Under the pieces are notes generated by a model. The model did not search any database. It saw nothing but the letters and a program-made list of their open reading frames with translations, and was not told where the DNA came from. Made by a program: the position numbers and the translations under genes. Positions 1 to 64,000 of a stretch of DNA of 64,000 nucleotides are shown here, one piece after another. Where the stretch lies: positions 186,001 through 250,000 of the forward strand of contig NW_027191414.1 of the NCBI RefSeq assembly GCF_041146345.1, read 5' to 3'. This stretch comes from Neodothiora populina. Taxonomy: Eukaryota. Position 1 is the stretch's first letter, and each line of letters starts with the position of its first letter.

Positions 1-1544
1 GCTACGGAAGAAGAGTCGTTTCGCAGCTGGTTGAAGAGGATGAACATGATGCATGAGTTGTCTTTACGCTTTACATTGCATTTTCTGGAGCGGTCACACG
101 GTAGTCTATAGCGAGCGAATCAAATACCTAATCATCACGAGACCATGTATTATTTATATTGCTACAACCCATAATCTCGAGCAGCTCACGAGCAGATGAT
201 CGTACTCAGAGCAAGGCCACAAGCGATCGATTACCAGTCGCTCTTTTCATCTCGAGTATGACCAAAGCCCACCATCTCTGCGTTGACAACCCGAAGAGGT
301 CCACGAGCAGAACGAGTGTATGAGCGTCAATCCAGGCCGGGCTATAGTGTATTGTACTCAACAGCCAAGGCCACTCACGCGCATACCGGCAGCCTTCGAG
401 CCTCATAGTCTACCTAAATGTAAAACTACACCAAACAAAACCACACCGATATAATAACGATGACATATCCACACTGCGAACTAACCTCCCATTATTGCCG
501 AGCCATCCAACAACTACTGTACTAGCCCAGCAACACGCGGACAAGACCAAGCCATATCTACCTTAGGTAGCCAAACCGACTTCCGGTGCCATCCGGAACA
601 TCAGATAGGGATGCTACAAAAGGGACAGGGTCGCCCTCTCGACCACACAAAAGCCGACCGACCCTCGAGCTCATTCCGCGGACGAAGAAGAGAGAGAGGG
701 AGCGAGAGAATAAATCATGCTCCGCTTGGGTGGCATGTCAGATACGGAAGGGCAGATGACCTAACGCGCGGATAAATAGGTGTGTGAGTGTGGGTGGAAA
801 GGTGGATGTCAAAGATATGTCGAGGGACTACCATGACTATTGACCCACACACTTACCGTGCCCCCCAGTGCCTGAAGTAGTTAATCGTTTCTCCCCCACT
901 CGACCCCGGCAGCTAACAAGTATCCAAGGTACGTATCAGCTATCCCTAAGGATCCACTGGTGTTTGTGCCACACTTTCATTTGACTTGCTGTGTAGTGCT
1001 TGGTTGTTTATCGTGATACTGCAACTACCTCATGTCCAGGTATTTCGTACACTAGGGCATACGAGGCCAGTCACAATACACAAAAAACAAGAGACGTCAG
1101 ATAATTGCTACAGTATTGATATCTCAATTGATATAGTACAAAAAAATAGCAGTGAGATTATTAAGAAATGAAAAAGAGAAGATAAAAAAGACATTAGGGG
1201 TTATGCGTACACCGTCGTCACCAGTAAAGCAAGGCCCCTCAGATACATCCACGATTGTGGCTCCCTCCCATACCTCAGGCGGGGCTCTTGGTCCTCGACC
1301 CATTGGTTATTTGATTTTCCTCGGTCTTTCAACAGCACTAACGACATTAATTTGAACATAGATGAATCTGTAAAGGGGCCCCTCCAATACCAAAACCCAA
1401 CCCAACCCTTTCGGTTGTTGATCCGCCTGTCAAGTCATGGTATCATTGCTATGTGTTCCGTGGGATGTGAGAGGAAAAGGAAATAAGAAAAATGTTTGGG
1501 TCCTGTTCGTCGACCTGTGTTTGCACTTTGTTCTGCGGGCAAGT

Positions 1545-2412
1545 CTACTCGTACTCGTCCTTGACGCGGCGCTGGCTCTCCGAGTCAATGAAGCTGCCAC
1601 GGGAGCGAGTGCTGCGCTTGCGGCTGAACATGGACTTCTTGGCAGTGCGATCGGTCTTGTTCTTGCCAACGGAGCCGCCGACACAGTAAAGGACGGTGCA
1701 GACAAGGTAGGCAGCGAAAGCTCCCCAAGTCCAGCCAAAGGCGTAACGTCCGTAGCGAGCGCTCTCGCCGTTGCGCTGGAAGGCATCTCTGCCCTGAACG
1801 TAGCATGCACTAGGAGCTGGTCAGTATTGTTTGAAGGACGAAACACCGTTATCGACGAGACTCACGTCATGAGAGAAGCAGTAATGGCTTGGAAGAAAAG
1901 CGCGACAGAGCAAGTTGCGCCAGTCAGGTAGGAGCCAAGTCTGGAGCACATGGCCAGACAACCAGTCAAAAGCGCAATGCAAGCGAAGAAGAGGGCGATC
2001 AGATAGAAAGCGAACATGAATCGCGAAAGGTAGTAGTAGTGGTGGGTGCCGATGAAAGTAGCAGGGACGCCAGTCGTGGTTCCGAAGTTGCGTGGGGGGT
2101 CAAAAGGAAGAGCTGCATGGGCTTCACCACAGTTGCCATTGCGGCCGTTAACGACACTGCAGACCTTGAAAAAAGTCCATCTCGCAGGGTTGCGAGCTCC
2201 GTCAATGCCAGTGGTGTCGGCCTCGAGGAAGTAGGTCAAGTTGAATGGTCGCACGTTTGCGATACCAGACAAGATGGTGAAGAAGGAGAAAAGAATGCCT
2301 GCTCCTAGGATGATGAGGGATGTGAACCCGATGATTGGGCCTGGGTCAGACTGTCAGCTTGGAAATAAAGCAGAATTGATACAGAAAGCAAGTACTCACG
2401 TGCGACGGTCAT
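1545..2412 (-). CDS. SUR7: SUR7/PalI-family eisosome membrane protein (3 exons: 2412-2400, 2340-1866, 1809-1545)
   Basis: Spliced protein reads MTVARPIIGFTSLIILGAGILFSFFTILSG..YFLEADTTGIDGARNPARWTFFKVC..AALPFDPPRNFGTTTGVP..HHYYYLSRFMFAFYLIALFF..RKRSTRSRGSFIDSESQRRVKDEYE*. Introns are GTGAGT..CAG (2399-2341) and GTGAGT..TAG (1865-1810), both with CTGAC branch sites. Confidence 0.88.
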
Positions 2413-3250
2413 GTTGAGTTGAAAAGGCCGAGTAGGTTAGTGTTTGGTCGACTGCTGTGTTTGTTGTCAGACATGTATGACAATAGGCAGGTTGAGAACA
2501 ATTGACTACCTCGAGATACTAGGAGATTAGGATGTTACCGTGGGGGACGTGGCAGCAGGACTCTGGCTGGAACAAGGTCGCTCTTTTGGCGAATGGCGAT
2601 GGGCGATATGGTACAAAACAAGGCCGTCAAGGAGCACGAGAAGGATGCAAACTTGGTTTATGAAGAACAGCTCAGAGCTCCCACTGACTGTCTTACCTTC
2701 GATCGCAGCAATAGAAAGTGACGCAAATCTGGGCTTCCAAGTGGTCGATCACCGGACACAAATGACGTATTGAATAAGCTTTCTGTCCTAAAGCAGGTCG
2801 ATTCAAGGATCTTGGAAGACAATCTGGAGAAAGTCCAAGCTTTTAATCGAGTCTCAGCCGCCAGTCTAATTGCACGTACAGGTAAGAGTGGTGATATCAG
2901 ACGGGAGGAAACAACACGAGGTCTGCAGCACAACAAACAAGTCTTGTAGATGGTACGGTAATTTTAGATAATAGAAGTCAACGAACAACAATGAAACGTG
3001 ACAAACAGCATTCTTGCGTCTCTCCTGCCGCGGTTTTTCTTCTTCAACCGGCAAATCTCCGCAGCAACGCATCGTTACAGAGTGGTCAAGTCCAACCGTG
3101 CGTTTTCTCCGTCGTCTGTCGACCGTCTCTGTCAGACCCTTTGACCTTGGGCCGAAAGCAGCCTAGAGCCAATTGTGCCCGGGCCCCGGACAAGACCAAA
3201 AGCCACCTCACCTACGCAAGAAAAGCCCTGAGGGTTGAGGGGCCGCCCGC

Positions 3251-3286
3251 AGCATCAGCATCAGCGTCAGCATCAGCATCAGCATC
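3251..3286. repeat. (AGCATC)6 hexanucleotide microsatellite
   Basis: Read directly; one unit is AGCGTC. Confidence 0.9.
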
Positions 3287-3409
3287 GGCTCAGGATCGAC
3301 CGTTCAAGACCTTAATCTTGGAACTTGGGCAACTAAGACTGTCCACGTTAAGGTACAGTACCTGTTCTGTCATTGGGCCATTCAGTCATCAATTTCGCTT
3401 TGCGACTCG

Positions 3410-3463
3410 AGCAGCAGTAGCAGCAGCAGTAGCAGTAGCAGTAGCAGTAGCAGCAGCAGCAGC
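3410..3463. repeat. compound (AGC)n/(AGCAGT)n microsatellite upstream of RAV2
   Basis: Sequence reads agcagcagtagcagcagcagtagcagtagcagtagcagtagcagcagcagcagc. Confidence 0.9.
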
Positions 3464-3563
3464 TTCAAAGCCACAAGCTCAGACCCTCTCTCCCCATTCC
3501 GCGTTCTCGAGTTACCTCACCCAAAGCATCATCATCGTCGCAAAACACTAATAAAACAAAAAA

Positions 3564-4609
3564 ATGTCAACGCTGATATGGCCACCTCTGGCCCCAGACC
3601 AGCTCGCCATCGAACAAGAAGCGTGTCTAACGCGCGAGCTAGAATGGCTGCTCTCCGCGCTGCAGGAGACGTTGCAATCTCTCAAAGCCGGGCTTGAAGA
3701 ATGCGCCGACCTGCTCGCGCCCAAAGAAGTAGGCTCGACATTGGTCCTGTCAACGCACCGCTCGGAGAATCTCAAGGGCTTCGTGACTCGCGTTGGTACG
3801 CGTATAGTCAAGGGCGACGTTCACCTGCGCTTGCCCTCGCTGCCGCCGCCCAGAGGCCAGAATAGCTACAAGGTCTCTGTGTCGTCTGCGCCGTCTGCTC
3901 CGAGCTTGGTGCTCGAGCAATTGACGTGTGCGCGTACTCTGATTAATGCCTGTCTTGACGTCGTCGATGCCACGCGATGGACGGGCGACGCGGGAAATGC
4001 GAACTTCATTTCTGGACAGCTGAAGCTGCTGCATGATAATGTGCAGGAGGCAAATCAGTCGCTGAAGGGAGGCCCGGATGTGCAGAAGCCGTGGAACGAG
4101 GACGTGGCTGATGAAAAGGTTGGGGTGCTTTCCGTTTATCTATCTATCCCAAAACCAAGCAGCAATCCAAAGTATATATGCAGAGAATCATTCGCTGATC
4201 GCAATAATCAAAACAGATCTTCGACCCTGCTCTACCCCCCAATCTATCATTCCACTTCTCCATCAGCGATGCCGCTCTCGTGCTTCACGTGCGAACGCTG
4301 GAAACGGCACACGGCGGGACAGGCGCATCGACGCCCAACACCTCGTCCGCGTCCTACTCAGGCTTCAGTCTGCGAGATCGACTCGCGCATGCTCTAGGTG
4401 GTTCCCGAGCGCCGCTGCACGACGAAGCCAACGAGGTATTTCACTATAAAGGACAGGAAGTGCGCGTCAAGGAGAAGATCAGGGTCGAGAGTCAGGATCC
4501 CAGTCTCATGGCTGCCATGGCTAAGCTGGGTGCGCTCGAACATAGTGTTGCCTTGAGCAGGAGGGCGCTGGATGTTGTCATGGGGAGGGAACATGAGGAG
4601 GAAGAGTGA
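3564..4609 (+). CDS. RAV2: RAVE complex subunit 2 / Rogdi leucine-zipper protein (intron 4119-4216)
   Basis: Motifs RELEWLL..LQETLQSLKAGLEEC..GSTLVLS..LKGFVTRVGTRIVKGD and C-terminal VRVKEKIRVESQDPSLMAAMAKLGALEH. A GTTGGG..ACAG intron joins the two ORFs in frame. Confidence 0.82.
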
Positions 4610-4852
4610 GAGCTGGTCGACGTTCTCCGCTGTAATGACATGGGGATCGTCGGTCAGACTGACTGGTGCCAATGCTAGATGTATATAAACAAACAAGTTT
4701 TGCTGTTCGACAGACTCGAATCATTTGCCTTGCTGAAGCGGGTATCTAACAGTGACCCTGGCTTGGCACTTGATGTCGCGGGTAGTCGTGATGTTCCGAT
4801 GGCGAATTTAGCTCAACATCTCAATAGGCGTGCTGGGTGCAGATCTGACTTT

Positions 4853-5746
4853 TCAAGACCTTGACCTGCTCCTCGGTCTGGGCGTCCGTGATCGCGAGCG
4901 TGATCTGCTGTCTCTGTAACGTCGTGGACTCCTGCTTCTGCTGCATCGCTGTCTGTCTCGGCTATGGTCTCGGTAGCGTTCTCTACTCCCACTCCTGCTT
5001 CGGCTGTGCTGGTATCGATCTCTACTGTCACTCCTGCTTCTTCCGTTTCCATCTCGGTCTCGACTTCGGCTTCGCGATGGACTACTCTTGTCGCCGTTCC
5101 TGCCCACCTCTTCCACTTCTCCATCATCGTCTTCCATGTCTAACTCGTCGATCTCGTCCCTGAGTGGACTGACTCTTGGTTCCAGAACATCAAGATCCTC
5201 CAATTGTGTCCGGGTGGGCATCTTCCATAGACTTGTGGCGCAGACTCTGTCCTTTACCAGCAAGTCATCAACAAACTGATCCACATGACTCAGACTGAAG
5301 CCTTCTCTTGTTCTCCGCTTTAATTTCCTTGAGTCCTCGAGGAAGGGCTCCAACGTCTCAAAGATGTCCTTGGGATCCCAAGTAAGTCTGACATAGAATG
5401 CTGCGAGTGCGCGCAAGTATTTCAACTCCTCGCCTCCCTTTTCGAGGTAATACCTCACGATTTCCTTGTCTGGGGTCAACTGCAACAACTTGAAGGCCAG
5501 GCACAGGAAAGGCGTCGGTTTCTGGGAGATGCCGTAGGTGCCACCGATGCACGTGAGCTCGACGGCGCGATCGAGTAGAGTGGCGGCGTTTAGACCGAAG
5601 CATTGCTCTTTCCAGTAGTATGAGTCGATGATGCGGTCGCGTACTGCTTTTTCGAACAAGAGAAGGGGATTCTGACCGCGGACGAGGACACCGGTGTAGC
5701 CGCGGTCATCGAGCATGCGCTTTTCGTCCGCTTGATGTTGCGCCAT
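4853..5746 (-). CDS. PRP38: pre-mRNA splicing factor Prp38 with RS-rich tail
   Basis: GQNPLLLFEKAVRDRIIDSYYWKEQCFGLNAATLLDRAVEL..KPTPFLCLAFKLLQL..KYLRALAAFYVRL, followed by an RSRS C-terminus. First ATG is at 5746. Confidence 0.93.
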   Translation of the reverse strand: MAQHQADEKRMLDDRGYTGVLVRGQNPLLLFEKAVRDRIIDSYYWKEQCFGLNAATLLDRAVELTCIGGTYGISQKPTPFLCLAFKLLQLTPDKEIVRYYLEKGGEELKYLRALAAFYVRLTWDPKDIFETLEPFLEDSRKLKRRTREGFSLSHVDQFVDDLLVKDRVCATSLWKMPTRTQLEDLDVLEPRVSPLRDEIDELDMEDDDGEVEEVGRNGDKSSPSRSRSRDRDGNGRSRSDSRDRYQHSRSRSGSRERYRDHSRDRQRCSRSRSPRRYRDSRSRSRSRTPRPRSRSRS

Positions 5747-6185
5747 GGCGATCGGCGGGCGATGGAGATGTCGCGCGTAGCTTAGTGATTGGAATGATGA
5801 AGGAAAGAGAGGAAGAGAGAAAGAGCTTCGAGATGCAGTCCGGCCCAAGGCCTTATCTTATCGCGATCAGAGATAAAGAAAAGCTGGAGACGGACACTCG
5901 GCCTGGTTCGTGCAACGTTGCCCCGACAATCTCGACGTCTAAACAATGACCTCAGTAAGGTACCTTTCCTTTGTGATTAAGATATGTCAACCGTACCTCC
6001 TGCACATCTGGTATTCCTTGGTAAACATTGCATTCGAGCTACTGGACCTTGACGCTGCTGCACGTTGGACCTTACCGCACCGGCTTCCTACCGGTTGCAC
6101 ATAGTATATTCTTACCCTTCCCCACCTGCAAAGTCTAGTGTCGATAGGGTAGTGTTGCGATACGCATATAGCGTTGCGCTTTGCC

Positions 6186-7506
6186 ATGGGCAAGCTCTTG
6201 CTCACTAGTGGGCAAGTATCTGTCTTGCTATCATCCACAATCGGTATGAATGTCATTCACCTCTGTATACCGTATGGGACTGTGCTGATAAATTCATCTC
6301 ACAGTCTGCACATTCACCCTGCTCCTTTTTCTAGCGGGCTATGTCCTACAGCAGCAGACCTTGCATGCCTTGCAAGCAACACTAAGGCCACGGAATCCCA
6401 CAGACCCCAGGTCAAACTCTGTGCTAGACAATAGCCCTCAAGTCCCGCTGTCAGATACACTCCAGTCATCCTCGAAATTCGGAGGTTCTCTCAACTCTCC
6501 CGGACGAGCCGCATACCAGGCGCATGTGTCGTCGCATCACAAGCCTACAGACGCACATGTCGAGACGGCGCCAGACTGGACCAGACTAGCCCACGTGCAG
6601 CTGGTCAAAACTCACGAGTCCGTATGCAACAGCATAATGCTCTTCAGTGCGCTGCACAGACAGAGAAGTCCCGCGCGGCGCATTCTGTTGTTTCCGGCAA
6701 CATGGGCTACAGACCTGAATCCTGTAGCAGGAGGGTCGTATGATCCTTTTATTCTTTCCACTCGTCGACTACTGAAATTGGCTGCCCGTCGATACCGCGT
6801 CGAGCTTAGGCCTATATCTCCACTGCTAGAAGATGAGATTAGCAGAGACGACGCACAGAGCTACAGTCTCGCCAGCGTCTTTGCGTTACGGGACTTGGAC
6901 CGAGTCATGATCGTCCAGACACCAGGTCTGTTACTCGACGATGGTGCAGAACTGCTCGATCAAACCCTGGCGTTTGCGCCTCCTTCAGCGCTGGGTGTCT
7001 TGGCCACAGACCCGGAAGCAGACGTTAGAGGTGACGAGATGGTTCTCGCAACACCAGGAAAAGACACCTTCGCCGCGCTACGAGCCTCGGAGTTAGCAGT
7101 CGAGATCGCATCAAGAAAGGACCAAGCGCCGCTATCAACGACATTTAATCCAGACGTCCGACTACTCTCCCACGTGATCCTGGACCCCCTGAGTCTTTCC
7201 CCATCTTCCGACTCGACAATAGACTCCGACAACCATCGTAGTCTACTAACTGCAATCTCAACTTTGCACTCGGCCGTCCCAGACCAATTCTTCAACGCCT
7301 CATCTTTTCTACACTCGTCACCCTACATCCTCTTCCGAGACCCCCTTTTGCCACTAGGTCCAGAATACGACGTTCCCGTCTCGGCACGTAGAGAAGCGCG
7401 GCCGAAGAACAAGGACGCGGATTGGGTGTGGACGAAGCTGTATGGACGGTTTGCACAGGAGCGCATGGACGTTTGCGGGTTGGACTTGGAGATCTGGAGG
7501 GGATGA
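6186..7506 (+). CDS. type II membrane glycosyltransferase family 8-like (Gnt1-like) protein (intron 6244-6304)
   Basis: Spliced N-terminus MGKLLLTSGQVSVLLSSTI-VCTFTLLLFLAGYVLQQQT forms a signal anchor. It is followed by DWTRLAHVQLV..VCNSIMLF..L..SPARRILLFP, YILFRDPLLP.GPEY and W..LY.RF..ERMDVCGLDL, which look GT8/Gnt1-like. Confidence 0.7.
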
Positions 7507-8063
7507 TTTTTTCTGTTCTTACTATCATTCTTGGTTCTGGGTTATGTTTCTTCTCTTGTAAGCACGGGAGAAGAATATTATTGGTTGTTCGCTGGGCGCA
7601 GATGCGTTCAAGTGTTGATATGATGGGAAAGACACAACGATAGATGATCATGGGAAATTGAGAAATAGATGGGCATGCAAACTCAGCTTGAAGTGACATG
7701 TACACTTGCGATTCACAATATATCCGAGGAACACTCATGTCACGAGATAGATCTTGCATATAGATATGAATCGATCGTGCAAGTAGTGCATGAAGAGAAG
7801 CAGTAATTACCCAGGTATCATTCACATGAAAGGACTGACTCGCCAGGCTGTGGATAAGTGATGAACATGACAAGTGCTGTACTGTACCTGGGGCTAATCG
7901 CCGCAAAGGCCGAGATGATGGAAACATGAATCAATTCCCCAAAGCTGCAAGTATAACACCACACTCACCACACACTACACTCCACCCACACCCAAAGATT
8001 TTGTCCTTCAACCACCGAGTCACATCTAGCCACTGACCCGAGACACGAACACCATCCGCGACC

Positions 8064-8912
8064 ATGGCCGACCCCTTCGAAGTGCGCATGCGCTTCACAA
8101 GCCAACTGCAGCACCTGAACGCCAGCGTGACCTCTGCGCAGAAAACCGCCCACTACGCGCTCAAGCACCGCGAAATGGACGAAGACCTACACTCGTGCAT
8201 CCTGGAGCAGCTGGAGCGCAACAACATGAACAACCGGGCGAACATCATGTATTTCTTCGAAGCGCTGTGCGACCGCGCGCGGCACGAGAACCACCCGGAG
8301 TTCATCCGCATGATGGAGCGGGATATTCTGAAGATCATTGATCTCGTGGCGCCGGACGATAATGGGGGTCCCGGGGCGGCGAACGTCAAGGTTGTTAGGA
8401 AGGTGCTGAATTCGCTGCAGGAGAAGAGTTATCTGAATCCGAAGACTGTGGTTGAGCTGGAGGAGTTCATCAAGGATAGAGATAAGAGTATGATGATGAT
8501 GGATGATGACGAGGAGAATGGTGGTGTGGGTGCTGGTGGACAGTATGGGGCTGGCGGTGCGAGTGGCGAGAATGGCTCGGGCCCAGTCGAGGGCGTGGGC
8601 GGCGAGAGTGGCGAGACGAATGGACCCAGGGGAGTCAGAGAAGTGGGCAGAGGAGAGCCCAACAACAGCGGACGACGACTGGATAAGCGACAGATCGAGC
8701 AGAGGATAGAAGAGGACAGAGAGCGCCACAAGCGGCTGCGAGAAAGCATCTGGGCGGTGCCGCATGATGTTGACCCCGACGCCGAGTACTGGCGCATGAT
8801 GGACGAGACGAGCGATATTGGCGACGACGACTACGCCATGGCTGCCGAGGAGGCCGAAGAGCGGAAACGCTGTGCCGAGACTCATCATCTTGAGATGGCT
8901 GTCATCGTATGA
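8064..8912 (+). CDS. CTK3: CTD kinase I gamma subunit
   Basis: N-terminal MADPFEVRMRFTSQLQHLNAS..DEDLHSCILEQLE..NMNNRANIMYF and C-terminal IEQRIEEDRERHKRLRESIWAV. Confidence 0.92.
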   Translation: MADPFEVRMRFTSQLQHLNASVTSAQKTAHYALKHREMDEDLHSCILEQLERNNMNNRANIMYFFEALCDRARHENHPEFIRMMERDILKIIDLVAPDDNGGPGAANVKVVRKVLNSLQEKSYLNPKTVVELEEFIKDRDKSMMMMDDDEENGGVGAGGQYGAGGASGENGSGPVEGVGGESGETNGPRGVREVGRGEPNNSGRRLDKRQIEQRIEEDRERHKRLRESIWAVPHDVDPDAEYWRMMDETSDIGDDDYAMAAEEAEERKRCAETHHLEMAVIV

Positions 8913-9081
8913 ACCCGACTACAAACAAACCAGGCAGATCGGCAAAAACTTCACTTTAGCGCTGGCGCTCCGGACATGTATATCTTGTACTACATTCACA
9001 TCTACTCGCAGAAGATACTCCCCATACTCACTGGCCAAGGACATTTCCATATTCATGTCCCTTCCAGATAATCATTCTCAC

Positions 9082-10488
9082 TCACTCCCGCCACTCCAGA
9101 ACACCATCTTCGAAAAGTCCACTGACAATGCCCCACTTCCTCTGGACATCCCTCACCGCAGTCGACGACGTCGAAAACTCCTCGCCAGAGTTCGCATACA
9201 GCGTCCTGACCCCGGCCGCTCCTTCGCTCCACTCCACCACATAGCTCGGTGCCGTAAGCTTACAAGCCTCTGCCTTATCAGCGTCATCCGCGGGCCCGTA
9301 GCGACAAAGTGACCTTGTGTAGGCGAACTTGTTCAGCGCTTTCGGGTGGCCGTGTCCCGCGATCAGGAGTCGACCTTGCTCGTCGACGCTAAGGTTGTCA
9401 GGCAAGAATGGAATGGGGATTGTACCCTTCAGTATCAGCTTCGGCGGTGTGTGTGACTCGATGTTGTACAAGTTTACAGCAGCATTGGTCGTGGATGCCA
9501 CAGCCAGTGTCGTCGAATTGAGCAGTTTGACTCCATTCGCAAAGGGAACGTGAGCCAGCGTCGTGACGCTCATTGTGGGCAAGTGGATATGCACAACGTT
9601 ACCCTTGGGCAGTGCGAGATACGTCTCCATCATCGCGAGCCACCTGTGCCATCGCACGAGGAAGAAGTGATCATTCGTCATGTAAATGTTCTCCTCATCG
9701 ACAACCGCAATGGCGTTTGGAGAGTGGATCTTGGGATGCACAATCGTGCGAATATGCGCCGCTGAGTGCTCTGAGAGATAGAGACGGAAGATCTCGAGAC
9801 TTGGCCCGGCCATTGCATGGTTGATCACATAGAGCGTTCGCGAGGGAGCATGGTACTCGATGCCCAGAGGTGGAAGTCCACGCGTGCCTGTGGGAAATCA
9901 AGCAGAGACAATGGTATAGGTGTAGCCTTGGGAGATGCGTAGTTGTATAAGTGAAGAACTCCTTGGGTGTGGCTGCCATTGCGGAAAATGCCCTGGTTAG
10001 GGTTAGTATCAGCTCGAGAGTGTCTTAGATCTGAATAACTTGATCTGAACAGTTACAATCATGGATCGGTATGAGTTGCCCAGAATTGCAAAAGCATGGT
10101 ACCAAAAGCAAACTACAGCAGGATCTATTTCGTTTTTGGGACGGAGGCATATGAAGACTTGCAGCTGTGCTTACCATTACAGTGTTCCAATGATCCCTCC
10201 CAGCATCGCAGCTCAGCAGAGCCCAGCCGTCAGATTCATCAAGCAAAATCACATCTTCACAATTCCTCAATTGACCGACATACTTGACCTCATGGGATGG
10301 AAACGCCGAGAGGCCCTCGATCACTTCCGGAGCGTTCTTTTGCAAGCCGCGGATCAGTTGGACTCGGCTGTAGAGGTGCGGGATGACAAAGGCGGTGGCG
10401 ATCAGGCCCTGGGGAAGTAATTCAGCTTGAACATTGTCTTCCCTGATGAGCTGGAAATAGGACGAACGATATTCCACTTGAGTTGCAT
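9082..10488 (-). pseudogene. paraoxonase/arylesterase (six-bladed beta-propeller lactonase)-like gene with an apparent 1-nt deletion at ~9870; pseudogene or assembly error
   Basis: Exon 1 is MQLKWNI, followed by a GTTCGT..CCCCAG intron. Exon 2 is GLIATAFVIP..RNCED..LSCDAGRDHWNTVM, followed by an intron at 10174-9993. Exon 3 reads GIF..DFPQARVDFH, then shifts frame to PLGIEYH..LYVINH..SPNAI..YMTNDH..FANGV..FLPDNLSVD..STSSTAVRD..GLF. Confidence 0.72.
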
Positions 10489-11048
10489 TCTGCCCTACAG
10501 TAACAATGCACTCTATCTCAGAGACCTCGGGACACTTTATCGAGTCAGGAACGCGAGCTGTGCGGTAGTGTAGTGGGTCGAAGAGAGTTCCAACGCCCTC
10601 TGGAAAGGTGGGGAATCTTATACCTTGTCACCTCCCTAATTGGGTTAGATCGATCTCCCCAACACTGGACGGAGTTCGCTTCTGCGGACGTTGCTCTTTA
10701 TACCAGACCGGATCCTACAAGCCAATTCTGTATCATGGTTGGGCGGCCCAAGTGCTGGGTGCATGCAAGCACTCGCTTCTCGTCAAAGACAGATGCGGAG
10801 ATCAATCTTGCCACGGCTGAGGCTACATTTAGCGCAACTGTGGTCGACGACTATTCCTTGCCTCGACTTTGATAAAGTGCTTTAGTGCCAAGTCCGACAT
10901 ACGGAATCATTCTACCCTTCGTATCAAGGTAATGTTGCTGCCTGCTCAGGCAGCACAGTATACGGCCAGGTCTTGTAAAGCAAACATATATCAAGCTTGT
11001 CTGCGTAGGACATGATCTAGTATCTATCAGCACATCTCTTTGTTGTAC

Positions 11049-14000
11049 ATGATGGTGGCCTCTTGCCCATCCGATGGGTCTGTGACATGGCTATCAGGAC
11101 GCTGTGGAATTGACTTCACGGTCGCTTTCGAAGACTACGTTCTCATACTCATTCCCGCGACATGTCTTCTTCTGATCGCACCGATACGTCTACGGACCAT
11201 CTGGTCAAGGTCTATCAAAGTTGCCACGCCGACAGTTTTGCAACTTTCAAAAAACGTACGAGTATGATCTATGACGATCTATCTATCCGACTAATCGGTT
11301 GCAGCTGTCAGCACTTCTCTTTATTGGCTCAAGCTTTGCAATGCTGGTGGCCAATTGTACACGATCTGAGATAGCTAGGTCTGCAGAGATACCAGCTTCT
11401 GTCGTTGCGTTTCTTGCATCAGGGATCGCTTGCGCGTTGTCTTATTTGGAACATCTGAAGTCCATACGACCTAGCAAACTCTTGCAGCTCTACCTACTTG
11501 TGGCACTCGTAGTAGAAGCCGTCCATCTCAGAACCACGTGGACCCGGCATGATGATCTGGTCCTGCAATCGATTGGCATCCTGCAAGTAGTCTCTTGTGC
11601 CTCATTTCTTGCTGCCGAATCTGCGGGCAAAGAACACATTCTACTGACTCGGAAACGTCGATCGCCGCAAGATGTCAATGACCTTTTCAGTGAGCGTATG
11701 TTTTGGTGGCTTAATCACCTGTTCAAACAGGGCTATCGCAAGATTCTATTACCTACCGATCTGGATGAGACAGACAAAGACTTGTCATCCCCGGAGGTTG
11801 GCAGAAAGTTTCGCCTCGAGTGGCTCAGGCAGTACAATCGGAACCCGGAAGTATCGCTGATATGGATCACATTTTCAGCTTTGACATACGACGTCCTCTT
11901 CCCAGTTCTACCACGACTGTTGCTTCTCGGTGTGACTTTTGCACAACCATACCTTATTCTGAGATTCATAAATTACCTCGAGACCACAACCGAAGGTGGA
12001 ACTGAAGAGGGCGTGCTTCTTGTTCTCGCGACAGCAGTAGTGTACACTGCGATTGCTACCTTTCAAGGTAAGAGATTGATGCGTCCATAAACACTTCGTA
12101 CATTAACACTTGCTAGGATGGTATAAACAATCCGTCGGACGATTGTCAGTGAAAATCCGCGGTTGTCTCATTACCGCTCTACATGACAAGGCACTCAGAT
12201 GTCGATCGAGTGCAAAGTCATCGCCATTAATGCTCATGAATGTTGATGTCGAAAAGGCCGTCCTAGGGGTGAAGCAAATGCACGATTACTGGGCGACAAT
12301 ACTGGCAATAGGTATAGCATTGGCCCTCTTGTATATGCAGATCGGCTATGTCTTCATAGCTCCCCTGATACTCCTCGTCGCCCTGATCACTGCATCTTCT
12401 CTCAACGGAAAGAGAGTATTACCCAGACAAAAGATTTGGCTCTCGGCAACTCAAGATCGCGTCTCCTACATTACCGGTGTCATTGCTTCGTTGAAGAACA
12501 TCAAACTTTTGGGCATCGGCCCTTCGGTCCTGCAAGAGGGAACAGATTTTCGAGAACGCGAAGTCGAAGCTCACAAAGCGGTACGCCTTTCGATGCTTCT
12601 GAACATCACTTTGTCAAACTGTACATACCAGCTTGCAACTTTGGTACTGTACACAGCGTTTGCAGTCAGGACGCATTATGGTGGACCTCCACTTACAAAC
12701 ACGACACTGTTCACCTCTTTGAGTATTCTCAAATTATTCACGACACCGATGATGGACATGATTCAGGCAATCTCGACGACTTTGCAGGCCATATCGTCGT
12801 CGCAGAGGATCCAGAGCTATCTGATCGTCGATGGACATCCGGATCACAGGAGAATTGGCGCTATGGATGAGGACGATTCAGCCATACCTACGCAACCTAG
12901 CTTTAGATTGTCCGAAACACACCGGGTAGCACATTTACAGAATGTGACCTGCCAGTACTCACCAGACGCACCGGCTCTTGCAAATGTTTCATGCACGTTC
13001 AAGCCAGGCACTCTGACAATGATCTTGGGAAGGTGAGCATCCTGATTCTTACAAAATAAAATCCCCCCATGAAGATCTTCGTCTTTTATGACTGATCATT
13101 ACAACTGTGGAACGATAGGAAAAAGGCTAACAAGAAGATAGCGTGGGATCTGGCAAGTCAACCTTACTCAGGACATTACTAGGAGAGATGAACGTGACAA
13201 ACGGTTTCGTATCAGTAGCCACCGAAGACGCCGCATTCTGTGAGCAAACCCCGTGGCTATGGCATGGCACCGTCAAGGAAAACATCTGCGGAGCTTCTCC
13301 TTTCGATGGCAAATGGTTCGATCAGGTGATATGGGCATGTGCCTTGCAAGAGGACCTTCAACAATTCCCTAAAGGTATCCATACCCTGGTCGGAAGTGAC
13401 GGGACTGCCCTCAGCGGAGGTCAGAAGAACCGCATCAGCCTTGCACGAGCGCTTTATTCGCGCAAACGCCTTATGTTGTTAGACGACATCTTGTCAGGAC
13501 TGGATACACGAACTGAACAACGTGTCTGGAAGAGAGTCTTGGGTCCAACTGGCTTGTTAAAGACCTTAGGATGTACAGTTCTATTTGCAACGCATGCGAT
13601 TGGCTGGATACAATTTGCGGACTATGTCATATGTATTGCAGATGGCAAGATAGAGTACCAAGGTTCACCCAGAACGGCCCCGTCAGCATACAATTTGACA
13701 AAGACCGATACTAATCGACCACCATCGCCGAGTGAGCAGGACCATTATACTATCGACAGCACTAGCTATGAGGAAGCTGATACACAAAATCCAACCTTGC
13801 CCGAAGCGACACAGGGCTCGGATATGCGGGTCTACCGAACATATCTAAGATCGTTCGGAACCACACTGACACTCATATACTTCCTGTTATCTTCAGCGTT
13901 CACAGGCACTTCTGTCATGCAGAACCTGTGGCTCAAATGGTGGGCAAGTGCCAGTCCTATCGACCCCCAAGGACTGGCAAAGTATGCGGGAGTGTTTGGT

Positions 14001-15566
14001 GGCATCACGGCCGGGTTCGTCATGGTAGCATCCGCCTTCATAGGATTTTCGATGCTGGCACTGCTCCCTCGTTCGAGCAAGTACCTCCACGTACAGCAGT
14101 GGACCGCCTTGGTCAAAGTATCATTTGCCTCTTGGGGATCGAAAGACACAGGCAGTGTGGCGAACCGATTTTCCCAAGACATCTCCATCGTCGATTCACA
14201 ACTTTCCATGAACTTCATCAACTTCACAGCAATTGTATTTGACTGCATTGCCACCGCCGCACTTTTGATAATCGCAACGCCCTTCATTGCCGCAGCTCTG
14301 CCAGTGCTCCTCGTCATATTCTGGGCGATACAAAAGGTGTATCTACGGACGTCGAAACAACTGCGTATCCTGGATCTGGAAGCCAAAGCGCCCATGTGTA
14401 CACACTTCTTGGAGACCGTTTCAGGTATCGTCACCATCACAGCCTACCGCTGGTCCCAAGTGTATCATGATCGAAATGCCAAGCTTCTCGAAGACAGTCA
14501 GGTACCCTTCTACCTCCTGGAATCCGTGCAGAACTGGTTGTCCTTTGTTCTTAACCTCGTTGTTGCTGGACTCGCAACTACGGTCATGGCTATTGCAGTA
14601 AGACTTCGCAGCAATGTCGACGCTGGTTATGTCGGCTTGGCGTTGATCCAGATCATGGATTTAGGGATGTACTGCGAACAATTGATCGTCAGTTGGACTG
14701 GATTAGAGACGAGTTTGGGTGCAATAACTCGAATGAACGAGTTCATCGATGAGACTCCTCAAGAAGAGCAAGGACAAGTCAGTCCTCCACTAGATTGGCT
14801 CTCCAAGGGAGAGATACGAATTGAAAACCTTGTCGCCTCTTATTCGGAGACCGCGGAGCCAATACTCAAAAACATCAACCTCTCCGTCAAAGCTGGCGAA
14901 AAGGTAGCTCTCTGTGGCCGCACCGGGAGTGGCAAATCGAGTCTCGCGTCGTCGATATTCGGCTTGTTATACATTCGAGAGGGTAGCGTTAGCATTGATG
15001 ACGTTGACATCACAAAAGTGTCCCAGGACCTTCTTCGCTCTCAGATGGTAGCGATTCCCCAGGACCCTTACTTCTCACCAGGTACCGTCCGACACAATCT
15101 TGCTTTGACCGCTCCAGCTGTACATAGTCTGTCGGACTCAGCTATGCTAGATGCACTGAGAAAAGTCGGCCTATTCACGAAATTCAACGCACTAGCTGCA
15201 GAATCTGGAGATACGTGGCTCGGCGCGCTGGATGTCGAGTTGGAGCCTACGAACATGTTGACAAAGGGGCAGATGCAACTATTCGCCATGGCCAGGGCGA
15301 TAATTTCTGATGGACAGATCGTGCTTGTCGACGAAGCGACTAGCGGGCTTGATCACGCTTCAGAGATCATGGTCCAGAAGTTGTTGAGAGAGGAGCTCTC
15401 AGGCAGGACCATCATTGCCATCGCTCACCATCTCCAGACCATCATGGACTTCGACACAGTGATTGTCGTGGACAATGGAAGGATTGCGGAGATGGGCAGT
15501 CCAACAGACCTAGCACATGAAGAGGGTACTCTGTTCAGTCAGCTTCTCCGTGCTGCCGAGGAGTGA
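11049..15566 (+). CDS. ABCC/MRP-type ABC transporter (introns 11256-11304, 12068-12116, 13033-13141)
   Basis: TMD0 has DFTVAFED. NBD1 has spliced GSVGSGKS, LSGGQKNRISLARA and LLDD. NBD2 has GRTGSGKS, LTKGQMQLFAMARA, VLVDEATS and IAH. GT-AG introns restore one continuous frame. Confidence 0.92.
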
Positions 15567-16002
15567 CGATCTTTTCTCGTATACGACACACGGACTGGAC
15601 TGGCTTTTGATAAACATAAATATAACGAAAGTAGATGACCACGTTGTTCTAAATTGATTAAGGATCTCCTTGGCTTGCACATCCTGAGGTCGAATGACTG
15701 CCGACCACGCGACGAAATCAGCATCCGAGCCTGTTCCTCCGAGACAAGAATATGGGTTGTCTTATTCACACTCTACACACATGTCCTCGCTGTAATGTCG
15801 TCTGAACACAAAAGTAACAACGACAATAGCGCACCACCTCGGGACAGCGCATTGATGCAATTGCGCACTTCGGGGGGTTTCGCAATGCGCGGGCGGCCCG
15901 AGTGCTTTGCAGATCTCCCATATATATTAGCATCATAATATATTACAAACGGATCTGACGATGGACCGTTCAGCATAGATTATCTTAGCTTCTCCGAACA
16001 GA

Positions 16003-16011
16003 TTATCTGAT
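16003..16011 (-). promoter_or_regulatory. ATCWGATAA box (SreA/SRE-type iron GATA repressor site)
   Basis: TTATCTGAT is the reverse complement of ATCAGATAA; it lies upstream of the siderophore transporter. Confidence 0.5.
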
Positions 16012-16979
16012 CATATGACTTATAAGGGTTTTTCAGTTATTTATCATTACTTTGAATTTTGGCGACTAAGAGGCCGTCGTGTCGGTAGTAAAATCGCGAT
16101 TGGTATTGCTGAGCGTAGACTTAAGCATGTATTCAGATGCACATTACGAAGCCCAGACGAAATATTGTAAAAGCATTGCTCATGTGCATCCAGGATGAGC
16201 CATGTAGGTAGACCTCGCATCGGAAATTCGGTTCGGCAGACTGCATGCTGTGGTGATAAGGTGAGTTGTCGATACTATCTGCTTGACATAAATACATGGC
16301 AAGAGCCCCGAAGAGTGGTGTCTCCCGTTTAATCATTGACACACAGCCAACACTTGCGACCGCGATCGAAACCTGCACCCTGCTTGGTGATGCTATAGTC
16401 ATTAGACTTAATATGCATTCCTGTTCGTCCCGTCCCTCGTGCTACGCTTATTGCTATTTACACCGGAGCTCCTTCGGTTTCCGCAATGGCGCATGCTAGC
16501 TTTAGGCTGCAGCAAGAAACCAATCGATCATTTGCCTAGTCAGTTTATGGCGCTTCAGCATGGCGGCTTGTCCTGGCGAATCATACTGTCTCATGAAAAC
16601 CGTTTACAGCCCCCTGAACAAAGCCGACATAGCGGTCAGTCGGTGCATTGGTGACATAAAAGAAGTACAACACACATGGGAAAGCACCTGGTCAAAAGCC
16701 ACGAGATTCTTGAAGAAACGACATTGGAACGTTCACACCGAGACCCAGAAGCATCGCAGTGTCAAACGTCAAAGTCAAACTGTATCGCACCTAGACGAAA
16801 GCTGCCCGATATCCATGCCGAGCTTCAGTCTCCACAACGCGAAGCGAAGGCGCAGTTTTCCTCCGATGGGCACTCGTACGAGTCTTAAGAGACACCACAA
16901 ACCATACATTTACCGTCTGTGCGCCCAATGGTGGTCGTTAGCCGGTCTTTTGGCCCCGAAGCTTGACTCATCAGCGCGG

Positions 16980-16988
16980 ATCAGATAA
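16980..16988 (+). promoter_or_regulatory. ATCWGATAA box (SreA/SRE-type site)
   Basis: ATCAGATAA about 540 bp upstream of the transporter ATG. Confidence 0.65.
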
Positions 16989-17508
16989 ACCGAAAAGAGA
17001 TAGATCAGAAGATCTGATTGGGGGGCCTTCAGCCAGGTGACGCGCTCCACCCACAGTAGTCCGACTGCTAAGTCAACCCTCTCCTTAATAAGTTACCTTT
17101 GTGGCCCACTGCATTTCTCTTGGACTTTATTCTCTTTCAGTCGTCTTTGTTTCGTGTTTGAGAGCCCGAATGTTGTGATATCCCACCTTTGAGACTGTTC
17201 GGAGATACCTATTGCTATTCATCTTTTGTTTTACATGGATGTTGTTTTGACGCACATCTACCCGCAACTTTGAGCACGGCACGCACGGGTGAAGATCCGA
17301 GGCGGCGGACGACGACCCTGAGATTACCTCACAACTCCCCTTCTTAACGTCCTACATCCCTGTTTCCGCAATCAAACAACCACTTATTCTTATCTTGTAC
17401 GCATATATAAAGCTCTTATCGTTTTCCAACCACGCATGGCTGTCTCCCCGAGACATTGCCACGATAGTCCATGAATCGTTACTGCGTCTGAGTAAACCGT
17501 CCGGCAAC

Positions 17509-17517
17509 ATCTGATAA
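17509..17517 (+). promoter_or_regulatory. ATCWGATAA box (SreA/SRE-type site)
   Basis: ATCTGATAA two bases before the ATG at 17520. Confidence 0.55.
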
Positions 17518-17519
17518 TC

Positions 17520-19646
17520 ATGCCAGGCCTCAGGCGGCTATCCAGCCACGGCTCGACACTGCGGCGGCAGAGTCGGGAGAAGTTACGCAGGATGTCTCTA
17601 GACCGTGACTCTGTATATGACAGCGAGTCGAGCGAGTCCGACGTCGAGAGTCATGTTTCCGCCCAAGCAGGAGTCAAGAAGCTCGAGGCGACGGCTCTGT
17701 TGTGGTCGAAATGGTCGCTCATATTTGCATACGCCGGGTATGTTCTCTGTCTTCTTCGCATCTCTATTTTCTTGCTGACCGGATGGCCAGTCTCTACATG
17801 ATGGCTTACTCGACGTCATTGGAGGGTCAAGTGACTTCAAATCTTAGTGTGTTTGCCACAAGCGCGTTTGACGCGCATTCCTTGATTTCTACAGTAATGG
17901 TGGTACAAGGTGTTGTTTTGTGTGAGTCTTGTTTTACCATGCGTCCGAATGTAATGCTGATTAGTGCCGTAGCTGTGGTCAAGCCACCGATGGCTAAAAT
18001 GGCCGATGTTTGGGGTAGACTCGAAGCGTTCAGTCTGAGTGTCTGCCTCTACACCATTGGCTACATCCAGCAAGCAGCCGCCACGAGTGTCAAGACATAT
18101 GCTGCTGCGCAGATATTCTATGCCTCTGGCCAGACGGGTTTACAAATTCTACAGCAAATCTTCATCGCCGATACCAGTGATCTACTAAACAGGGCTATTG
18201 TCTCGACGATCCCGGATATTCCTTATCTTTTGAACGTCTGGATTGGCCCGCCCATCGCTGACAGCATATTGAAGAACCTTGGCTGGAGATGGGGCTACGG
18301 CATATGGGCCATCATTCTGCCTATCGCATTCATGCCTCTGGCTCTATCATTGACCCTGAATCAGCGAAAAGCCGCTGCGAGAGGTCTCCTCCCACCTTCG
18401 CCATTCCGCGGCAAGAGCAAGTGGGAGGTTATGAAAAGCCTGTGTATCGAAATGGATTTCTTTGGGTTGTTGCTCCTGCTGGCAGGCGTAGCTCTGATCC
18501 TCATTCCATTGACATTGGCTGCCTCCACAAAGGGAGCATGGGCGAACCCCAGTGTCATAGCCATGTTGGTGGTAGGTGGCGTGTGTCTCATCGCATTCCC
18601 ACTTTGGGAGAAGAGCGCTCGACTGGCTCCACGAGCTTTCTTCCCGCCAACACTGTTCCGAAATCGGACCGTTCTTGCAGGCATGGCATATGCCTTTTTC
18701 TATTTCATGGCATACTACCTATCGGTCCAACCCTATTTTTACTCCTACCTACTGGTGGTACAGGACCGATCCGTGACCGACGCTGGCCACATCACACAGA
18801 CCTTCACGTTTGCCGCAACAGTCACGTCCATCATCATCTCATTTGCGATAAAGTACACTAAGCACTACAAGTATTATGTCACCGCTGGCTCATGCATATA
18901 TCTTGTCGGCATTATACTGATGCTGAGATACCGAACTGAAGGAGTCGCTCCAGCAGTTCTTGTTGGCTGCCAAATCCTTGTTGGCATGGGCGGCGGCTTG
19001 AGTCATGTCCCTGCTCAGCTTGGAGTACAGGCTTCGGCTAGCCACTCTGAGGTTGGTGCGGCCACTGCTGCTTTCTTGACTATACTTGAGATTGGCGGAG
19101 CTGTTGGCTCGGCGATATCTGGCGCGATTTGGTCAAACAAGATACCCGAGAAGCTACAGGCATATCTCCCAGAAGCATCTAGACATGAGGCAAAGAAGAT
19201 CTTCGGCAGCGTGAAGTATGCCTCGACTCAGTTTCCCATGGGATCTCCCGAGCGAATTGCGATCAATCGCGCTTATCAAGAGACAATGACAAGTATCCTA
19301 ATGGTGGCGGTGCTTGCAGCACTCCCCCTGATCCCTTTGAGCTTGATGATGAAGAACTACAAACTCGATGAAGTAAGTACTACAAAACCTCGAATTGCAA
19401 ACACCACTGACAGTGTCTAAGATGGATCAGCAGGCCAAGGGAACAGTGATCGGAAGTGTAAATGAAGGCACTGAATCAGAGCGGGAGCCATTTGCCGGGC
19501 CTTCTACACAACACAGAGGCTATGGAAGCGACGAAGACACAGGTGCCATTGCGAAGGGTGCCCCCGATAGCAGACCATTGGATAGGTTCTCTTGGGGCAC
19601 TGGAACCTGGAAATCACACCAATCGAATGAAAACGACAAGGACTGA
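17520..19646 (+). CDS. siderophore-iron transporter, MFS SIT/ARN family (Sit1-like; introns 17738-17790, 17922-17972, 19373-19421)
   Basis: AQAGVKKLEA..WSKWSL, ATSAFDAHSLISTV, VKPPMAKMADVWGRLEAF, QQIFIADTSDLLNR, WRWGYGIW, GGAVGSAISGAIW and GSPERIAINRAYQETM are all typical of the Arn/Sit1/MirB family. Confidence 0.92.
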
Positions 19647-20752
19647 AACGAAGATACCCCCCAACACGTACATTGATTAGCGAGTCGTTTTTCCGCGAGT
19701 TTTGCAAAGCATAGAACCTTGGATTCTGCATTTGGTTTGATTTAGATATGATGACGATTGTAATGAACATGACAGCAGGGATGACGACGAGAAGTGAGAG
19801 CGAGCGATTTGTTGGGTTTGCTCTTGATTTTTACCTTAGATAGCTACCTAGATGAAGTGCATCATGCAGCTTAACATTGCTATTTTGACAGAACCTTCAC
19901 AGTGCAAGCCACCACCGCTCCTGCACATGACCAGTCTTAAGTCATGAATCACGCGAGATAAGACAGACCGCATGTCACCATCATGCCCTGGTCTTCGTCC
20001 TAGTCTCACGTCGAACATGCGCCGTATCCCGAAATTGCCAACAAACAAAAGGGACTGACAGGATGCGCCAAGACGGCGTCGCTCGCAGCAGATCTCTGTC
20101 ATGGTTCCAGCCCAAGCCTACCACCATCCGTACATACCATCAGGCTGCAACGCACTTGCACACAAACTTTTTGTGCATTATTGCTTTCCAGCAAAGCGCC
20201 AGGCTCTCTTTGACCGACTCCTTACGTCCGTAGAAGAGTGCTTGCCCTGACCTTAACAAGTCGGTTGGATACGAACATTTATCGGGTACCTACATCTTGA
20301 GTTGCGGCTGCGTGGTCGAGTGTGGAGTCCATGGAATAGACATAACCGCAGCGCTTAGCTGCGACCTTTGTAACAGCGCTTGGTCGTGTCTTGTCAATGA
20401 CCTCGCCGCTTTGTTTGATACCGACCGAGACTTGGTATTAATTGTTCGTCTGTTAGTACAAGTGAGGTAGGGTACACTTCCATGTCATCTGTTTTGAGAG
20501 GCACTGCGGCATGAGTCAGATTGCCAAAATTAACCCCGTTTTATTAGTATAGGCTGTCCGAGAAGTCAAATAAGCCCTTAGTTGTGGCCCCTACCTATTC
20601 TGGGACCTTTAGGAGGCGCGTGTGATGTTCTAGTACGATGGAATGTGTTTTACAAAGTAGATGCGGTACTACAGGGTTGCTCATTGTTATAAACCCGCAC
20701 TGTCCTTCCTCCTAAGGCGAACATCTTCAAAGCTTACTCACGGCATTGAAAT

Positions 20753-21967
20753 ATGAAGACAATTACTTTCGTCGTGCTGGCTAATGGACTAATGGCTACA
20801 CATGCCGCAGCAGCATTGTGGGATACCTCTTACTCCACACCCGACCTTGATTTCAATGCCACCAGCTTCGAACTCACATTCAAGCCGAATTGGGCGTCTG
20901 TCGCAGATAAATGTGTTTCGCCTCAGGCATTCAGTCAGTGCGAAAAGAACGCGACTGAGAAGGCGTACGATCCATGTTTGACAACTTGTGCATCGAAGCC
21001 TACTTCAGATCTCGCTGGGTCCGATCCCTGTCAGGAATGCACCTGTACTCTATCCGAGTTACAGATAGATTGTGCAATTCGATACTGCTGGAATCACGTC
21101 TACGGCTGCGAGTATCAGAAGACAGCCATGAACGCTGTGATAAGCTGTCTGGCTGCCGAAGACGAGGACGACGACGAAGATGACAATGGGGACGATAACG
21201 ACGACGCGGCTGCACAAATCGATGACGATTCAAGTGCACTTGACAAGGCTTTCGGTGGCGTTCCTTACTTTCCTGCACCTGCGAACCAAACTGACGGCGC
21301 TTGCTCTTGCAACATGGGTCTCGCCTGGAAAGCCGTTGAGACACAGCTTATGGGAACCGTCAAGTGCCGACAGGACGACACAAGCGACGACATAAGCCAA
21401 GAGTGTGGATGCTGTACTTACAGTGCTACATGGGACATTTACTACCAAGTCTGCCCGAATACCTCGCCTCACAACGTCGGCATCGACTGGGTTCTCGACT
21501 ACAACCTCAACAACTTCACCGGTGAGAGTTGTTTAGCCGACTTCATGTCCACTGCCGACTGCAAGTCTCGCGGGTTTAACCAACTTCCGGACGGCACTTA
21601 TGATTTTGCTGGTTACGACAACCTGACAGCCGCTGCTGCGAGTGCGACCGGAGCGCTGACTAACCGCCCTGGACAGCTGTCGTCACTACCCGGCGGTTCT
21701 GTCGCGACTTGGACTGTCAATAGTGATACGCTGACTGTTATCGCGACAAGCGCTACTGTCGTCAGCTCCATGGCATTAGTCACTGGCGGCAGCAGCGGTA
21801 CTAGTAATGGGGGCACTGCGAGTGGTACTGCCTTTTCAACAGCAGCAGCGGGTAGTGCATCTGCAGGTACCACGACTTCATCTACTGGCATAGCAGCGAC
21901 CGCGCGCGCAGATGCTGGTGTCGGAGCAATGGTTCTCGGACTTGCCGCCGTGGTCGCTCACTTTTGA
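20753..21967 (+). CDS. secreted Cys-rich, probably GPI-anchored cell-surface protein of unknown function
   Basis: Signal peptide; Cys-rich domain (CWNHVYGCEYQ, PYFPAP..GACSCNMG); acidic loop; Ser/Thr/Gly stalk; hydrophobic C-terminus (GAMVLGLAAVVAHF). Confidence 0.8.
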   Translation: MKTITFVVLANGLMATHAAAALWDTSYSTPDLDFNATSFELTFKPNWASVADKCVSPQAFSQCEKNATEKAYDPCLTTCASKPTSDLAGSDPCQECTCTLSELQIDCAIRYCWNHVYGCEYQKTAMNAVISCLAAEDEDDDEDDNGDDNDDAAAQIDDDSSALDKAFGGVPYFPAPANQTDGACSCNMGLAWKAVETQLMGTVKCRQDDTSDDISQECGCCTYSATWDIYYQVCPNTSPHNVGIDWVLDYNLNNFTGESCLADFMSTADCKSRGFNQLPDGTYDFAGYDNLTAAAASATGALTNRPGQLSSLPGGSVATWTVNSDTLTVIATSATVVSSMALVTGGSSGTSNGGTASGTAFSTAAAGSASAGTTTSSTGIAATARADAGVGAMVLGLAAVVAHF

Positions 21968-22970
21968 GTAGTGCAAAACCGCGATTTGAGCACGAGAGAA
22001 CGTGACCACAATTTTTGAGAGCTTAGCACGATTGGAGTGGCATCTGGATCATTGACAAGGTCTGATTGTGTATACAAGCATCTCATTAGTGTATAGGTCT
22101 GGAATCATGACTTGCACACACGACGCCAATAATGTAAAAGTCGACTGACTGTTCACGAGTAAGAAACATCCTCTAGGTAGCTACGAGTAAAGGGGGGAGA
22201 TGGCGTCTCCTCGGTTAGTTTTCTCTGTGAAGCTAATGTTGCAGTTCAAAGTACCCAATGTTGCATCTTTCCCCTGGCCGTATATTAGCAGAACTTGAGA
22301 CGTCCAGGTCCTGCGGCATGCACGGGGCCGGATCGTTGTTTATATTGACAATCAATAGAACCAAAGGATTTGGCCAAATCTGGCGCTTTAGCCAGTGAAG
22401 CAAGATTATCATTGCGGAGAAAAAACAAATAATGCAAAAAGATCAAAACAAAATTCGGCTTCCCAGAAGCAGTGTACAAAGCGAAGAGTACAATGTGATC
22501 TAGCCTAAAACAGCCATGGTTGCCATGCAGATAAGAGCAGATAGGCTAAGATGGCACTCATGTCTCGCTCTGCTCTTTCACCATTGATAGTTTGTGAGTG
22601 GAGCTGTACCACACGAGACACGGCACAGATTGAAGGAGGTCCCAGGAGGTCCAATTTCCCCCACGGGCGGCTGGCGACAGCGAGTGCGTCTAGGAGCCGG
22701 TCCGGGTTGCCTTCCTGTAGGCAAAGAAGTACCTGAGCTTGTCTGTGCGGCATATACCGTAGGGTGCTTGTGGCCGTTCGGCCAATCACCGACTGTAATT
22801 ACTGCATTCTTGGCACCGGCGAGCACAGCCATTCCTGTGCTTCAGCAGGTTCAGGTCGCACTGATCCCCGGCCGAAGAGCTCCAAAGGCGGTCGCAAAGT
22901 GATCAAACAACATCGCCCACATCTTCCTAGCGTGCAGGATTACGAGTGTTTCCAAGAAAGAGTGAGCGAA

Positions 22971-23006
22971 AGAGAGAGAGAGAGAGAGAGTTAGAGAGAG
23001 AGAGAG
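22971..23006. repeat. (AG)n microsatellite
   Basis: Read directly; interrupted once by TT. Confidence 0.9.
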
Positions 23007-23751
23007 CGACTGCCTTACTCACACAGAGCGAGCTGCATCTGTCGGTCCCGTGCAGTCTGCAGAAAAGTAAAGGGTCCTTTATTCTCCTGTCCTCCAGGTC
23101 GTTGTTGCCAATAGCACTGCTGCCATCATCATTGTCATTGTCGCTGCTGCTGTCGCTGCTGTCATCGACGTTGCTTTTGTCAATTGTGCTGCTGTGCAAT
23201 CCACAATTGCCATCCGCTTTGCGTGTCTATCCATCTCTATCTCTTGTCGCACAACCCCCCTGCGTTCAGGTGAAGATAGGGATCCAGAAACCACACTTGC
23301 AGCACAACACAATTAGGCGAGCTTCGTAGACCGCAATAGCTTCCCCGTCCCTCATTCTTTTTTCTGCCCTACAGAATTGTGCTCTTCCTACTGGTACGCA
23401 TCGAGTCCTTTTGTTCGTCTTTCTTGTCTTGTCGGCAGCGCATTTGCTTGTCTTCTCTGCAAACGTCATCCGACTGTCGCTGCCTTCCCTACCCGGACAG
23501 AATAGGATGTTTCGCTAACCATGAATGCTACCGCCATTCAGTCTTAGACCGTCTCGACGCCTTGACTCCAGCTGTCCACCTTCTGTCAATCCAATCATCT
23601 CGCTGTCGCATATATTTGGATTATTCTTCCGGCCATCTCTCTCCACTATACCCCGGATTTGATAGGCAAGATCCAGGACATCTGATTGTTACTTTCTCTC
23701 GTTTAATACCAAACCTACCCTCACCACGTAACACACTGCGACATTGCAAAT

Positions 23752-24598
<847 letters not shown>

Positions 24599-25424
24599 GT
24601 CAGCTTTACTCACCTAAGCAATCATATCGCAGCAAATCTCGCACGTTAACCTTCTGGCCAACCTGGCAGCGCTCTATCTGACCCACGACCATCACGGCAC
24701 ACCAAGGTGCCCCAATTCGGGTGTTCGGCGAACATGGCGCAGTGGAGTTTGTATACCTCTAAGACTGGCAGGTGTGTTTTTAGAATGAGCCTCTTATTTT
24801 CCCCACGATATTGTTTTTTTCGTTTTTCCCGGAAGAGCCGGTGGTCACCAATGGATTTGGGAGGAAGAGAGCCTTTCAACGCAACAAGTTGATCTCTAGA
24901 ATTGTTCTTCGCCATTTGCCATGTCAAGGCGTGGCGTTAGACTTCTGAAAGGTGGTAAGAGAGTGTTGGAACGAGGGCGGCAGGGCACAGATGCCATCAG
25001 ATAATCGAACCTCTGAGTATCATCCAGAGACGATAATCCCCCTCTCTGAGACGGCTAACATGTCTACACCTTTCTACGAAGAACCTGCTCTTAATGTAGC
25101 AGCCCCATTCGCAATATAAGTCAATTTTCATTTCTGTTGACAGAGCCGAGAGTCTCGTTTCATTGCTCGTTTCCAGTGTTTTATTCCTCACTTTTCTGTG
25201 TTGACGCCAAGGCTACACGTCTTACCACACGGTGAATTGGGACACTTACGCTTCCGTGAACCTTTCTTTTTCTATGCTCAAGGCAGACAATCATAATTCT
25301 TCTGGCTCGAGTGTCTCTTTGGAAAGTTTGAGAATTGGACACGCCATCGGCCATTCCTTTGGTCGCTTATCCAAGAAGTAACACCTTCTGGCTTCCTGTA
25401 CGTGATTCATTCACTTTGGTCGCG

Positions 25425-28401
25425 ATGCCTAAGTCTCGTCCAGGTCTGCAATCATCGGCTCCAAGGGAGAAAGTCGCTCCAGAGGCGATCGAAAGGCATA
25501 GGATGATGAGCAATGCCTTTTACCAGCAAGACTTCAACCGTCGCAATCCACCGCCATTAAAGCAGGAACATCCGGCGTTCCGACAAGCTAATGCTTCTAA
25601 TCATCCGGCCATGTTGTCTGCAATCTCTACTGACTCACGTTCGACTCAGGTCACCACAATGTCTAATCTAATCAACGCAAGAGGAAACCAAGTTCGTGGC
25701 TCATCGCCACGACGTGTCGAACAGGTCAAGCTCCTGCCTGATGGTGAGGGCACTGCTGTGCCAACTGCGCGTGGCATCATTGAGAACAGAAACGAGCTGA
25801 TGTTGTATAACGCGACGGGAGAACCAGAGGATCGTACCCCTGTTTACATCTATTGCCCCATACCGGGCGAAGGCTCTAATCACAGCAAGACCAGCAGTGC
25901 TGGTAGCGGTCCCGCCCCTGACCGTCCCAAGAGTCCCAGGAAGAGACTTCTCGACAAATTCAACTTCAGCAAGGCGAAGTCTTTCAAAGACTTCAATCAG
26001 CCACCCACCCCAACTGAGTCGCTCCCACCAAAGGCAGCCGCGTTCTTCGGAAGTTCTACCTCTTCAACCACCAGAAGTGGCGATCACGCAGGCAATGGTA
26101 ATGGATCAGCTTCCAAGAGAAACTTCTTCTTACGCAAATCAGATTATGTCAACAATGTGTCCATGGCTGCGACCCCTCTCGATCCTGCCATGCTTGTCAA
26201 CCGTGTGGACATGCCAGGCCACAGTACCCCAACTCCGTACAACAGCGCTAGCAAATCCGATAAAGGTGATGTCCAGGTCAGGCGCGTGGTTTCTCAGCCC
26301 CACGAAACCAGTCCAGTGCACGAAGCAGAGAAAGCGTCTGCACTTGCCAGAAGCAAAAGCCTGCATGGCTACGACAGCAAAGCACCACCCACGCCTCTGC
26401 CCAAGGATACCCCACCTGAGATTCGGCGTGATCGCACTTCGTATGGGACTGATGTTTTCATCTCTCCTCCTAAAACATCTCATGGTTACCAAGCTGACAC
26501 TACGGTCGAAGAGACGCCCACAAAGCGTCGCACAGTGGCTCATGGAAGGCAGCCCCTCGATGCAACCAAGATCGAGAAATATGTCGGTCAAGGTCGTGTC
26601 TCTGCAGGCAAACCCACCTTTACGGAGCAGGAGAGCATTGAGTCTCTACGTGCAGCCCAAACCTGCGACGGCGAAGCAGTGACAACTGATGAAGACATCG
26701 AAGAGGCGGAGAAAGCCATGTACGTGTCGCGCGGTCAACTTGAAAACGGAGACTTACCAGCTGCGACATACAGTCCCGTTAGTCCCCCCGGCTATTCGAT
26801 CAAGCACGTCTACAGTCCTAGCGTTTATGATAAGGACTTTGAGACTGAGGCCTATGATGCCGAACAGGTCAAACGCATCAAAGTGAGTTCCCCTCTTTCG
26901 TCGTTTGCGTCAACCCTCACTTACAGTTCCTTGCAAACTTTACTGTGATCACCTGTGCTTATTAACTTGTCTAATCATCCAGTCAATCCTCCAGCAACAC
27001 CGTCACTCGTCGCCGACCACTGGCAACACCCACTTCGTGAACAGGGAGCGAAGCTTCAACAAGGGTGTCACTTTCGAGCCGCGCCACACATCGGATCATT
27101 ACGAGGTCTCGCTGTCCAGCCACCGCCGTGCCTCAGCTGACAGCCAGATCACGCCCAGCCGCAAGCAGCTCATACGTCGCGAAGCGGACCGCAAATCCAG
27201 TTCTTCTGAAACCAGCAGTATTCTGATAGCCAATCTGATGGGTGTAGAGGTTACCCCGCCCGACCAGTCTTTCAGGAGCTTCAGCAAGCTGGGCAGACTC
27301 TTCGACATGAAGCCAGACCTTGCACCTCGTTTCTCGGGACTAGATGAGTTTAGCAATGCTTCTGCTATACCTTCTCCACTTCACTTCAAGGAGCTCAAAT
27401 CGCAGGATGGCAACCTGTTTCAGGCGGACTACAATGGCGAGAGTGACAGCCTGAGCAAGGGCGATGATACCTTGCGTATCGAACATGGTCCTGCTGGTGT
27501 CAACACCCAAGGAACTGGCATCGCTGTCGCTGGAGACGGTAGTTCCAACAGCAGCGAAGTGAACTTACGCGACCGCTTCCATGCCGATGCAGTTAGCATC
27601 CGCACTGACAACACCGCGATTGGAAACAAGCTTGACGTGATCACGTCGCTGTGCGAGTCCATGGAGGCGTCGCAGAGTAGAAGAGACGAAGAACAGAGTC
27701 TGGTCAAGTGTTGTCTTGTGACCCTGTCGAGCAAGCTCGCGATCGTCGAGGATACCTGTCAGGGCCTGGGAGAGAAGATCGAGCGCATCGAGACCAGTGT
27801 CATTGCAAAGGACGCTCTCATCGACCGCCAGGCAGACGAGCTCGAATTCACAATCGCCAAGCTCAAAAAGGTCTTTCACACGCAGGAATTCACTATGGCG
27901 GCAGTCATTGACGAACTCACATTCATGGACGAGAAATTGGGAGTGCTTGACCACAAGATCGATACAATTGGATTCCAAGTCGGAAAGGTCGACGGCTTGT
28001 CTGACGATCTCGTTGGAGTGACGTCTGCCGTTCAGAAGCTTGAAGACAATATACAAACGATCACTAAAGCTTTGGATGGCGAAGAATCACTCACCGGCGG
28101 CAATGGCGCCATCGCCGCTCGCGTGTCCACATTGGAAAGTGACTTGCGCGCCCAGACCGCATCTGTCGATTGCTTAGGCATTTTCGAGCAGAAAGTCAAG
28201 CTTGGAGATCGCGTTTCGTCGCTGGGTAGCCGTCTCAGCGCCCTCGAGGGTAAAGTCAACGCCAGCACTACTGGTAAAGCTATCGAGCATGGCGGCGGTC
28301 CTCTTTCTGGTGGCAAGCTTTGGTCGCCTGCATCTGCTGGCAGCAGCAGCAACAGCGGACTTTGGTCTGGCGGCCTTAGTAGTCCCCATGGTCGTCGTTG
28401 A
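25425..28401 (+). CDS. hypothetical protein with disordered S/P-rich N-terminus and coiled-coil C-terminal part (intron 26883-26982)
   Basis: Two long ORFs (537 and 498 aa) are joined in frame by GTGAGT..CTAAT..CCAG. Heptad-like pattern in the second exon. Start codon uncertain. Confidence 0.7.
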
Positions 28402-30282
28402 GTTGGACTGCAAGTACGTCGTTCCGCGGACCTCACATGCAGCACGAGTTTGGAGGACCCCATAGGGACAGAACGATTGCGATGACTTGGGTCGCTACAT
28501 GTCTGGCAGTGGGCCAGTCATCTGCCTTGGAGGAGTCGAACACCCAGATCTTGGAAGTTCAGCTAGGATAGGCGAGCGAGTTGGGCTTTTGGTCTTCTTT
28601 TCTAGTAGGAGTTGAGCTCCACACCGCGATTATTCTCTTTTCTTCTTCTATCACCCATCTGCTTATGCAAAGGCCTTTTCATGTACTTTAGTCAGCAGCA
28701 ACAGAGCAAAGAATTATATCCGAACCAAAAAAGCGCGCCCGGTCTGTCTGTCATTGCAAGAGGACGACGATCAAACACCAGCAGCCTATATAAAGTGTCA
28801 GGCGCCTCGCTGTAATCCGTGCATCAACGACAAGGCACATCAGACATCACGTAGACCTGCCCATGCTTTTCTTTGCCTACAGTACTATACCGTCATGTGC
28901 AGTGTTGATCACGCTTCATTTAGGATGATTCGCACGGTAATATAAATCTCTTCTTTTCGTGCGCTGGTCACGGCGGTTCCTACGGAGAGACGCGGAAAGC
29001 GGCTGGTCTTTTCCTCTCTACCAGCCATACCTACCTACCTTAGTCATGGGAGGGAGAAGCGGTAAGGCCCGATTGCTGGGAGATCCATGTCGCAGTCTTG
29101 AGTTGATTGATGCTTGGGCTGCTCACCTTTCTTTATTCACTTATAGTTCCGGCTAGACAGACTATTCGGGACAGCCGAGGCGGTTTCTCGACCCAAGAGC
29201 CCGGAACCGAAGACTGAACCCTGAGGTTTATATAAGGTAAGGTATACAATATCTACATACAATACGCAGATGTGTAATCGAGTTCTTTCCCACCCTGTCC
29301 GTCCTGTTCCATCCTTCTTTGCAGCATTTCCCTTTTTCTCGGCAGGCACCCGAACAGCGGGGATCAATGGACAGGGACCAGCTTTTAGAAGCGTGGGGGT
29401 GCGGTGGTTTGAGGCGGAGAAGCAGCAAGAAGGGTAGAAAGAAACAAGGGACCGACTGACTACCACAGACCGCGACCGGCTGTCTGACTCTCTCTTTGCA
29501 TGGAAGCGGACAGTGTGGGTAGGTGGGTCAGTGGGCCTGTGATGCAATTGTGGCTGCCGCGCGACAGGAATGGTCTGACCAGTTTGGGCGTGTGTATTAG
29601 TAGCTGAGCGAGGGAGACGTCTTGGATGTTTTTGATCTCGATGTTGATCTGCACTGTTCATTCGTGCTGCTCGCCTTTGGACTTTTTGCAGGATTGAGTT
29701 GAGATGTGAGATGAGGTGTACCTTGTGAAGGTAGTTTGCTGTATGCAGAGCCGGACTTGTCTTGTCGCATTACTGCCGAACAACTGGTCTGTGCACCTTT
29801 AAGAAAATTGTAACGGGCAACGAGATGAGTCGGTTGGTTGGTTAGTTGGTTGGTTGACTACTTGGTTACCTTACTTTGGTTGATCGTCCAGTAGTGGGTG
29901 GGATTATAAGGTTGCACACTTGCTTTGCTTTGCTTGCTTTAGGTCTACAAAGTGGATTCTCGGGATCCTCGCTGCTGCCTTTTACTGTGCTCGTCTTCGT
30001 CTGCCCTTTTTCCAGTCTTTTGTTCCCAGGGCTCGAGTTTCGGTCTGAGACGCGGACGAAAGTGTGTGTGTTGTTTTTCCCACTTTTAATCCGGAAAAGA
30101 ATACAACCACTGCTGTACAGTACCTTGACATTTGTATTTGTAGGTTTCACATTACGACTACTTCTTCCATACAGTTACATTACTCGTTTGCTTTTCATTG
30201 TCAAAGTGGCTGGGCTTCAACCCCGTCCGTCAGCATTTACCTGCTGTTGTAGTCGGTTCGGTGCGCATTGTCTCTCGAGGCC

Positions 30283-33278
30283 ATGTCCGCCGCCGCCTCG
30301 GAGGATGCGGCAGTAGTAGAAGGGGCATGTGTTAGAGATGAACGCACAGATGCAGATGCATCGTCACCGTCATCGACACTACTAAGACCATCATCGCTAC
30401 AATGTCCGCAGTGGGCCGCCGAGTCCGGTGGAAGAGCAGGAGAGGGAGATGTAGAAGTAGTGATAGAGCAGCAGCAACAGCAGCAGCAGCAGTCATCTCA
30501 GCATCCTCTACTCACTCTGCAGCAACAGCAACAGCAACAGCAACAGCGACACACGTCTCCCCAGATGCAAAGCACCAGCCTCTTTCACGACGAAACTGCT
30601 TCGGTACAGTCGAGAAATCTAAATATCATCAATGCAAATGCACCACCAGACATGTCCTCGTCGACGTCAGCGTTAGCTGCTGCTGCTGCTGCTGCTGCTG
30701 CTTCAGCGTCACCTTCAGCTGCTTCGGCGCCAGTGTCAGTGTCAGCGTCATCGTCATCGTCGTCGCCCTCTTCAGCCTCGCCTTTTGTATACCAGCCGCA
30801 ACCCATGCAGGGCCTCGGCGCCTTGGGGAATGCCTTGCCCCCACTCCAAATCCGTCATCCGCATTCGCGCCAAGGCAGCATCGCTTCACATTCACGGCAG
30901 GGAAGTGTCACTGGTCTACAGATCCGAACCGACCTCGATCCTGCAACGACATCAACGGTCATTAGTCGACATGGGCTTCCGCACCCCCAGGCGCAACAAC
31001 CTCACCACCCACAACCACAACCACAAGCGCAACCGCCACCGCCACCGCAACCGCAGCCGCAGCCGCAGCCGCAGCCCCACACCTCGACCTCGTCCCACAA
31101 CCTCGACTCTCCCGCCAGCATCCTGAGCGCCGGGCTCATTCCAAGCAACACCACCGACCTCCGCAGGGCCATCTCTGCCGCCAGTCTGAACAGCGCCTTG
31201 TCGCCGAACGCTGGCATGACATCGCCTGCGCTGGCAGCGATGCTGGACATAACCCCGCTGCCCTCGCCCATAGGTTCTGGAGAGCTGTCGCCTGGTCCAT
31301 GGAAAAGAGTACGGAGTTTTGACAGGAGGAGGATCGGCAGTAATGAGCGAAGGCCTTCGACTGCGACCTCGAGTGGAGCAGAGAGTGGCGATCCTTTTCT
31401 GTCGTCGCATCCCCAGACCAGATTTCACATTCCACTGTCGCCTGGTTCACCACCAAAGAAAGTCAAGGGCTATGGCAGTCTGATGTCTGCAGCAGTCGAG
31501 GCGCAGAGGGCTAGTTCGGCGCAAGTAACCCCTGCCGCGCACAAGAGCGTGTCGCATGGCCGGAATCGTAGCATCTCTGATTTTGTTCCTGAACAACTCA
31601 ACAATATTCGGCCCCGTAACATCACGATGGCGACCAACCTGATGGGCCGTCAACCGGAGCTTCCGATGCACAGAGAGCAGTATCTCGCCGCGCAGAGAGG
31701 ACTGGTTACTTCGCAACATCAATCGCAACTTTCGGATCCCGCCAAAGCCCTCCCGTCTCCACCTCCGAGTAATAGATCCGTGACCAACAGTGACATGGAC
31801 GACGAGGATCTACATCCGATAGCAGAGGAAGAGGAAGAAGAGCCAAATGTCGAGTACTTCCATGTCCGCGATGCGCGCAATCCTTCCCGAAAGCGCAGAT
31901 GGCGCGCCGTCCGCGATCTGGGCCAAGGAACATTTTCCAGAGTCATCCTAGCCACTTCTCAGCGTCTGCCGCCCGCCAAAGCCTATATTGAACCAAACTT
32001 GGATTCCTCCCGCCTAGTCGCAGTCAAGATCGTCGAACACGGCCCCGCGGGCGGCGCGGACGAGGAGCGCATAGAAGTGTCTCTGAAGCGCGAAGTCGAC
32101 ATATTGAAAAGTGTCAGCCACCCGTGCATTGTGCAACTGAAAGCCTTGGAGTATACCGATGACCGCGCGCTGCTCGTGCTGACTTATTGTCCTGGAGGAG
32201 ACTTGTTCGAGCTGGCCAGCCAGAAATCCGAGATCCTGACCAGGCCGCTGGTTCAGCGTATTTTCGCAGAGGTTCTGGCAGCGGTGCGGTATTTGCACGA
32301 AATGGGTGTTGTGCATAGGGATCTGAAGCTCGAAAGTAAGCGTCATTCTCTGGATCATCTCATCGTCTCTGTTCGTTCCACACGCTTAATCTCCTTTGAT
32401 TGTTCTACTGCACGATTGCTGTTCTTCTTACGTGTATTGCACTGCTGTCCTGCTTTTTCCCGTTCCAATGAAGTTGGGCATTGACCTTGTCCATTTGCTC
32501 CTGCCTATTCTGCGCTACTTCACGTTACAGTTAAAGGAAATGACGACTTGCTGCGAATCCGAATTGACGGTCTCATCCGCATCAAAATTACCAAGATAAC
32601 GGTATCGATCTTCATTATACTGATAGCAATCTCGCAGACGTCCTGGTCTACCCTCCAGCTCATTTCCTGAGCACGCTCACAGACCCTCGCACACACCCCC
32701 ACCCCATCATATCTCTTACGGACCTCGGCTTATCACGACGAATCTCTCCCCCGCCTGCATCACCGCTACTGACAACTCGTTGCGGAAGCGAAGACTACGC
32801 CGCGCCCGAGATCCTCCTCGGTCAACCCTACGACGGCCGCTCCACAGACGCATGGGCCCTGGGCGTGCTTCTCTACGCACTAATGGAGCACCGACTCCCC
32901 TTCGACACACCACCAGGCAAACCCGAGCGCTCGCGCGTGAGTCATCGCGTCGCGCGCTGCGACTGGATCTGGACTCGATTCGGAGACGAAGACGGCGAAT
33001 GGGACGGCAGCGTCGAGAGTTTCAAGGAGTGGCGAGGTGGTGGGGAGGTCGTCGAAGGCCTGTTGAAGAAAGTGCGCATGGGAAGAAAGAGCCTCGTGGA
33101 CGTCGAAGCTATGGACTGGGTCAAGGAGGGAATTCTGTTGCCTGAGGGCGCCAAGAGTCTGGTCAGTGTCAAAGACGAGGGCGCTGGGCTGGGTCGCGGC
33201 CAGGAACAAGCCGAGGGTGGAGCCATGGAAGGCGTCAGCCGGCAAGGTGCGGGCTTATGGTCGTTAGTGAGGAGCTGA
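30283..33278 (+). CDS. Ser/Thr protein kinase, Prr1/Nnk1-like, with low-complexity N-terminus (intron 32336-32637)
   Basis: LGQGTFSRV, VAVKIVEHGPAGGADEERIEVSLKREV, HRDLKLE/NVLV, LTDLGLSRRI, LLTTRCGSEDYAAPEILLGQPYDGRSTDAWALGVLLY. Contains poly-Q, poly-A and PQ tracts. Start uncertain. Confidence 0.88.
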
Positions 33279-33447
33279 GAAGAGGCAAATCCCTCCAGTT
33301 GGAGTTCGCGAGAGAGACGAAGAAAAAAGAAGAAAAAAAGGACACGGACACGATAAATTATACCCCCCCATTACCCCTGTTGAAGGGAAGAAAACAAGAA
33401 CTCTGGGTAAATCAAAGGAAAAGGGCAGGAAACAGAGGAATTGGAAA

Positions 33448-33477
33448 CATCGTCATCATCATCATCATCATCATCAT
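33448..33477. repeat. (CAT)n microsatellite in kinase 3' region
   Basis: Read directly. Confidence 0.9.
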
Positions 33478-33742
33478 ACCCAGGATAAGAATATGACAGG
33501 ATAGGAAATCCAAAAAACAAGAGTCTTCCATTACCAAGTAGCAAACAGGACATAGCAAATAGCAGATAGACAGCAGTTATCATTAATAGTAGTCATAGCG
33601 CATTAATACCAATCCCACATAGCCCTCCTCCGTGAGCGAGCTACATCAATAAAGAAGCTGACGACTCCCCCTTGCCTTCAACTCACACTCACAGGAGTAA
33701 AGCACAAGAGCACCCGGTACTGACCTCCGAGATACGAACGAC

Positions 33743-33784
33743 AGTCCTGCGCGGACGGCGCCACTGCGTGGAGCCGTCCTTTCT
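33743..33784 (+). repeat. 42-bp dispersed palindromic element, copy 1
   Basis: AGTCCTGCGCGGACGGCGCCACTGCGTGGAGCCGTCCTTTCT. Confidence 0.93.
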
Positions 33785-34197
33785 CCTCAAAGAAACCCAC
33801 GAAGTTCGTTCTTCAGGCACTAAGTACTTGGCCCGGACGGAATTCTGCACGGACTCCATTCGATGCGCCTCACTCGATTGTAAGAAGATGCCCTGCGCGG
33901 ACGAGGTGGGCGTGATGCCCGCCTGAAGTCTATACAAAATCTTTTCCACCTGGAACATGAGAGCAGAGATCCTTGGAGACGCTTTGCTCTGGCAATCAGG
34001 GGCTGTTTAAGGAAACGAATAACAGAACCCGTTCGCATTCCTTGTCGCCTGTTTTGGACCTTGTGAGTGAGAATCATGCGTCCGTTTTGCCGTAGAAGAA
34101 AAGTCATGTCGTTCGTTCCCCGGGCGAGTATCTGGAGGAAAGAGGCCTTGGTGAATTCTGTGGCGGAAGAAGTTGGGGTGAAGAGTCCCGGGAGACA

Positions 34198-34239
34198 AGA
34201 AAGGAGAGCTCCACGCAGTGGCGCTGTCCGCGCAGGACT
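34198..34239 (-). repeat. 42-bp dispersed palindromic element, copy 2
   Basis: Reverse complement reads AGTCCTGCGCGGACAGCGCCACTGCGTGGAGCTCTCCTTTCT. Confidence 0.93.
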
Positions 34240-34338
34240 GTTTATATGGCTTGGGCATTGGATAGGTATATGAACCAATTCACTATATGGCAGAGACGAT
34301 GATCAAGTGATGTACACCCTCGTCTGACTGCCGTAGAA

Positions 34339-36186
34339 TTACGAAGGCACGGAGTAATTGGGCACCGTGATCCAGACAGACATGTACCATACAATACCCC
34401 GCAGCACCAGCGTCCACCATGCCTCTTCGATCTGGATGGATTTGACCTCGATTTGTTCTGATGCGTGCAGTATCTCGTTGGTGCGTCTGACGATTAGGTC
34501 TAAGTTATCGACGAGCGTGTGGGCGTACTCGCGTAGGAAATCATGAGGGCCGGCGCCGAACCTGTCACCTGTCAAGTTCCGGGGATTTTTCTCTTTTGAT
34601 GCTTCGAAAAAGGAGACGGAAGTGGCGGTGATGTGAGCGCCAATGATCGCAGTGATGTTCACGTTGTTTGGAGATTGGAAGTATCTATCTGTGACGCCGT
34701 GGATGGATCGCAGCATGCGGAGGAATTTAGACTTGTCCGTGATACGCTTGTCTTTTAAGTCGTTCAAGTCTCTGACGCGTCTGCTGACCATGGCTTCGTC
34801 CCATTCGCACGAGAAGTCCGCCTTGTGGTAGTGACTCAACGCAGTCAGATCGAACAGGACATCCCGTAAATGAGGAGTGTCTTTTCCTGGTAGTGCAACA
34901 GAGTCCTCGAGTCGCCTCAACAAAACCCTCCGGAACTCCCAGCCGAGGAATGTTGATGTGACTTGCAAACAGCGCATTGGATACACAATTCGATTGACAT
35001 GACTGTACGCCCCAGGGACGAATGGTGAGGCGAGAGCTAGAAGGTCTGATAATGCGATGTTGCTAGGTGAAGGGATAGGTATCGTCCAGATCTGATTGAT
35101 AATCTCCATCTGGGTGAGCGCCTCTACTTGTTGGTGTGCAACGCCATATTTGAGAAATGTGACCCTGACTAAGTCCCGGCTCTCTTCGAGAGTGGCGCCA
35201 GTGACAGGGCTGTCCAGGAGGCCCAAGCCGCCGTCGCCCGGTATTATACCGCATGCCATCTTGTCGGCAAGGGCATTCGGGATACTGACGTCGAAGGATG
35301 ATACCCGCTCTGTTGCTGGTCCTTCACCGTTGCGTCTTCGAATCGTGACCGAAACTTCTCTCAGGTCATTGGTATACTGGAAAACTGGACCGACGCCACG
35401 AGCTAGCGTCGAAGTCAGATTGTGCCCGTTTCCTTCTGCACGCATAAATCCTTCGTTGAGACGTAGGTCTAACCACCTCATACCAAGGCGATGAGCTACG
35501 ACGATGAGGTCACCCAAGGTACTCGTAGCCAAGGGCCTTGTGATCTCGGGTGTCATCAGGTCCCAAGTATGCTCGAGGTACAATACTCCGATGTTGCTCG
35601 CCGTGTCGGATGAAGTTGTGCTATCGTGATCCAGAACATTGGATTTTACCTGTTGTATGTGCAGGTTGCGCAAGAACTTGATCCACGACACTTGATCTTC
35701 GAGGGAGTCGACCGAATGACTCGAGCGCAGTAGAGCAGAAAGTACTGCTTTTGGATTCAGTAGAAGCAGACCCGATCGTAGTGATAAAAACCACCACTTC
35801 GCTCTGCTAAAGTTGTTTAAATAAGGATCATGACTCTCAAAGGTTTCCATAAGTTCGATGGATGAAGAATCATCGCCAATATCAAAGACCTCGCGAAGAG
35901 AAGATCCAAAATGTGTCAGAGATACAGCAGAGCCTTTTCTACGGACTGCCATGTCCTTGTCATATATGATTATCTGGGGCGTGGTAAACTTGGTCTCGAA
36001 ACGAAACTGACTCCAACGCCAGCTGAGGCGGGTGCGTCGAGACCATGGACCAATGACAGAGTCTTGACAGCGTCTGTAGCCATCTGCTGTGCCGAACATG
36101 GCCTGCAGGAATTGTGCAGAGGCGATGACGAGAGCGACGACGGCTACAAAGAGACCTGTCATGTCAACATTGTCGTCTACCTTCAT
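34339..36186 (-). CDS. modin-like fungal hypothetical protein; ORF ends at a probably premature TAA (homologous-looking frame continues to TGA at 34303)
   Basis: N-terminal VAVVALVIA..Q.LQ..FGTADGYRRC..SVIGPW..TRL.WRW.QFRFET.FTTP, then VSWIKFL, TWDLMTPEITRPLATSTLGDL..LGMRW..RAEGNG and EAWWTLVLRGIVW. These resemble, from memory, the family annotated as modin. Confidence 0.68.
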   Translation of the reverse strand: MKVDDNVDMTGLFVAVVALVIASAQFLQAMFGTADGYRRCQDSVIGPWSRRTRLSWRWSQFRFETKFTTPQIIIYDKDMAVRRKGSAVSLTHFGSSLREVFDIGDDSSSIELMETFESHDPYLNNFSRAKWWFLSLRSGLLLLNPKAVLSALLRSSHSVDSLEDQVSWIKFLRNLHIQQVKSNVLDHDSTTSSDTASNIGVLYLEHTWDLMTPEITRPLATSTLGDLIVVAHRLGMRWLDLRLNEGFMRAEGNGHNLTSTLARGVGPVFQYTNDLREVSVTIRRRNGEGPATERVSSFDVSIPNALADKMACGIIPGDGGLGLLDSPVTGATLEESRDLVRVTFLKYGVAHQQVEALTQMEIINQIWTIPIPSPSNIALSDLLALASPFVPGAYSHVNRIVYPMRCLQVTSTFLGWEFRRVLLRRLEDSVALPGKDTPHLRDVLFDLTALSHYHKADFSCEWDEAMVSRRVRDLNDLKDKRITDKSKFLRMLRSIHGVTDRYFQSPNNVNITAIIGAHITATSVSFFEASKEKNPRNLTGDRFGAGPHDFLREYAHTLVDNLDLIVRRTNEILHASEQIEVKSIQIEEAWWTLVLRGIVWYMSVWITVPNYSVPS

Positions 36187-37128
36187 CGTTCCTTTTCGCA
36201 AGTGGTATCTGTGGAGAGGAGGCCGGACGAGATGGGTCTAAATATGCGATAGTGATCTTCCTGCAAAGACGAGAAAGCAAGGACAGAGCAAGACATCTCG
36301 AATGTGCAAAGGAAGTACATATCAGTGCCCTGGAGGGTGGACAGCAAGTCACAGAGGAGGCCCCTCAGGCAAGCAGTGTCGACATTGCATGTTGTCTTAA
36401 TATAAAAATGGGCTGAGCTGGCAGCTATCTGGTTGCTGCAAGTAGTAGCTGATAGATGCCCCACGCTTTATTGGCCACAGGATCGGACGTCACATCTCGA
36501 AGCACGCCTTGCAGCCTGAAGGTCCTTCGCACATGGGTCAGGACTCTTGTGGCTCGATACACCCTACCTGAAATGGAATAGCTCGGCTAGATGACTATTT
36601 CCAGGCGCAGGTCGCAGGCCGACTATGTTTACATAAGGTAGCCGGACCCCACTCTGGCTGCGGACGGCACCAAGCCCTTAGAGATGCATGGCACGAGGCA
36701 TCATAGTCTCACCGTCAAGGAATATGGCAGCCTGCGAGGATCGTCATGGTCTTTGCCGAGATCTAGCAAAGTGGTTAGAAAGCAAAAACTGTAAGAGATG
36801 TCTAAGAGAAGAGGACAGGAAGTGGGTGGCTGAAGTAATTGATGGTCTGTGCATCGCCGGGACTTGAGTGCCGGCCCCGGATCTGCAGGCCAAGATTTCC
36901 ATTATATCGTAATGTGGGGTAATCCTAAAACCGGCATGGCCCGAGCTTTGTTTGGGAATGGACGGGTTTCGGTTTCAGAAGGAGCTGCTACAGCAAGGAA
37001 GGAACACAATCCCTCAAGCACTTCTCTCTCGTCACGATACAGCACCCCCCTCGTAGAAACCCATACAGCAGAGTCAGCCGGTCTGGCACAGCCTATGGTG
37101 TGTTTTCACTCTCCCACACATGAGACAG

Positions 37129-37165
37129 CAACGACAACGACAACAACAACAACAACAACAACAAC
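37129..37165. repeat. (CAA)n microsatellite just upstream of the SIN1 ATG
   Basis: Sequence reads caacgacaacgacaacaacaacaacaacaacaacaac. Confidence 0.9.
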
Positions 37166-37195
37166 GATCCGACCTCGATTGACCGCATCCCAACC

Positions 37196-39748
37196 ATGTC
37201 GCTCCTTACCAACGAAGACTTTACCATCTACCAGCTCCGGGCTGGCTATCTGCAGCACATCAAAGACGGCGTGGGCGAACGCCTGATCAACCTGAATTCT
37301 TCAGTCCTCAACAACCCTACCTTCCGGTCTGCAGGCTGGTCCACAGCGGGCGCCGAGATCAAGCGCACCTACTCGCCGCCCATACCGACCGCCATCACTT
37401 CGGAATACTTCCAGGCTCCTCAGAGGTCAGCTGGTCTGCCTCTACACGATGAGGAGGATGAAGGAGGTATGGTCACAGGCCAGGGCAGTCAGGAGACGGT
37501 GGGGATAATGCCGCACAACAAGCGAGCGCGACGGCGGAAAGAGCAGCTCGTCGAGGAGGAGGACAGCAGCGATCTCAGCGACGACAGCGACGAAGATGAA
37601 GAGAGCAAGCGCGCCGCGCAACAGATCAAGTTCAACAAGATGCCCGTGCGGAGTCGCGCTGGCTCGTCACCGCAGAGAGGCTCGCAGGCAGAGGAGGTGT
37701 CGCTGGTCATCACATCCCCTTCACGGCCGCCTGACGCCCAAGGCATCCGTCGCGCATCCCTGTCCAGCGCAGACGTATACAGGACCAGACCGAGGAGAGA
37801 CACGACCACCAGCAGCGAATTCTCCTCGGAAAACGACTTTGACGCTTCCGCCTTCCGCAGACAGAAAGTGCAGACGCGGCAAATCAAGAACAACCACATG
37901 TTCCATACGCGAATTGATGAAGAAGAGCAGGAGGACGGAGACTCTGATCTCGAGGACGACGACGTCGGCGAGGCCTCGGATCTGTCCGATGAGTTCGAGG
38001 GCACTGCCGAGTCAGCGTCGTTGCTCGCAATGGGCGGTCCTCTGGTCGCTGTAGACACTCTCGAGGACAGCCCCGTCAAGGCGATGCCGCATATTCCCCC
38101 TGCCGTCACTCCGACTGCCTCCTCGTCTTCCCCCAGGCGACAGAACCGACTGCCTCCTCCCGCATTGCCCCGTTTGCCCACCGGCCGTCCCATAAGCTAC
38201 GTCCAGCCTGTCAGTCTGCTGTCGAAGGCTCTGCGTGGCACGGGTCAAAAGGCCGAGGATCCCTTCCGTCAATTCGCCCAGCTCTCCGGCAAAGGCGAGT
38301 CCAACCCCTTGTGGATCAAGATCCATGCCCCCTTCTCGACCAAATCTACGAAGCCCTTTGAAGTGCCGCTACGTCGGAGCACCAACGAAGGCGCTCCGAT
38401 TACTGTTGCCGAACTCATCGGCCTCAGCCTGTGGCGATACGCCGAGGAGAAAAGAGAACCGCCCATCCAGGACACCGACATGAACGTCAATCGCTGGACA
38501 TTGCGCATGGTCGAGGATGACGAGGTCGACTTTGATTTCCCTGCACTCACCCGCACTCGACCTGTCGCCGACTTTACTTCAAACAACAACCGTCCGCCAA
38601 TGCGCCGAGCCAGAGACAAGCCCTGGGATGAGTTTGCCCTTGTCCGTGCCACTGACGAGCAGTTCAAGGAGAATGAAGAACAAACTCCCCAGTTCACCGA
38701 GCAGCAGTCACAGCCGCCGCAGCAGGCAAACAGCTCTCTGACTGTGACTCCTGCCCCCGACCCATCCCAAGCCGCTGCTCCACCGCCCACAATGCGCACC
38801 AGCATCGACGCTGCCGCGGCACCATCTTTCATACCCAATGCGAACCCCATCACCTCGTCTTTTGCTCCCATGGCTCGAAAGCACTCGACTCTCCCTCTGT
38901 TGGATGCGCCTGCCGCTCAGGCTCCCCGCTCGACTCCACGGACCGGCGTCTCCACTACAGTGACGATACATTATACCGACCCACAATCATTCCAGACGAC
39001 ACAAGTCCCTGTTCCTACGACCTCAGACACCTATCTTGCCGAGCTCTTCACTTTGGCTTGTCAACGGCTGAACTTGGACAAAGCTCTGCATGTTCTGAAA
39101 GTGAAAGGTACACAGACTGTAGCACCGCAAGATCGCACAGTCGAAGCACTCGGATCGCGCCTTGACCTAGATCTCGTGCGTCGTCGCTTTGTTGGTGTGG
39201 GTGACGGCTGGGGTACACACTCCGGCGCCGGCAGTCCCGGCAGTGAATCCCCGAACGCCCCTCTTCTCCTCACTACCGGCACAACGCCCAAACAAAAATC
39301 GCGAAAGGCCTTCATGGGCCTCCAGAGCTCAAAATCATCCAGCGACATGAACGCAGCAGCAATTTACGGACTGAACAACAGCTCAGGCAAACGCTACCTC
39401 GTCATCCGCCGCCAGCCCCTGTCCTTCGCGCCCTCCCATCCCCGCATCATCGCACTCGACTCCGAGTTCATGCACATCATGCCCGCCTCCTCCGCCGACG
39501 CACTAAACGCAAACATCGACGCCAACATGGCGCCTCCAGCAGGCAAAACAACCAGCGTGCACCTCAGCAGCGTCGTCGGCTGCAAAGTCTCCCGCAAACA
39601 CCCCAAAGTTGTGCGCGTGCTCGTGTATCGCGAGAAGGAAACCAAGCGGTACGACTTCGAGGCTGGCACTAAAGACGAGGCCGCAGAGATCGCGGGCGTG
39701 ATCAATCGGGGGATGGTGAGGTTCAGAGATACGGATGTCGTGCTATGA
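37196..39748 (+). CDS. SIN1: TORC2 subunit Sin1/Avo1 (stress-activated MAPK-interacting protein)
   Basis: MSLLTNEDFTIYQLR..YL..IKDGVGERLI; CRIM region TVAELIGLSLWRY..NRWTLRMVEDDEVDFDFPAL; PH domain VIRRQPLSF..HIMP..ETKRYDFEA. Single 850-aa ORF. Confidence 0.92.
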   Translation: MSLLTNEDFTIYQLRAGYLQHIKDGVGERLINLNSSVLNNPTFRSAGWSTAGAEIKRTYSPPIPTAITSEYFQAPQRSAGLPLHDEEDEGGMVTGQGSQETVGIMPHNKRARRRKEQLVEEEDSSDLSDDSDEDEESKRAAQQIKFNKMPVRSRAGSSPQRGSQAEEVSLVITSPSRPPDAQGIRRASLSSADVYRTRPRRDTTTSSEFSSENDFDASAFRRQKVQTRQIKNNHMFHTRIDEEEQEDGDSDLEDDDVGEASDLSDEFEGTAESASLLAMGGPLVAVDTLEDSPVKAMPHIPPAVTPTASSSSPRRQNRLPPPALPRLPTGRPISYVQPVSLLSKALRGTGQKAEDPFRQFAQLSGKGESNPLWIKIHAPFSTKSTKPFEVPLRRSTNEGAPITVAELIGLSLWRYAEEKREPPIQDTDMNVNRWTLRMVEDDEVDFDFPALTRTRPVADFTSNNNRPPMRRARDKPWDEFALVRATDEQFKENEEQTPQFTEQQSQPPQQANSSLTVTPAPDPSQAAAPPPTMRTSIDAAAAPSFIPNANPITSSFAPMARKHSTLPLLDAPAAQAPRSTPRTGVSTTVTIHYTDPQSFQTTQVPVPTTSDTYLAELFTLACQRLNLDKALHVLKVKGTQTVAPQDRTVEALGSRLDLDLVRRRFVGVGDGWGTHSGAGSPGSESPNAPLLLTTGTTPKQKSRKAFMGLQSSKSSSDMNAAAIYGLNNSSGKRYLVIRRQPLSFAPSHPRIIALDSEFMHIMPASSADALNANIDANMAPPAGKTTSVHLSSVVGCKVSRKHPKVVRVLVYREKETKRYDFEAGTKDEAAEIAGVINRGMVRFRDTDVVL

Positions 39749-39896
39749 TAGTGTGCTTCTTTCCTTTCTTGTATGTAACGGTCTTCAGGACCTGTTTTTG
39801 TGACGCGAAATGATAAACCCCACTTCCTTCCCAATGTCTCTCGTCTTTCTTCCCTGTGGAAGCAACTCATCCTACCATGCCTACACTCCGAGCGCT

Positions 39897-39938
39897 AGTC
39901 CTGCGCGGACGGCGCCACTGCGTGGTGCCTTCCTTTCT
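39897..39938 (+). repeat. 42-bp dispersed palindromic element, copy 3
   Basis: AGTCCTGCGCGGACGGCGCCACTGCGTGGTGCCTTCCTTTCT. Confidence 0.93.
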
Positions 39939-40015
39939 GCATCGCTATGTCACACGTCTCCTATACATCTGAGATCTGTAGGGCAGACACATCCTGCTTT
40001 CCACGTGAGAGTGTT

Positions 40016-40057
40016 AGTCCTGCGCGGACGGCGCCACTGCGTGAAGCCCTCCTTTCT
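40016..40057 (+). repeat. 42-bp dispersed palindromic element, copy 4
   Basis: AGTCCTGCGCGGACGGCGCCACTGCGTGAAGCCCTCCTTTCT. Confidence 0.93.
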
Positions 40058-40660
40058 TCCCCACACTTCCCAACCTTAGTCATCATATACGATAACCGCA
40101 GCTGTCCGTCCTTGTATCACTCGCAGGACCCATAGCTGACCCTCTCATGGGCACCATAGACAGAATCCCACTCGTGCTCCAACTAGCGATGACCTGCGTA
40201 TACTCGACCTTTTCGTGAAACGAGTCTTAGCGTGGTTCTCAGCTTGACGAGCTGAGGGCGCTGCGCGGTAACCAAGTTCCACGTTCCCTTCTCGTCCGCA
40301 CTCGATTGTGGATGGAAGGATACGAGCTGTCAAGTTTTCATAGGTGTGCACATATACAAGCAAAAGTAGACATCTAGCCCATACTTGATTCGAGTATACT
40401 CCACTTCACTGCGCCGTACATTCATATTCCACGATCAAAGCGCAAGTGAAAATCCACGGAATTCCGTTGTCCCAGCCGAAGCCCTGACTCCGGTTCCGCT
40501 CAACCAGCCCCGACTACGAGTGGGATGCCAGAGCCAAGGCCGACATCCGTAGAGAGATATAGTCATTTCCTTTTCTGACAGTATGCAGAACAATGCACCA
40601 GACAAACACTAGATCCTGTGCGAAAAGGACGCAGACGATAAAAAGAGAAAGTGGAGCAAA

Positions 40661-40672
40661 AAAATGCAAAAA
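40661..40672 (-). terminator. RNA polymerase III oligo-T terminator of the 5S gene
   Basis: The minus strand reads TTTTTGCATTTTTTT directly after the 5S 3' end. Confidence 0.7.
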
Positions 40673-40790
40673 CGTACAGCAGCTGGGATTCCCACGTGGT
40701 CACCCACCGTAGTACTAATCAGCCGGTCAACTGCTTATGTCTGGCAGAGCGGACGGGATGCCCAGTTCTCAGCTGCCTGTGGCCGTACGT
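40672..40790 (-). rRNA. dispersed 5S rRNA gene
   Basis: Minus strand reads ACGTACGGCCACAGGCAGCTGAGAACTGGGCATCCCGTCCGCTCTGCCAGACATAAGCAGTTGACCGGCTGATTAGTACTACGGTGGGTGACCACGTGGGAATCCCAGCTGCTGTACGT (119 nt). Helix I (ACGTACGGC/GCTGTACGT) pairs; CCCGTCCGCTC, TTAGTA and GGGTGACC are conserved 5S motifs; a T-run follows. Confidence 0.95.
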
Positions 40791-41104
40791 GGATTACTAC
40801 TACATTGTACCAGTAAATGTAGTTAAAAAATGAGAGTGCTGCAGAGTATGTACGTATGGATTGGCCTTTCGTACTGATACTTCACGGGACGAGTGCAGGA
40901 ATGCTGTACTTCAGGTTGTCGATTCGCTTGAGAGGACTGCGGTGCGTAAAAGAGTATATATACTCAAACCTGTAGGAGAGAAAATCAGTTTATGCAAACA
41001 GAAACGAAAAGAAAAGGAGAGCCGGCGCAACGCAGCAGCGCTGTCTTTACAGTATTATCTTCGACTTAGAGGAGTTTACTAGAGTCAGAGAAGCACGGAG
41101 ATGA

Positions 41105-41146
41105 AGAGAAGAGGGCACCACGCAGTGGTGCCGTCCGCGTAGGACT
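41105..41146 (-). repeat. 42-bp dispersed palindromic element, copy 5
   Basis: Reverse complement reads AGTCCTACGCGGACGGCACCACTGCGTGGTGCCCTCTTCTCT. Confidence 0.9.
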
Positions 41147-41307
41147 AACGTTCGAGCCCCACGGACAGCAGAATCAGCAGGGCCATGATGTAAAAGTAAA
41201 GTATACAAAAATGACATTTGTGTAAAAGAAACCAGGTGGAAAACGCCTGCGCTATGCTATGGTATACATATCTCTAAGTTATGTATCATACACGATTCTA
41301 AAACACT

Positions 41308-41329
41308 TTTCTTTCTTTCTTTCTTTCTT
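41308..41329. repeat. (TTTC)n microsatellite in MDN1 3' region
   Basis: Read directly. Confidence 0.85.
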
Positions 41330-41362
41330 CCTCACTGCTCTCTGTGTACCGGATTAGGCAGT

Positions 41363-44300
41363 CTATGCGCTATCGACCACTTCCGCGAACCAGCCCCTCA
41401 GTGCAGAGGCCAGGACGCCGGGTAGTTCCCGCACATCGCGCACGACGAGATAGTATCCGAAGGGGAAACTGTCGAGGTACTTGACGGTCTTGACGCTCAG
41501 CTCGCCCGTCTCGGGGTTCTTGGAGAAGGTGGCTGTTTGCAAGTCGAGGATGGACGAGGATTTCGTTGCGGCGGGTTTTCCACCGGGAGTGGTCGTGCCG
41601 GAGGTTGGGACTGAAGAAGCCGGAGAGGCGGAGTCGACGATGACGAAGACGATCATGATTCGCTCTGCGTGTGCTTGACGCACTAGTTGGCGGATCGACG
41701 GGTGGTCCTCGCATACGCCGTCCGAGATGATGAGTTGTAGCTGCCAGAGCTCTTGGGTTGCGCTTCCGCCTTGCTTGGCTGCGCGCGCCTCGCGGAACAT
41801 CTCCAACGACCGCTCGATTAGTCTGTGGACATTCGTTCTTGTCTGCTCGAAGGAGAACTTTCGAATCACTTCGGCGCCGGCTTCAGATATGAATGGAGAG
41901 GAGAATTCGTGTGCGGTGGAAACGTCGTCGCCGAAGGCCACAATGGACAGTTCTCCGCTCTCGAGGATGGTCAATGCGCGTGCTACGAGCGCCATGGTCT
42001 CGAATGCGAGCTCGTTTGCCCCTCCTTCTGCCATTGACTTCGAGTCGTCGATCGCGAGCATGATCTGGTAGCTGCGCTTCGAAGGGACGGATCGGCGCAT
42101 CCAAATCTTGTCGCGTTTATACGACGAGGCGATGTAAGGAATGATACGCTTGATGTTGAGACGTTTGCCGGTGCGGTAATCGCCGCGCATCTTTGTGGCG
42201 GTGGTTGGGGAGAGGATGAGACGGAGGTGTTCGGCGAGCAGAAGAGACAAGGTTCGAGTCGATGTCTCGTGTGCTGTGTAGATTTCGCGGGCAGCATCGA
42301 GTGGCATAAGTGAGCTTGTGTCGGTAGGATCGTTGGATAGATGAGTCGAGGTTAGAGCGGTATCAACTTCATCTACATCGCGGTCTTCGTCATCCATCTC
42401 GTCCGTGAGATCTTGCCTTTCTGCATCCTGATCACCAGACTTGGGATCGCCGACAAAGGCACTTGGGATATCCTGGGCGGCGTCGCTTGCAGAGGGGTTT
42501 TGGGCTTCATCGACATCTTCGTCAGCGTCGCCGTCGCGCATCTCAACATCGTTGTCTGGTTTGTACGGCTCAGCGGCAGCATCCCTTTCATCATCTTCGG
42601 GCATGAAGTCTTCACGCTTCTCTTGATCGTTAGTCGCTATGCCCGCGTCTTCGTCGATTGCTTTGGCTTGATCTTCAGTCGCCGCACCCATAGCTTGAGC
42701 GTCAGCTTCATCGGCTTCGTCTTGAAGATGCTCAAACTCCGCGTCTGCCATGTCCATGTCCGGCTGATCTTCTTGACGTTCCTCTTTCTCGGCCCGAGCG
42801 TCCTGGATTTGTCGCTGCTGCTTGTACCACTTCTCGAGTGCGTCTCCAATCTTCTTGAATGGTTCGCTCTCTTTGTTGCCATCATCTTGCTGCTGCTCGT
42901 TTTCCTCGTCTCCTTGGGCGGCTTGATCTTGTTCTGCTTGACCGCGTTCACCCTCTGCGCCTGCGACTTGTTGCTGCTCGGGCTGCGCAGCTTCGGTACC
43001 GGATTCTTGCTGTGCAGCACCAACATTCTGCTGCTTTTGTTCGTCTTGAGGTTGCATGTTGTCCAGCCCTGAGCCCTGTGCCTCACTTTGTGCGACATCC
43101 TCCGCAGCGTTGGTTTCGTCGTTGCGACGGTCGTCTTGTAGAAGGCCTTCGTCATCCTCTGGAGCTTCTTCTTCTGCGTCAGCATCTTCACCTGCATCTT
43201 GGGTTTTGTCCATCTGCTCCTCATCTTGAGTTTCTTCTTTCTCTGCATCAAGTTCAGGCGGCGCGTCTTCGGGAATGTCGGGAGAACCAGCGTCTTCCTC
43301 TGCACCAGCAGGCTCCTCAATCTCGCCTTCGGTCTCAGGGAATTCTTTCTGTTCCTCCTCGCCCATGTCCGCGTCTCCCATATCCTCCATGCCGGACTCA
43401 TCGCCCTCATCTTCGTCTTGACCGTCCATATCGATGTCATCAGGAAGATCAAGGTTCTGTTCTTCCTGCAAATGTGGGTCTGTCTTTTCGATTTCGTCCT
43501 GAGGAGCAGCGTTGTGGTCTTCACCTTCCTCTGCACCCATCTCTTCATCTTCGTCATCACCATCTTCGCCCTTCTCTTCCTTCTCCTTCTTTTCTCCATC
43601 TTCTCCCGCACCTACGTTTTCCTCATCTTTCTGGCCTTGACCTTCTTCACCTTCTTGCTCCTTCTCGGCGTCTTTGCCACCATCATCCCACATCTTCTCG
43701 TCGACTGTGCTAGGACCAAGGTCGTCGACGTCGCCGACTTCTTCTTCCATGTCCTGCTCTTCGTCGTCGTTGTCACTACCTTCTCCTTCTTCGTCGTCCT
43801 TCTCTGGTTCATCTCCCATTTCGCCCTCCATGTCTTGATCGGCCATGTCGACGGCGTCCTTTTCGTCCTCGATGTCATCCTTGTCTGTGCGATCGTCCTT
43901 CTCCTGCGCCAACTCGCCGAGGTCTTCGTCGTCTTCGATGTCCTTGCTGATATCCTCTCCACCTTCTCCTTCGCCAAGTCCCGTACCGCCCTCGAGCTTT
44001 TCGTTTTGGTTGTCATTCTGGCCGGCAGACTTGTCAGAGGGAGTACAGAATCCGCTTTGCGCTAGAGTTGTGAAAATTTTGGCGAGGTGGACGGAGGTCT
44101 GTGAGATTGCCGTGTGGAGGTTGTTGAGGCGGGATGCGAGACTGGCAGTAATGGATTGATATTGTTGAAGTAGAGGCACGTAGGAATGTAGTACAGCAGT
44201 GGCTGGCTTCATCTGTGCAGAGTGAAGCTTTTGTAGCTGGGAAAGAACGGTCTGGAGACGAGCAGTGACGTGAGGCAACCTGAGAGACTTGAGGGCTGTG

Positions 44301-47300
44301 GAAAGGGTTCGACCTTCGTTCACAACCCACAAAGCATCTTCGGTAGACTGAGGCAACACGGAAAGCGGTGCTTCAACGTCCTGTACGGATCCAAGGATAG
44401 TGTCAACGAATTCGCAAACACTCTGGCTAAATTCTGCTAGTTGGATCTCGTTGCCAGCGGTCAGTGCTTTCTTTCCGACATCAGTAGTGTCCACGGTCGA
44501 CCATAACTGGACCTGCTTCAGCGTTGCGCCCAAGAATGGAAACTTCTCCATGGCAGGCGCAAGGTCGAAAGCAGGGTCGTTCAAAGTCTGCTTGCACTCT
44601 TCTAATATCTTGACGTGAGCGCTTGACGTAACGCCGTCAGGTAGTTCGGGTAGTGAGATCCATTTGTCTTTCTGCGTCTGCCAGAACGATTCGAAGCGGC
44701 CGAATCCGAAGAGAATGTCAGTGCAGTCAATCCCGCTGAGTTGCTCGTGCATCTTGATTATCTTGGCCGCTGCAACAATGACACTGGGAAGACACATGAT
44801 TGCGTCCACTAGAGTATAATTGACGGCAGGTGTATTGGTAGTGGCCTCGATCGCGTTCTCGGACCACAGATTGACAGTTTGCTCGATCAAATTGTCAAGG
44901 ATCTCCCGATCGTGCGACACTGAACTGAGAGTATTTCGTTGTTGAATGGCGACGAGCAGCATACTCTCCAGCAGAGCTACACTTCTGGCAACCTCGGCAC
45001 CCGTGAGATCATCTGAGTGTTCCCAACTGGATTCTCTGACCTTGGGCATGAGATGAAGCAATCTGTAAAGGTGCTTCTCTGCTTCAGCGCCCTCGAGTAC
45101 AGGGATAGCAGCCAGGACGGCGTGAAGAGAGTCCTGCCGGGCAAGGACGTCTGAACTCAGGTTGGATTTGAATCCCATTTGTCGTAACTCCTTGAGCACG
45201 TCGGCGAAGAGCTTGCGCTTGCGACTCTTCAGATGTTTGACCATTTCCTTGTTTTCTTCTGTAAGCAGTGTAGGCGTCGCTTTGCGCAGCTGCGAAGCCA
45301 GGTTCTCAGTGTCAGACACAAAAACGTGTAATTCCGATGCGGAGTCTATGGCGGCATCTGCGACAGAGGACTTGTTGTGCATGACATTGATGGTTGCAAC
45401 CAAGTTTCTGAAACGTGCAGGGCGCTCGTTCCAGGATGGCAGATTTTCTTCACAAAGAGATTTGGCACTGTCATCGATCTCGGCCTGGATCTTACGTAGA
45501 CCCAGAGCAGTAGCTGTCTCAGCGAGAGGCAGATCAGGAAGACCGGCCGTGATGATTCCTTCTGCAGGGCGGGCGAGAACATCACGGAATTTGCGGATGA
45601 CTCTGAACAGTCTCCTATGACTTGACTTGGCGGATTGACGAAGAGCATCAATGTTGGTGTCTTTCCAGCTAGCTAGCTGTATGATATCTTTCATGTTCTT
45701 CTCTAGACCCTGTCGTCCCTTTTGTACTGCCTCAGCGACAAGAGGCGTGTAAGGCTTCATATAGGCGATAAAATTTGTCAGGGCAGTATGGACAATCTCC
45801 AGACTAGGGACGACAGTAGATCTCTGCTCAACGTATCGTGCAAGATCACCAATCATAGCCAGTCTAGACGCAAATTGACCAAGTCCGGTAGATAGGAAGA
45901 ATCCTTGAAGGGTCTTGATCAGCTCCTGCACGTGCAACTTCATCGCCGCGGGCGTTTGTCCAAGCTGCAAAGGCACAACGACGATGCTCTCATAGGCAAG
46001 GAAGAAAAAGTTCTTGGCGTCTTCATGGCACTTCTCTGCTTCCATGTCCAGCATTCTGGCCCAGGTACTGAGCTCCAATCGTCGCCAGGATACAAGTAGA
46101 TTGGTAAGATCATCATAGAGTGGAGCAGCGGTGTACTCTTTGCTTGCGACCACCTGCCACTCGTGCACGTAAGAGTGTAACTTCTCGACTTTCGTCAGAA
46201 TCTTGGCGACTGGCTCGGTGTGTCCAAATTCGAGTACCTCGTCACTTGTACGAAGCACATCGCCGAGCGTAGCATGCTCAGGCCATACGGCCTGGATCTC
46301 TGAGAAGCGAGCCTTGATACGTTTCATGAGCGCAATGGTCTTCTCCGCCTCCGAAAGATTTGGTGAGGTGTAGATATTGTACTTGCGCTGAGTAAAGCTC
46401 GTGCCGTTAAGAAGCTCAGCCTCCTCCTGAAGCAATATCATGAGAAGAGGCGTAAGCGATCTCTCAGCCTCATCCAATCTTGAGGCTTTTGAAGTGTGAC
46501 TGAGTATGTTTGCTGCCTTCTTCATAAGTGACAGCAAGTCCTCTGCTTTCGTGCCACTAATTTTGAAGATGAAGTGCATAGCGTCTGCCAGGTTCGGCGC
46601 GAGACCTTGGACTCGTCCAGAAGGCTTAACGTGGTCGCCATTCTTGTCGTTCTCAGCATCGTACTCGGGGAACAATTCGCGGTACTCCTCTTCGTCAATC
46701 TCATCCTCGAGTTCAGCATCGCCACGATAGCGGTATAGACTCTTCTTTTGTGCAGTATCTTGTTGGCCAGCCTGGAGCTCAACACTCCATTGCTGGTAGA
46801 AGGTATCGAAGACGTGGTCTATTGTCTGCCATGCCGATTTGCTAAGCCTACCATTACTGAGCAGGCCTCTAGCAGTAGCAAAGCTGGAAAGTGCATGGAT
46901 CTTGACGCCACTGTCCTTAGCCTGCTCAACGGCAATGAGTGCGTTTTCGTTCTGCCATAATTCTGGCTTAGCACTGAGTAGCGGGGTCAATTTTCGGACG
47001 ACAACGCTCTTCTCGTCGATGGCAGAAGTAGACGCGGCTTCAGCTAGAGCAAACCCGATCTCGAGAGCATGGAGAAAGCCAAGGACAGGGCCAGTAATGT
47101 CAGTGTAACCTTTGTATCCTTCGCTCAAGCGGACTTTGACCATGGCAACGTTCTGTCTGAGGACTTCGTCCTTGGCGTTTTCGACAAGGTCTCCGCTCTT
47201 CTTGTTGTCTGTGAGAGGCGCTAACGCACGAAGAAGCGCTGTGAATTCTCCTTGCAGGTTGGCTAGCTCGGAGACTTGTGGACGTGCAATTTCTTGGATC

Positions 47301-50300
47301 TTAGGCTCTTCACCAAGCTCTTCGATGTCCTTGCTGATAGCTTCAACACGGACATGCGAGTATTGTCCCGAGACTTGATAAAAGTGATAGAGAGCGCGAA
47401 GCTGTGTGCTTAACGTTGAGTGAGCAGATCGGAACATGTCACGTTCCAGGAGGGGTCGAAGAGCAGGGTCGAACGCGCGGGTAGGGATGTAAAGGGTCAG
47501 CGCGCCCATAGCAAACGACAGCCATGCCCGAGCTGCATCAGCAAGTGTTCCAGAGGCATTGCTGAGGTATTTTATGGGCTCAGAAAGTAGCTGTCTGGTA
47601 CGAACCTCGTAGATAGAGGTATCCTTGGCTCTGCCGGCAAATGTCGGTGATTGTGCGTTTCGTCCATCTGTGGTTGCGTGCAGGGCCCAGCTCGCCCAGT
47701 CGCTTAGAATTTCACTATCGCATCCTACCTGCAACGCTTGTGCCAGATCTCCTACGAGCTGTCTGAGCACTGATTGCAAGCTCGTGATGCGATCGCCATC
47801 CAGATGTTGCGAGTTGCCCGCCACCAATTGTCCCAGGACCTCGACTTCGGTCTTCAAGAGCTGAAGACAACTGAGAGGTACCTCACCAGCCTTCTTGACA
47901 CCCGAAAGAATACTGGTATGTAGATCCTCGGCGATTGCTAATGGCTTGTTAGATGATCCATAGAAGCCAATGAAGTAGCCCAATTTCTGCAGCACAGGTA
48001 CTGATCCTGTCTTGAGATTCTTTGTAGGCTGCAAAGCCAGCAAACTAGCCTTTTCCAATTGCAGCTGCAGGCTCGGACTGAAGTCGCTAGGGCTGGCGAT
48101 ACTGAAAAGTTGACAGATACCATCGAGCTGAAGACCAAAGTGAGAGACAAAGGACTTAGTCACTACAATGTCAAGTTCGTTTTGGGTTTCAGGGGCGGCC
48201 AGACCAATCATCGCTTCTTTAAGGCTAGATAAAAGGCTTGAAGCTTCTTCGGCACCCACGACAACTAGGTGAATGGTTCGAGTGAAGGCATCGCGCAGCT
48301 GCAATAGTTGAACGATAGGTGCTTCGAAACGCCAGGCAGCAGTGTCGAACACATCTGCCATTTTGCCAAGTTCTGCAAGTTGTAGGACTTGCTCGTAAGT
48401 CTTAGGTGTTTCGGGTCGAAGCGTCCGCCAAAGGGCAGTCATGGTATTAGCGTTCTGGAGTTCAGAGGCGCGCTGGAGAGATTGGATATCTTCGTTGAAT
48501 CGAGATTGGATGGTCAGGCCTAATGATCCATCTTCGGCAATTTCAGATCGTGAGGTTTGCGAAGCCAGGTCCAGTCGTTGCGCGATCTCCAGATACGAGG
48601 AGAAGGTTGCTTCGTCTACATACTGCTGGTCAACCAAGTGTAATAGGTTCCGCCAGAACCGGATATATGATTTGATGGTCTGGGCAACCGGTCTGGTGAG
48701 GGTAGTATTCTCATTCTCGAAAGCTTGGCGGATGAACTCTCGCAGGTTCACAACGAAGTTCTTCAAGAATGGATAGACGCCAGCTGTGAGTTCTTTGCCG
48801 GCGTTTACACTTTTACCAGGGTTGGCCGATCTCTGCAACTTTGTTTGTTCTCTTCTGGGCACAGATATCGATATCACGGCAGCTAGGATTGCTTCCATAC
48901 GAAGGATCTCAATCTCAATATCCTGACAAGTGGCGACAGTGGTGAGTAAGCTTGACTGAATTCCCTCTACAGTCAGCAGTAGAGGTACATTGTTTAGAGG
49001 ATTGACAGTCTGCAGTGACAGCAGATTGTCCGCCACGCCGTTTTGAGATAGATGCTGCATATTCTTGATCTGCATGAGACGGGTGAATGACTCCTGCAGG
49101 ACAGGCGCTGGCACATTGTACAGCTCCAGGGAGAGCTGAGACGCAAAAGACTGCAGTACCGAGAGATCGACATGCGCAAGATGATCAGCAATGATATCAG
49201 CTTGGAATCTGATTTCTTGCTCGCTAACATCTGGTGAAGTCTGAGCCAGGAGACCCGCGTTACGTAGCCTATGCATCCTTGACTCGGCACCAAGTATCAG
49301 TTGCGCTTTATCATGCTGCGGTGACTCTTCCTGCAGCATGAATAATTCCACTGCTCTATTTCTCAAGGCTCGCGAAAGCTCACCATACTTAGGGTCAACG
49401 GTAAAGAATATTCTGAAGCCTTCCGCTGGCTCAACGATTTTGGCTTGTCCATTGGCGTCAGTGTGCTCGTTGACAATGAGTTTCCCGCCTGGTTCGAGGA
49501 GAGAGTTCAAGCGATCCAGAACAGCAGGTGAACACAGATTAGCATTGTCCAAGACGAGCCATTTGCCTTGCTCAAGTGCTTGAACCAGTGTACCATCCAT
49601 CCACTCGAACTGTGCGCGATCGATCTGTACAGGCATCGAAGCTAATTTTTGAGCCTCTGCAAGGAGTGCTTCGGCCGGGGTAGGAAACTGGTGGACATTG
49701 GAACCCAGTAACTGAACGATCTGACTGAGAGCGTCTTGAACGAGTCCATCCGCAGACGCCATGACCTTTTTCGCGTCGTCAACCAGCTGCAGAAGCTGTT
49801 GAACCAAGGTTGACGATTTGGAAGTGGCATTTTGACCAAGTTGACTAATTATATGACTCTCGATGAACTTAGTGAATCGTTCAAGGAAGGCGTTTACAGC
49901 CCTCTTAGGCTCAGCCTGCTCATAGCCACCGACAAGATCCATCGAGTCTACGTCTGCGTTCATAGAAAAGGTAACCATATCGGCTCCCACAATGCCGGCG
50001 AGCTTTTCTAGCACAGCAGTCTTGCCGGACCCTGCTGGTCCGACCAACAGGATAGGCCAGCGTCTCTGTATGCCAATCATGACACTTTCGAGGATGGGAA
50101 GGAGAGGTTTGTAGTCCACCCCACGTGCCTGGATTTGACATTCATGTTGAGTTTGGAACGAGATCAATTCGTTCCGTTCGAGGAGCCCAAGGCCGACCTG
50201 TAAGGCTGCGGGCGAGATATTGTGGAACATGTTGTTCGGACCATTGGAGGTGCCGAGATATCCTTCGAACAGGTTCCGAACGAGCGCTCGATCTTTCGGA

Positions 50301-53300
50301 GACCTGAAACGCTGTGTGATGACTGTGGTGAGAAAGTCTCCCGCTTCTCTTCCACCCTGCAGAAGCCCGTCCTGGCTAGTGACGAGACCCAACCATCTGA
50401 GGGTATCACGCAAGTTGAACTCCCAAGGAGAACCCAACGCCCCTATCTGACGAGTCTGGGTCAAGGTGTCAAGACGATCGATGAATTCGATAGTAGGCTG
50501 CAAGGTATCGACAGCCAAGTCTGGGAAGGACTTCCGGCAGATCATTAACAGATCCTCTTTCTGGAAGACATCTGCGTACACAACGGTGAATCTGTTGACA
50601 AAACTGGCTGGTAAACCCTTTCGTCCACCGCCCTGGTGATGGGGATTCTGCGCGGCAAAAAGCCTGAATTCAGGATGTCGCTGGAATGTCTGGTCTAGCT
50701 CACTGATATAGACCTCACCTCTGTGGTCCAAGCAAGCGTTCAAGCCTTCGAGTACAGATTGACTAGCAAGATTCATCTCGTCGAGCAAGACCCACTCTCC
50801 GGCTTTCATCGCTCGCAGAAATGGGGCGTCTCTCCAGGCAAATGTTCCAGCCGAAGCACCTTCTACAGGAATATCGGAACCGAAGAGATCCATCAGATCA
50901 GTCTGCTCAGACAGATTGATCCTGGTCAGCGGCATACCGATAGCGGCTGCCAGTGCAGTGACAAGCGTTGTCTTTCCAACTCCAGGAGAACCTTCGAGTA
51001 GAACCGGCTTGGTGAGCTGCAGCGCACGTGCTACGCGAGTAGCGTTGGAGAGCGTCGTTGGGGCTTGGAAGGTGAAGCCTGCATCATTGGTAGCTTCAGA
51101 AACCACAGGCAAGGAGAAGGAACCAAGAGTGAGATATTGCGATGTGAGTTGGATCTCGATAGGAGCATTGTAAATGCTGCTGGCATCAACTTGCAGCAGG
51201 CGACTGAGCTCATCCAAGCATTGGGTACGCTCGTAGTGGACAGTGCCTGGATTGATAGCGAGTAATGCTGCAGGGTTGGCTCCCAAGGTATCGATATATA
51301 CCATGGCTGCACCATGGATGACAGAGAAGAGAAGACCATGTTCTTGCTGGCGGTTGATGAATTCGACCCAAGCAAGTGTGTCTCTTATCGAGATCGATGA
51401 CGCCGCAGATGTATTGAAACGCTTGTTGAACCAACGCGCGAAGTCGACAAGGACGCCAGCATGCTTTGCGGCTTCGCTCTTCAGTTTCGACTGAATGATC
51501 AAGTGGATGTCGTCCAAGTCAGATAGCGCGGGCACCCAGATCTCGGTAAATCTGTTTCTCAATGCAGGTGACAATTCCCTCTTTCCATAGTCTCCACCAG
51601 GATTCATTGTGGCAAAGAATTGGAATCCGGGCTGCGCAGTGACGAATGAGTCCAGAGATCCTTTCTCTGCGAGTAGAAGTGAGCGGGAGGACTCGAGAAC
51701 ACTGTTCAGACGTTCCAGAACAGAGTCGTCTGCAAGCGAGATCTCATCGAGCAGGAAATATTGGCCAGTCTTCATAGCGTGGACAAGACTACCATCTGCC
51801 CATTCAAAGAGAGCCCTGAGTCTAGGTCTGGCTAGCTCGATCTGAGTCAGGAGTCCGGCAACTTGTACATCGGCTTGCGGGGTGGCTTTCTTGACCTTGT
51901 CGAGGACTTCCAGAGCCTCTTCAATACTACCATTGTTCAAGGTCTCGACGACCTCTGGGTACGGCAGTGCGGCAAGCATTTGACGAAGCTGCTGCTCGAT
52001 GCCAGCTCTATTTCTCAACGGACGCTGAGCACCAATAAGATCGCCTGTCTCGGTGTTCTGGTGCGCATTGACGATGCCCAGCTCTTTCTGAACAGCTTCA
52101 GCGAGCATTTGCACGACCGTTGTTTTACCACATCCAGTCTCGCCCACCAGTAAGACAGGCTCGTTGTTCTGAATTGCAGTGGCGACCAGTACATACAGTC
52201 TCCTCATTGCACTCGTCCAAACGACGCCACTTGTCTGAGCTTGTGCCAGGTAAGGTTGGATGAGCTTGGATTGTCCGCCATATAGCTTGCTCTCATCGAT
52301 AGTGATTCTGGGCGGCCCCAGAGTCTTCTCGATAATCTTTTTGACGACTTGGCGCTCCTCAGGTTTGCGTACCCGTTCGGCGAGCAGCATGAAACCGTGC
52401 ATTGCCAGCTCTTCCTGTGTAGTCGCGCCTCTCAATGCCCATCTGAACAAGTCTCGGAGAGTAGCAAAACTCTTCTGCTCAAACAGTCTTTCTTCTTGTC
52501 TCAGCACAGAGAGCTCGCGGTAGACCTTGACGATCTTCTTACACCAGCTGGGCGGCACTCCCGTCCTTTTCTCGAGAATGATGTTGAGTTCTTCCACAGG
52601 GATATCATCAAAGTGCAACTCGAGGAAACGGTTTCGGAACGCTCGTGAAAGAACCTTTCTGCCACCATATAACCCGGCAGGATTTTGCGTGGCGAACAAC
52701 ATGAAGTTCTCATGCGGTCTCACGACTTCCTGGGTCTCTGGAATCAACAGTTCCCTGTTGTCGTCGAGCAATCTGTTGAGAGCCTCTAGCACATCTGTAG
52801 GTGCCAAATTCAACTCGTCCAGCACAATCCAGTGACCTTCTCGGAGAGCTTTGACGAGCACACCTTCTTGGAATGTGAGACGTCCGTCACTTCCACTTAC
52901 GTAGGTTCCGAGATACTCTTGCAGATCAGTATGCTCGTGGTTGTTGATGCGCACAAAAGTATTTCCGGATCGTTTGGCAAGATATTCAATCATTGAAGTC
53001 TTACCTGCAGACGTTGGGCCTTGTATCAAAACAGGGAAACGACGAGTGAAGGATGCTCGGATGAGATTGTCTAGGTTGCGACGAACGAATGGAGTGACGA
53101 TGTAATGGGGCTGCTCTTCGACCGGAAGTGAGCCTTGTCTTAACCAGTAAGGGCCTTCCCAGACATAAGCATGTGAGTCTGAGGGTTTGGTGAAAGGCTT
53201 TTTCAGCATAGCCTCAACGCCTTTGACCTTGGAGAACAAGTAGGTATAGAACAGGGGAAGAATGCGAGCTTCGGATTCCTTGTCGAGAAGGGTGGAGAAT

Positions 53301-56185
53301 GACATCTGGATGCCTTCGTATAAGGCTCTACGTAAAGCGCAGAGAGGTGCGACGTCCTTTGCGTAGGTCAAAGCGCGCGTCAGAGTTCGCAGACTGAAAT
53401 GAGGCTTCTGGCCTGCACCATCGACAAGTAGATTCTGCTCATTCAGTTTCTGTATAGCTTGATGTAAGTGACACACATCTGCAGCAACAGTTCTGTCCAT
53501 ATCGCCATCTTTTCCAAGGTAGACCTGGACAATACTGAGCAGGCTCTGGAAGTCTCTGTCGGGGCTCTCGACGTATAACTCGGTGAATCGCGAGCGAATG
53601 CCAAGTGGTAGGTCTTTCTTGCCGACATCAGTTGCAGGGTTCATAGCAGCAAAGACTCTGAAGTTCGGGTGAGCTTTAATAACATCTACACTGCCGGCTT
53701 CACTCAGCATGATAGAAGGTGAGCTTGTGTCGAAGAGGTCTGCCAGTGCTTCGAGAGTGTCCGGGCTTGCAAGGTTTATTTCATCCAGCAAAACCCAGTC
53801 ACCATTCCTGACGGCTTTGACAATGTTACCCTCGACAAAGGCAAAGGCAAAGGCTTCCTGACCTCCAGCATTCAAACGATGCTCGAGGCTTTTGACACTT
53901 TGTGCAAACTTTTCCCATCTCTCCTTCACAGACGAAGACAACACTGACTCAACACGCCGTTTCTTGTTAGGTTGCCCTTCGGCCTGGCGAGCGGGTGATT
54001 GCGATTCGTTCTGCTGGGAAGTCTGGCGGTATTGCTCTACCATACCCAGAGCTGTAATCCAGAGCTTGCAGACACGGGTCCATTGGGATTTGGCCACACA
54101 CTTGTTAAGCATCTCCAAGAATTGCGCATTCTTTTTATAGGAAAAGGTAGCAGCGAAGAGGTCGTCAAACTCTTCCTTCATGGGCAATATGAGGGAGCGA
54201 GCACTGACAGGCTTGAAGCCTCCCAGTAAGTCACCACTTTCAGACTGTTGAGACAAATTGAAAGGCACAAGCTTCTTTCCCAACTGGTCTGCGAGATGCT
54301 GCACACTCGTCGTCTTTCCGGTGCCTGTCTCACCTACCAAGAGTAGGGGCTCGCGTTGAGCGATTGCAACGCCGACGCGGTCCATCAGACGTAGTGTATG
54401 CGCATTGGTCGAAAACGGTCTCTTGTTGGTGAGGCCGGTGATGCCCTTGCGCTGGCTGCGAGGGAACAGATTCCGGCCGATGCGGACACTCTGGGCTTCT
54501 GCCTTGTATGCGATGGTGCGGTCACTTAGCAGATGGCTTCGACGCTGAGGGTCGATCTGGAGATGCTGCGCAATGCAGGAGGTCAAGGCCGTGTATGCGT
54601 CACCTTCCGGAAGTGCACCAGCAAAGCAATCTACAGCATCGAGGAAGATCTGGTCTAAGTCACTCGTAGACAGAGTGGTCTTGTCGCCGAGCATGCTGGC
54701 TACTCTGGCACACCATTTAAGAAGATCGCGAGGATTCACAGCACGCATGACACCCGTTCTACTCTTACTTTCCAGATTCGAGACACGTTTGAGATGCTGC
54801 AGCTCCTGGAAGACTGTGACAAACTGTGCGGAGTACTCATGGAGCGATGGATATAGACCGACAATGATTGCCTTGAGTTCATCCGAAGGAGACATGTCGA
54901 CGTGGACGGTTTGCCAGTGCCTCGCACCCAGCAAATTGTAGGCTGGCCTGGTCCCGTGACCGCTTGCGCTGAGATTGGTGCGCATGGTTGCGATGATGCG
55001 GAAGCCACGAGCAGCATGGATGGTCTGCCCTCGGCTCGGGATTACGAGCTCCCTCCTCTCGATCAACGGTAGCAGGGTGCTGATGACATCGTTGGGTGCT
55101 CGATCGAGATCTTCAATGAAGACCCATCGTCCCTCCATCACAGCGGTGGTGAGAACACCGGGTTGCCACATGAAGGTGCCCGGGGTGCTACCAGTAGTGT
55201 ACATACCAATCAGCAACTTTGCATCACTCTGCTCGTTGAGGTGCAGCGTGACCATGGAATGCATTTTGTCAAGCTGACGCGCGGCATGTCGGACAAGGAG
55301 AGTCTTTCCAGAACCGGGTAGACCAGTCAGGAGCACAGGTCTGGGGGTTTTCAGCGTGTGAGCGAGTCTGTGTAGGTTTGCCAGCGTTGTTGGAGAGTCT
55401 ACTATGGTAGAAGCGGCGGGCTCTGCAGTACGAGCGAGACGTGGGAGCAATATGCCTGCAATGCAGGCGGTGGCCGGATGTAACAGATCTGCAGAGATCC
55501 TTTTGAGCTGGACAGAAGTGTCCATGGCCCCTGCCTTTGCGCGTTCGGCAGCGTCCATCTTCTCCATCAATTGCTTCGCCCGTTGCTCTTCCCACAGCGT
55601 GAGGAAACGATAATCAATGGTCTTGTCCTCCCATTGACCTTCCGTCGCTCTTTCGCCCACATGACACTCGAGCATGGCTTCGACAGCGGCATCGGCAGCA
55701 TTCAGACAGAGTGACAGCACCCGGACGGCCAGGTATCTGGCAGCACCGTTGGCGTGCTGCAGAAATGCTTGCACCACGTTGAATGGAACATATTTGGCAA
55801 ATGTTTGACGGTCGAAGGTCAGGATGCGGAACAAAGCCAACAGGTACTCCTCGGATCGAGTGTCCAGGTCAGCGGGAAGCTCCCGCGATTCGTGTTGTCT
55901 CTGCAAGAAAAGCTGGGCGAATTCGGCGACCAAAGGTGCAAAGGGCAGTAATCGTGCATAGGCAGCGAGAATGGAAATATAGTCGCTGGAGTCCGAGAAA
56001 GAGGCGCAACAGTGAGGGATGAGTGACTCGGCATGCGTGAGGATCGTGTCCGTATATCGCCTGTCTAATGCGGCGCGTGTGATGTGGTTCAATACTAAAT
56101 CATCGTCCTGAGTCTGCAAAACATCGAGCAATTCGGCAGGCAATTCTGCGTGTCGCAGTGCCTGGATTTCCCACGTGACATCCAT
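41363..56185 (-). CDS. MDN1: midasin (Rea1/Mdn1) AAA+ ATPase for 60S ribosome maturation, 4940 aa, no introns evident
   Basis: Six Walker A motifs (GLPGSGKT, GETGTGKT, GPTSAGKT, GETGCGKT, GSPGVGKT, GPAGSGKT), a long linker, a D/E-rich region and a C-terminal MIDAS domain (GDYRTGKRLNIKRIIPYIAS..DKIWMRR..DDSKSM..IISDG). Confidence 0.98.
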   Translation of the reverse strand: MDVTWEIQALRHAELPAELLDVLQTQDDDLVLNHITRAALDRRYTDTILTHAESLIPHCCASFSDSSDYISILAAYARLLPFAPLVAEFAQLFLQRQHESRELPADLDTRSEEYLLALFRILTFDRQTFAKYVPFNVVQAFLQHANGAARYLAVRVLSLCLNAADAAVEAMLECHVGERATEGQWEDKTIDYRFLTLWEEQRAKQLMEKMDAAERAKAGAMDTSVQLKRISADLLHPATACIAGILLPRLARTAEPAASTIVDSPTTLANLHRLAHTLKTPRPVLLTGLPGSGKTLLVRHAARQLDKMHSMVTLHLNEQSDAKLLIGMYTTGSTPGTFMWQPGVLTTAVMEGRWVFIEDLDRAPNDVISTLLPLIERRELVIPSRGQTIHAARGFRIIATMRTNLSASGHGTRPAYNLLGARHWQTVHVDMSPSDELKAIIVGLYPSLHEYSAQFVTVFQELQHLKRVSNLESKSRTGVMRAVNPRDLLKWCARVASMLGDKTTLSTSDLDQIFLDAVDCFAGALPEGDAYTALTSCIAQHLQIDPQRRSHLLSDRTIAYKAEAQSVRIGRNLFPRSQRKGITGLTNKRPFSTNAHTLRLMDRVGVAIAQREPLLLVGETGTGKTTSVQHLADQLGKKLVPFNLSQQSESGDLLGGFKPVSARSLILPMKEEFDDLFAATFSYKKNAQFLEMLNKCVAKSQWTRVCKLWITALGMVEQYRQTSQQNESQSPARQAEGQPNKKRRVESVLSSSVKERWEKFAQSVKSLEHRLNAGGQEAFAFAFVEGNIVKAVRNGDWVLLDEINLASPDTLEALADLFDTSSPSIMLSEAGSVDVIKAHPNFRVFAAMNPATDVGKKDLPLGIRSRFTELYVESPDRDFQSLLSIVQVYLGKDGDMDRTVAADVCHLHQAIQKLNEQNLLVDGAGQKPHFSLRTLTRALTYAKDVAPLCALRRALYEGIQMSFSTLLDKESEARILPLFYTYLFSKVKGVEAMLKKPFTKPSDSHAYVWEGPYWLRQGSLPVEEQPHYIVTPFVRRNLDNLIRASFTRRFPVLIQGPTSAGKTSMIEYLAKRSGNTFVRINNHEHTDLQEYLGTYVSGSDGRLTFQEGVLVKALREGHWIVLDELNLAPTDVLEALNRLLDDNRELLIPETQEVVRPHENFMLFATQNPAGLYGGRKVLSRAFRNRFLELHFDDIPVEELNIILEKRTGVPPSWCKKIVKVYRELSVLRQEERLFEQKSFATLRDLFRWALRGATTQEELAMHGFMLLAERVRKPEERQVVKKIIEKTLGPPRITIDESKLYGGQSKLIQPYLAQAQTSGVVWTSAMRRLYVLVATAIQNNEPVLLVGETGCGKTTVVQMLAEAVQKELGIVNAHQNTETGDLIGAQRPLRNRAGIEQQLRQMLAALPYPEVVETLNNGSIEEALEVLDKVKKATPQADVQVAGLLTQIELARPRLRALFEWADGSLVHAMKTGQYFLLDEISLADDSVLERLNSVLESSRSLLLAEKGSLDSFVTAQPGFQFFATMNPGGDYGKRELSPALRNRFTEIWVPALSDLDDIHLIIQSKLKSEAAKHAGVLVDFARWFNKRFNTSAASSISIRDTLAWVEFINRQQEHGLLFSVIHGAAMVYIDTLGANPAALLAINPGTVHYERTQCLDELSRLLQVDASSIYNAPIEIQLTSQYLTLGSFSLPVVSEATNDAGFTFQAPTTLSNATRVARALQLTKPVLLEGSPGVGKTTLVTALAAAIGMPLTRINLSEQTDLMDLFGSDIPVEGASAGTFAWRDAPFLRAMKAGEWVLLDEMNLASQSVLEGLNACLDHRGEVYISELDQTFQRHPEFRLFAAQNPHHQGGGRKGLPASFVNRFTVVYADVFQKEDLLMICRKSFPDLAVDTLQPTIEFIDRLDTLTQTRQIGALGSPWEFNLRDTLRWLGLVTSQDGLLQGGREAGDFLTTVITQRFRSPKDRALVRNLFEGYLGTSNGPNNMFHNISPAALQVGLGLLERNELISFQTQHECQIQARGVDYKPLLPILESVMIGIQRRWPILLVGPAGSGKTAVLEKLAGIVGADMVTFSMNADVDSMDLVGGYEQAEPKRAVNAFLERFTKFIESHIISQLGQNATSKSSTLVQQLLQLVDDAKKVMASADGLVQDALSQIVQLLGSNVHQFPTPAEALLAEAQKLASMPVQIDRAQFEWMDGTLVQALEQGKWLVLDNANLCSPAVLDRLNSLLEPGGKLIVNEHTDANGQAKIVEPAEGFRIFFTVDPKYGELSRALRNRAVELFMLQEESPQHDKAQLILGAESRMHRLRNAGLLAQTSPDVSEQEIRFQADIIADHLAHVDLSVLQSFASQLSLELYNVPAPVLQESFTRLMQIKNMQHLSQNGVADNLLSLQTVNPLNNVPLLLTVEGIQSSLLTTVATCQDIEIEILRMEAILAAVISISVPRREQTKLQRSANPGKSVNAGKELTAGVYPFLKNFVVNLREFIRQAFENENTTLTRPVAQTIKSYIRFWRNLLHLVDQQYVDEATFSSYLEIAQRLDLASQTSRSEIAEDGSLGLTIQSRFNEDIQSLQRASELQNANTMTALWRTLRPETPKTYEQVLQLAELGKMADVFDTAAWRFEAPIVQLLQLRDAFTRTIHLVVVGAEEASSLLSSLKEAMIGLAAPETQNELDIVVTKSFVSHFGLQLDGICQLFSIASPSDFSPSLQLQLEKASLLALQPTKNLKTGSVPVLQKLGYFIGFYGSSNKPLAIAEDLHTSILSGVKKAGEVPLSCLQLLKTEVEVLGQLVAGNSQHLDGDRITSLQSVLRQLVGDLAQALQVGCDSEILSDWASWALHATTDGRNAQSPTFAGRAKDTSIYEVRTRQLLSEPIKYLSNASGTLADAARAWLSFAMGALTLYIPTRAFDPALRPLLERDMFRSAHSTLSTQLRALYHFYQVSGQYSHVRVEAISKDIEELGEEPKIQEIARPQVSELANLQGEFTALLRALAPLTDNKKSGDLVENAKDEVLRQNVAMVKVRLSEGYKGYTDITGPVLGFLHALEIGFALAEAASTSAIDEKSVVVRKLTPLLSAKPELWQNENALIAVEQAKDSGVKIHALSSFATARGLLSNGRLSKSAWQTIDHVFDTFYQQWSVELQAGQQDTAQKKSLYRYRGDAELEDEIDEEEYRELFPEYDAENDKNGDHVKPSGRVQGLAPNLADAMHFIFKISGTKAEDLLSLMKKAANILSHTSKASRLDEAERSLTPLLMILLQEEAELLNGTSFTQRKYNIYTSPNLSEAEKTIALMKRIKARFSEIQAVWPEHATLGDVLRTSDEVLEFGHTEPVAKILTKVEKLHSYVHEWQVVASKEYTAAPLYDDLTNLLVSWRRLELSTWARMLDMEAEKCHEDAKNFFFLAYESIVVVPLQLGQTPAAMKLHVQELIKTLQGFFLSTGLGQFASRLAMIGDLARYVEQRSTVVPSLEIVHTALTNFIAYMKPYTPLVAEAVQKGRQGLEKNMKDIIQLASWKDTNIDALRQSAKSSHRRLFRVIRKFRDVLARPAEGIITAGLPDLPLAETATALGLRKIQAEIDDSAKSLCEENLPSWNERPARFRNLVATINVMHNKSSVADAAIDSASELHVFVSDTENLASQLRKATPTLLTEENKEMVKHLKSRKRKLFADVLKELRQMGFKSNLSSDVLARQDSLHAVLAAIPVLEGAEAEKHLYRLLHLMPKVRESSWEHSDDLTGAEVARSVALLESMLLVAIQQRNTLSSVSHDREILDNLIEQTVNLWSENAIEATTNTPAVNYTLVDAIMCLPSVIVAAAKIIKMHEQLSGIDCTDILFGFGRFESFWQTQKDKWISLPELPDGVTSSAHVKILEECKQTLNDPAFDLAPAMEKFPFLGATLKQVQLWSTVDTTDVGKKALTAGNEIQLAEFSQSVCEFVDTILGSVQDVEAPLSVLPQSTEDALWVVNEGRTLSTALKSLRLPHVTARLQTVLSQLQKLHSAQMKPATAVLHSYVPLLQQYQSITASLASRLNNLHTAISQTSVHLAKIFTTLAQSGFCTPSDKSAGQNDNQNEKLEGGTGLGEGEGGEDISKDIEDDEDLGELAQEKDDRTDKDDIEDEKDAVDMADQDMEGEMGDEPEKDDEEGEGSDNDDEEQDMEEEVGDVDDLGPSTVDEKMWDDGGKDAEKEQEGEEGQGQKDEENVGAGEDGEKKEKEEKGEDGDDEDEEMGAEEGEDHNAAPQDEIEKTDPHLQEEQNLDLPDDIDMDGQDEDEGDESGMEDMGDADMGEEEQKEFPETEGEIEEPAGAEEDAGSPDIPEDAPPELDAEKEETQDEEQMDKTQDAGEDADAEEEAPEDDEGLLQDDRRNDETNAAEDVAQSEAQGSGLDNMQPQDEQKQQNVGAAQQESGTEAAQPEQQQVAGAEGERGQAEQDQAAQGDEENEQQQDDGNKESEPFKKIGDALEKWYKQQRQIQDARAEKEERQEDQPDMDMADAEFEHLQDEADEADAQAMGAATEDQAKAIDEDAGIATNDQEKREDFMPEDDERDAAAEPYKPDNDVEMRDGDADEDVDEAQNPSASDAAQDIPSAFVGDPKSGDQDAERQDLTDEMDDEDRDVDEVDTALTSTHLSNDPTDTSSLMPLDAAREIYTAHETSTRTLSLLLAEHLRLILSPTTATKMRGDYRTGKRLNIKRIIPYIASSYKRDKIWMRRSVPSKRSYQIMLAIDDSKSMAEGGANELAFETMALVARALTILESGELSIVAFGDDVSTAHEFSSPFISEAGAEVIRKFSFEQTRTNVHRLIERSLEMFREARAAKQGGSATQELWQLQLIISDGVCEDHPSIRQLVRQAHAERIMIVFVIVDSASPASSVPTSGTTTPGGKPAATKSSSILDLQTATFSKNPETGELSVKTVKYLDSFPFGYYLVVRDVRELPGVLASALRGWFAEVVDSA

Positions 56186-56568
56186 GTTTCGGATGGAAAC
56201 GAGGGACCTGGATGATCAGTAGAGTCGCGCGACCGATTCGTGGTAAGTCATGGAGTATTCCAAGTGGTTAATCGCCACACACGCACTGGGTGGGCTTGTA
56301 TTATTTCATTTCGAGAATATTTCGTCCGAAAATCGAATATAATTTGCGGCAAGCGCAACGAGCATCTCGGAGGTTTCGACGCTTCGCCGCTGGCTTGGCA
56401 GAAATGTCTGTGCTTTGCGGACTTTGAGATTTTGGGAAGTTGCAGGAAGAGCAAGAGGAAGGTGCAGATGCGAATAATACTTCGGACTGCCCCCATCGAG
56501 TCTCTCTGTGCAAGCGCTGATTATATCACCGACACTGTCAATCCACCACAACATCAACCACCGCCACA

Positions 56569-57179
56569 ATGTCCATGTCCTGTCAACGCGCCGCCAGGCG
56601 ATTTGCCCGCTCCGCCCGAGTCTCTGTCCTTCGCCCTGCCACATGTCAATACCAGGTGTCGCGGAGATGGCAGTCCACCGAGGCTCCCGCAGCAGCTTCC
56701 ACCAGCCCAAAGATTGCCACCATTGTCGATCAGATCAGTCAATTGACTCTTCTTGAGACCGCCGACCTTGTCTCATCACTCAAGGTGAGATGCGCTTTGG
56801 CTCGCTAGTTGCTCGACAAAGTCATTGTAACTAACCGCTTTCACTCCCAAAGACCCGCCTCAACATCCCAGATCTCCCCGTCGGAGGCTTCGCTGCCCCG
56901 GCAGCCGGTCAAGCAGCAGCAGCGCCTGTCGAAGAGGAGGAGGCCGCACCCGCCGCAGCAGAAAAGACACTGTTCAATCTCAAGCTCATGTCATTCGACG
57001 CAGGCGCCAAGCCCAAGATTATCAAGGAGGTCAAGAGCATGCTCGGCCTTTCCCTCGTCGACAGCAAGAAGTTTGTCGAGAGCGCACCCAAGCTCATGAA
57101 GGAGGGTGTGCCGAAGGAGGAGTGCGAGAAGATCATCGAGACTCTCAAGGGCCTCGGTGGTGTTGTCGTCATGGAGTAA
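56569..57179 (+). CDS. MNP1: mitochondrial ribosomal protein bL12m (L7/L12) (intron 56785-56852)
   Basis: Arg/Ser-rich presequence, then PKIATIVDQISQLTLLETADLVSSLK/TRLNIPD..EKTLFNLKL..KPKIIKEVKSMLGLSLVDSKKFVESAP. Confidence 0.92.
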
Positions 57180-57789
57180 GATACTTCTTGCAAAGAGGAG
57201 ACACGAGCACTGGAAGGACAAGACGGGACGATGGGCCATATCAAAGCATCATCATTGGCGTTGCAAATGTATTTGTATTGGGATACGATGTACAAAAAAG
57301 ATTGAGGTACCCACCCTACCAAAAGAAGGACGACTACCAAGACAACGTGATTGACTACTGCTGTCTGGCCTTGTCATCACCACCGTCATAATGTGAATGC
57401 TACATCTTTGGCTCCTCCTCGGCAAAGGTGGTGGAAAAGAAAGCGTGAGAGAAGACTGAGAGCGTGTCTTTTCATACTTTCTTCTTTTGCTATGTGACCA
57501 ATACATCGCAACCAGCACATGAAGAACGACGCGGTAAATTCACAACATGAGATTAGATACTGCATCCGATTCTGACAACATTCCATCTATTTGTTCATCT
57601 CATGTGCATTAATACCTTATATGAAAGATATCCTGACCCGCCAAGAGTCGAATTCGCCTGCCCCCAATCCATCACCTCCGCGCTTGATCTCCGCTACCCG
57701 CGCTGTTGCAATGATATGATCTAATTAACACTCTACGAAGACAATCACCATGCGCCACTCGCAACTGCACATCAATCCATGAATGCCTC

Positions 57790-60700
57790 ATGTCCAATCT
57801 CACCAGAGGCCACGCCGGACAGGAAGATTCCGCCCAAGCATCTTCGAGTCGCGACCCTTATCATGACATCGACTTCGACAGCGATGGCTCCCACTCTTCG
57901 GATCTCGATATAGGCGATGACCTGCTGGCGGCGGATCCATTGCATGATGGCGACTTAGGCCAAAAGTGTGTTCAACATCTTTCATTAATAATGCGCAATA
58001 ATTATTCAACATAGACTAACGCAATATAAGCAGGAGCTCATTTGGCCGGAGCCTCAAGGCCCCCCTTGCGACAGTGTCTCGTTATCTGACTCCTTCGCCG
58101 TCACATTCTCGCTCACAATCTCACTCTCGGTCCCGCTCACGCTCTTCGGGCACTTCTCCTGCAAACAACGGAAGAAACGCTACCATACAGCAGCGTCGGC
58201 CGAATGCCTCGTCTCAGGCGCAACATCTACATATACCTCAGACCACATCGATTGCCGATTTTGACGATCCCAAGGGCAGCGCAACATCTCACGACTGGTA
58301 CCCGGAGAATCACTCTCGCTTGACCGTGCCTTACGATGACCTTACAGCCATCGACTGGATTCAAGAGTACGCAAAGGAGCGTTCGCGCCTTCGACATCTG
58401 CATGCATCTACCAGTAACCCGTCCGCGACAACACAGGCACGCTTTGTCGCTTCCCTCCGCCAACTGGCCGACGATTCACATGCTTGGATCATTCTCGTCG
58501 CGACAGGCATAGCTGTGGGAGCCATTGCCGCTTTTATAGATGTCTCTGTGGACTGGCTTGCGGATCTCAAGACTGGTGTCTGTAGAAACCACGGAGATGG
58601 GGGTGCTTTCTATCTTAATAAAGTCTTCTGCTGCTGGGGTTATGATGATGCCGAGCTGTGTCCTGACTGGAGTAGCTGGAGCACTCTCATGGGTGTGCGC
58701 AGCGCCGGCGGAAGCTGGATGATAGACTCTATCTTCTATTTCGTGTTTTCCGTGAGTTATTGCGCATTCGGCACTATCGAAGCTACCATCGACTGACATT
58801 GCACCCGACACTAGGTCCTCTTTGCAAGTGCGGCTGCCGTTTTGGTCGCCAGATTCAGCCCATATGCCAAGCAGAGCGGTATCCCAGAGATCAAGACCGT
58901 GCTGGGTGGTTTTGTTATCAGAAGATTCTTGGGTGTCTGGACACTCGTGACCAAGTCATTGGGTTTGGTATGTTTTTGACGACTTTTCATCCTCGTCATC
59001 TCCTCGCTGATGCAAGATATAGTGTTTGGCTGTCGCTTCAGGTCTCGTCCTTGGAAAAGAGGGACCTCTGGTGCATGTTGCCTGCTGTTGTGCGAATCTC
59101 TTCATGAAGCCATTCACGGCCATCAACACCAACGAAGGTAAGTCATGCAGTGCGATAGTATTTGCCTGTCCGGGCTAATGGCATCTAGCTCGCAAAAGAG
59201 AAGTCCTATCTGCTGCCGCGGCATCTGGCATTTCTGTGGCTTTTGGCGCGCCTGTTGGAGGTGTCCTGTTCAGTCTCGAGGTAGAGCTGGTCAGCTATAC
59301 CTACTTCCTCCATTTTCGCTAATTGTCTCTCCAGCAACTTTCTTACTACTTTCCCGACAAGACCATGTGGCAGTCCTTTGTTTGCGCCATGACTGCTGCC
59401 TTTACTCTAAAAGCATTTAATCCTTTCCGCACTGGCAAGACCGTGCAATACCAAGTCACCTTCCACACCGGGTGGCATGGATTCGAGATTTTACCTTATA
59501 TCATTATCGGAATACTGGGTGGTCTGTACGGTGGCCTCTTCATCAAACTCAACATGAGACTGGCCAAATTACGACAATCACCTCGATATCCACTATTCAA
59601 TAAACCAGTCCTCGAAGTCGCCATCGTTGCGGCCGCGACTGCTTTAGTCACCTTCCCCATAACCTTTCTCCGAGCTCAACATACAGAGCTGGACTACTAT
59701 CTGTTCGCTGAATGCGTAGACATCACTAGTGATCCGCTCGGCCTTTGCAAATCCGGAATCGCCAATACAGGTGTCATATTTTTGCTGCTTGTTTCCGCCT
59801 TGATCGCCTTTGTTTTCGCGTCTATGACCTTTGGCCTTCAAATTCCAGCGGGAATCTTGCTCCCGTCAATGACAGTCGGTGCTCTCTATGGTAGAGTAGT
59901 GGGCCTCGTTGTCGAGGTCTGGCAGCGCGAACACGACTCATGGTTCATGTTTTCCTCTTGCGAACCAGATACTCCATGCGTAACACCAGGTACATACGCT
60001 ATCATCGGTGCAGCATCGGCTCTGGCCGGCACCACGCGCATGACTGTTTCTATAGTGGTCATAATGTTTGAACTCACAGGCGCGCTCACGTACGTTTTAC
60101 CGATCATGATCGCTGTTATGATCGCCAAATGGGTCGGCGATGCGATATCCAAGCGCGGCATCTACGAATCTTGGATTCAGTTTCACGAATATCCCTTTCT
60201 GGATCACAAAGACGGCGATGGTGATGGCGGTGTTCCTGATGTCCCCGTATCTCAAATCATGACTCGCTTCGAAGATCTGATCGCTTTCACTACCAACGCA
60301 TCTGCTGCTGACGAAGGTCACTATACCATCAGTGGTCTGAAAGAATTGTTGAGAGAGAACAAATACCGAGGTTTCCCCATCGTCAGCTCGTTTGCAGAGC
60401 CGACTCTCCTAGGATTCATATCCCGAATCGAGCTGTCTCACGCTCTGGAATCTGCCACTTCGATCTCCGGTTACGAAGAATCTACACCTTGCTTCTTTGG
60501 TCCACGTCCGCAGAGTTTCATGGACCCAGATAGTGCAGAGCTTCCCAGGAAATCACTGGATCTAAGACCATACATGGACAGGACTCCCATCACTCTAAAC
60601 GCACAGTCTGGTTTTCAACTAGTGATAAACATGTTCGAACGCCTCGGACTACGTCACCTGCTGTTCGTCGAGAGAGGCCAGTGTAAAGGGCTATTGACGA

Positions 60701-61053
60701 AAAGAGACGTCTGGTTCATCCTGCATGAAGACGAAATCGACCGCAATGCCACGTCTGCTGCTGCAGGATCTTATGCCGCTGCTGGCAGAGGCCAAGGACG
60801 TGAGACGGGGGTCTTGAGAGAAAATGGCAATGGTGAGAACAGAGGCTTACTCGAAAGAGAAGCGGAGAGTGGGATAGGGCTGGGAATTGTCGACGGCAGC
60901 GATGACGAGGAAGCAGACGACAGGTTCGAGATTGGGGATGATGGAGGAGGAGGGGCTATGGAGACCGGAGTCTTGTATGGACGAAATGGGCTTTCTCGAA
61001 GTGGTGGTGTAGACGACGACGACCACGAAGGAAGACGGATCTCAGGCATATAG
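57790..61053 (+). CDS. CLC chloride channel/transporter with CBS domains (introns 57966-58033, 58752-58814, 58968-59022, 59138-59188, 59281-59334)
   Basis: [78 protein letters not shown] and GIYESWI motifs, plus a CBS pair. Confidence 0.93.
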
Positions 61054-62107
61054 AACGCCTCGAATAATCTTACGAGTTATCCTCTTTTCTCTCAGAATGA
61101 CATCTGCAGTCTTCAGATTCGCCATTTTCGTTTCATGACCATCGGTCCCATCATCGACGAAAACCTCGGTTCGACGCGGATGCCTGACCACTGCAATGAG
61201 AGCCTTCTGAACTTCCCTAAATCGTGCTCGATTACACTCCGTTTCGTTCACGCGCTTTGGTGGATGCAGGGTAACCCTGTTCATGAAACATGTAGACCAC
61301 CTAGTCCCGACTCTGCAGAATAAGGCAGCCACTGTCCGTACGAGCGTTGATATAGCTCAACCATTCCGATATCTCTTCGAAGAATCAGCATAGTGCTGCT
61401 GCTCACGTGGAGAATCGAAAGTATAGATATAGACTGTGGGACTGAATACCATGCCATCCGTGGTAGGGTATTTGCCCGTAACGTATCTCTCCCAATACCT
61501 ACTCTTCTCTACCACGAGAACATGCCACAAATACCCCAAGTAACGATGACACCCTAGACACACGTTTCACTCCATTACCACGATCACGCACACGGGGCTA
61601 AGACCAATGAGATAGCATCCAAAAAAAGCACAGCTGCCACACGGTCAACGAACAGTAAGCTATGGACCATATGTACAATGACGTAGCGACGTGCTACACA
61701 CGACCCCGCCACGCGCGCGCATCCCGCCTATTTGTTTACCTCAAGCCAATGTGCTACGTCGAAGCGACAGGCTAGAGGCGACGAAAGACAGGGGGTTTTG
61801 ATTGCGCTGTAGATCAGTGATGCGTAGGTAAGGGAGGTTAGGTAGGTGGCGGGATATAAGCCATGTGCAAGCCATGTGTGGGTACTTTGTAACTAGGCAA
61901 GGTAAGGAAGGGACGGAGGGTGGGTATGAATAGTTTGTTGGTTTTCCTTCTGTCTCGTAGTCTGCTCAAGCATCTGGTTTACTTGAACTATTCTCTAGGT
62001 ATGTGATACTCCTTCCGCATCTCTATCCAGCGAACTGACACCGCCGAAGTCATCTCCCACCTCATAAGCGACACAAGCGCTTCGTCAACAAAGCAAAAAC
62101 ACAAAAA

Positions 62108-62471
62108 ATGGCCATCGGCAACGACAAGAAGTCCGGCGTCCAAGGCGGCGTGACAGCCGTCACATCCACAGTCGGCAATGGCGTCGGCGGCCTGCTGGGC
62201 ACAGTCGGCGGAGTCGTTGGTGCAGCTGGCCGAGGCAGTAAGTTGCTCTTCTCCCTGCATCCCCTCTGTTCCCGACTTCTGTATCCTCAGTGTTCATGAG
62301 TAGGTACTGATAAGCAAAATAACAGTCGGCAACACCGTCACAGGCGTGACTGGCGAATACGGAAAGCCGGTCGGGAACGCGCTGACGAGTCTGACGGACG
62401 GGATTGAGAACGGCACGAACAGTGTTGCTAAAGGCGTCGAGGATGCTGGCAAGGGCAAGAAGACCCGGTAG
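62108..62471 (+). CDS. small Gly/Thr/Val-rich fungal hypothetical protein (intron 62238-62325)
   Basis: Spliced protein MAIGNDKKSGVQGGVTAVTSTVGNGVGGLLGTVGGVVGAAGRG-IGNTVTGVTGEYGKPVGNALTSLTDGIENGTNSVAKGVEDAGKGKKTR*. Strong AAAAATG context; intron is GTAAGT..ACTGAT..ACAG. Confidence 0.78.
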
Positions 62472-62650
62472 ATTCCGGATATGTCTTTCTTCTTTTCTCT
62501 CTTCCGGTAGCGAGCTGCGAAGGTGTGGCCTTGAGGACTGTTGAGAATGACTTTCATCATACTCCATGATAGCTATGATTGTCTGTTTGTTTTGAAACGT
62601 GGATCTCTCTTTCCACGTTTTCTATTTCTGCTGTACCTGGAATCCTTGCG

Positions 62651-62692
62651 TAAAGAAGAGGCTCCACGCAGTGGCGCCGTCCGCGCAGGACG
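62651..62692 (-). repeat. 42-bp dispersed palindromic element, copy 6
   Basis: Reverse complement reads CGTCCTGCGCGGACGGCGCCACTGCGTGGAGCCTCTTCTTTA. Confidence 0.9.
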
Positions 62693-62949
62693 AACACTAT
62701 ATGTCTACTGTATAAGACCTCTGCGGCGGACTAGGACTAGGTACAGTAAGTCGCGTGCTCGGACCATGCCCGAAGATGACGCCGAGAGGGGCGGCGATTT
62801 GACCGGAGTTTACACCAGAAACCAGACCCTCAGCATCTTCCATCAGTGAATTCAGTCACCAATCAACCACTCCCACCTCGCCACATGCCATGAACACACG
62901 ACCTCTGGGACAGTCGCGTTCGTGCAAGGATTAGCCAAAGCCCCTCGAC

Positions 62950-64000
62950 ATGGCTCTGGATGCACAGCGCAATTGGGACACGCAGATGGCCGAGAGCCTC
63001 AGCGCCCTCAAAAATCGCAACAGCGGCGGCGGGATGCCGCTTCGTTCAATCACTGTCTTAGAGCTGCCGAAGAGAAAGCCGAGCAGCGCGTCGGAGAACG
63101 GAGACGATGAGTCCAGTCATGAGGGGGAGCCGCTCTATTTGCCCGACGAGATCTTGCTGCACATCCTGGACTACGTCAGACTCGACACTGTCCAAATCTA
63201 TCAGCCGACGCTGTCTTCGTGCTGCCTCCTCTCGCGCCAGTGGTATGAGGTCGCCGTGCCCCTCCTCTACGAACGCCCCCGAATAGAAGGCAAAGGCTTC
63301 GATCCATTCGTTCGCGCCATATGTCCTTCGATAAACCTCCACGTGCGGCAGAGTCCCCTTGCTCAGCTGGTCAAGGTGCTGGACATGGGCCACCTCGTAC
63401 ATCACGGCAGTAATAGTAAGACAGCAAGACTACTAGGCAGGACAAAGAACTCGTTAGAGGAATTCGTGGCGCCACAGGCTACCTTTGCGATCAATTGCTA
63501 CCCCGCATTGTCGAAATGTGTCAAACTACGCGTCCTCGATCTTTCGCTGGTCAGCGAGTCGACGCCATTGCAAAAGCTATTCAATACTATCAAACTGCTG
63601 CCTGCGCTGGAAACACTCCGTCTGCCGCGCTCTGCAGGATTCGGGAACAACGAGGTAGATCCGGATTCGATAGTCTGGCCGCCCAACCTTCAGCGTCTGT
63701 ACTTGTCCGGCGGCATCGATGCCCATTTCCTCTGCGGTATCGTCAATTTCCCACCTACCTTGAGCGACCTCACCATCGAGCATTGCTCTCAAGCCAAAGG
63801 GCATGCGATTCGCCAACTGCTTGCCACCATGTCTGTTGCCGGAGTACCACTACGCTCTCTGAAGATTGCGAGTATGCCTCGCTTCGGCATCAATGCGCTG
63901 GACGTCGCCCTGGCTTTCTTTCCTGGCCTCGAGCATCTCAGCGTCAGTGTCGACTACATCACGCCTGCGATTCTCAATCCCGAGTTCCAGCTGTATCAAT
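62950..64000 (+). CDS. F-box / leucine-rich-repeat protein, truncated by the window end
   Basis: Open frame from ATG 62950 to the end of the window (absent from the ORF track because it has no stop). Contains LYLPDEILLHILDYV..SCCLLSRQWYEVAVPLLYERP..FVRAICPSINLHVRQSPLAQLVKVLDMGHLVHHGS and then LRR-like LRVLDLS/LETLRLP. Confidence 0.85.
   Translation, partial: MALDAQRNWDTQMAESLSALKNRNSGGGMPLRSITVLELPKRKPSSASENGDDESSHEGEPLYLPDEILLHILDYVRLDTVQIYQPTLSSCCLLSRQWYEVAVPLLYERPRIEGKGFDPFVRAICPSINLHVRQSPLAQLVKVLDMGHLVHHGSNSKTARLLGRTKNSLEEFVAPQATFAINCYPALSKCVKLRVLDLSLVSESTPLQKLFNTIKLLPALETLRLPRSAGFGNNEVDPDSIVWPPNLQRLYLSGGIDAHFLCGIVNFPPTLSDLTIEHCSQAKGHAIRQLLATMSVAGVPLRSLKIASMPRFGINALDVALAFFPGLEHLSVSVDYITPAILNPEFQLYQ

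What the first reader, a model, noticed from the sequence alone, without database searches (positions are those of the whole stretch)
33743..62692. Unexplained 42-bp REP-like palindromic element dispersed six times in intergenic DNA of a fungus
Seen: six near-identical copies of AGTCCTGCGCGGACGGCGCCACTGCGTGGWGCCNTCCTTTCT at 33743(+), 34198(-), 39897(+), 40016(+), 41105(-) and 62651(-). None lies in a CDS, flanks are largely unrelated, and I saw no transposase in the window. The core has two abutting palindromes (GTCC-TGCGC-GGAC and GGCRCCAC-TGC-GTGGWGCC) followed by a pyrimidine tract. On the other strand the main loop is C-GCA-G. Established: GNA triloops form very stable single-stranded DNA hairpins. 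Short extragenic palindromes clustered between convergent genes and in inverted pairs are the hallmark of bacterial REP/REPIN elements mobilised by HUH (RAYT) enzymes; I do not know a described fungal equivalent. Inference: at about 1 copy per 10 kb this could be a genome-wide family of minimal non-autonomous elements or a cis-acting structured motif.
Basis: partly seen in the sequence, partly recalled or inferred. Interest (0 to 1): 0.88.

Follow-up and report, generated by a model that had tools for sequence, protein, structure and literature searches.

The report
Polar double-hairpin at fungal gene ends
About sixty near-identical copies of a 32-base double hairpin with a T/C-rich tail sit just behind genes of one fungus, almost always pointing the way the gene is read and mostly between genes that run head-on; this looks like a bacterial-style transcription stop signal in a eukaryote, but no function has been shown.

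Summary
The six copies are real. The conserved unit is a 32-nt double hairpin plus a variable ~12-nt pyrimidine tail. The 24-Mb Neodothiora populina genome holds 59 near-intact and about 5 decayed copies in 36 clusters: about 1 per 400 kb, not 1 per 10 kb.

Copies occupy convergent gene gaps (23 of 29 versus 18 of 75 controls). They lie nearer the gene they are sense to (27 of 28), and opposed copies always point tails inward (7 of 7). In 10 homologous pairs, flanks differ by 36% and cores by 5%, which indicates constraint.

REP and Helitron marks, target-site duplications and a mobilising HUH enzyme were not found. No match turned up in Rfam, prokaryote, viral or metagenome contigs, or the papers searched, and the scan holds no look-alike on other DNA.

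Best reading (0.45): a lineage-specific polar Pol II pause/termination aid with hairpin-plus-U-tract grammar, spread by duplication. One copy lies in an intron, so it cannot be an obligatory stop. No RNA data were available.

The parts
33744..33775 (+). 32-nt double-hairpin core, 466 nt behind the stop of the kinase gene, sense to it; pyrimidine tail 33776-33787
33890..33902 (+). half copy (hairpin 1 only, rest decayed)
   Evidence: (E 0.033)
34207..34238 (-). core, 101 nt behind the stop of the 632-aa minus-strand ORF, sense to it; tail points at the + copies
39898..39929 (+). core, 150 nt behind the SIN1 stop, sense
40017..40048 (+). tandem core 119 nt further on; upstream flank still resembles that of the first copy (58% identity)
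41012..41053 (-). worn tandem copy behind the midasin copy
   Evidence: 14.8 bits, E 0.015
41114..41145 (-). core, 218 nt behind the midasin (MDN1) stop, sense; carries an A-T pair where most copies have a G-A mismatch
62660..62691 (-). core that breaks the main rule: between two + strand genes, tail pointing at the 3' end of the left one; no minus-strand gene found behind it
30253..33278 (+). protein kinase gene (two long ORFs), left partner of the first convergent gap
34339..36237 (-). 632-aa ORF without a Pfam match, right partner of the first convergent gap
37196..39748 (+). SIN1/AVO1 (TORC2 subunit), left partner of the second convergent gap
40671..40790 (-). dispersed 5S rRNA gene lying between the inward-pointing copies; not a general associate of the element
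41363..56215 (-). 4950-aa midasin-type ORF (AAA repeats seen in the translation, C-terminal VWA domain; the name MDN1 is from recall), right partner of the second gap
62108..62471 (+). small glycine-rich intron-containing gene whose 3' end the 62660 copy faces (read from the sequence, no Pfam match)

Best explanation
A lineage-specific, orientation-dependent 3'-end element for RNA polymerase II. SHOWN: a 32-nt double hairpin followed directly by a U/C-rich tail. It was copied in tandem, in inverted form and between chromosomes together with short flanks; the flanks then decayed while the core stayed nearly fixed. Copies sit a median 202 nt behind a stop codon, sense to that gene, mostly where two genes converge, so that a shared gap often holds one set for each gene. 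INFERRED: when Pol II transcribes it in the sense direction, the nascent hairpins and the weak pyrimidine-rich RNA:DNA hybrid (probably with a sequence-specific reader, since the loops are invariant) make the polymerase pause. After poly(A)-site cleavage this pause favours release and limits read-through into the oncoming gene. Without prior cleavage it would only slow the polymerase, which would explain why a copy is tolerated in an intron.
For: Convergent gaps: 23 of 29 element gaps versus 18 of 75 control gaps, Fisher p 3e-7 (automated gene calls). Among units at a gene's own 3' end, 28 of 34 are convergent where about half would be expected (p 1e-4, hand count). Nearer to the gene it is sense to in 27 of 28 convergent units (p 1e-7). 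7 of 7 mixed clusters run + then -, tails inward (6 of 6; the seventh). Pyrimidine tracts behind 64 control stop codons are not strand-biased (93 sense, 83 antisense), so target composition does not give the polarity. Constraint: flanks 36% different versus cores 5% in 10 homologous pairs (141/396 versus 16/320); 15 of 32 positions invariant in 54 copies; variation concentrated at 7 sites that show all four allele combinations. Grammar: hairpin then tail is that of intrinsic terminators (PMC13675443, passages seen), and the terminator scan flags the two window copies with an unbroken 8-bp stem. Yeast Pol II can be released by template sequence alone (PMC7615648, passages seen). TAYRTA, a poly(A) efficiency motif (recalled), is commoner before the element than after it (16 versus 7 in 40 groups; weak). 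Ribosome-biogenesis genes, which are strongly transcribed (recalled), flank 7 gaps.
Against: No expression, 3'-end or polymerase data were seen, so the function is not shown. One perfect copy lies sense inside a 259-nt intron of an annotated PEX11-type gene. About five loci have no sense gene behind them (window 62660; L045, the + pair of L046, L047, L055; L062 unclear), and one convergent copy is nearer the opposite gene (L040). Some copies lie only 14-70 nt behind the stop, probably inside the 3' UTR. The tail is not a pure T run (mostly 4-6 T of 8), and sequence-directed Pol II release in yeast needs long T-tracts and no hairpin (PMC7615648). Only about 60 of many thousand gene ends carry the element. 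It was not found at the SIN1 locus of relatives, including one 84% identical over the C-terminal half. Covariation is weak (score 0.078 versus 0.067 in shuffles, 13 of 500), and a variant that breaks one pair of hairpin 1 occurs on three chromosomes.
Confidence: 0.45

Rival explanations
1. A minimal selfish element, behaving like bacterial REP/BIME units or mitochondrial double-hairpin elements. An unknown enzyme or a repair route copies it, with short flanks, into transcribed single-stranded DNA or through cDNA, which sets the strand. The core looks conserved because only intact copies are recopied, and convergent gaps are favoured because they hold no promoter.
For: Copies moved between chromosomes: rare core variants are shared by loci on three chromosomes, and flank remnants are shared between chromosomes (sum score >=28 in 22 of 1402 pairs versus 2.9 expected; this null is lenient). 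Local tandem and inverted duplication (7 of 18 tandem pairs with flank Z>2). Clusters lie toward contig ends (27 of 35 in the outer quarters, KS p 3e-4). Element gaps are longer than control gaps (median 1254 versus 816 nt), and the intron copy sits in an enlarged intron. Lineage-restricted. About 5 decayed copies exist.
Against: No mobiliser found: no Y1 transposase, no Helitron-type hit (uninformative control, one PIF1), no geminivirus-type Rep (uninformative control), pogo TIRs unrelated. No target-site duplication (1.59 versus 1.43 +/- 0.11). No tail of diverged copies in 400 kb of control DNA. Old duplicates kept intact cores in place while their flanks decayed, which selection on copying alone does not explain. 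A safe-harbour effect does not explain 27 of 28 polarity or tails inward.
Confidence: 0.25
2. A structured 3'-UTR RNA element read by an RNA-binding protein, controlling stability, localisation or translation of a set of mRNAs enriched for ribosome-biogenesis and housekeeping genes.
For: Sense orientation; copies as close as 14-70 nt to the stop; invariant loops; arrays of two or three. Stem variants are more often G-U-compatible on the sense strand (6 versus 3; not significant). One compensatory pair change, T-A to C-G in 6 copies, probably one event. Own genes include SPB1, NOC3, UTP14, DHR1 and midasin: 5 of about 36 versus 2 of 130 control genes, p 0.006 (post hoc).
Against: It does not explain the excess of convergent over tandem 3' ends (28 of 34), the intron copy, or the copies with no sense gene. 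NOG1 and LTV1 face the element from the antisense side. Distances run up to about 880 nt, and TAYRTA lies more often before the element.
Confidence: 0.2
3. A DNA-level polar site: a protein-bound or extruded-hairpin barrier, or an origin-like element, that manages replication-transcription conflicts or cohesin at convergent gene ends, comparable to Reb1/TTF-I terminator boxes (recalled).
For: Opposed clusters with fixed polarity resemble fork traps (recalled). On the template strand both loops begin with G and end with A on a C-G pair, the form of very stable DNA mini-hairpins (sequence seen; stability recalled). The core holds an imperfect direct repeat CTGCGYGG at 17-nt spacing. Folding does not favour either strand.
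Against: Only 36 clusters, uneven (none found on the 2.8-Mb contig C3, none on the rDNA-bearing contig C11), too few for origins. Orientation follows the nearest gene, not the chromosome. The compensatory change argues for pairing more than for double-strand read-out.
Confidence: 0.1

Closest known systems
Bacterial REP / BIME / REPIN elements with RAYT (PMC2817692, abstract and passages seen)
   Same: Short GC-rich extragenic palindromes in tens of copies, clustered, with inverted pairs, lineage-specific; REPs are reported to assist termination.
   Different: No GT(A/G)G head, two abutting hairpins plus a pyrimidine tail, no rayt-like gene in the genome, opposed blocks rather than alternating arrays, nuclear eukaryotic genome.
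Bacterial intrinsic (Rho-independent) terminators (PMC13675443, passages seen)
   Same: GC-rich hairpin followed at once by a U-rich tail, behind genes in the sense direction, one set per gene in convergent gaps.
   Different: One fixed sequence copied about 60 times rather than diverse hairpins; a second hairpin in front; tail interrupted by C; the polymerase is Pol II; one copy is intronic.
Mitochondrial double-hairpin / repetitive hairpin-forming elements (PMC2800124, passages seen; the Allomyces and fission-yeast cases are recalled)
   Same: Short, often double-hairpin, intergenic, patchily distributed, thought to be mobile with no known enzyme.
   Different: Nuclear; no copy was found on the two AT-rich, apparently mitochondrial contigs; near-strict polarity to Pol II genes; conserved pyrimidine tail.
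Pol II pause and sequence-directed termination signals of yeasts: T-tract spontaneous termination (PMC7615648, passages seen), inverted repeats near poly(A) sites (PMC6420913, abstract seen), fission-yeast downstream pause elements (recalled)
   Same: Cis signals near gene 3' ends acting on Pol II.
   Different: The T-tract and inverted-repeat signals are AT-rich and the T-tract route needs no hairpin; none of them is a dispersed family of one GC-rich 32-nt sequence.

Membership tests
REP/REPIN (RAYT system) | GT(A/G)G head directly 5' of the palindrome | tested here: not met
   4 of 54 copies on the sense strand, 0 of 54 on the other; feature from PMC2817692
REP/REPIN (RAYT system) | Y1/HUH transposase gene flanked by inverted copies | tested here: not met
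   No PF01797 match in the genome, control rang in 6 of 14; longest ATG ORF inside the 7 inverted clusters is 103 aa
REP/REPIN (RAYT system) | Many extragenic copies, clustered and in inverted pairs | tested here: met
Helitron (HLE1) | 3' hairpin followed by CTRR, insertion between A and T | tested here: not met
   CTRR directly after the antisense core in 8 of 54, within about 15 nt after the sense core in 3 of 54; feature from PMC11417382
Helitron (HLE1/HLE2) | RepHel-encoding partner in the genome | tested here: inconclusive
   No PF14214 match but the control rang nowhere; a single PIF1 match, read as the cellular gene
MITE / TIR transposon end | Target-site duplication and shared interior between inverted ends; identity with TIRs of an autonomous element | tested here: not met
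   No TSD excess; interiors of different loci not alignable; 22 of 35 clusters scored as single copies; pogo TIRs unrelated
Intrinsic terminator (works like) | GC-rich stem directly followed by a U-rich tract on the sense strand behind a gene | tested here: met
   (28 of 54 copies have >=5 T in the first 8 nt)
Intrinsic terminator (works like) | Polymerase pausing and release at the site | not testable with these tools
   needs nascent-RNA or reporter data
Known structured RNA / self-cleaving ribozyme | Match to an Rfam model; closing helix between the flanks as in a three-way junction | tested here: not met
   No Rfam hit at gathering score or at E<=10 on the core; upstream/tail pairing no better than permuted pairs, p 0.56-0.95
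Mitochondrial double-hairpin elements | Location in mitochondrial DNA | tested here: not met
   No pattern match on contigs C9 and C10, which are AT-rich and look mitochondrial
Catalogued fungal repeat (Dfam/Repbase) | Match to a deposited consensus | not testable with these tools
   neither library is offered

The most novel reading that the evidence does not exclude
A eukaryote has recently evolved, from a small self-spreading repeat, a sequence-defined polar terminator for RNA polymerase II that uses bacterial hairpin-plus-U-tract grammar, and has placed it in opposed pairs to insulate convergent, strongly transcribed genes.
Probability: 0.3. Interest if true: 0.9.

Novelty: new variant of a known kind. 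Interest (0 to 1): 0.68.

Why it matters
Pol II termination in fungi is thought to rest on degenerate AT-rich signals and protein factors. A fixed 32-nt GC-rich element with near-strict polarity, about 60 natural replicates, natural variants and natural exceptions (an intron copy, decayed copies) would make hairpin-assisted Pol II pausing and the insulation of convergent genes directly testable with a short oligonucleotide in a reporter. It could also serve as a compact polar insulator for fungal expression constructs. If it is selfish instead, it is a nuclear counterpart of REP or mitochondrial double-hairpin elements that spreads without any mobiliser found here, in a genome with few transposons.

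Tried and rejected
Link to dispersed 5S rRNA genes: the window's inverted cluster encloses one, but of 47 5S matches in the genome only this one and C2:1209569 lie within about 1.2 kb of an intact copy; rejected. tRNA link: 3 tRNA genes in 36 loci, one of them 150 nt from a copy; not general. Three-way junction or ribozyme with a flank-closing helix: rejected; threading by eye onto HDV, hammerhead, hairpin and twister consensus (recalled) failed. TIRs of pogo elements: rejected. Element as an intron 5' end: CTRAY no commoner after than before (22 versus 22); rejected. Polarity caused by pyrimidine-tract strand bias: rejected. The first convergent-gap test used neighbouring gaps as control, which is biased; it was replaced. 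Dropped from the counts: the C6:119459 half-site, which lies inside a 1776-aa ORF, and weak model hits in L031, L034 and L044 (E>=0.015). Expression: no RNA holder listed; the one run laid was probably DNA at low depth and covered none of the copies; no evidence either way. Outside searches without result: 28-nt degenerate pattern, exact matches only, in metagenome, prokaryote-genome and viral contigs; blastn of phages (none) and plasmids (2 hits at E 0.3); covariance model on 72 SIN1 loci of other fungi, 557 kb, best E 1.5 (only the orthologous position is informative at this copy density). A covariance-model search of the whole own genome was not available, so strongly diverged copies away from known clusters may be missed. 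Literature: 10 searches; none described this element and four core strings were found in no full text. Subscription papers and supplements were not seen and could hold a description.
Full report
OBSERVATION. The six copies are at the stated coordinates and strands. Aligning 54 copies from the genome shows a sharply bounded 32-nt core with 15 invariant positions, preceded by A, T or C but never G (0 of 54), and followed by about 12 nt that are pyrimidine-rich but variable. The core folds into two abutting hairpins on either strand, only modestly better than shuffles. Two decayed copies also lie in the window. Rfam finds only a 5S rRNA gene at 40671-40790.

HOST AND COPY NUMBER. The genome has 23.96 Mb in 18 contigs. 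SIN1 homologues place it in the Dothideales, and a named protein record of a gene on the same contig gives Neodothiora populina. A 28-nt pattern with up to 2 mismatches gives 50 matches, and 0 for the reversed control. After fetching 4 kb on each side of every cluster, a weight matrix finds 56 copies and a covariance model adds 3 with small indels. About 5 more are decayed. That makes about 64 copies in 36 clusters, roughly 1 per 400 kb. In 400 kb of control DNA the model found nothing better than E 0.22, so there is no large pool of worn copies. Clusters lie toward contig ends (27 of 35 in the outer quarters; clusters are not fully independent, and telomere repeats were seen at 8 of the 18 contig ends examined).

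POSITION AND POLARITY. Using a coding model trained on this genome, 49 of 57 copies had a sense gene as the nearest coding segment behind them. Pfam checks moved one more locus to sense and showed one to be intronic. Element gaps are convergent in 23 of 29 cases where both neighbours were called, against 18 of 75 control gaps (automated calls, which may include the intronic locus). In a convergent gap either orientation is sense to some gene, so I tested distance instead: the copy is nearer the gene it is sense to in 27 of 28 hand-curated gene-element units, median 202 nt from the stop (the intronic locus and the minus pair of L061 were left out). All 7 clusters with both orientations run plus then minus, tails inward. 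The window shows this twice: kinase / 632-aa ORF, and SIN1 / midasin. Pyrimidine tracts behind control stop codons are nearly strand-neutral (93 versus 83). Exceptions: a perfect sense copy in a 259-nt intron of a PEX11-type gene; the window copy at 62660 and about three other loci that face a gene's 3' end with no sense gene behind them; one locus in a divergent gap; one unclear.

NEIGHBOURING GENES. Own genes include SPB1, NOC3, UTP14, DHR1, midasin, leucyl-tRNA synthetase, an ATP-citrate-lyase-type gene, a V-ATPase subunit and SIN1; NOG1 and LTV1 face a copy from the other side. Ribosome-biogenesis genes make up 7 of about 60 flanking genes versus 2 of 130 control genes (p 0.005). This was noticed after the fact, the denominator is approximate and the class assignment is from recall.

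HISTORY. Tandem copies are 73-157 nt apart, and 7 of 18 pairs keep flank similarity. Inverted partners at three loci do too. Flank remnants and rare core variants are shared between chromosomes. The element was therefore copied locally and ectopically with short flanks. In 10 pairs chosen for recognisable flanks (a choice that works against the result) flanks differ at 36% of positions and cores at 5%. Core variation is concentrated at 7 sites and shows all four allele combinations. I read this as constraint on the core; repeated replacement by fresh copies is the alternative. One compensatory change supports hairpin 1, but overall covariation is weak. The SIN1 locus of 72 other fungal contigs has no copy. 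This includes a contig 84% identical over the C-terminal half; in it and in two Aureobasidium-like contigs the gene behind SIN1 is not midasin. The family seems young at the level of genera.

MOBILITY MACHINERY. The genome has few transposon hits: 3 for reverse transcriptase and 4 for DDE_1 (lower bounds). Two pogo-type copies are 99.6% identical with 46-bp TIRs unrelated to the element. No Y1 transposase was found. The Helitron and geminivirus Rep searches were blank, but their controls rang nowhere. There is one PIF1. No target-site duplication, REP head or consistent CTRR end was found.

MECHANISM. The layout (GC hairpin, then a U/C tail, sense, behind the gene, one set per gene in head-on gaps) is the grammar of intrinsic terminators (PMC13675443, passages seen). 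Yeast Pol II can be released by template sequence, though at long T-tracts and without a hairpin (PMC7615648, passages seen). The intron copy rules out an obligatory stop or self-cleavage unless that copy is inactive. A pause that matters only after poly(A) cleavage fits both the rule and this exception. I put this at 0.45, a selfish minimal element at 0.25, a 3'-UTR protein-binding element at 0.20 and a DNA-level barrier at 0.10. The first two are not exclusive: copying is shown, host use is inferred, and no step of the molecular mechanism was observed.

COMPARISON AND NOVELTY. It behaves like REP/BIME elements in distribution but fails their defining features (PMC2817692, passages seen). It resembles mitochondrial double-hairpin elements in shape (PMC2800124, passages seen) but is nuclear and polar. 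It fails the Helitron end test (PMC11417382, passages seen). Replitrons (PMC10288648, passages seen) have short direct terminal repeats, which I did not test beyond the target-site analysis. Ten paper searches found no description, and the core strings occur in no indexed full text. Dfam, Repbase, subscription papers and supplements were not seen. Earlier notes of this scan show no look-alike sequence.

VERDICT. A real, apparently undescribed, constrained and polar repeat family. Interest 0.68. It is a new variant of a known kind on present evidence, and categorically new if the terminator function is shown.

Noticed in passing
window 40671-40790 (-): Dispersed 5S rRNA gene; the genome has 47 Rfam 5S matches scattered over most large contigs.
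   Followed up: yes
L056:3834-4092 (G000:C15 about 73030-73290): PEX11-type gene with a 259-nt intron that holds a perfect copy of the element in the sense direction.
   Followed up: yes
L047:4300-4800 (G000:C8 about 94400-94900): Several tRNA-like A-box/B-box repeats (boxes recognised from recall) on the + strand, 300-700 nt from two copies; ARAGORN and Rfam call no tRNA there.
   Followed up: no
L159:1570-3379 and L160:1554-3363 (G000:C6 and C14): Two 1.8-kb pogo/Fot1-type transposon copies, 99.6% identical, with 46-bp terminal inverted repeats; a diverged relative on C2 has 64-bp TIRs.
   Followed up: partly
window 34339-36237 (-): 632-aa single-ORF protein without a Pfam match; its N-terminus recalls fungal modin-like proteins (recalled, not tested).
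   Followed up: no
L070, L073, L082 versus window 39748-41363: The gene behind SIN1 differs among Dothideales-like contigs (midasin here, a convergent hydrolase-like gene in L073, a tandem gene in L070 and L082), so gene order changed at the site where the copies now lie.
   Followed up: partly
L034:4075-4190 (G000:C2:1352774): Lower-scoring 5S rRNA copy (56.8 bits) with a weak partial match to hairpin 2 about 40 nt away; probably chance.
   Followed up: partly
window 62108-62471 (+): Small glycine/threonine-rich gene with introns and no Pfam match, missed by ORF listing.
   Followed up: no
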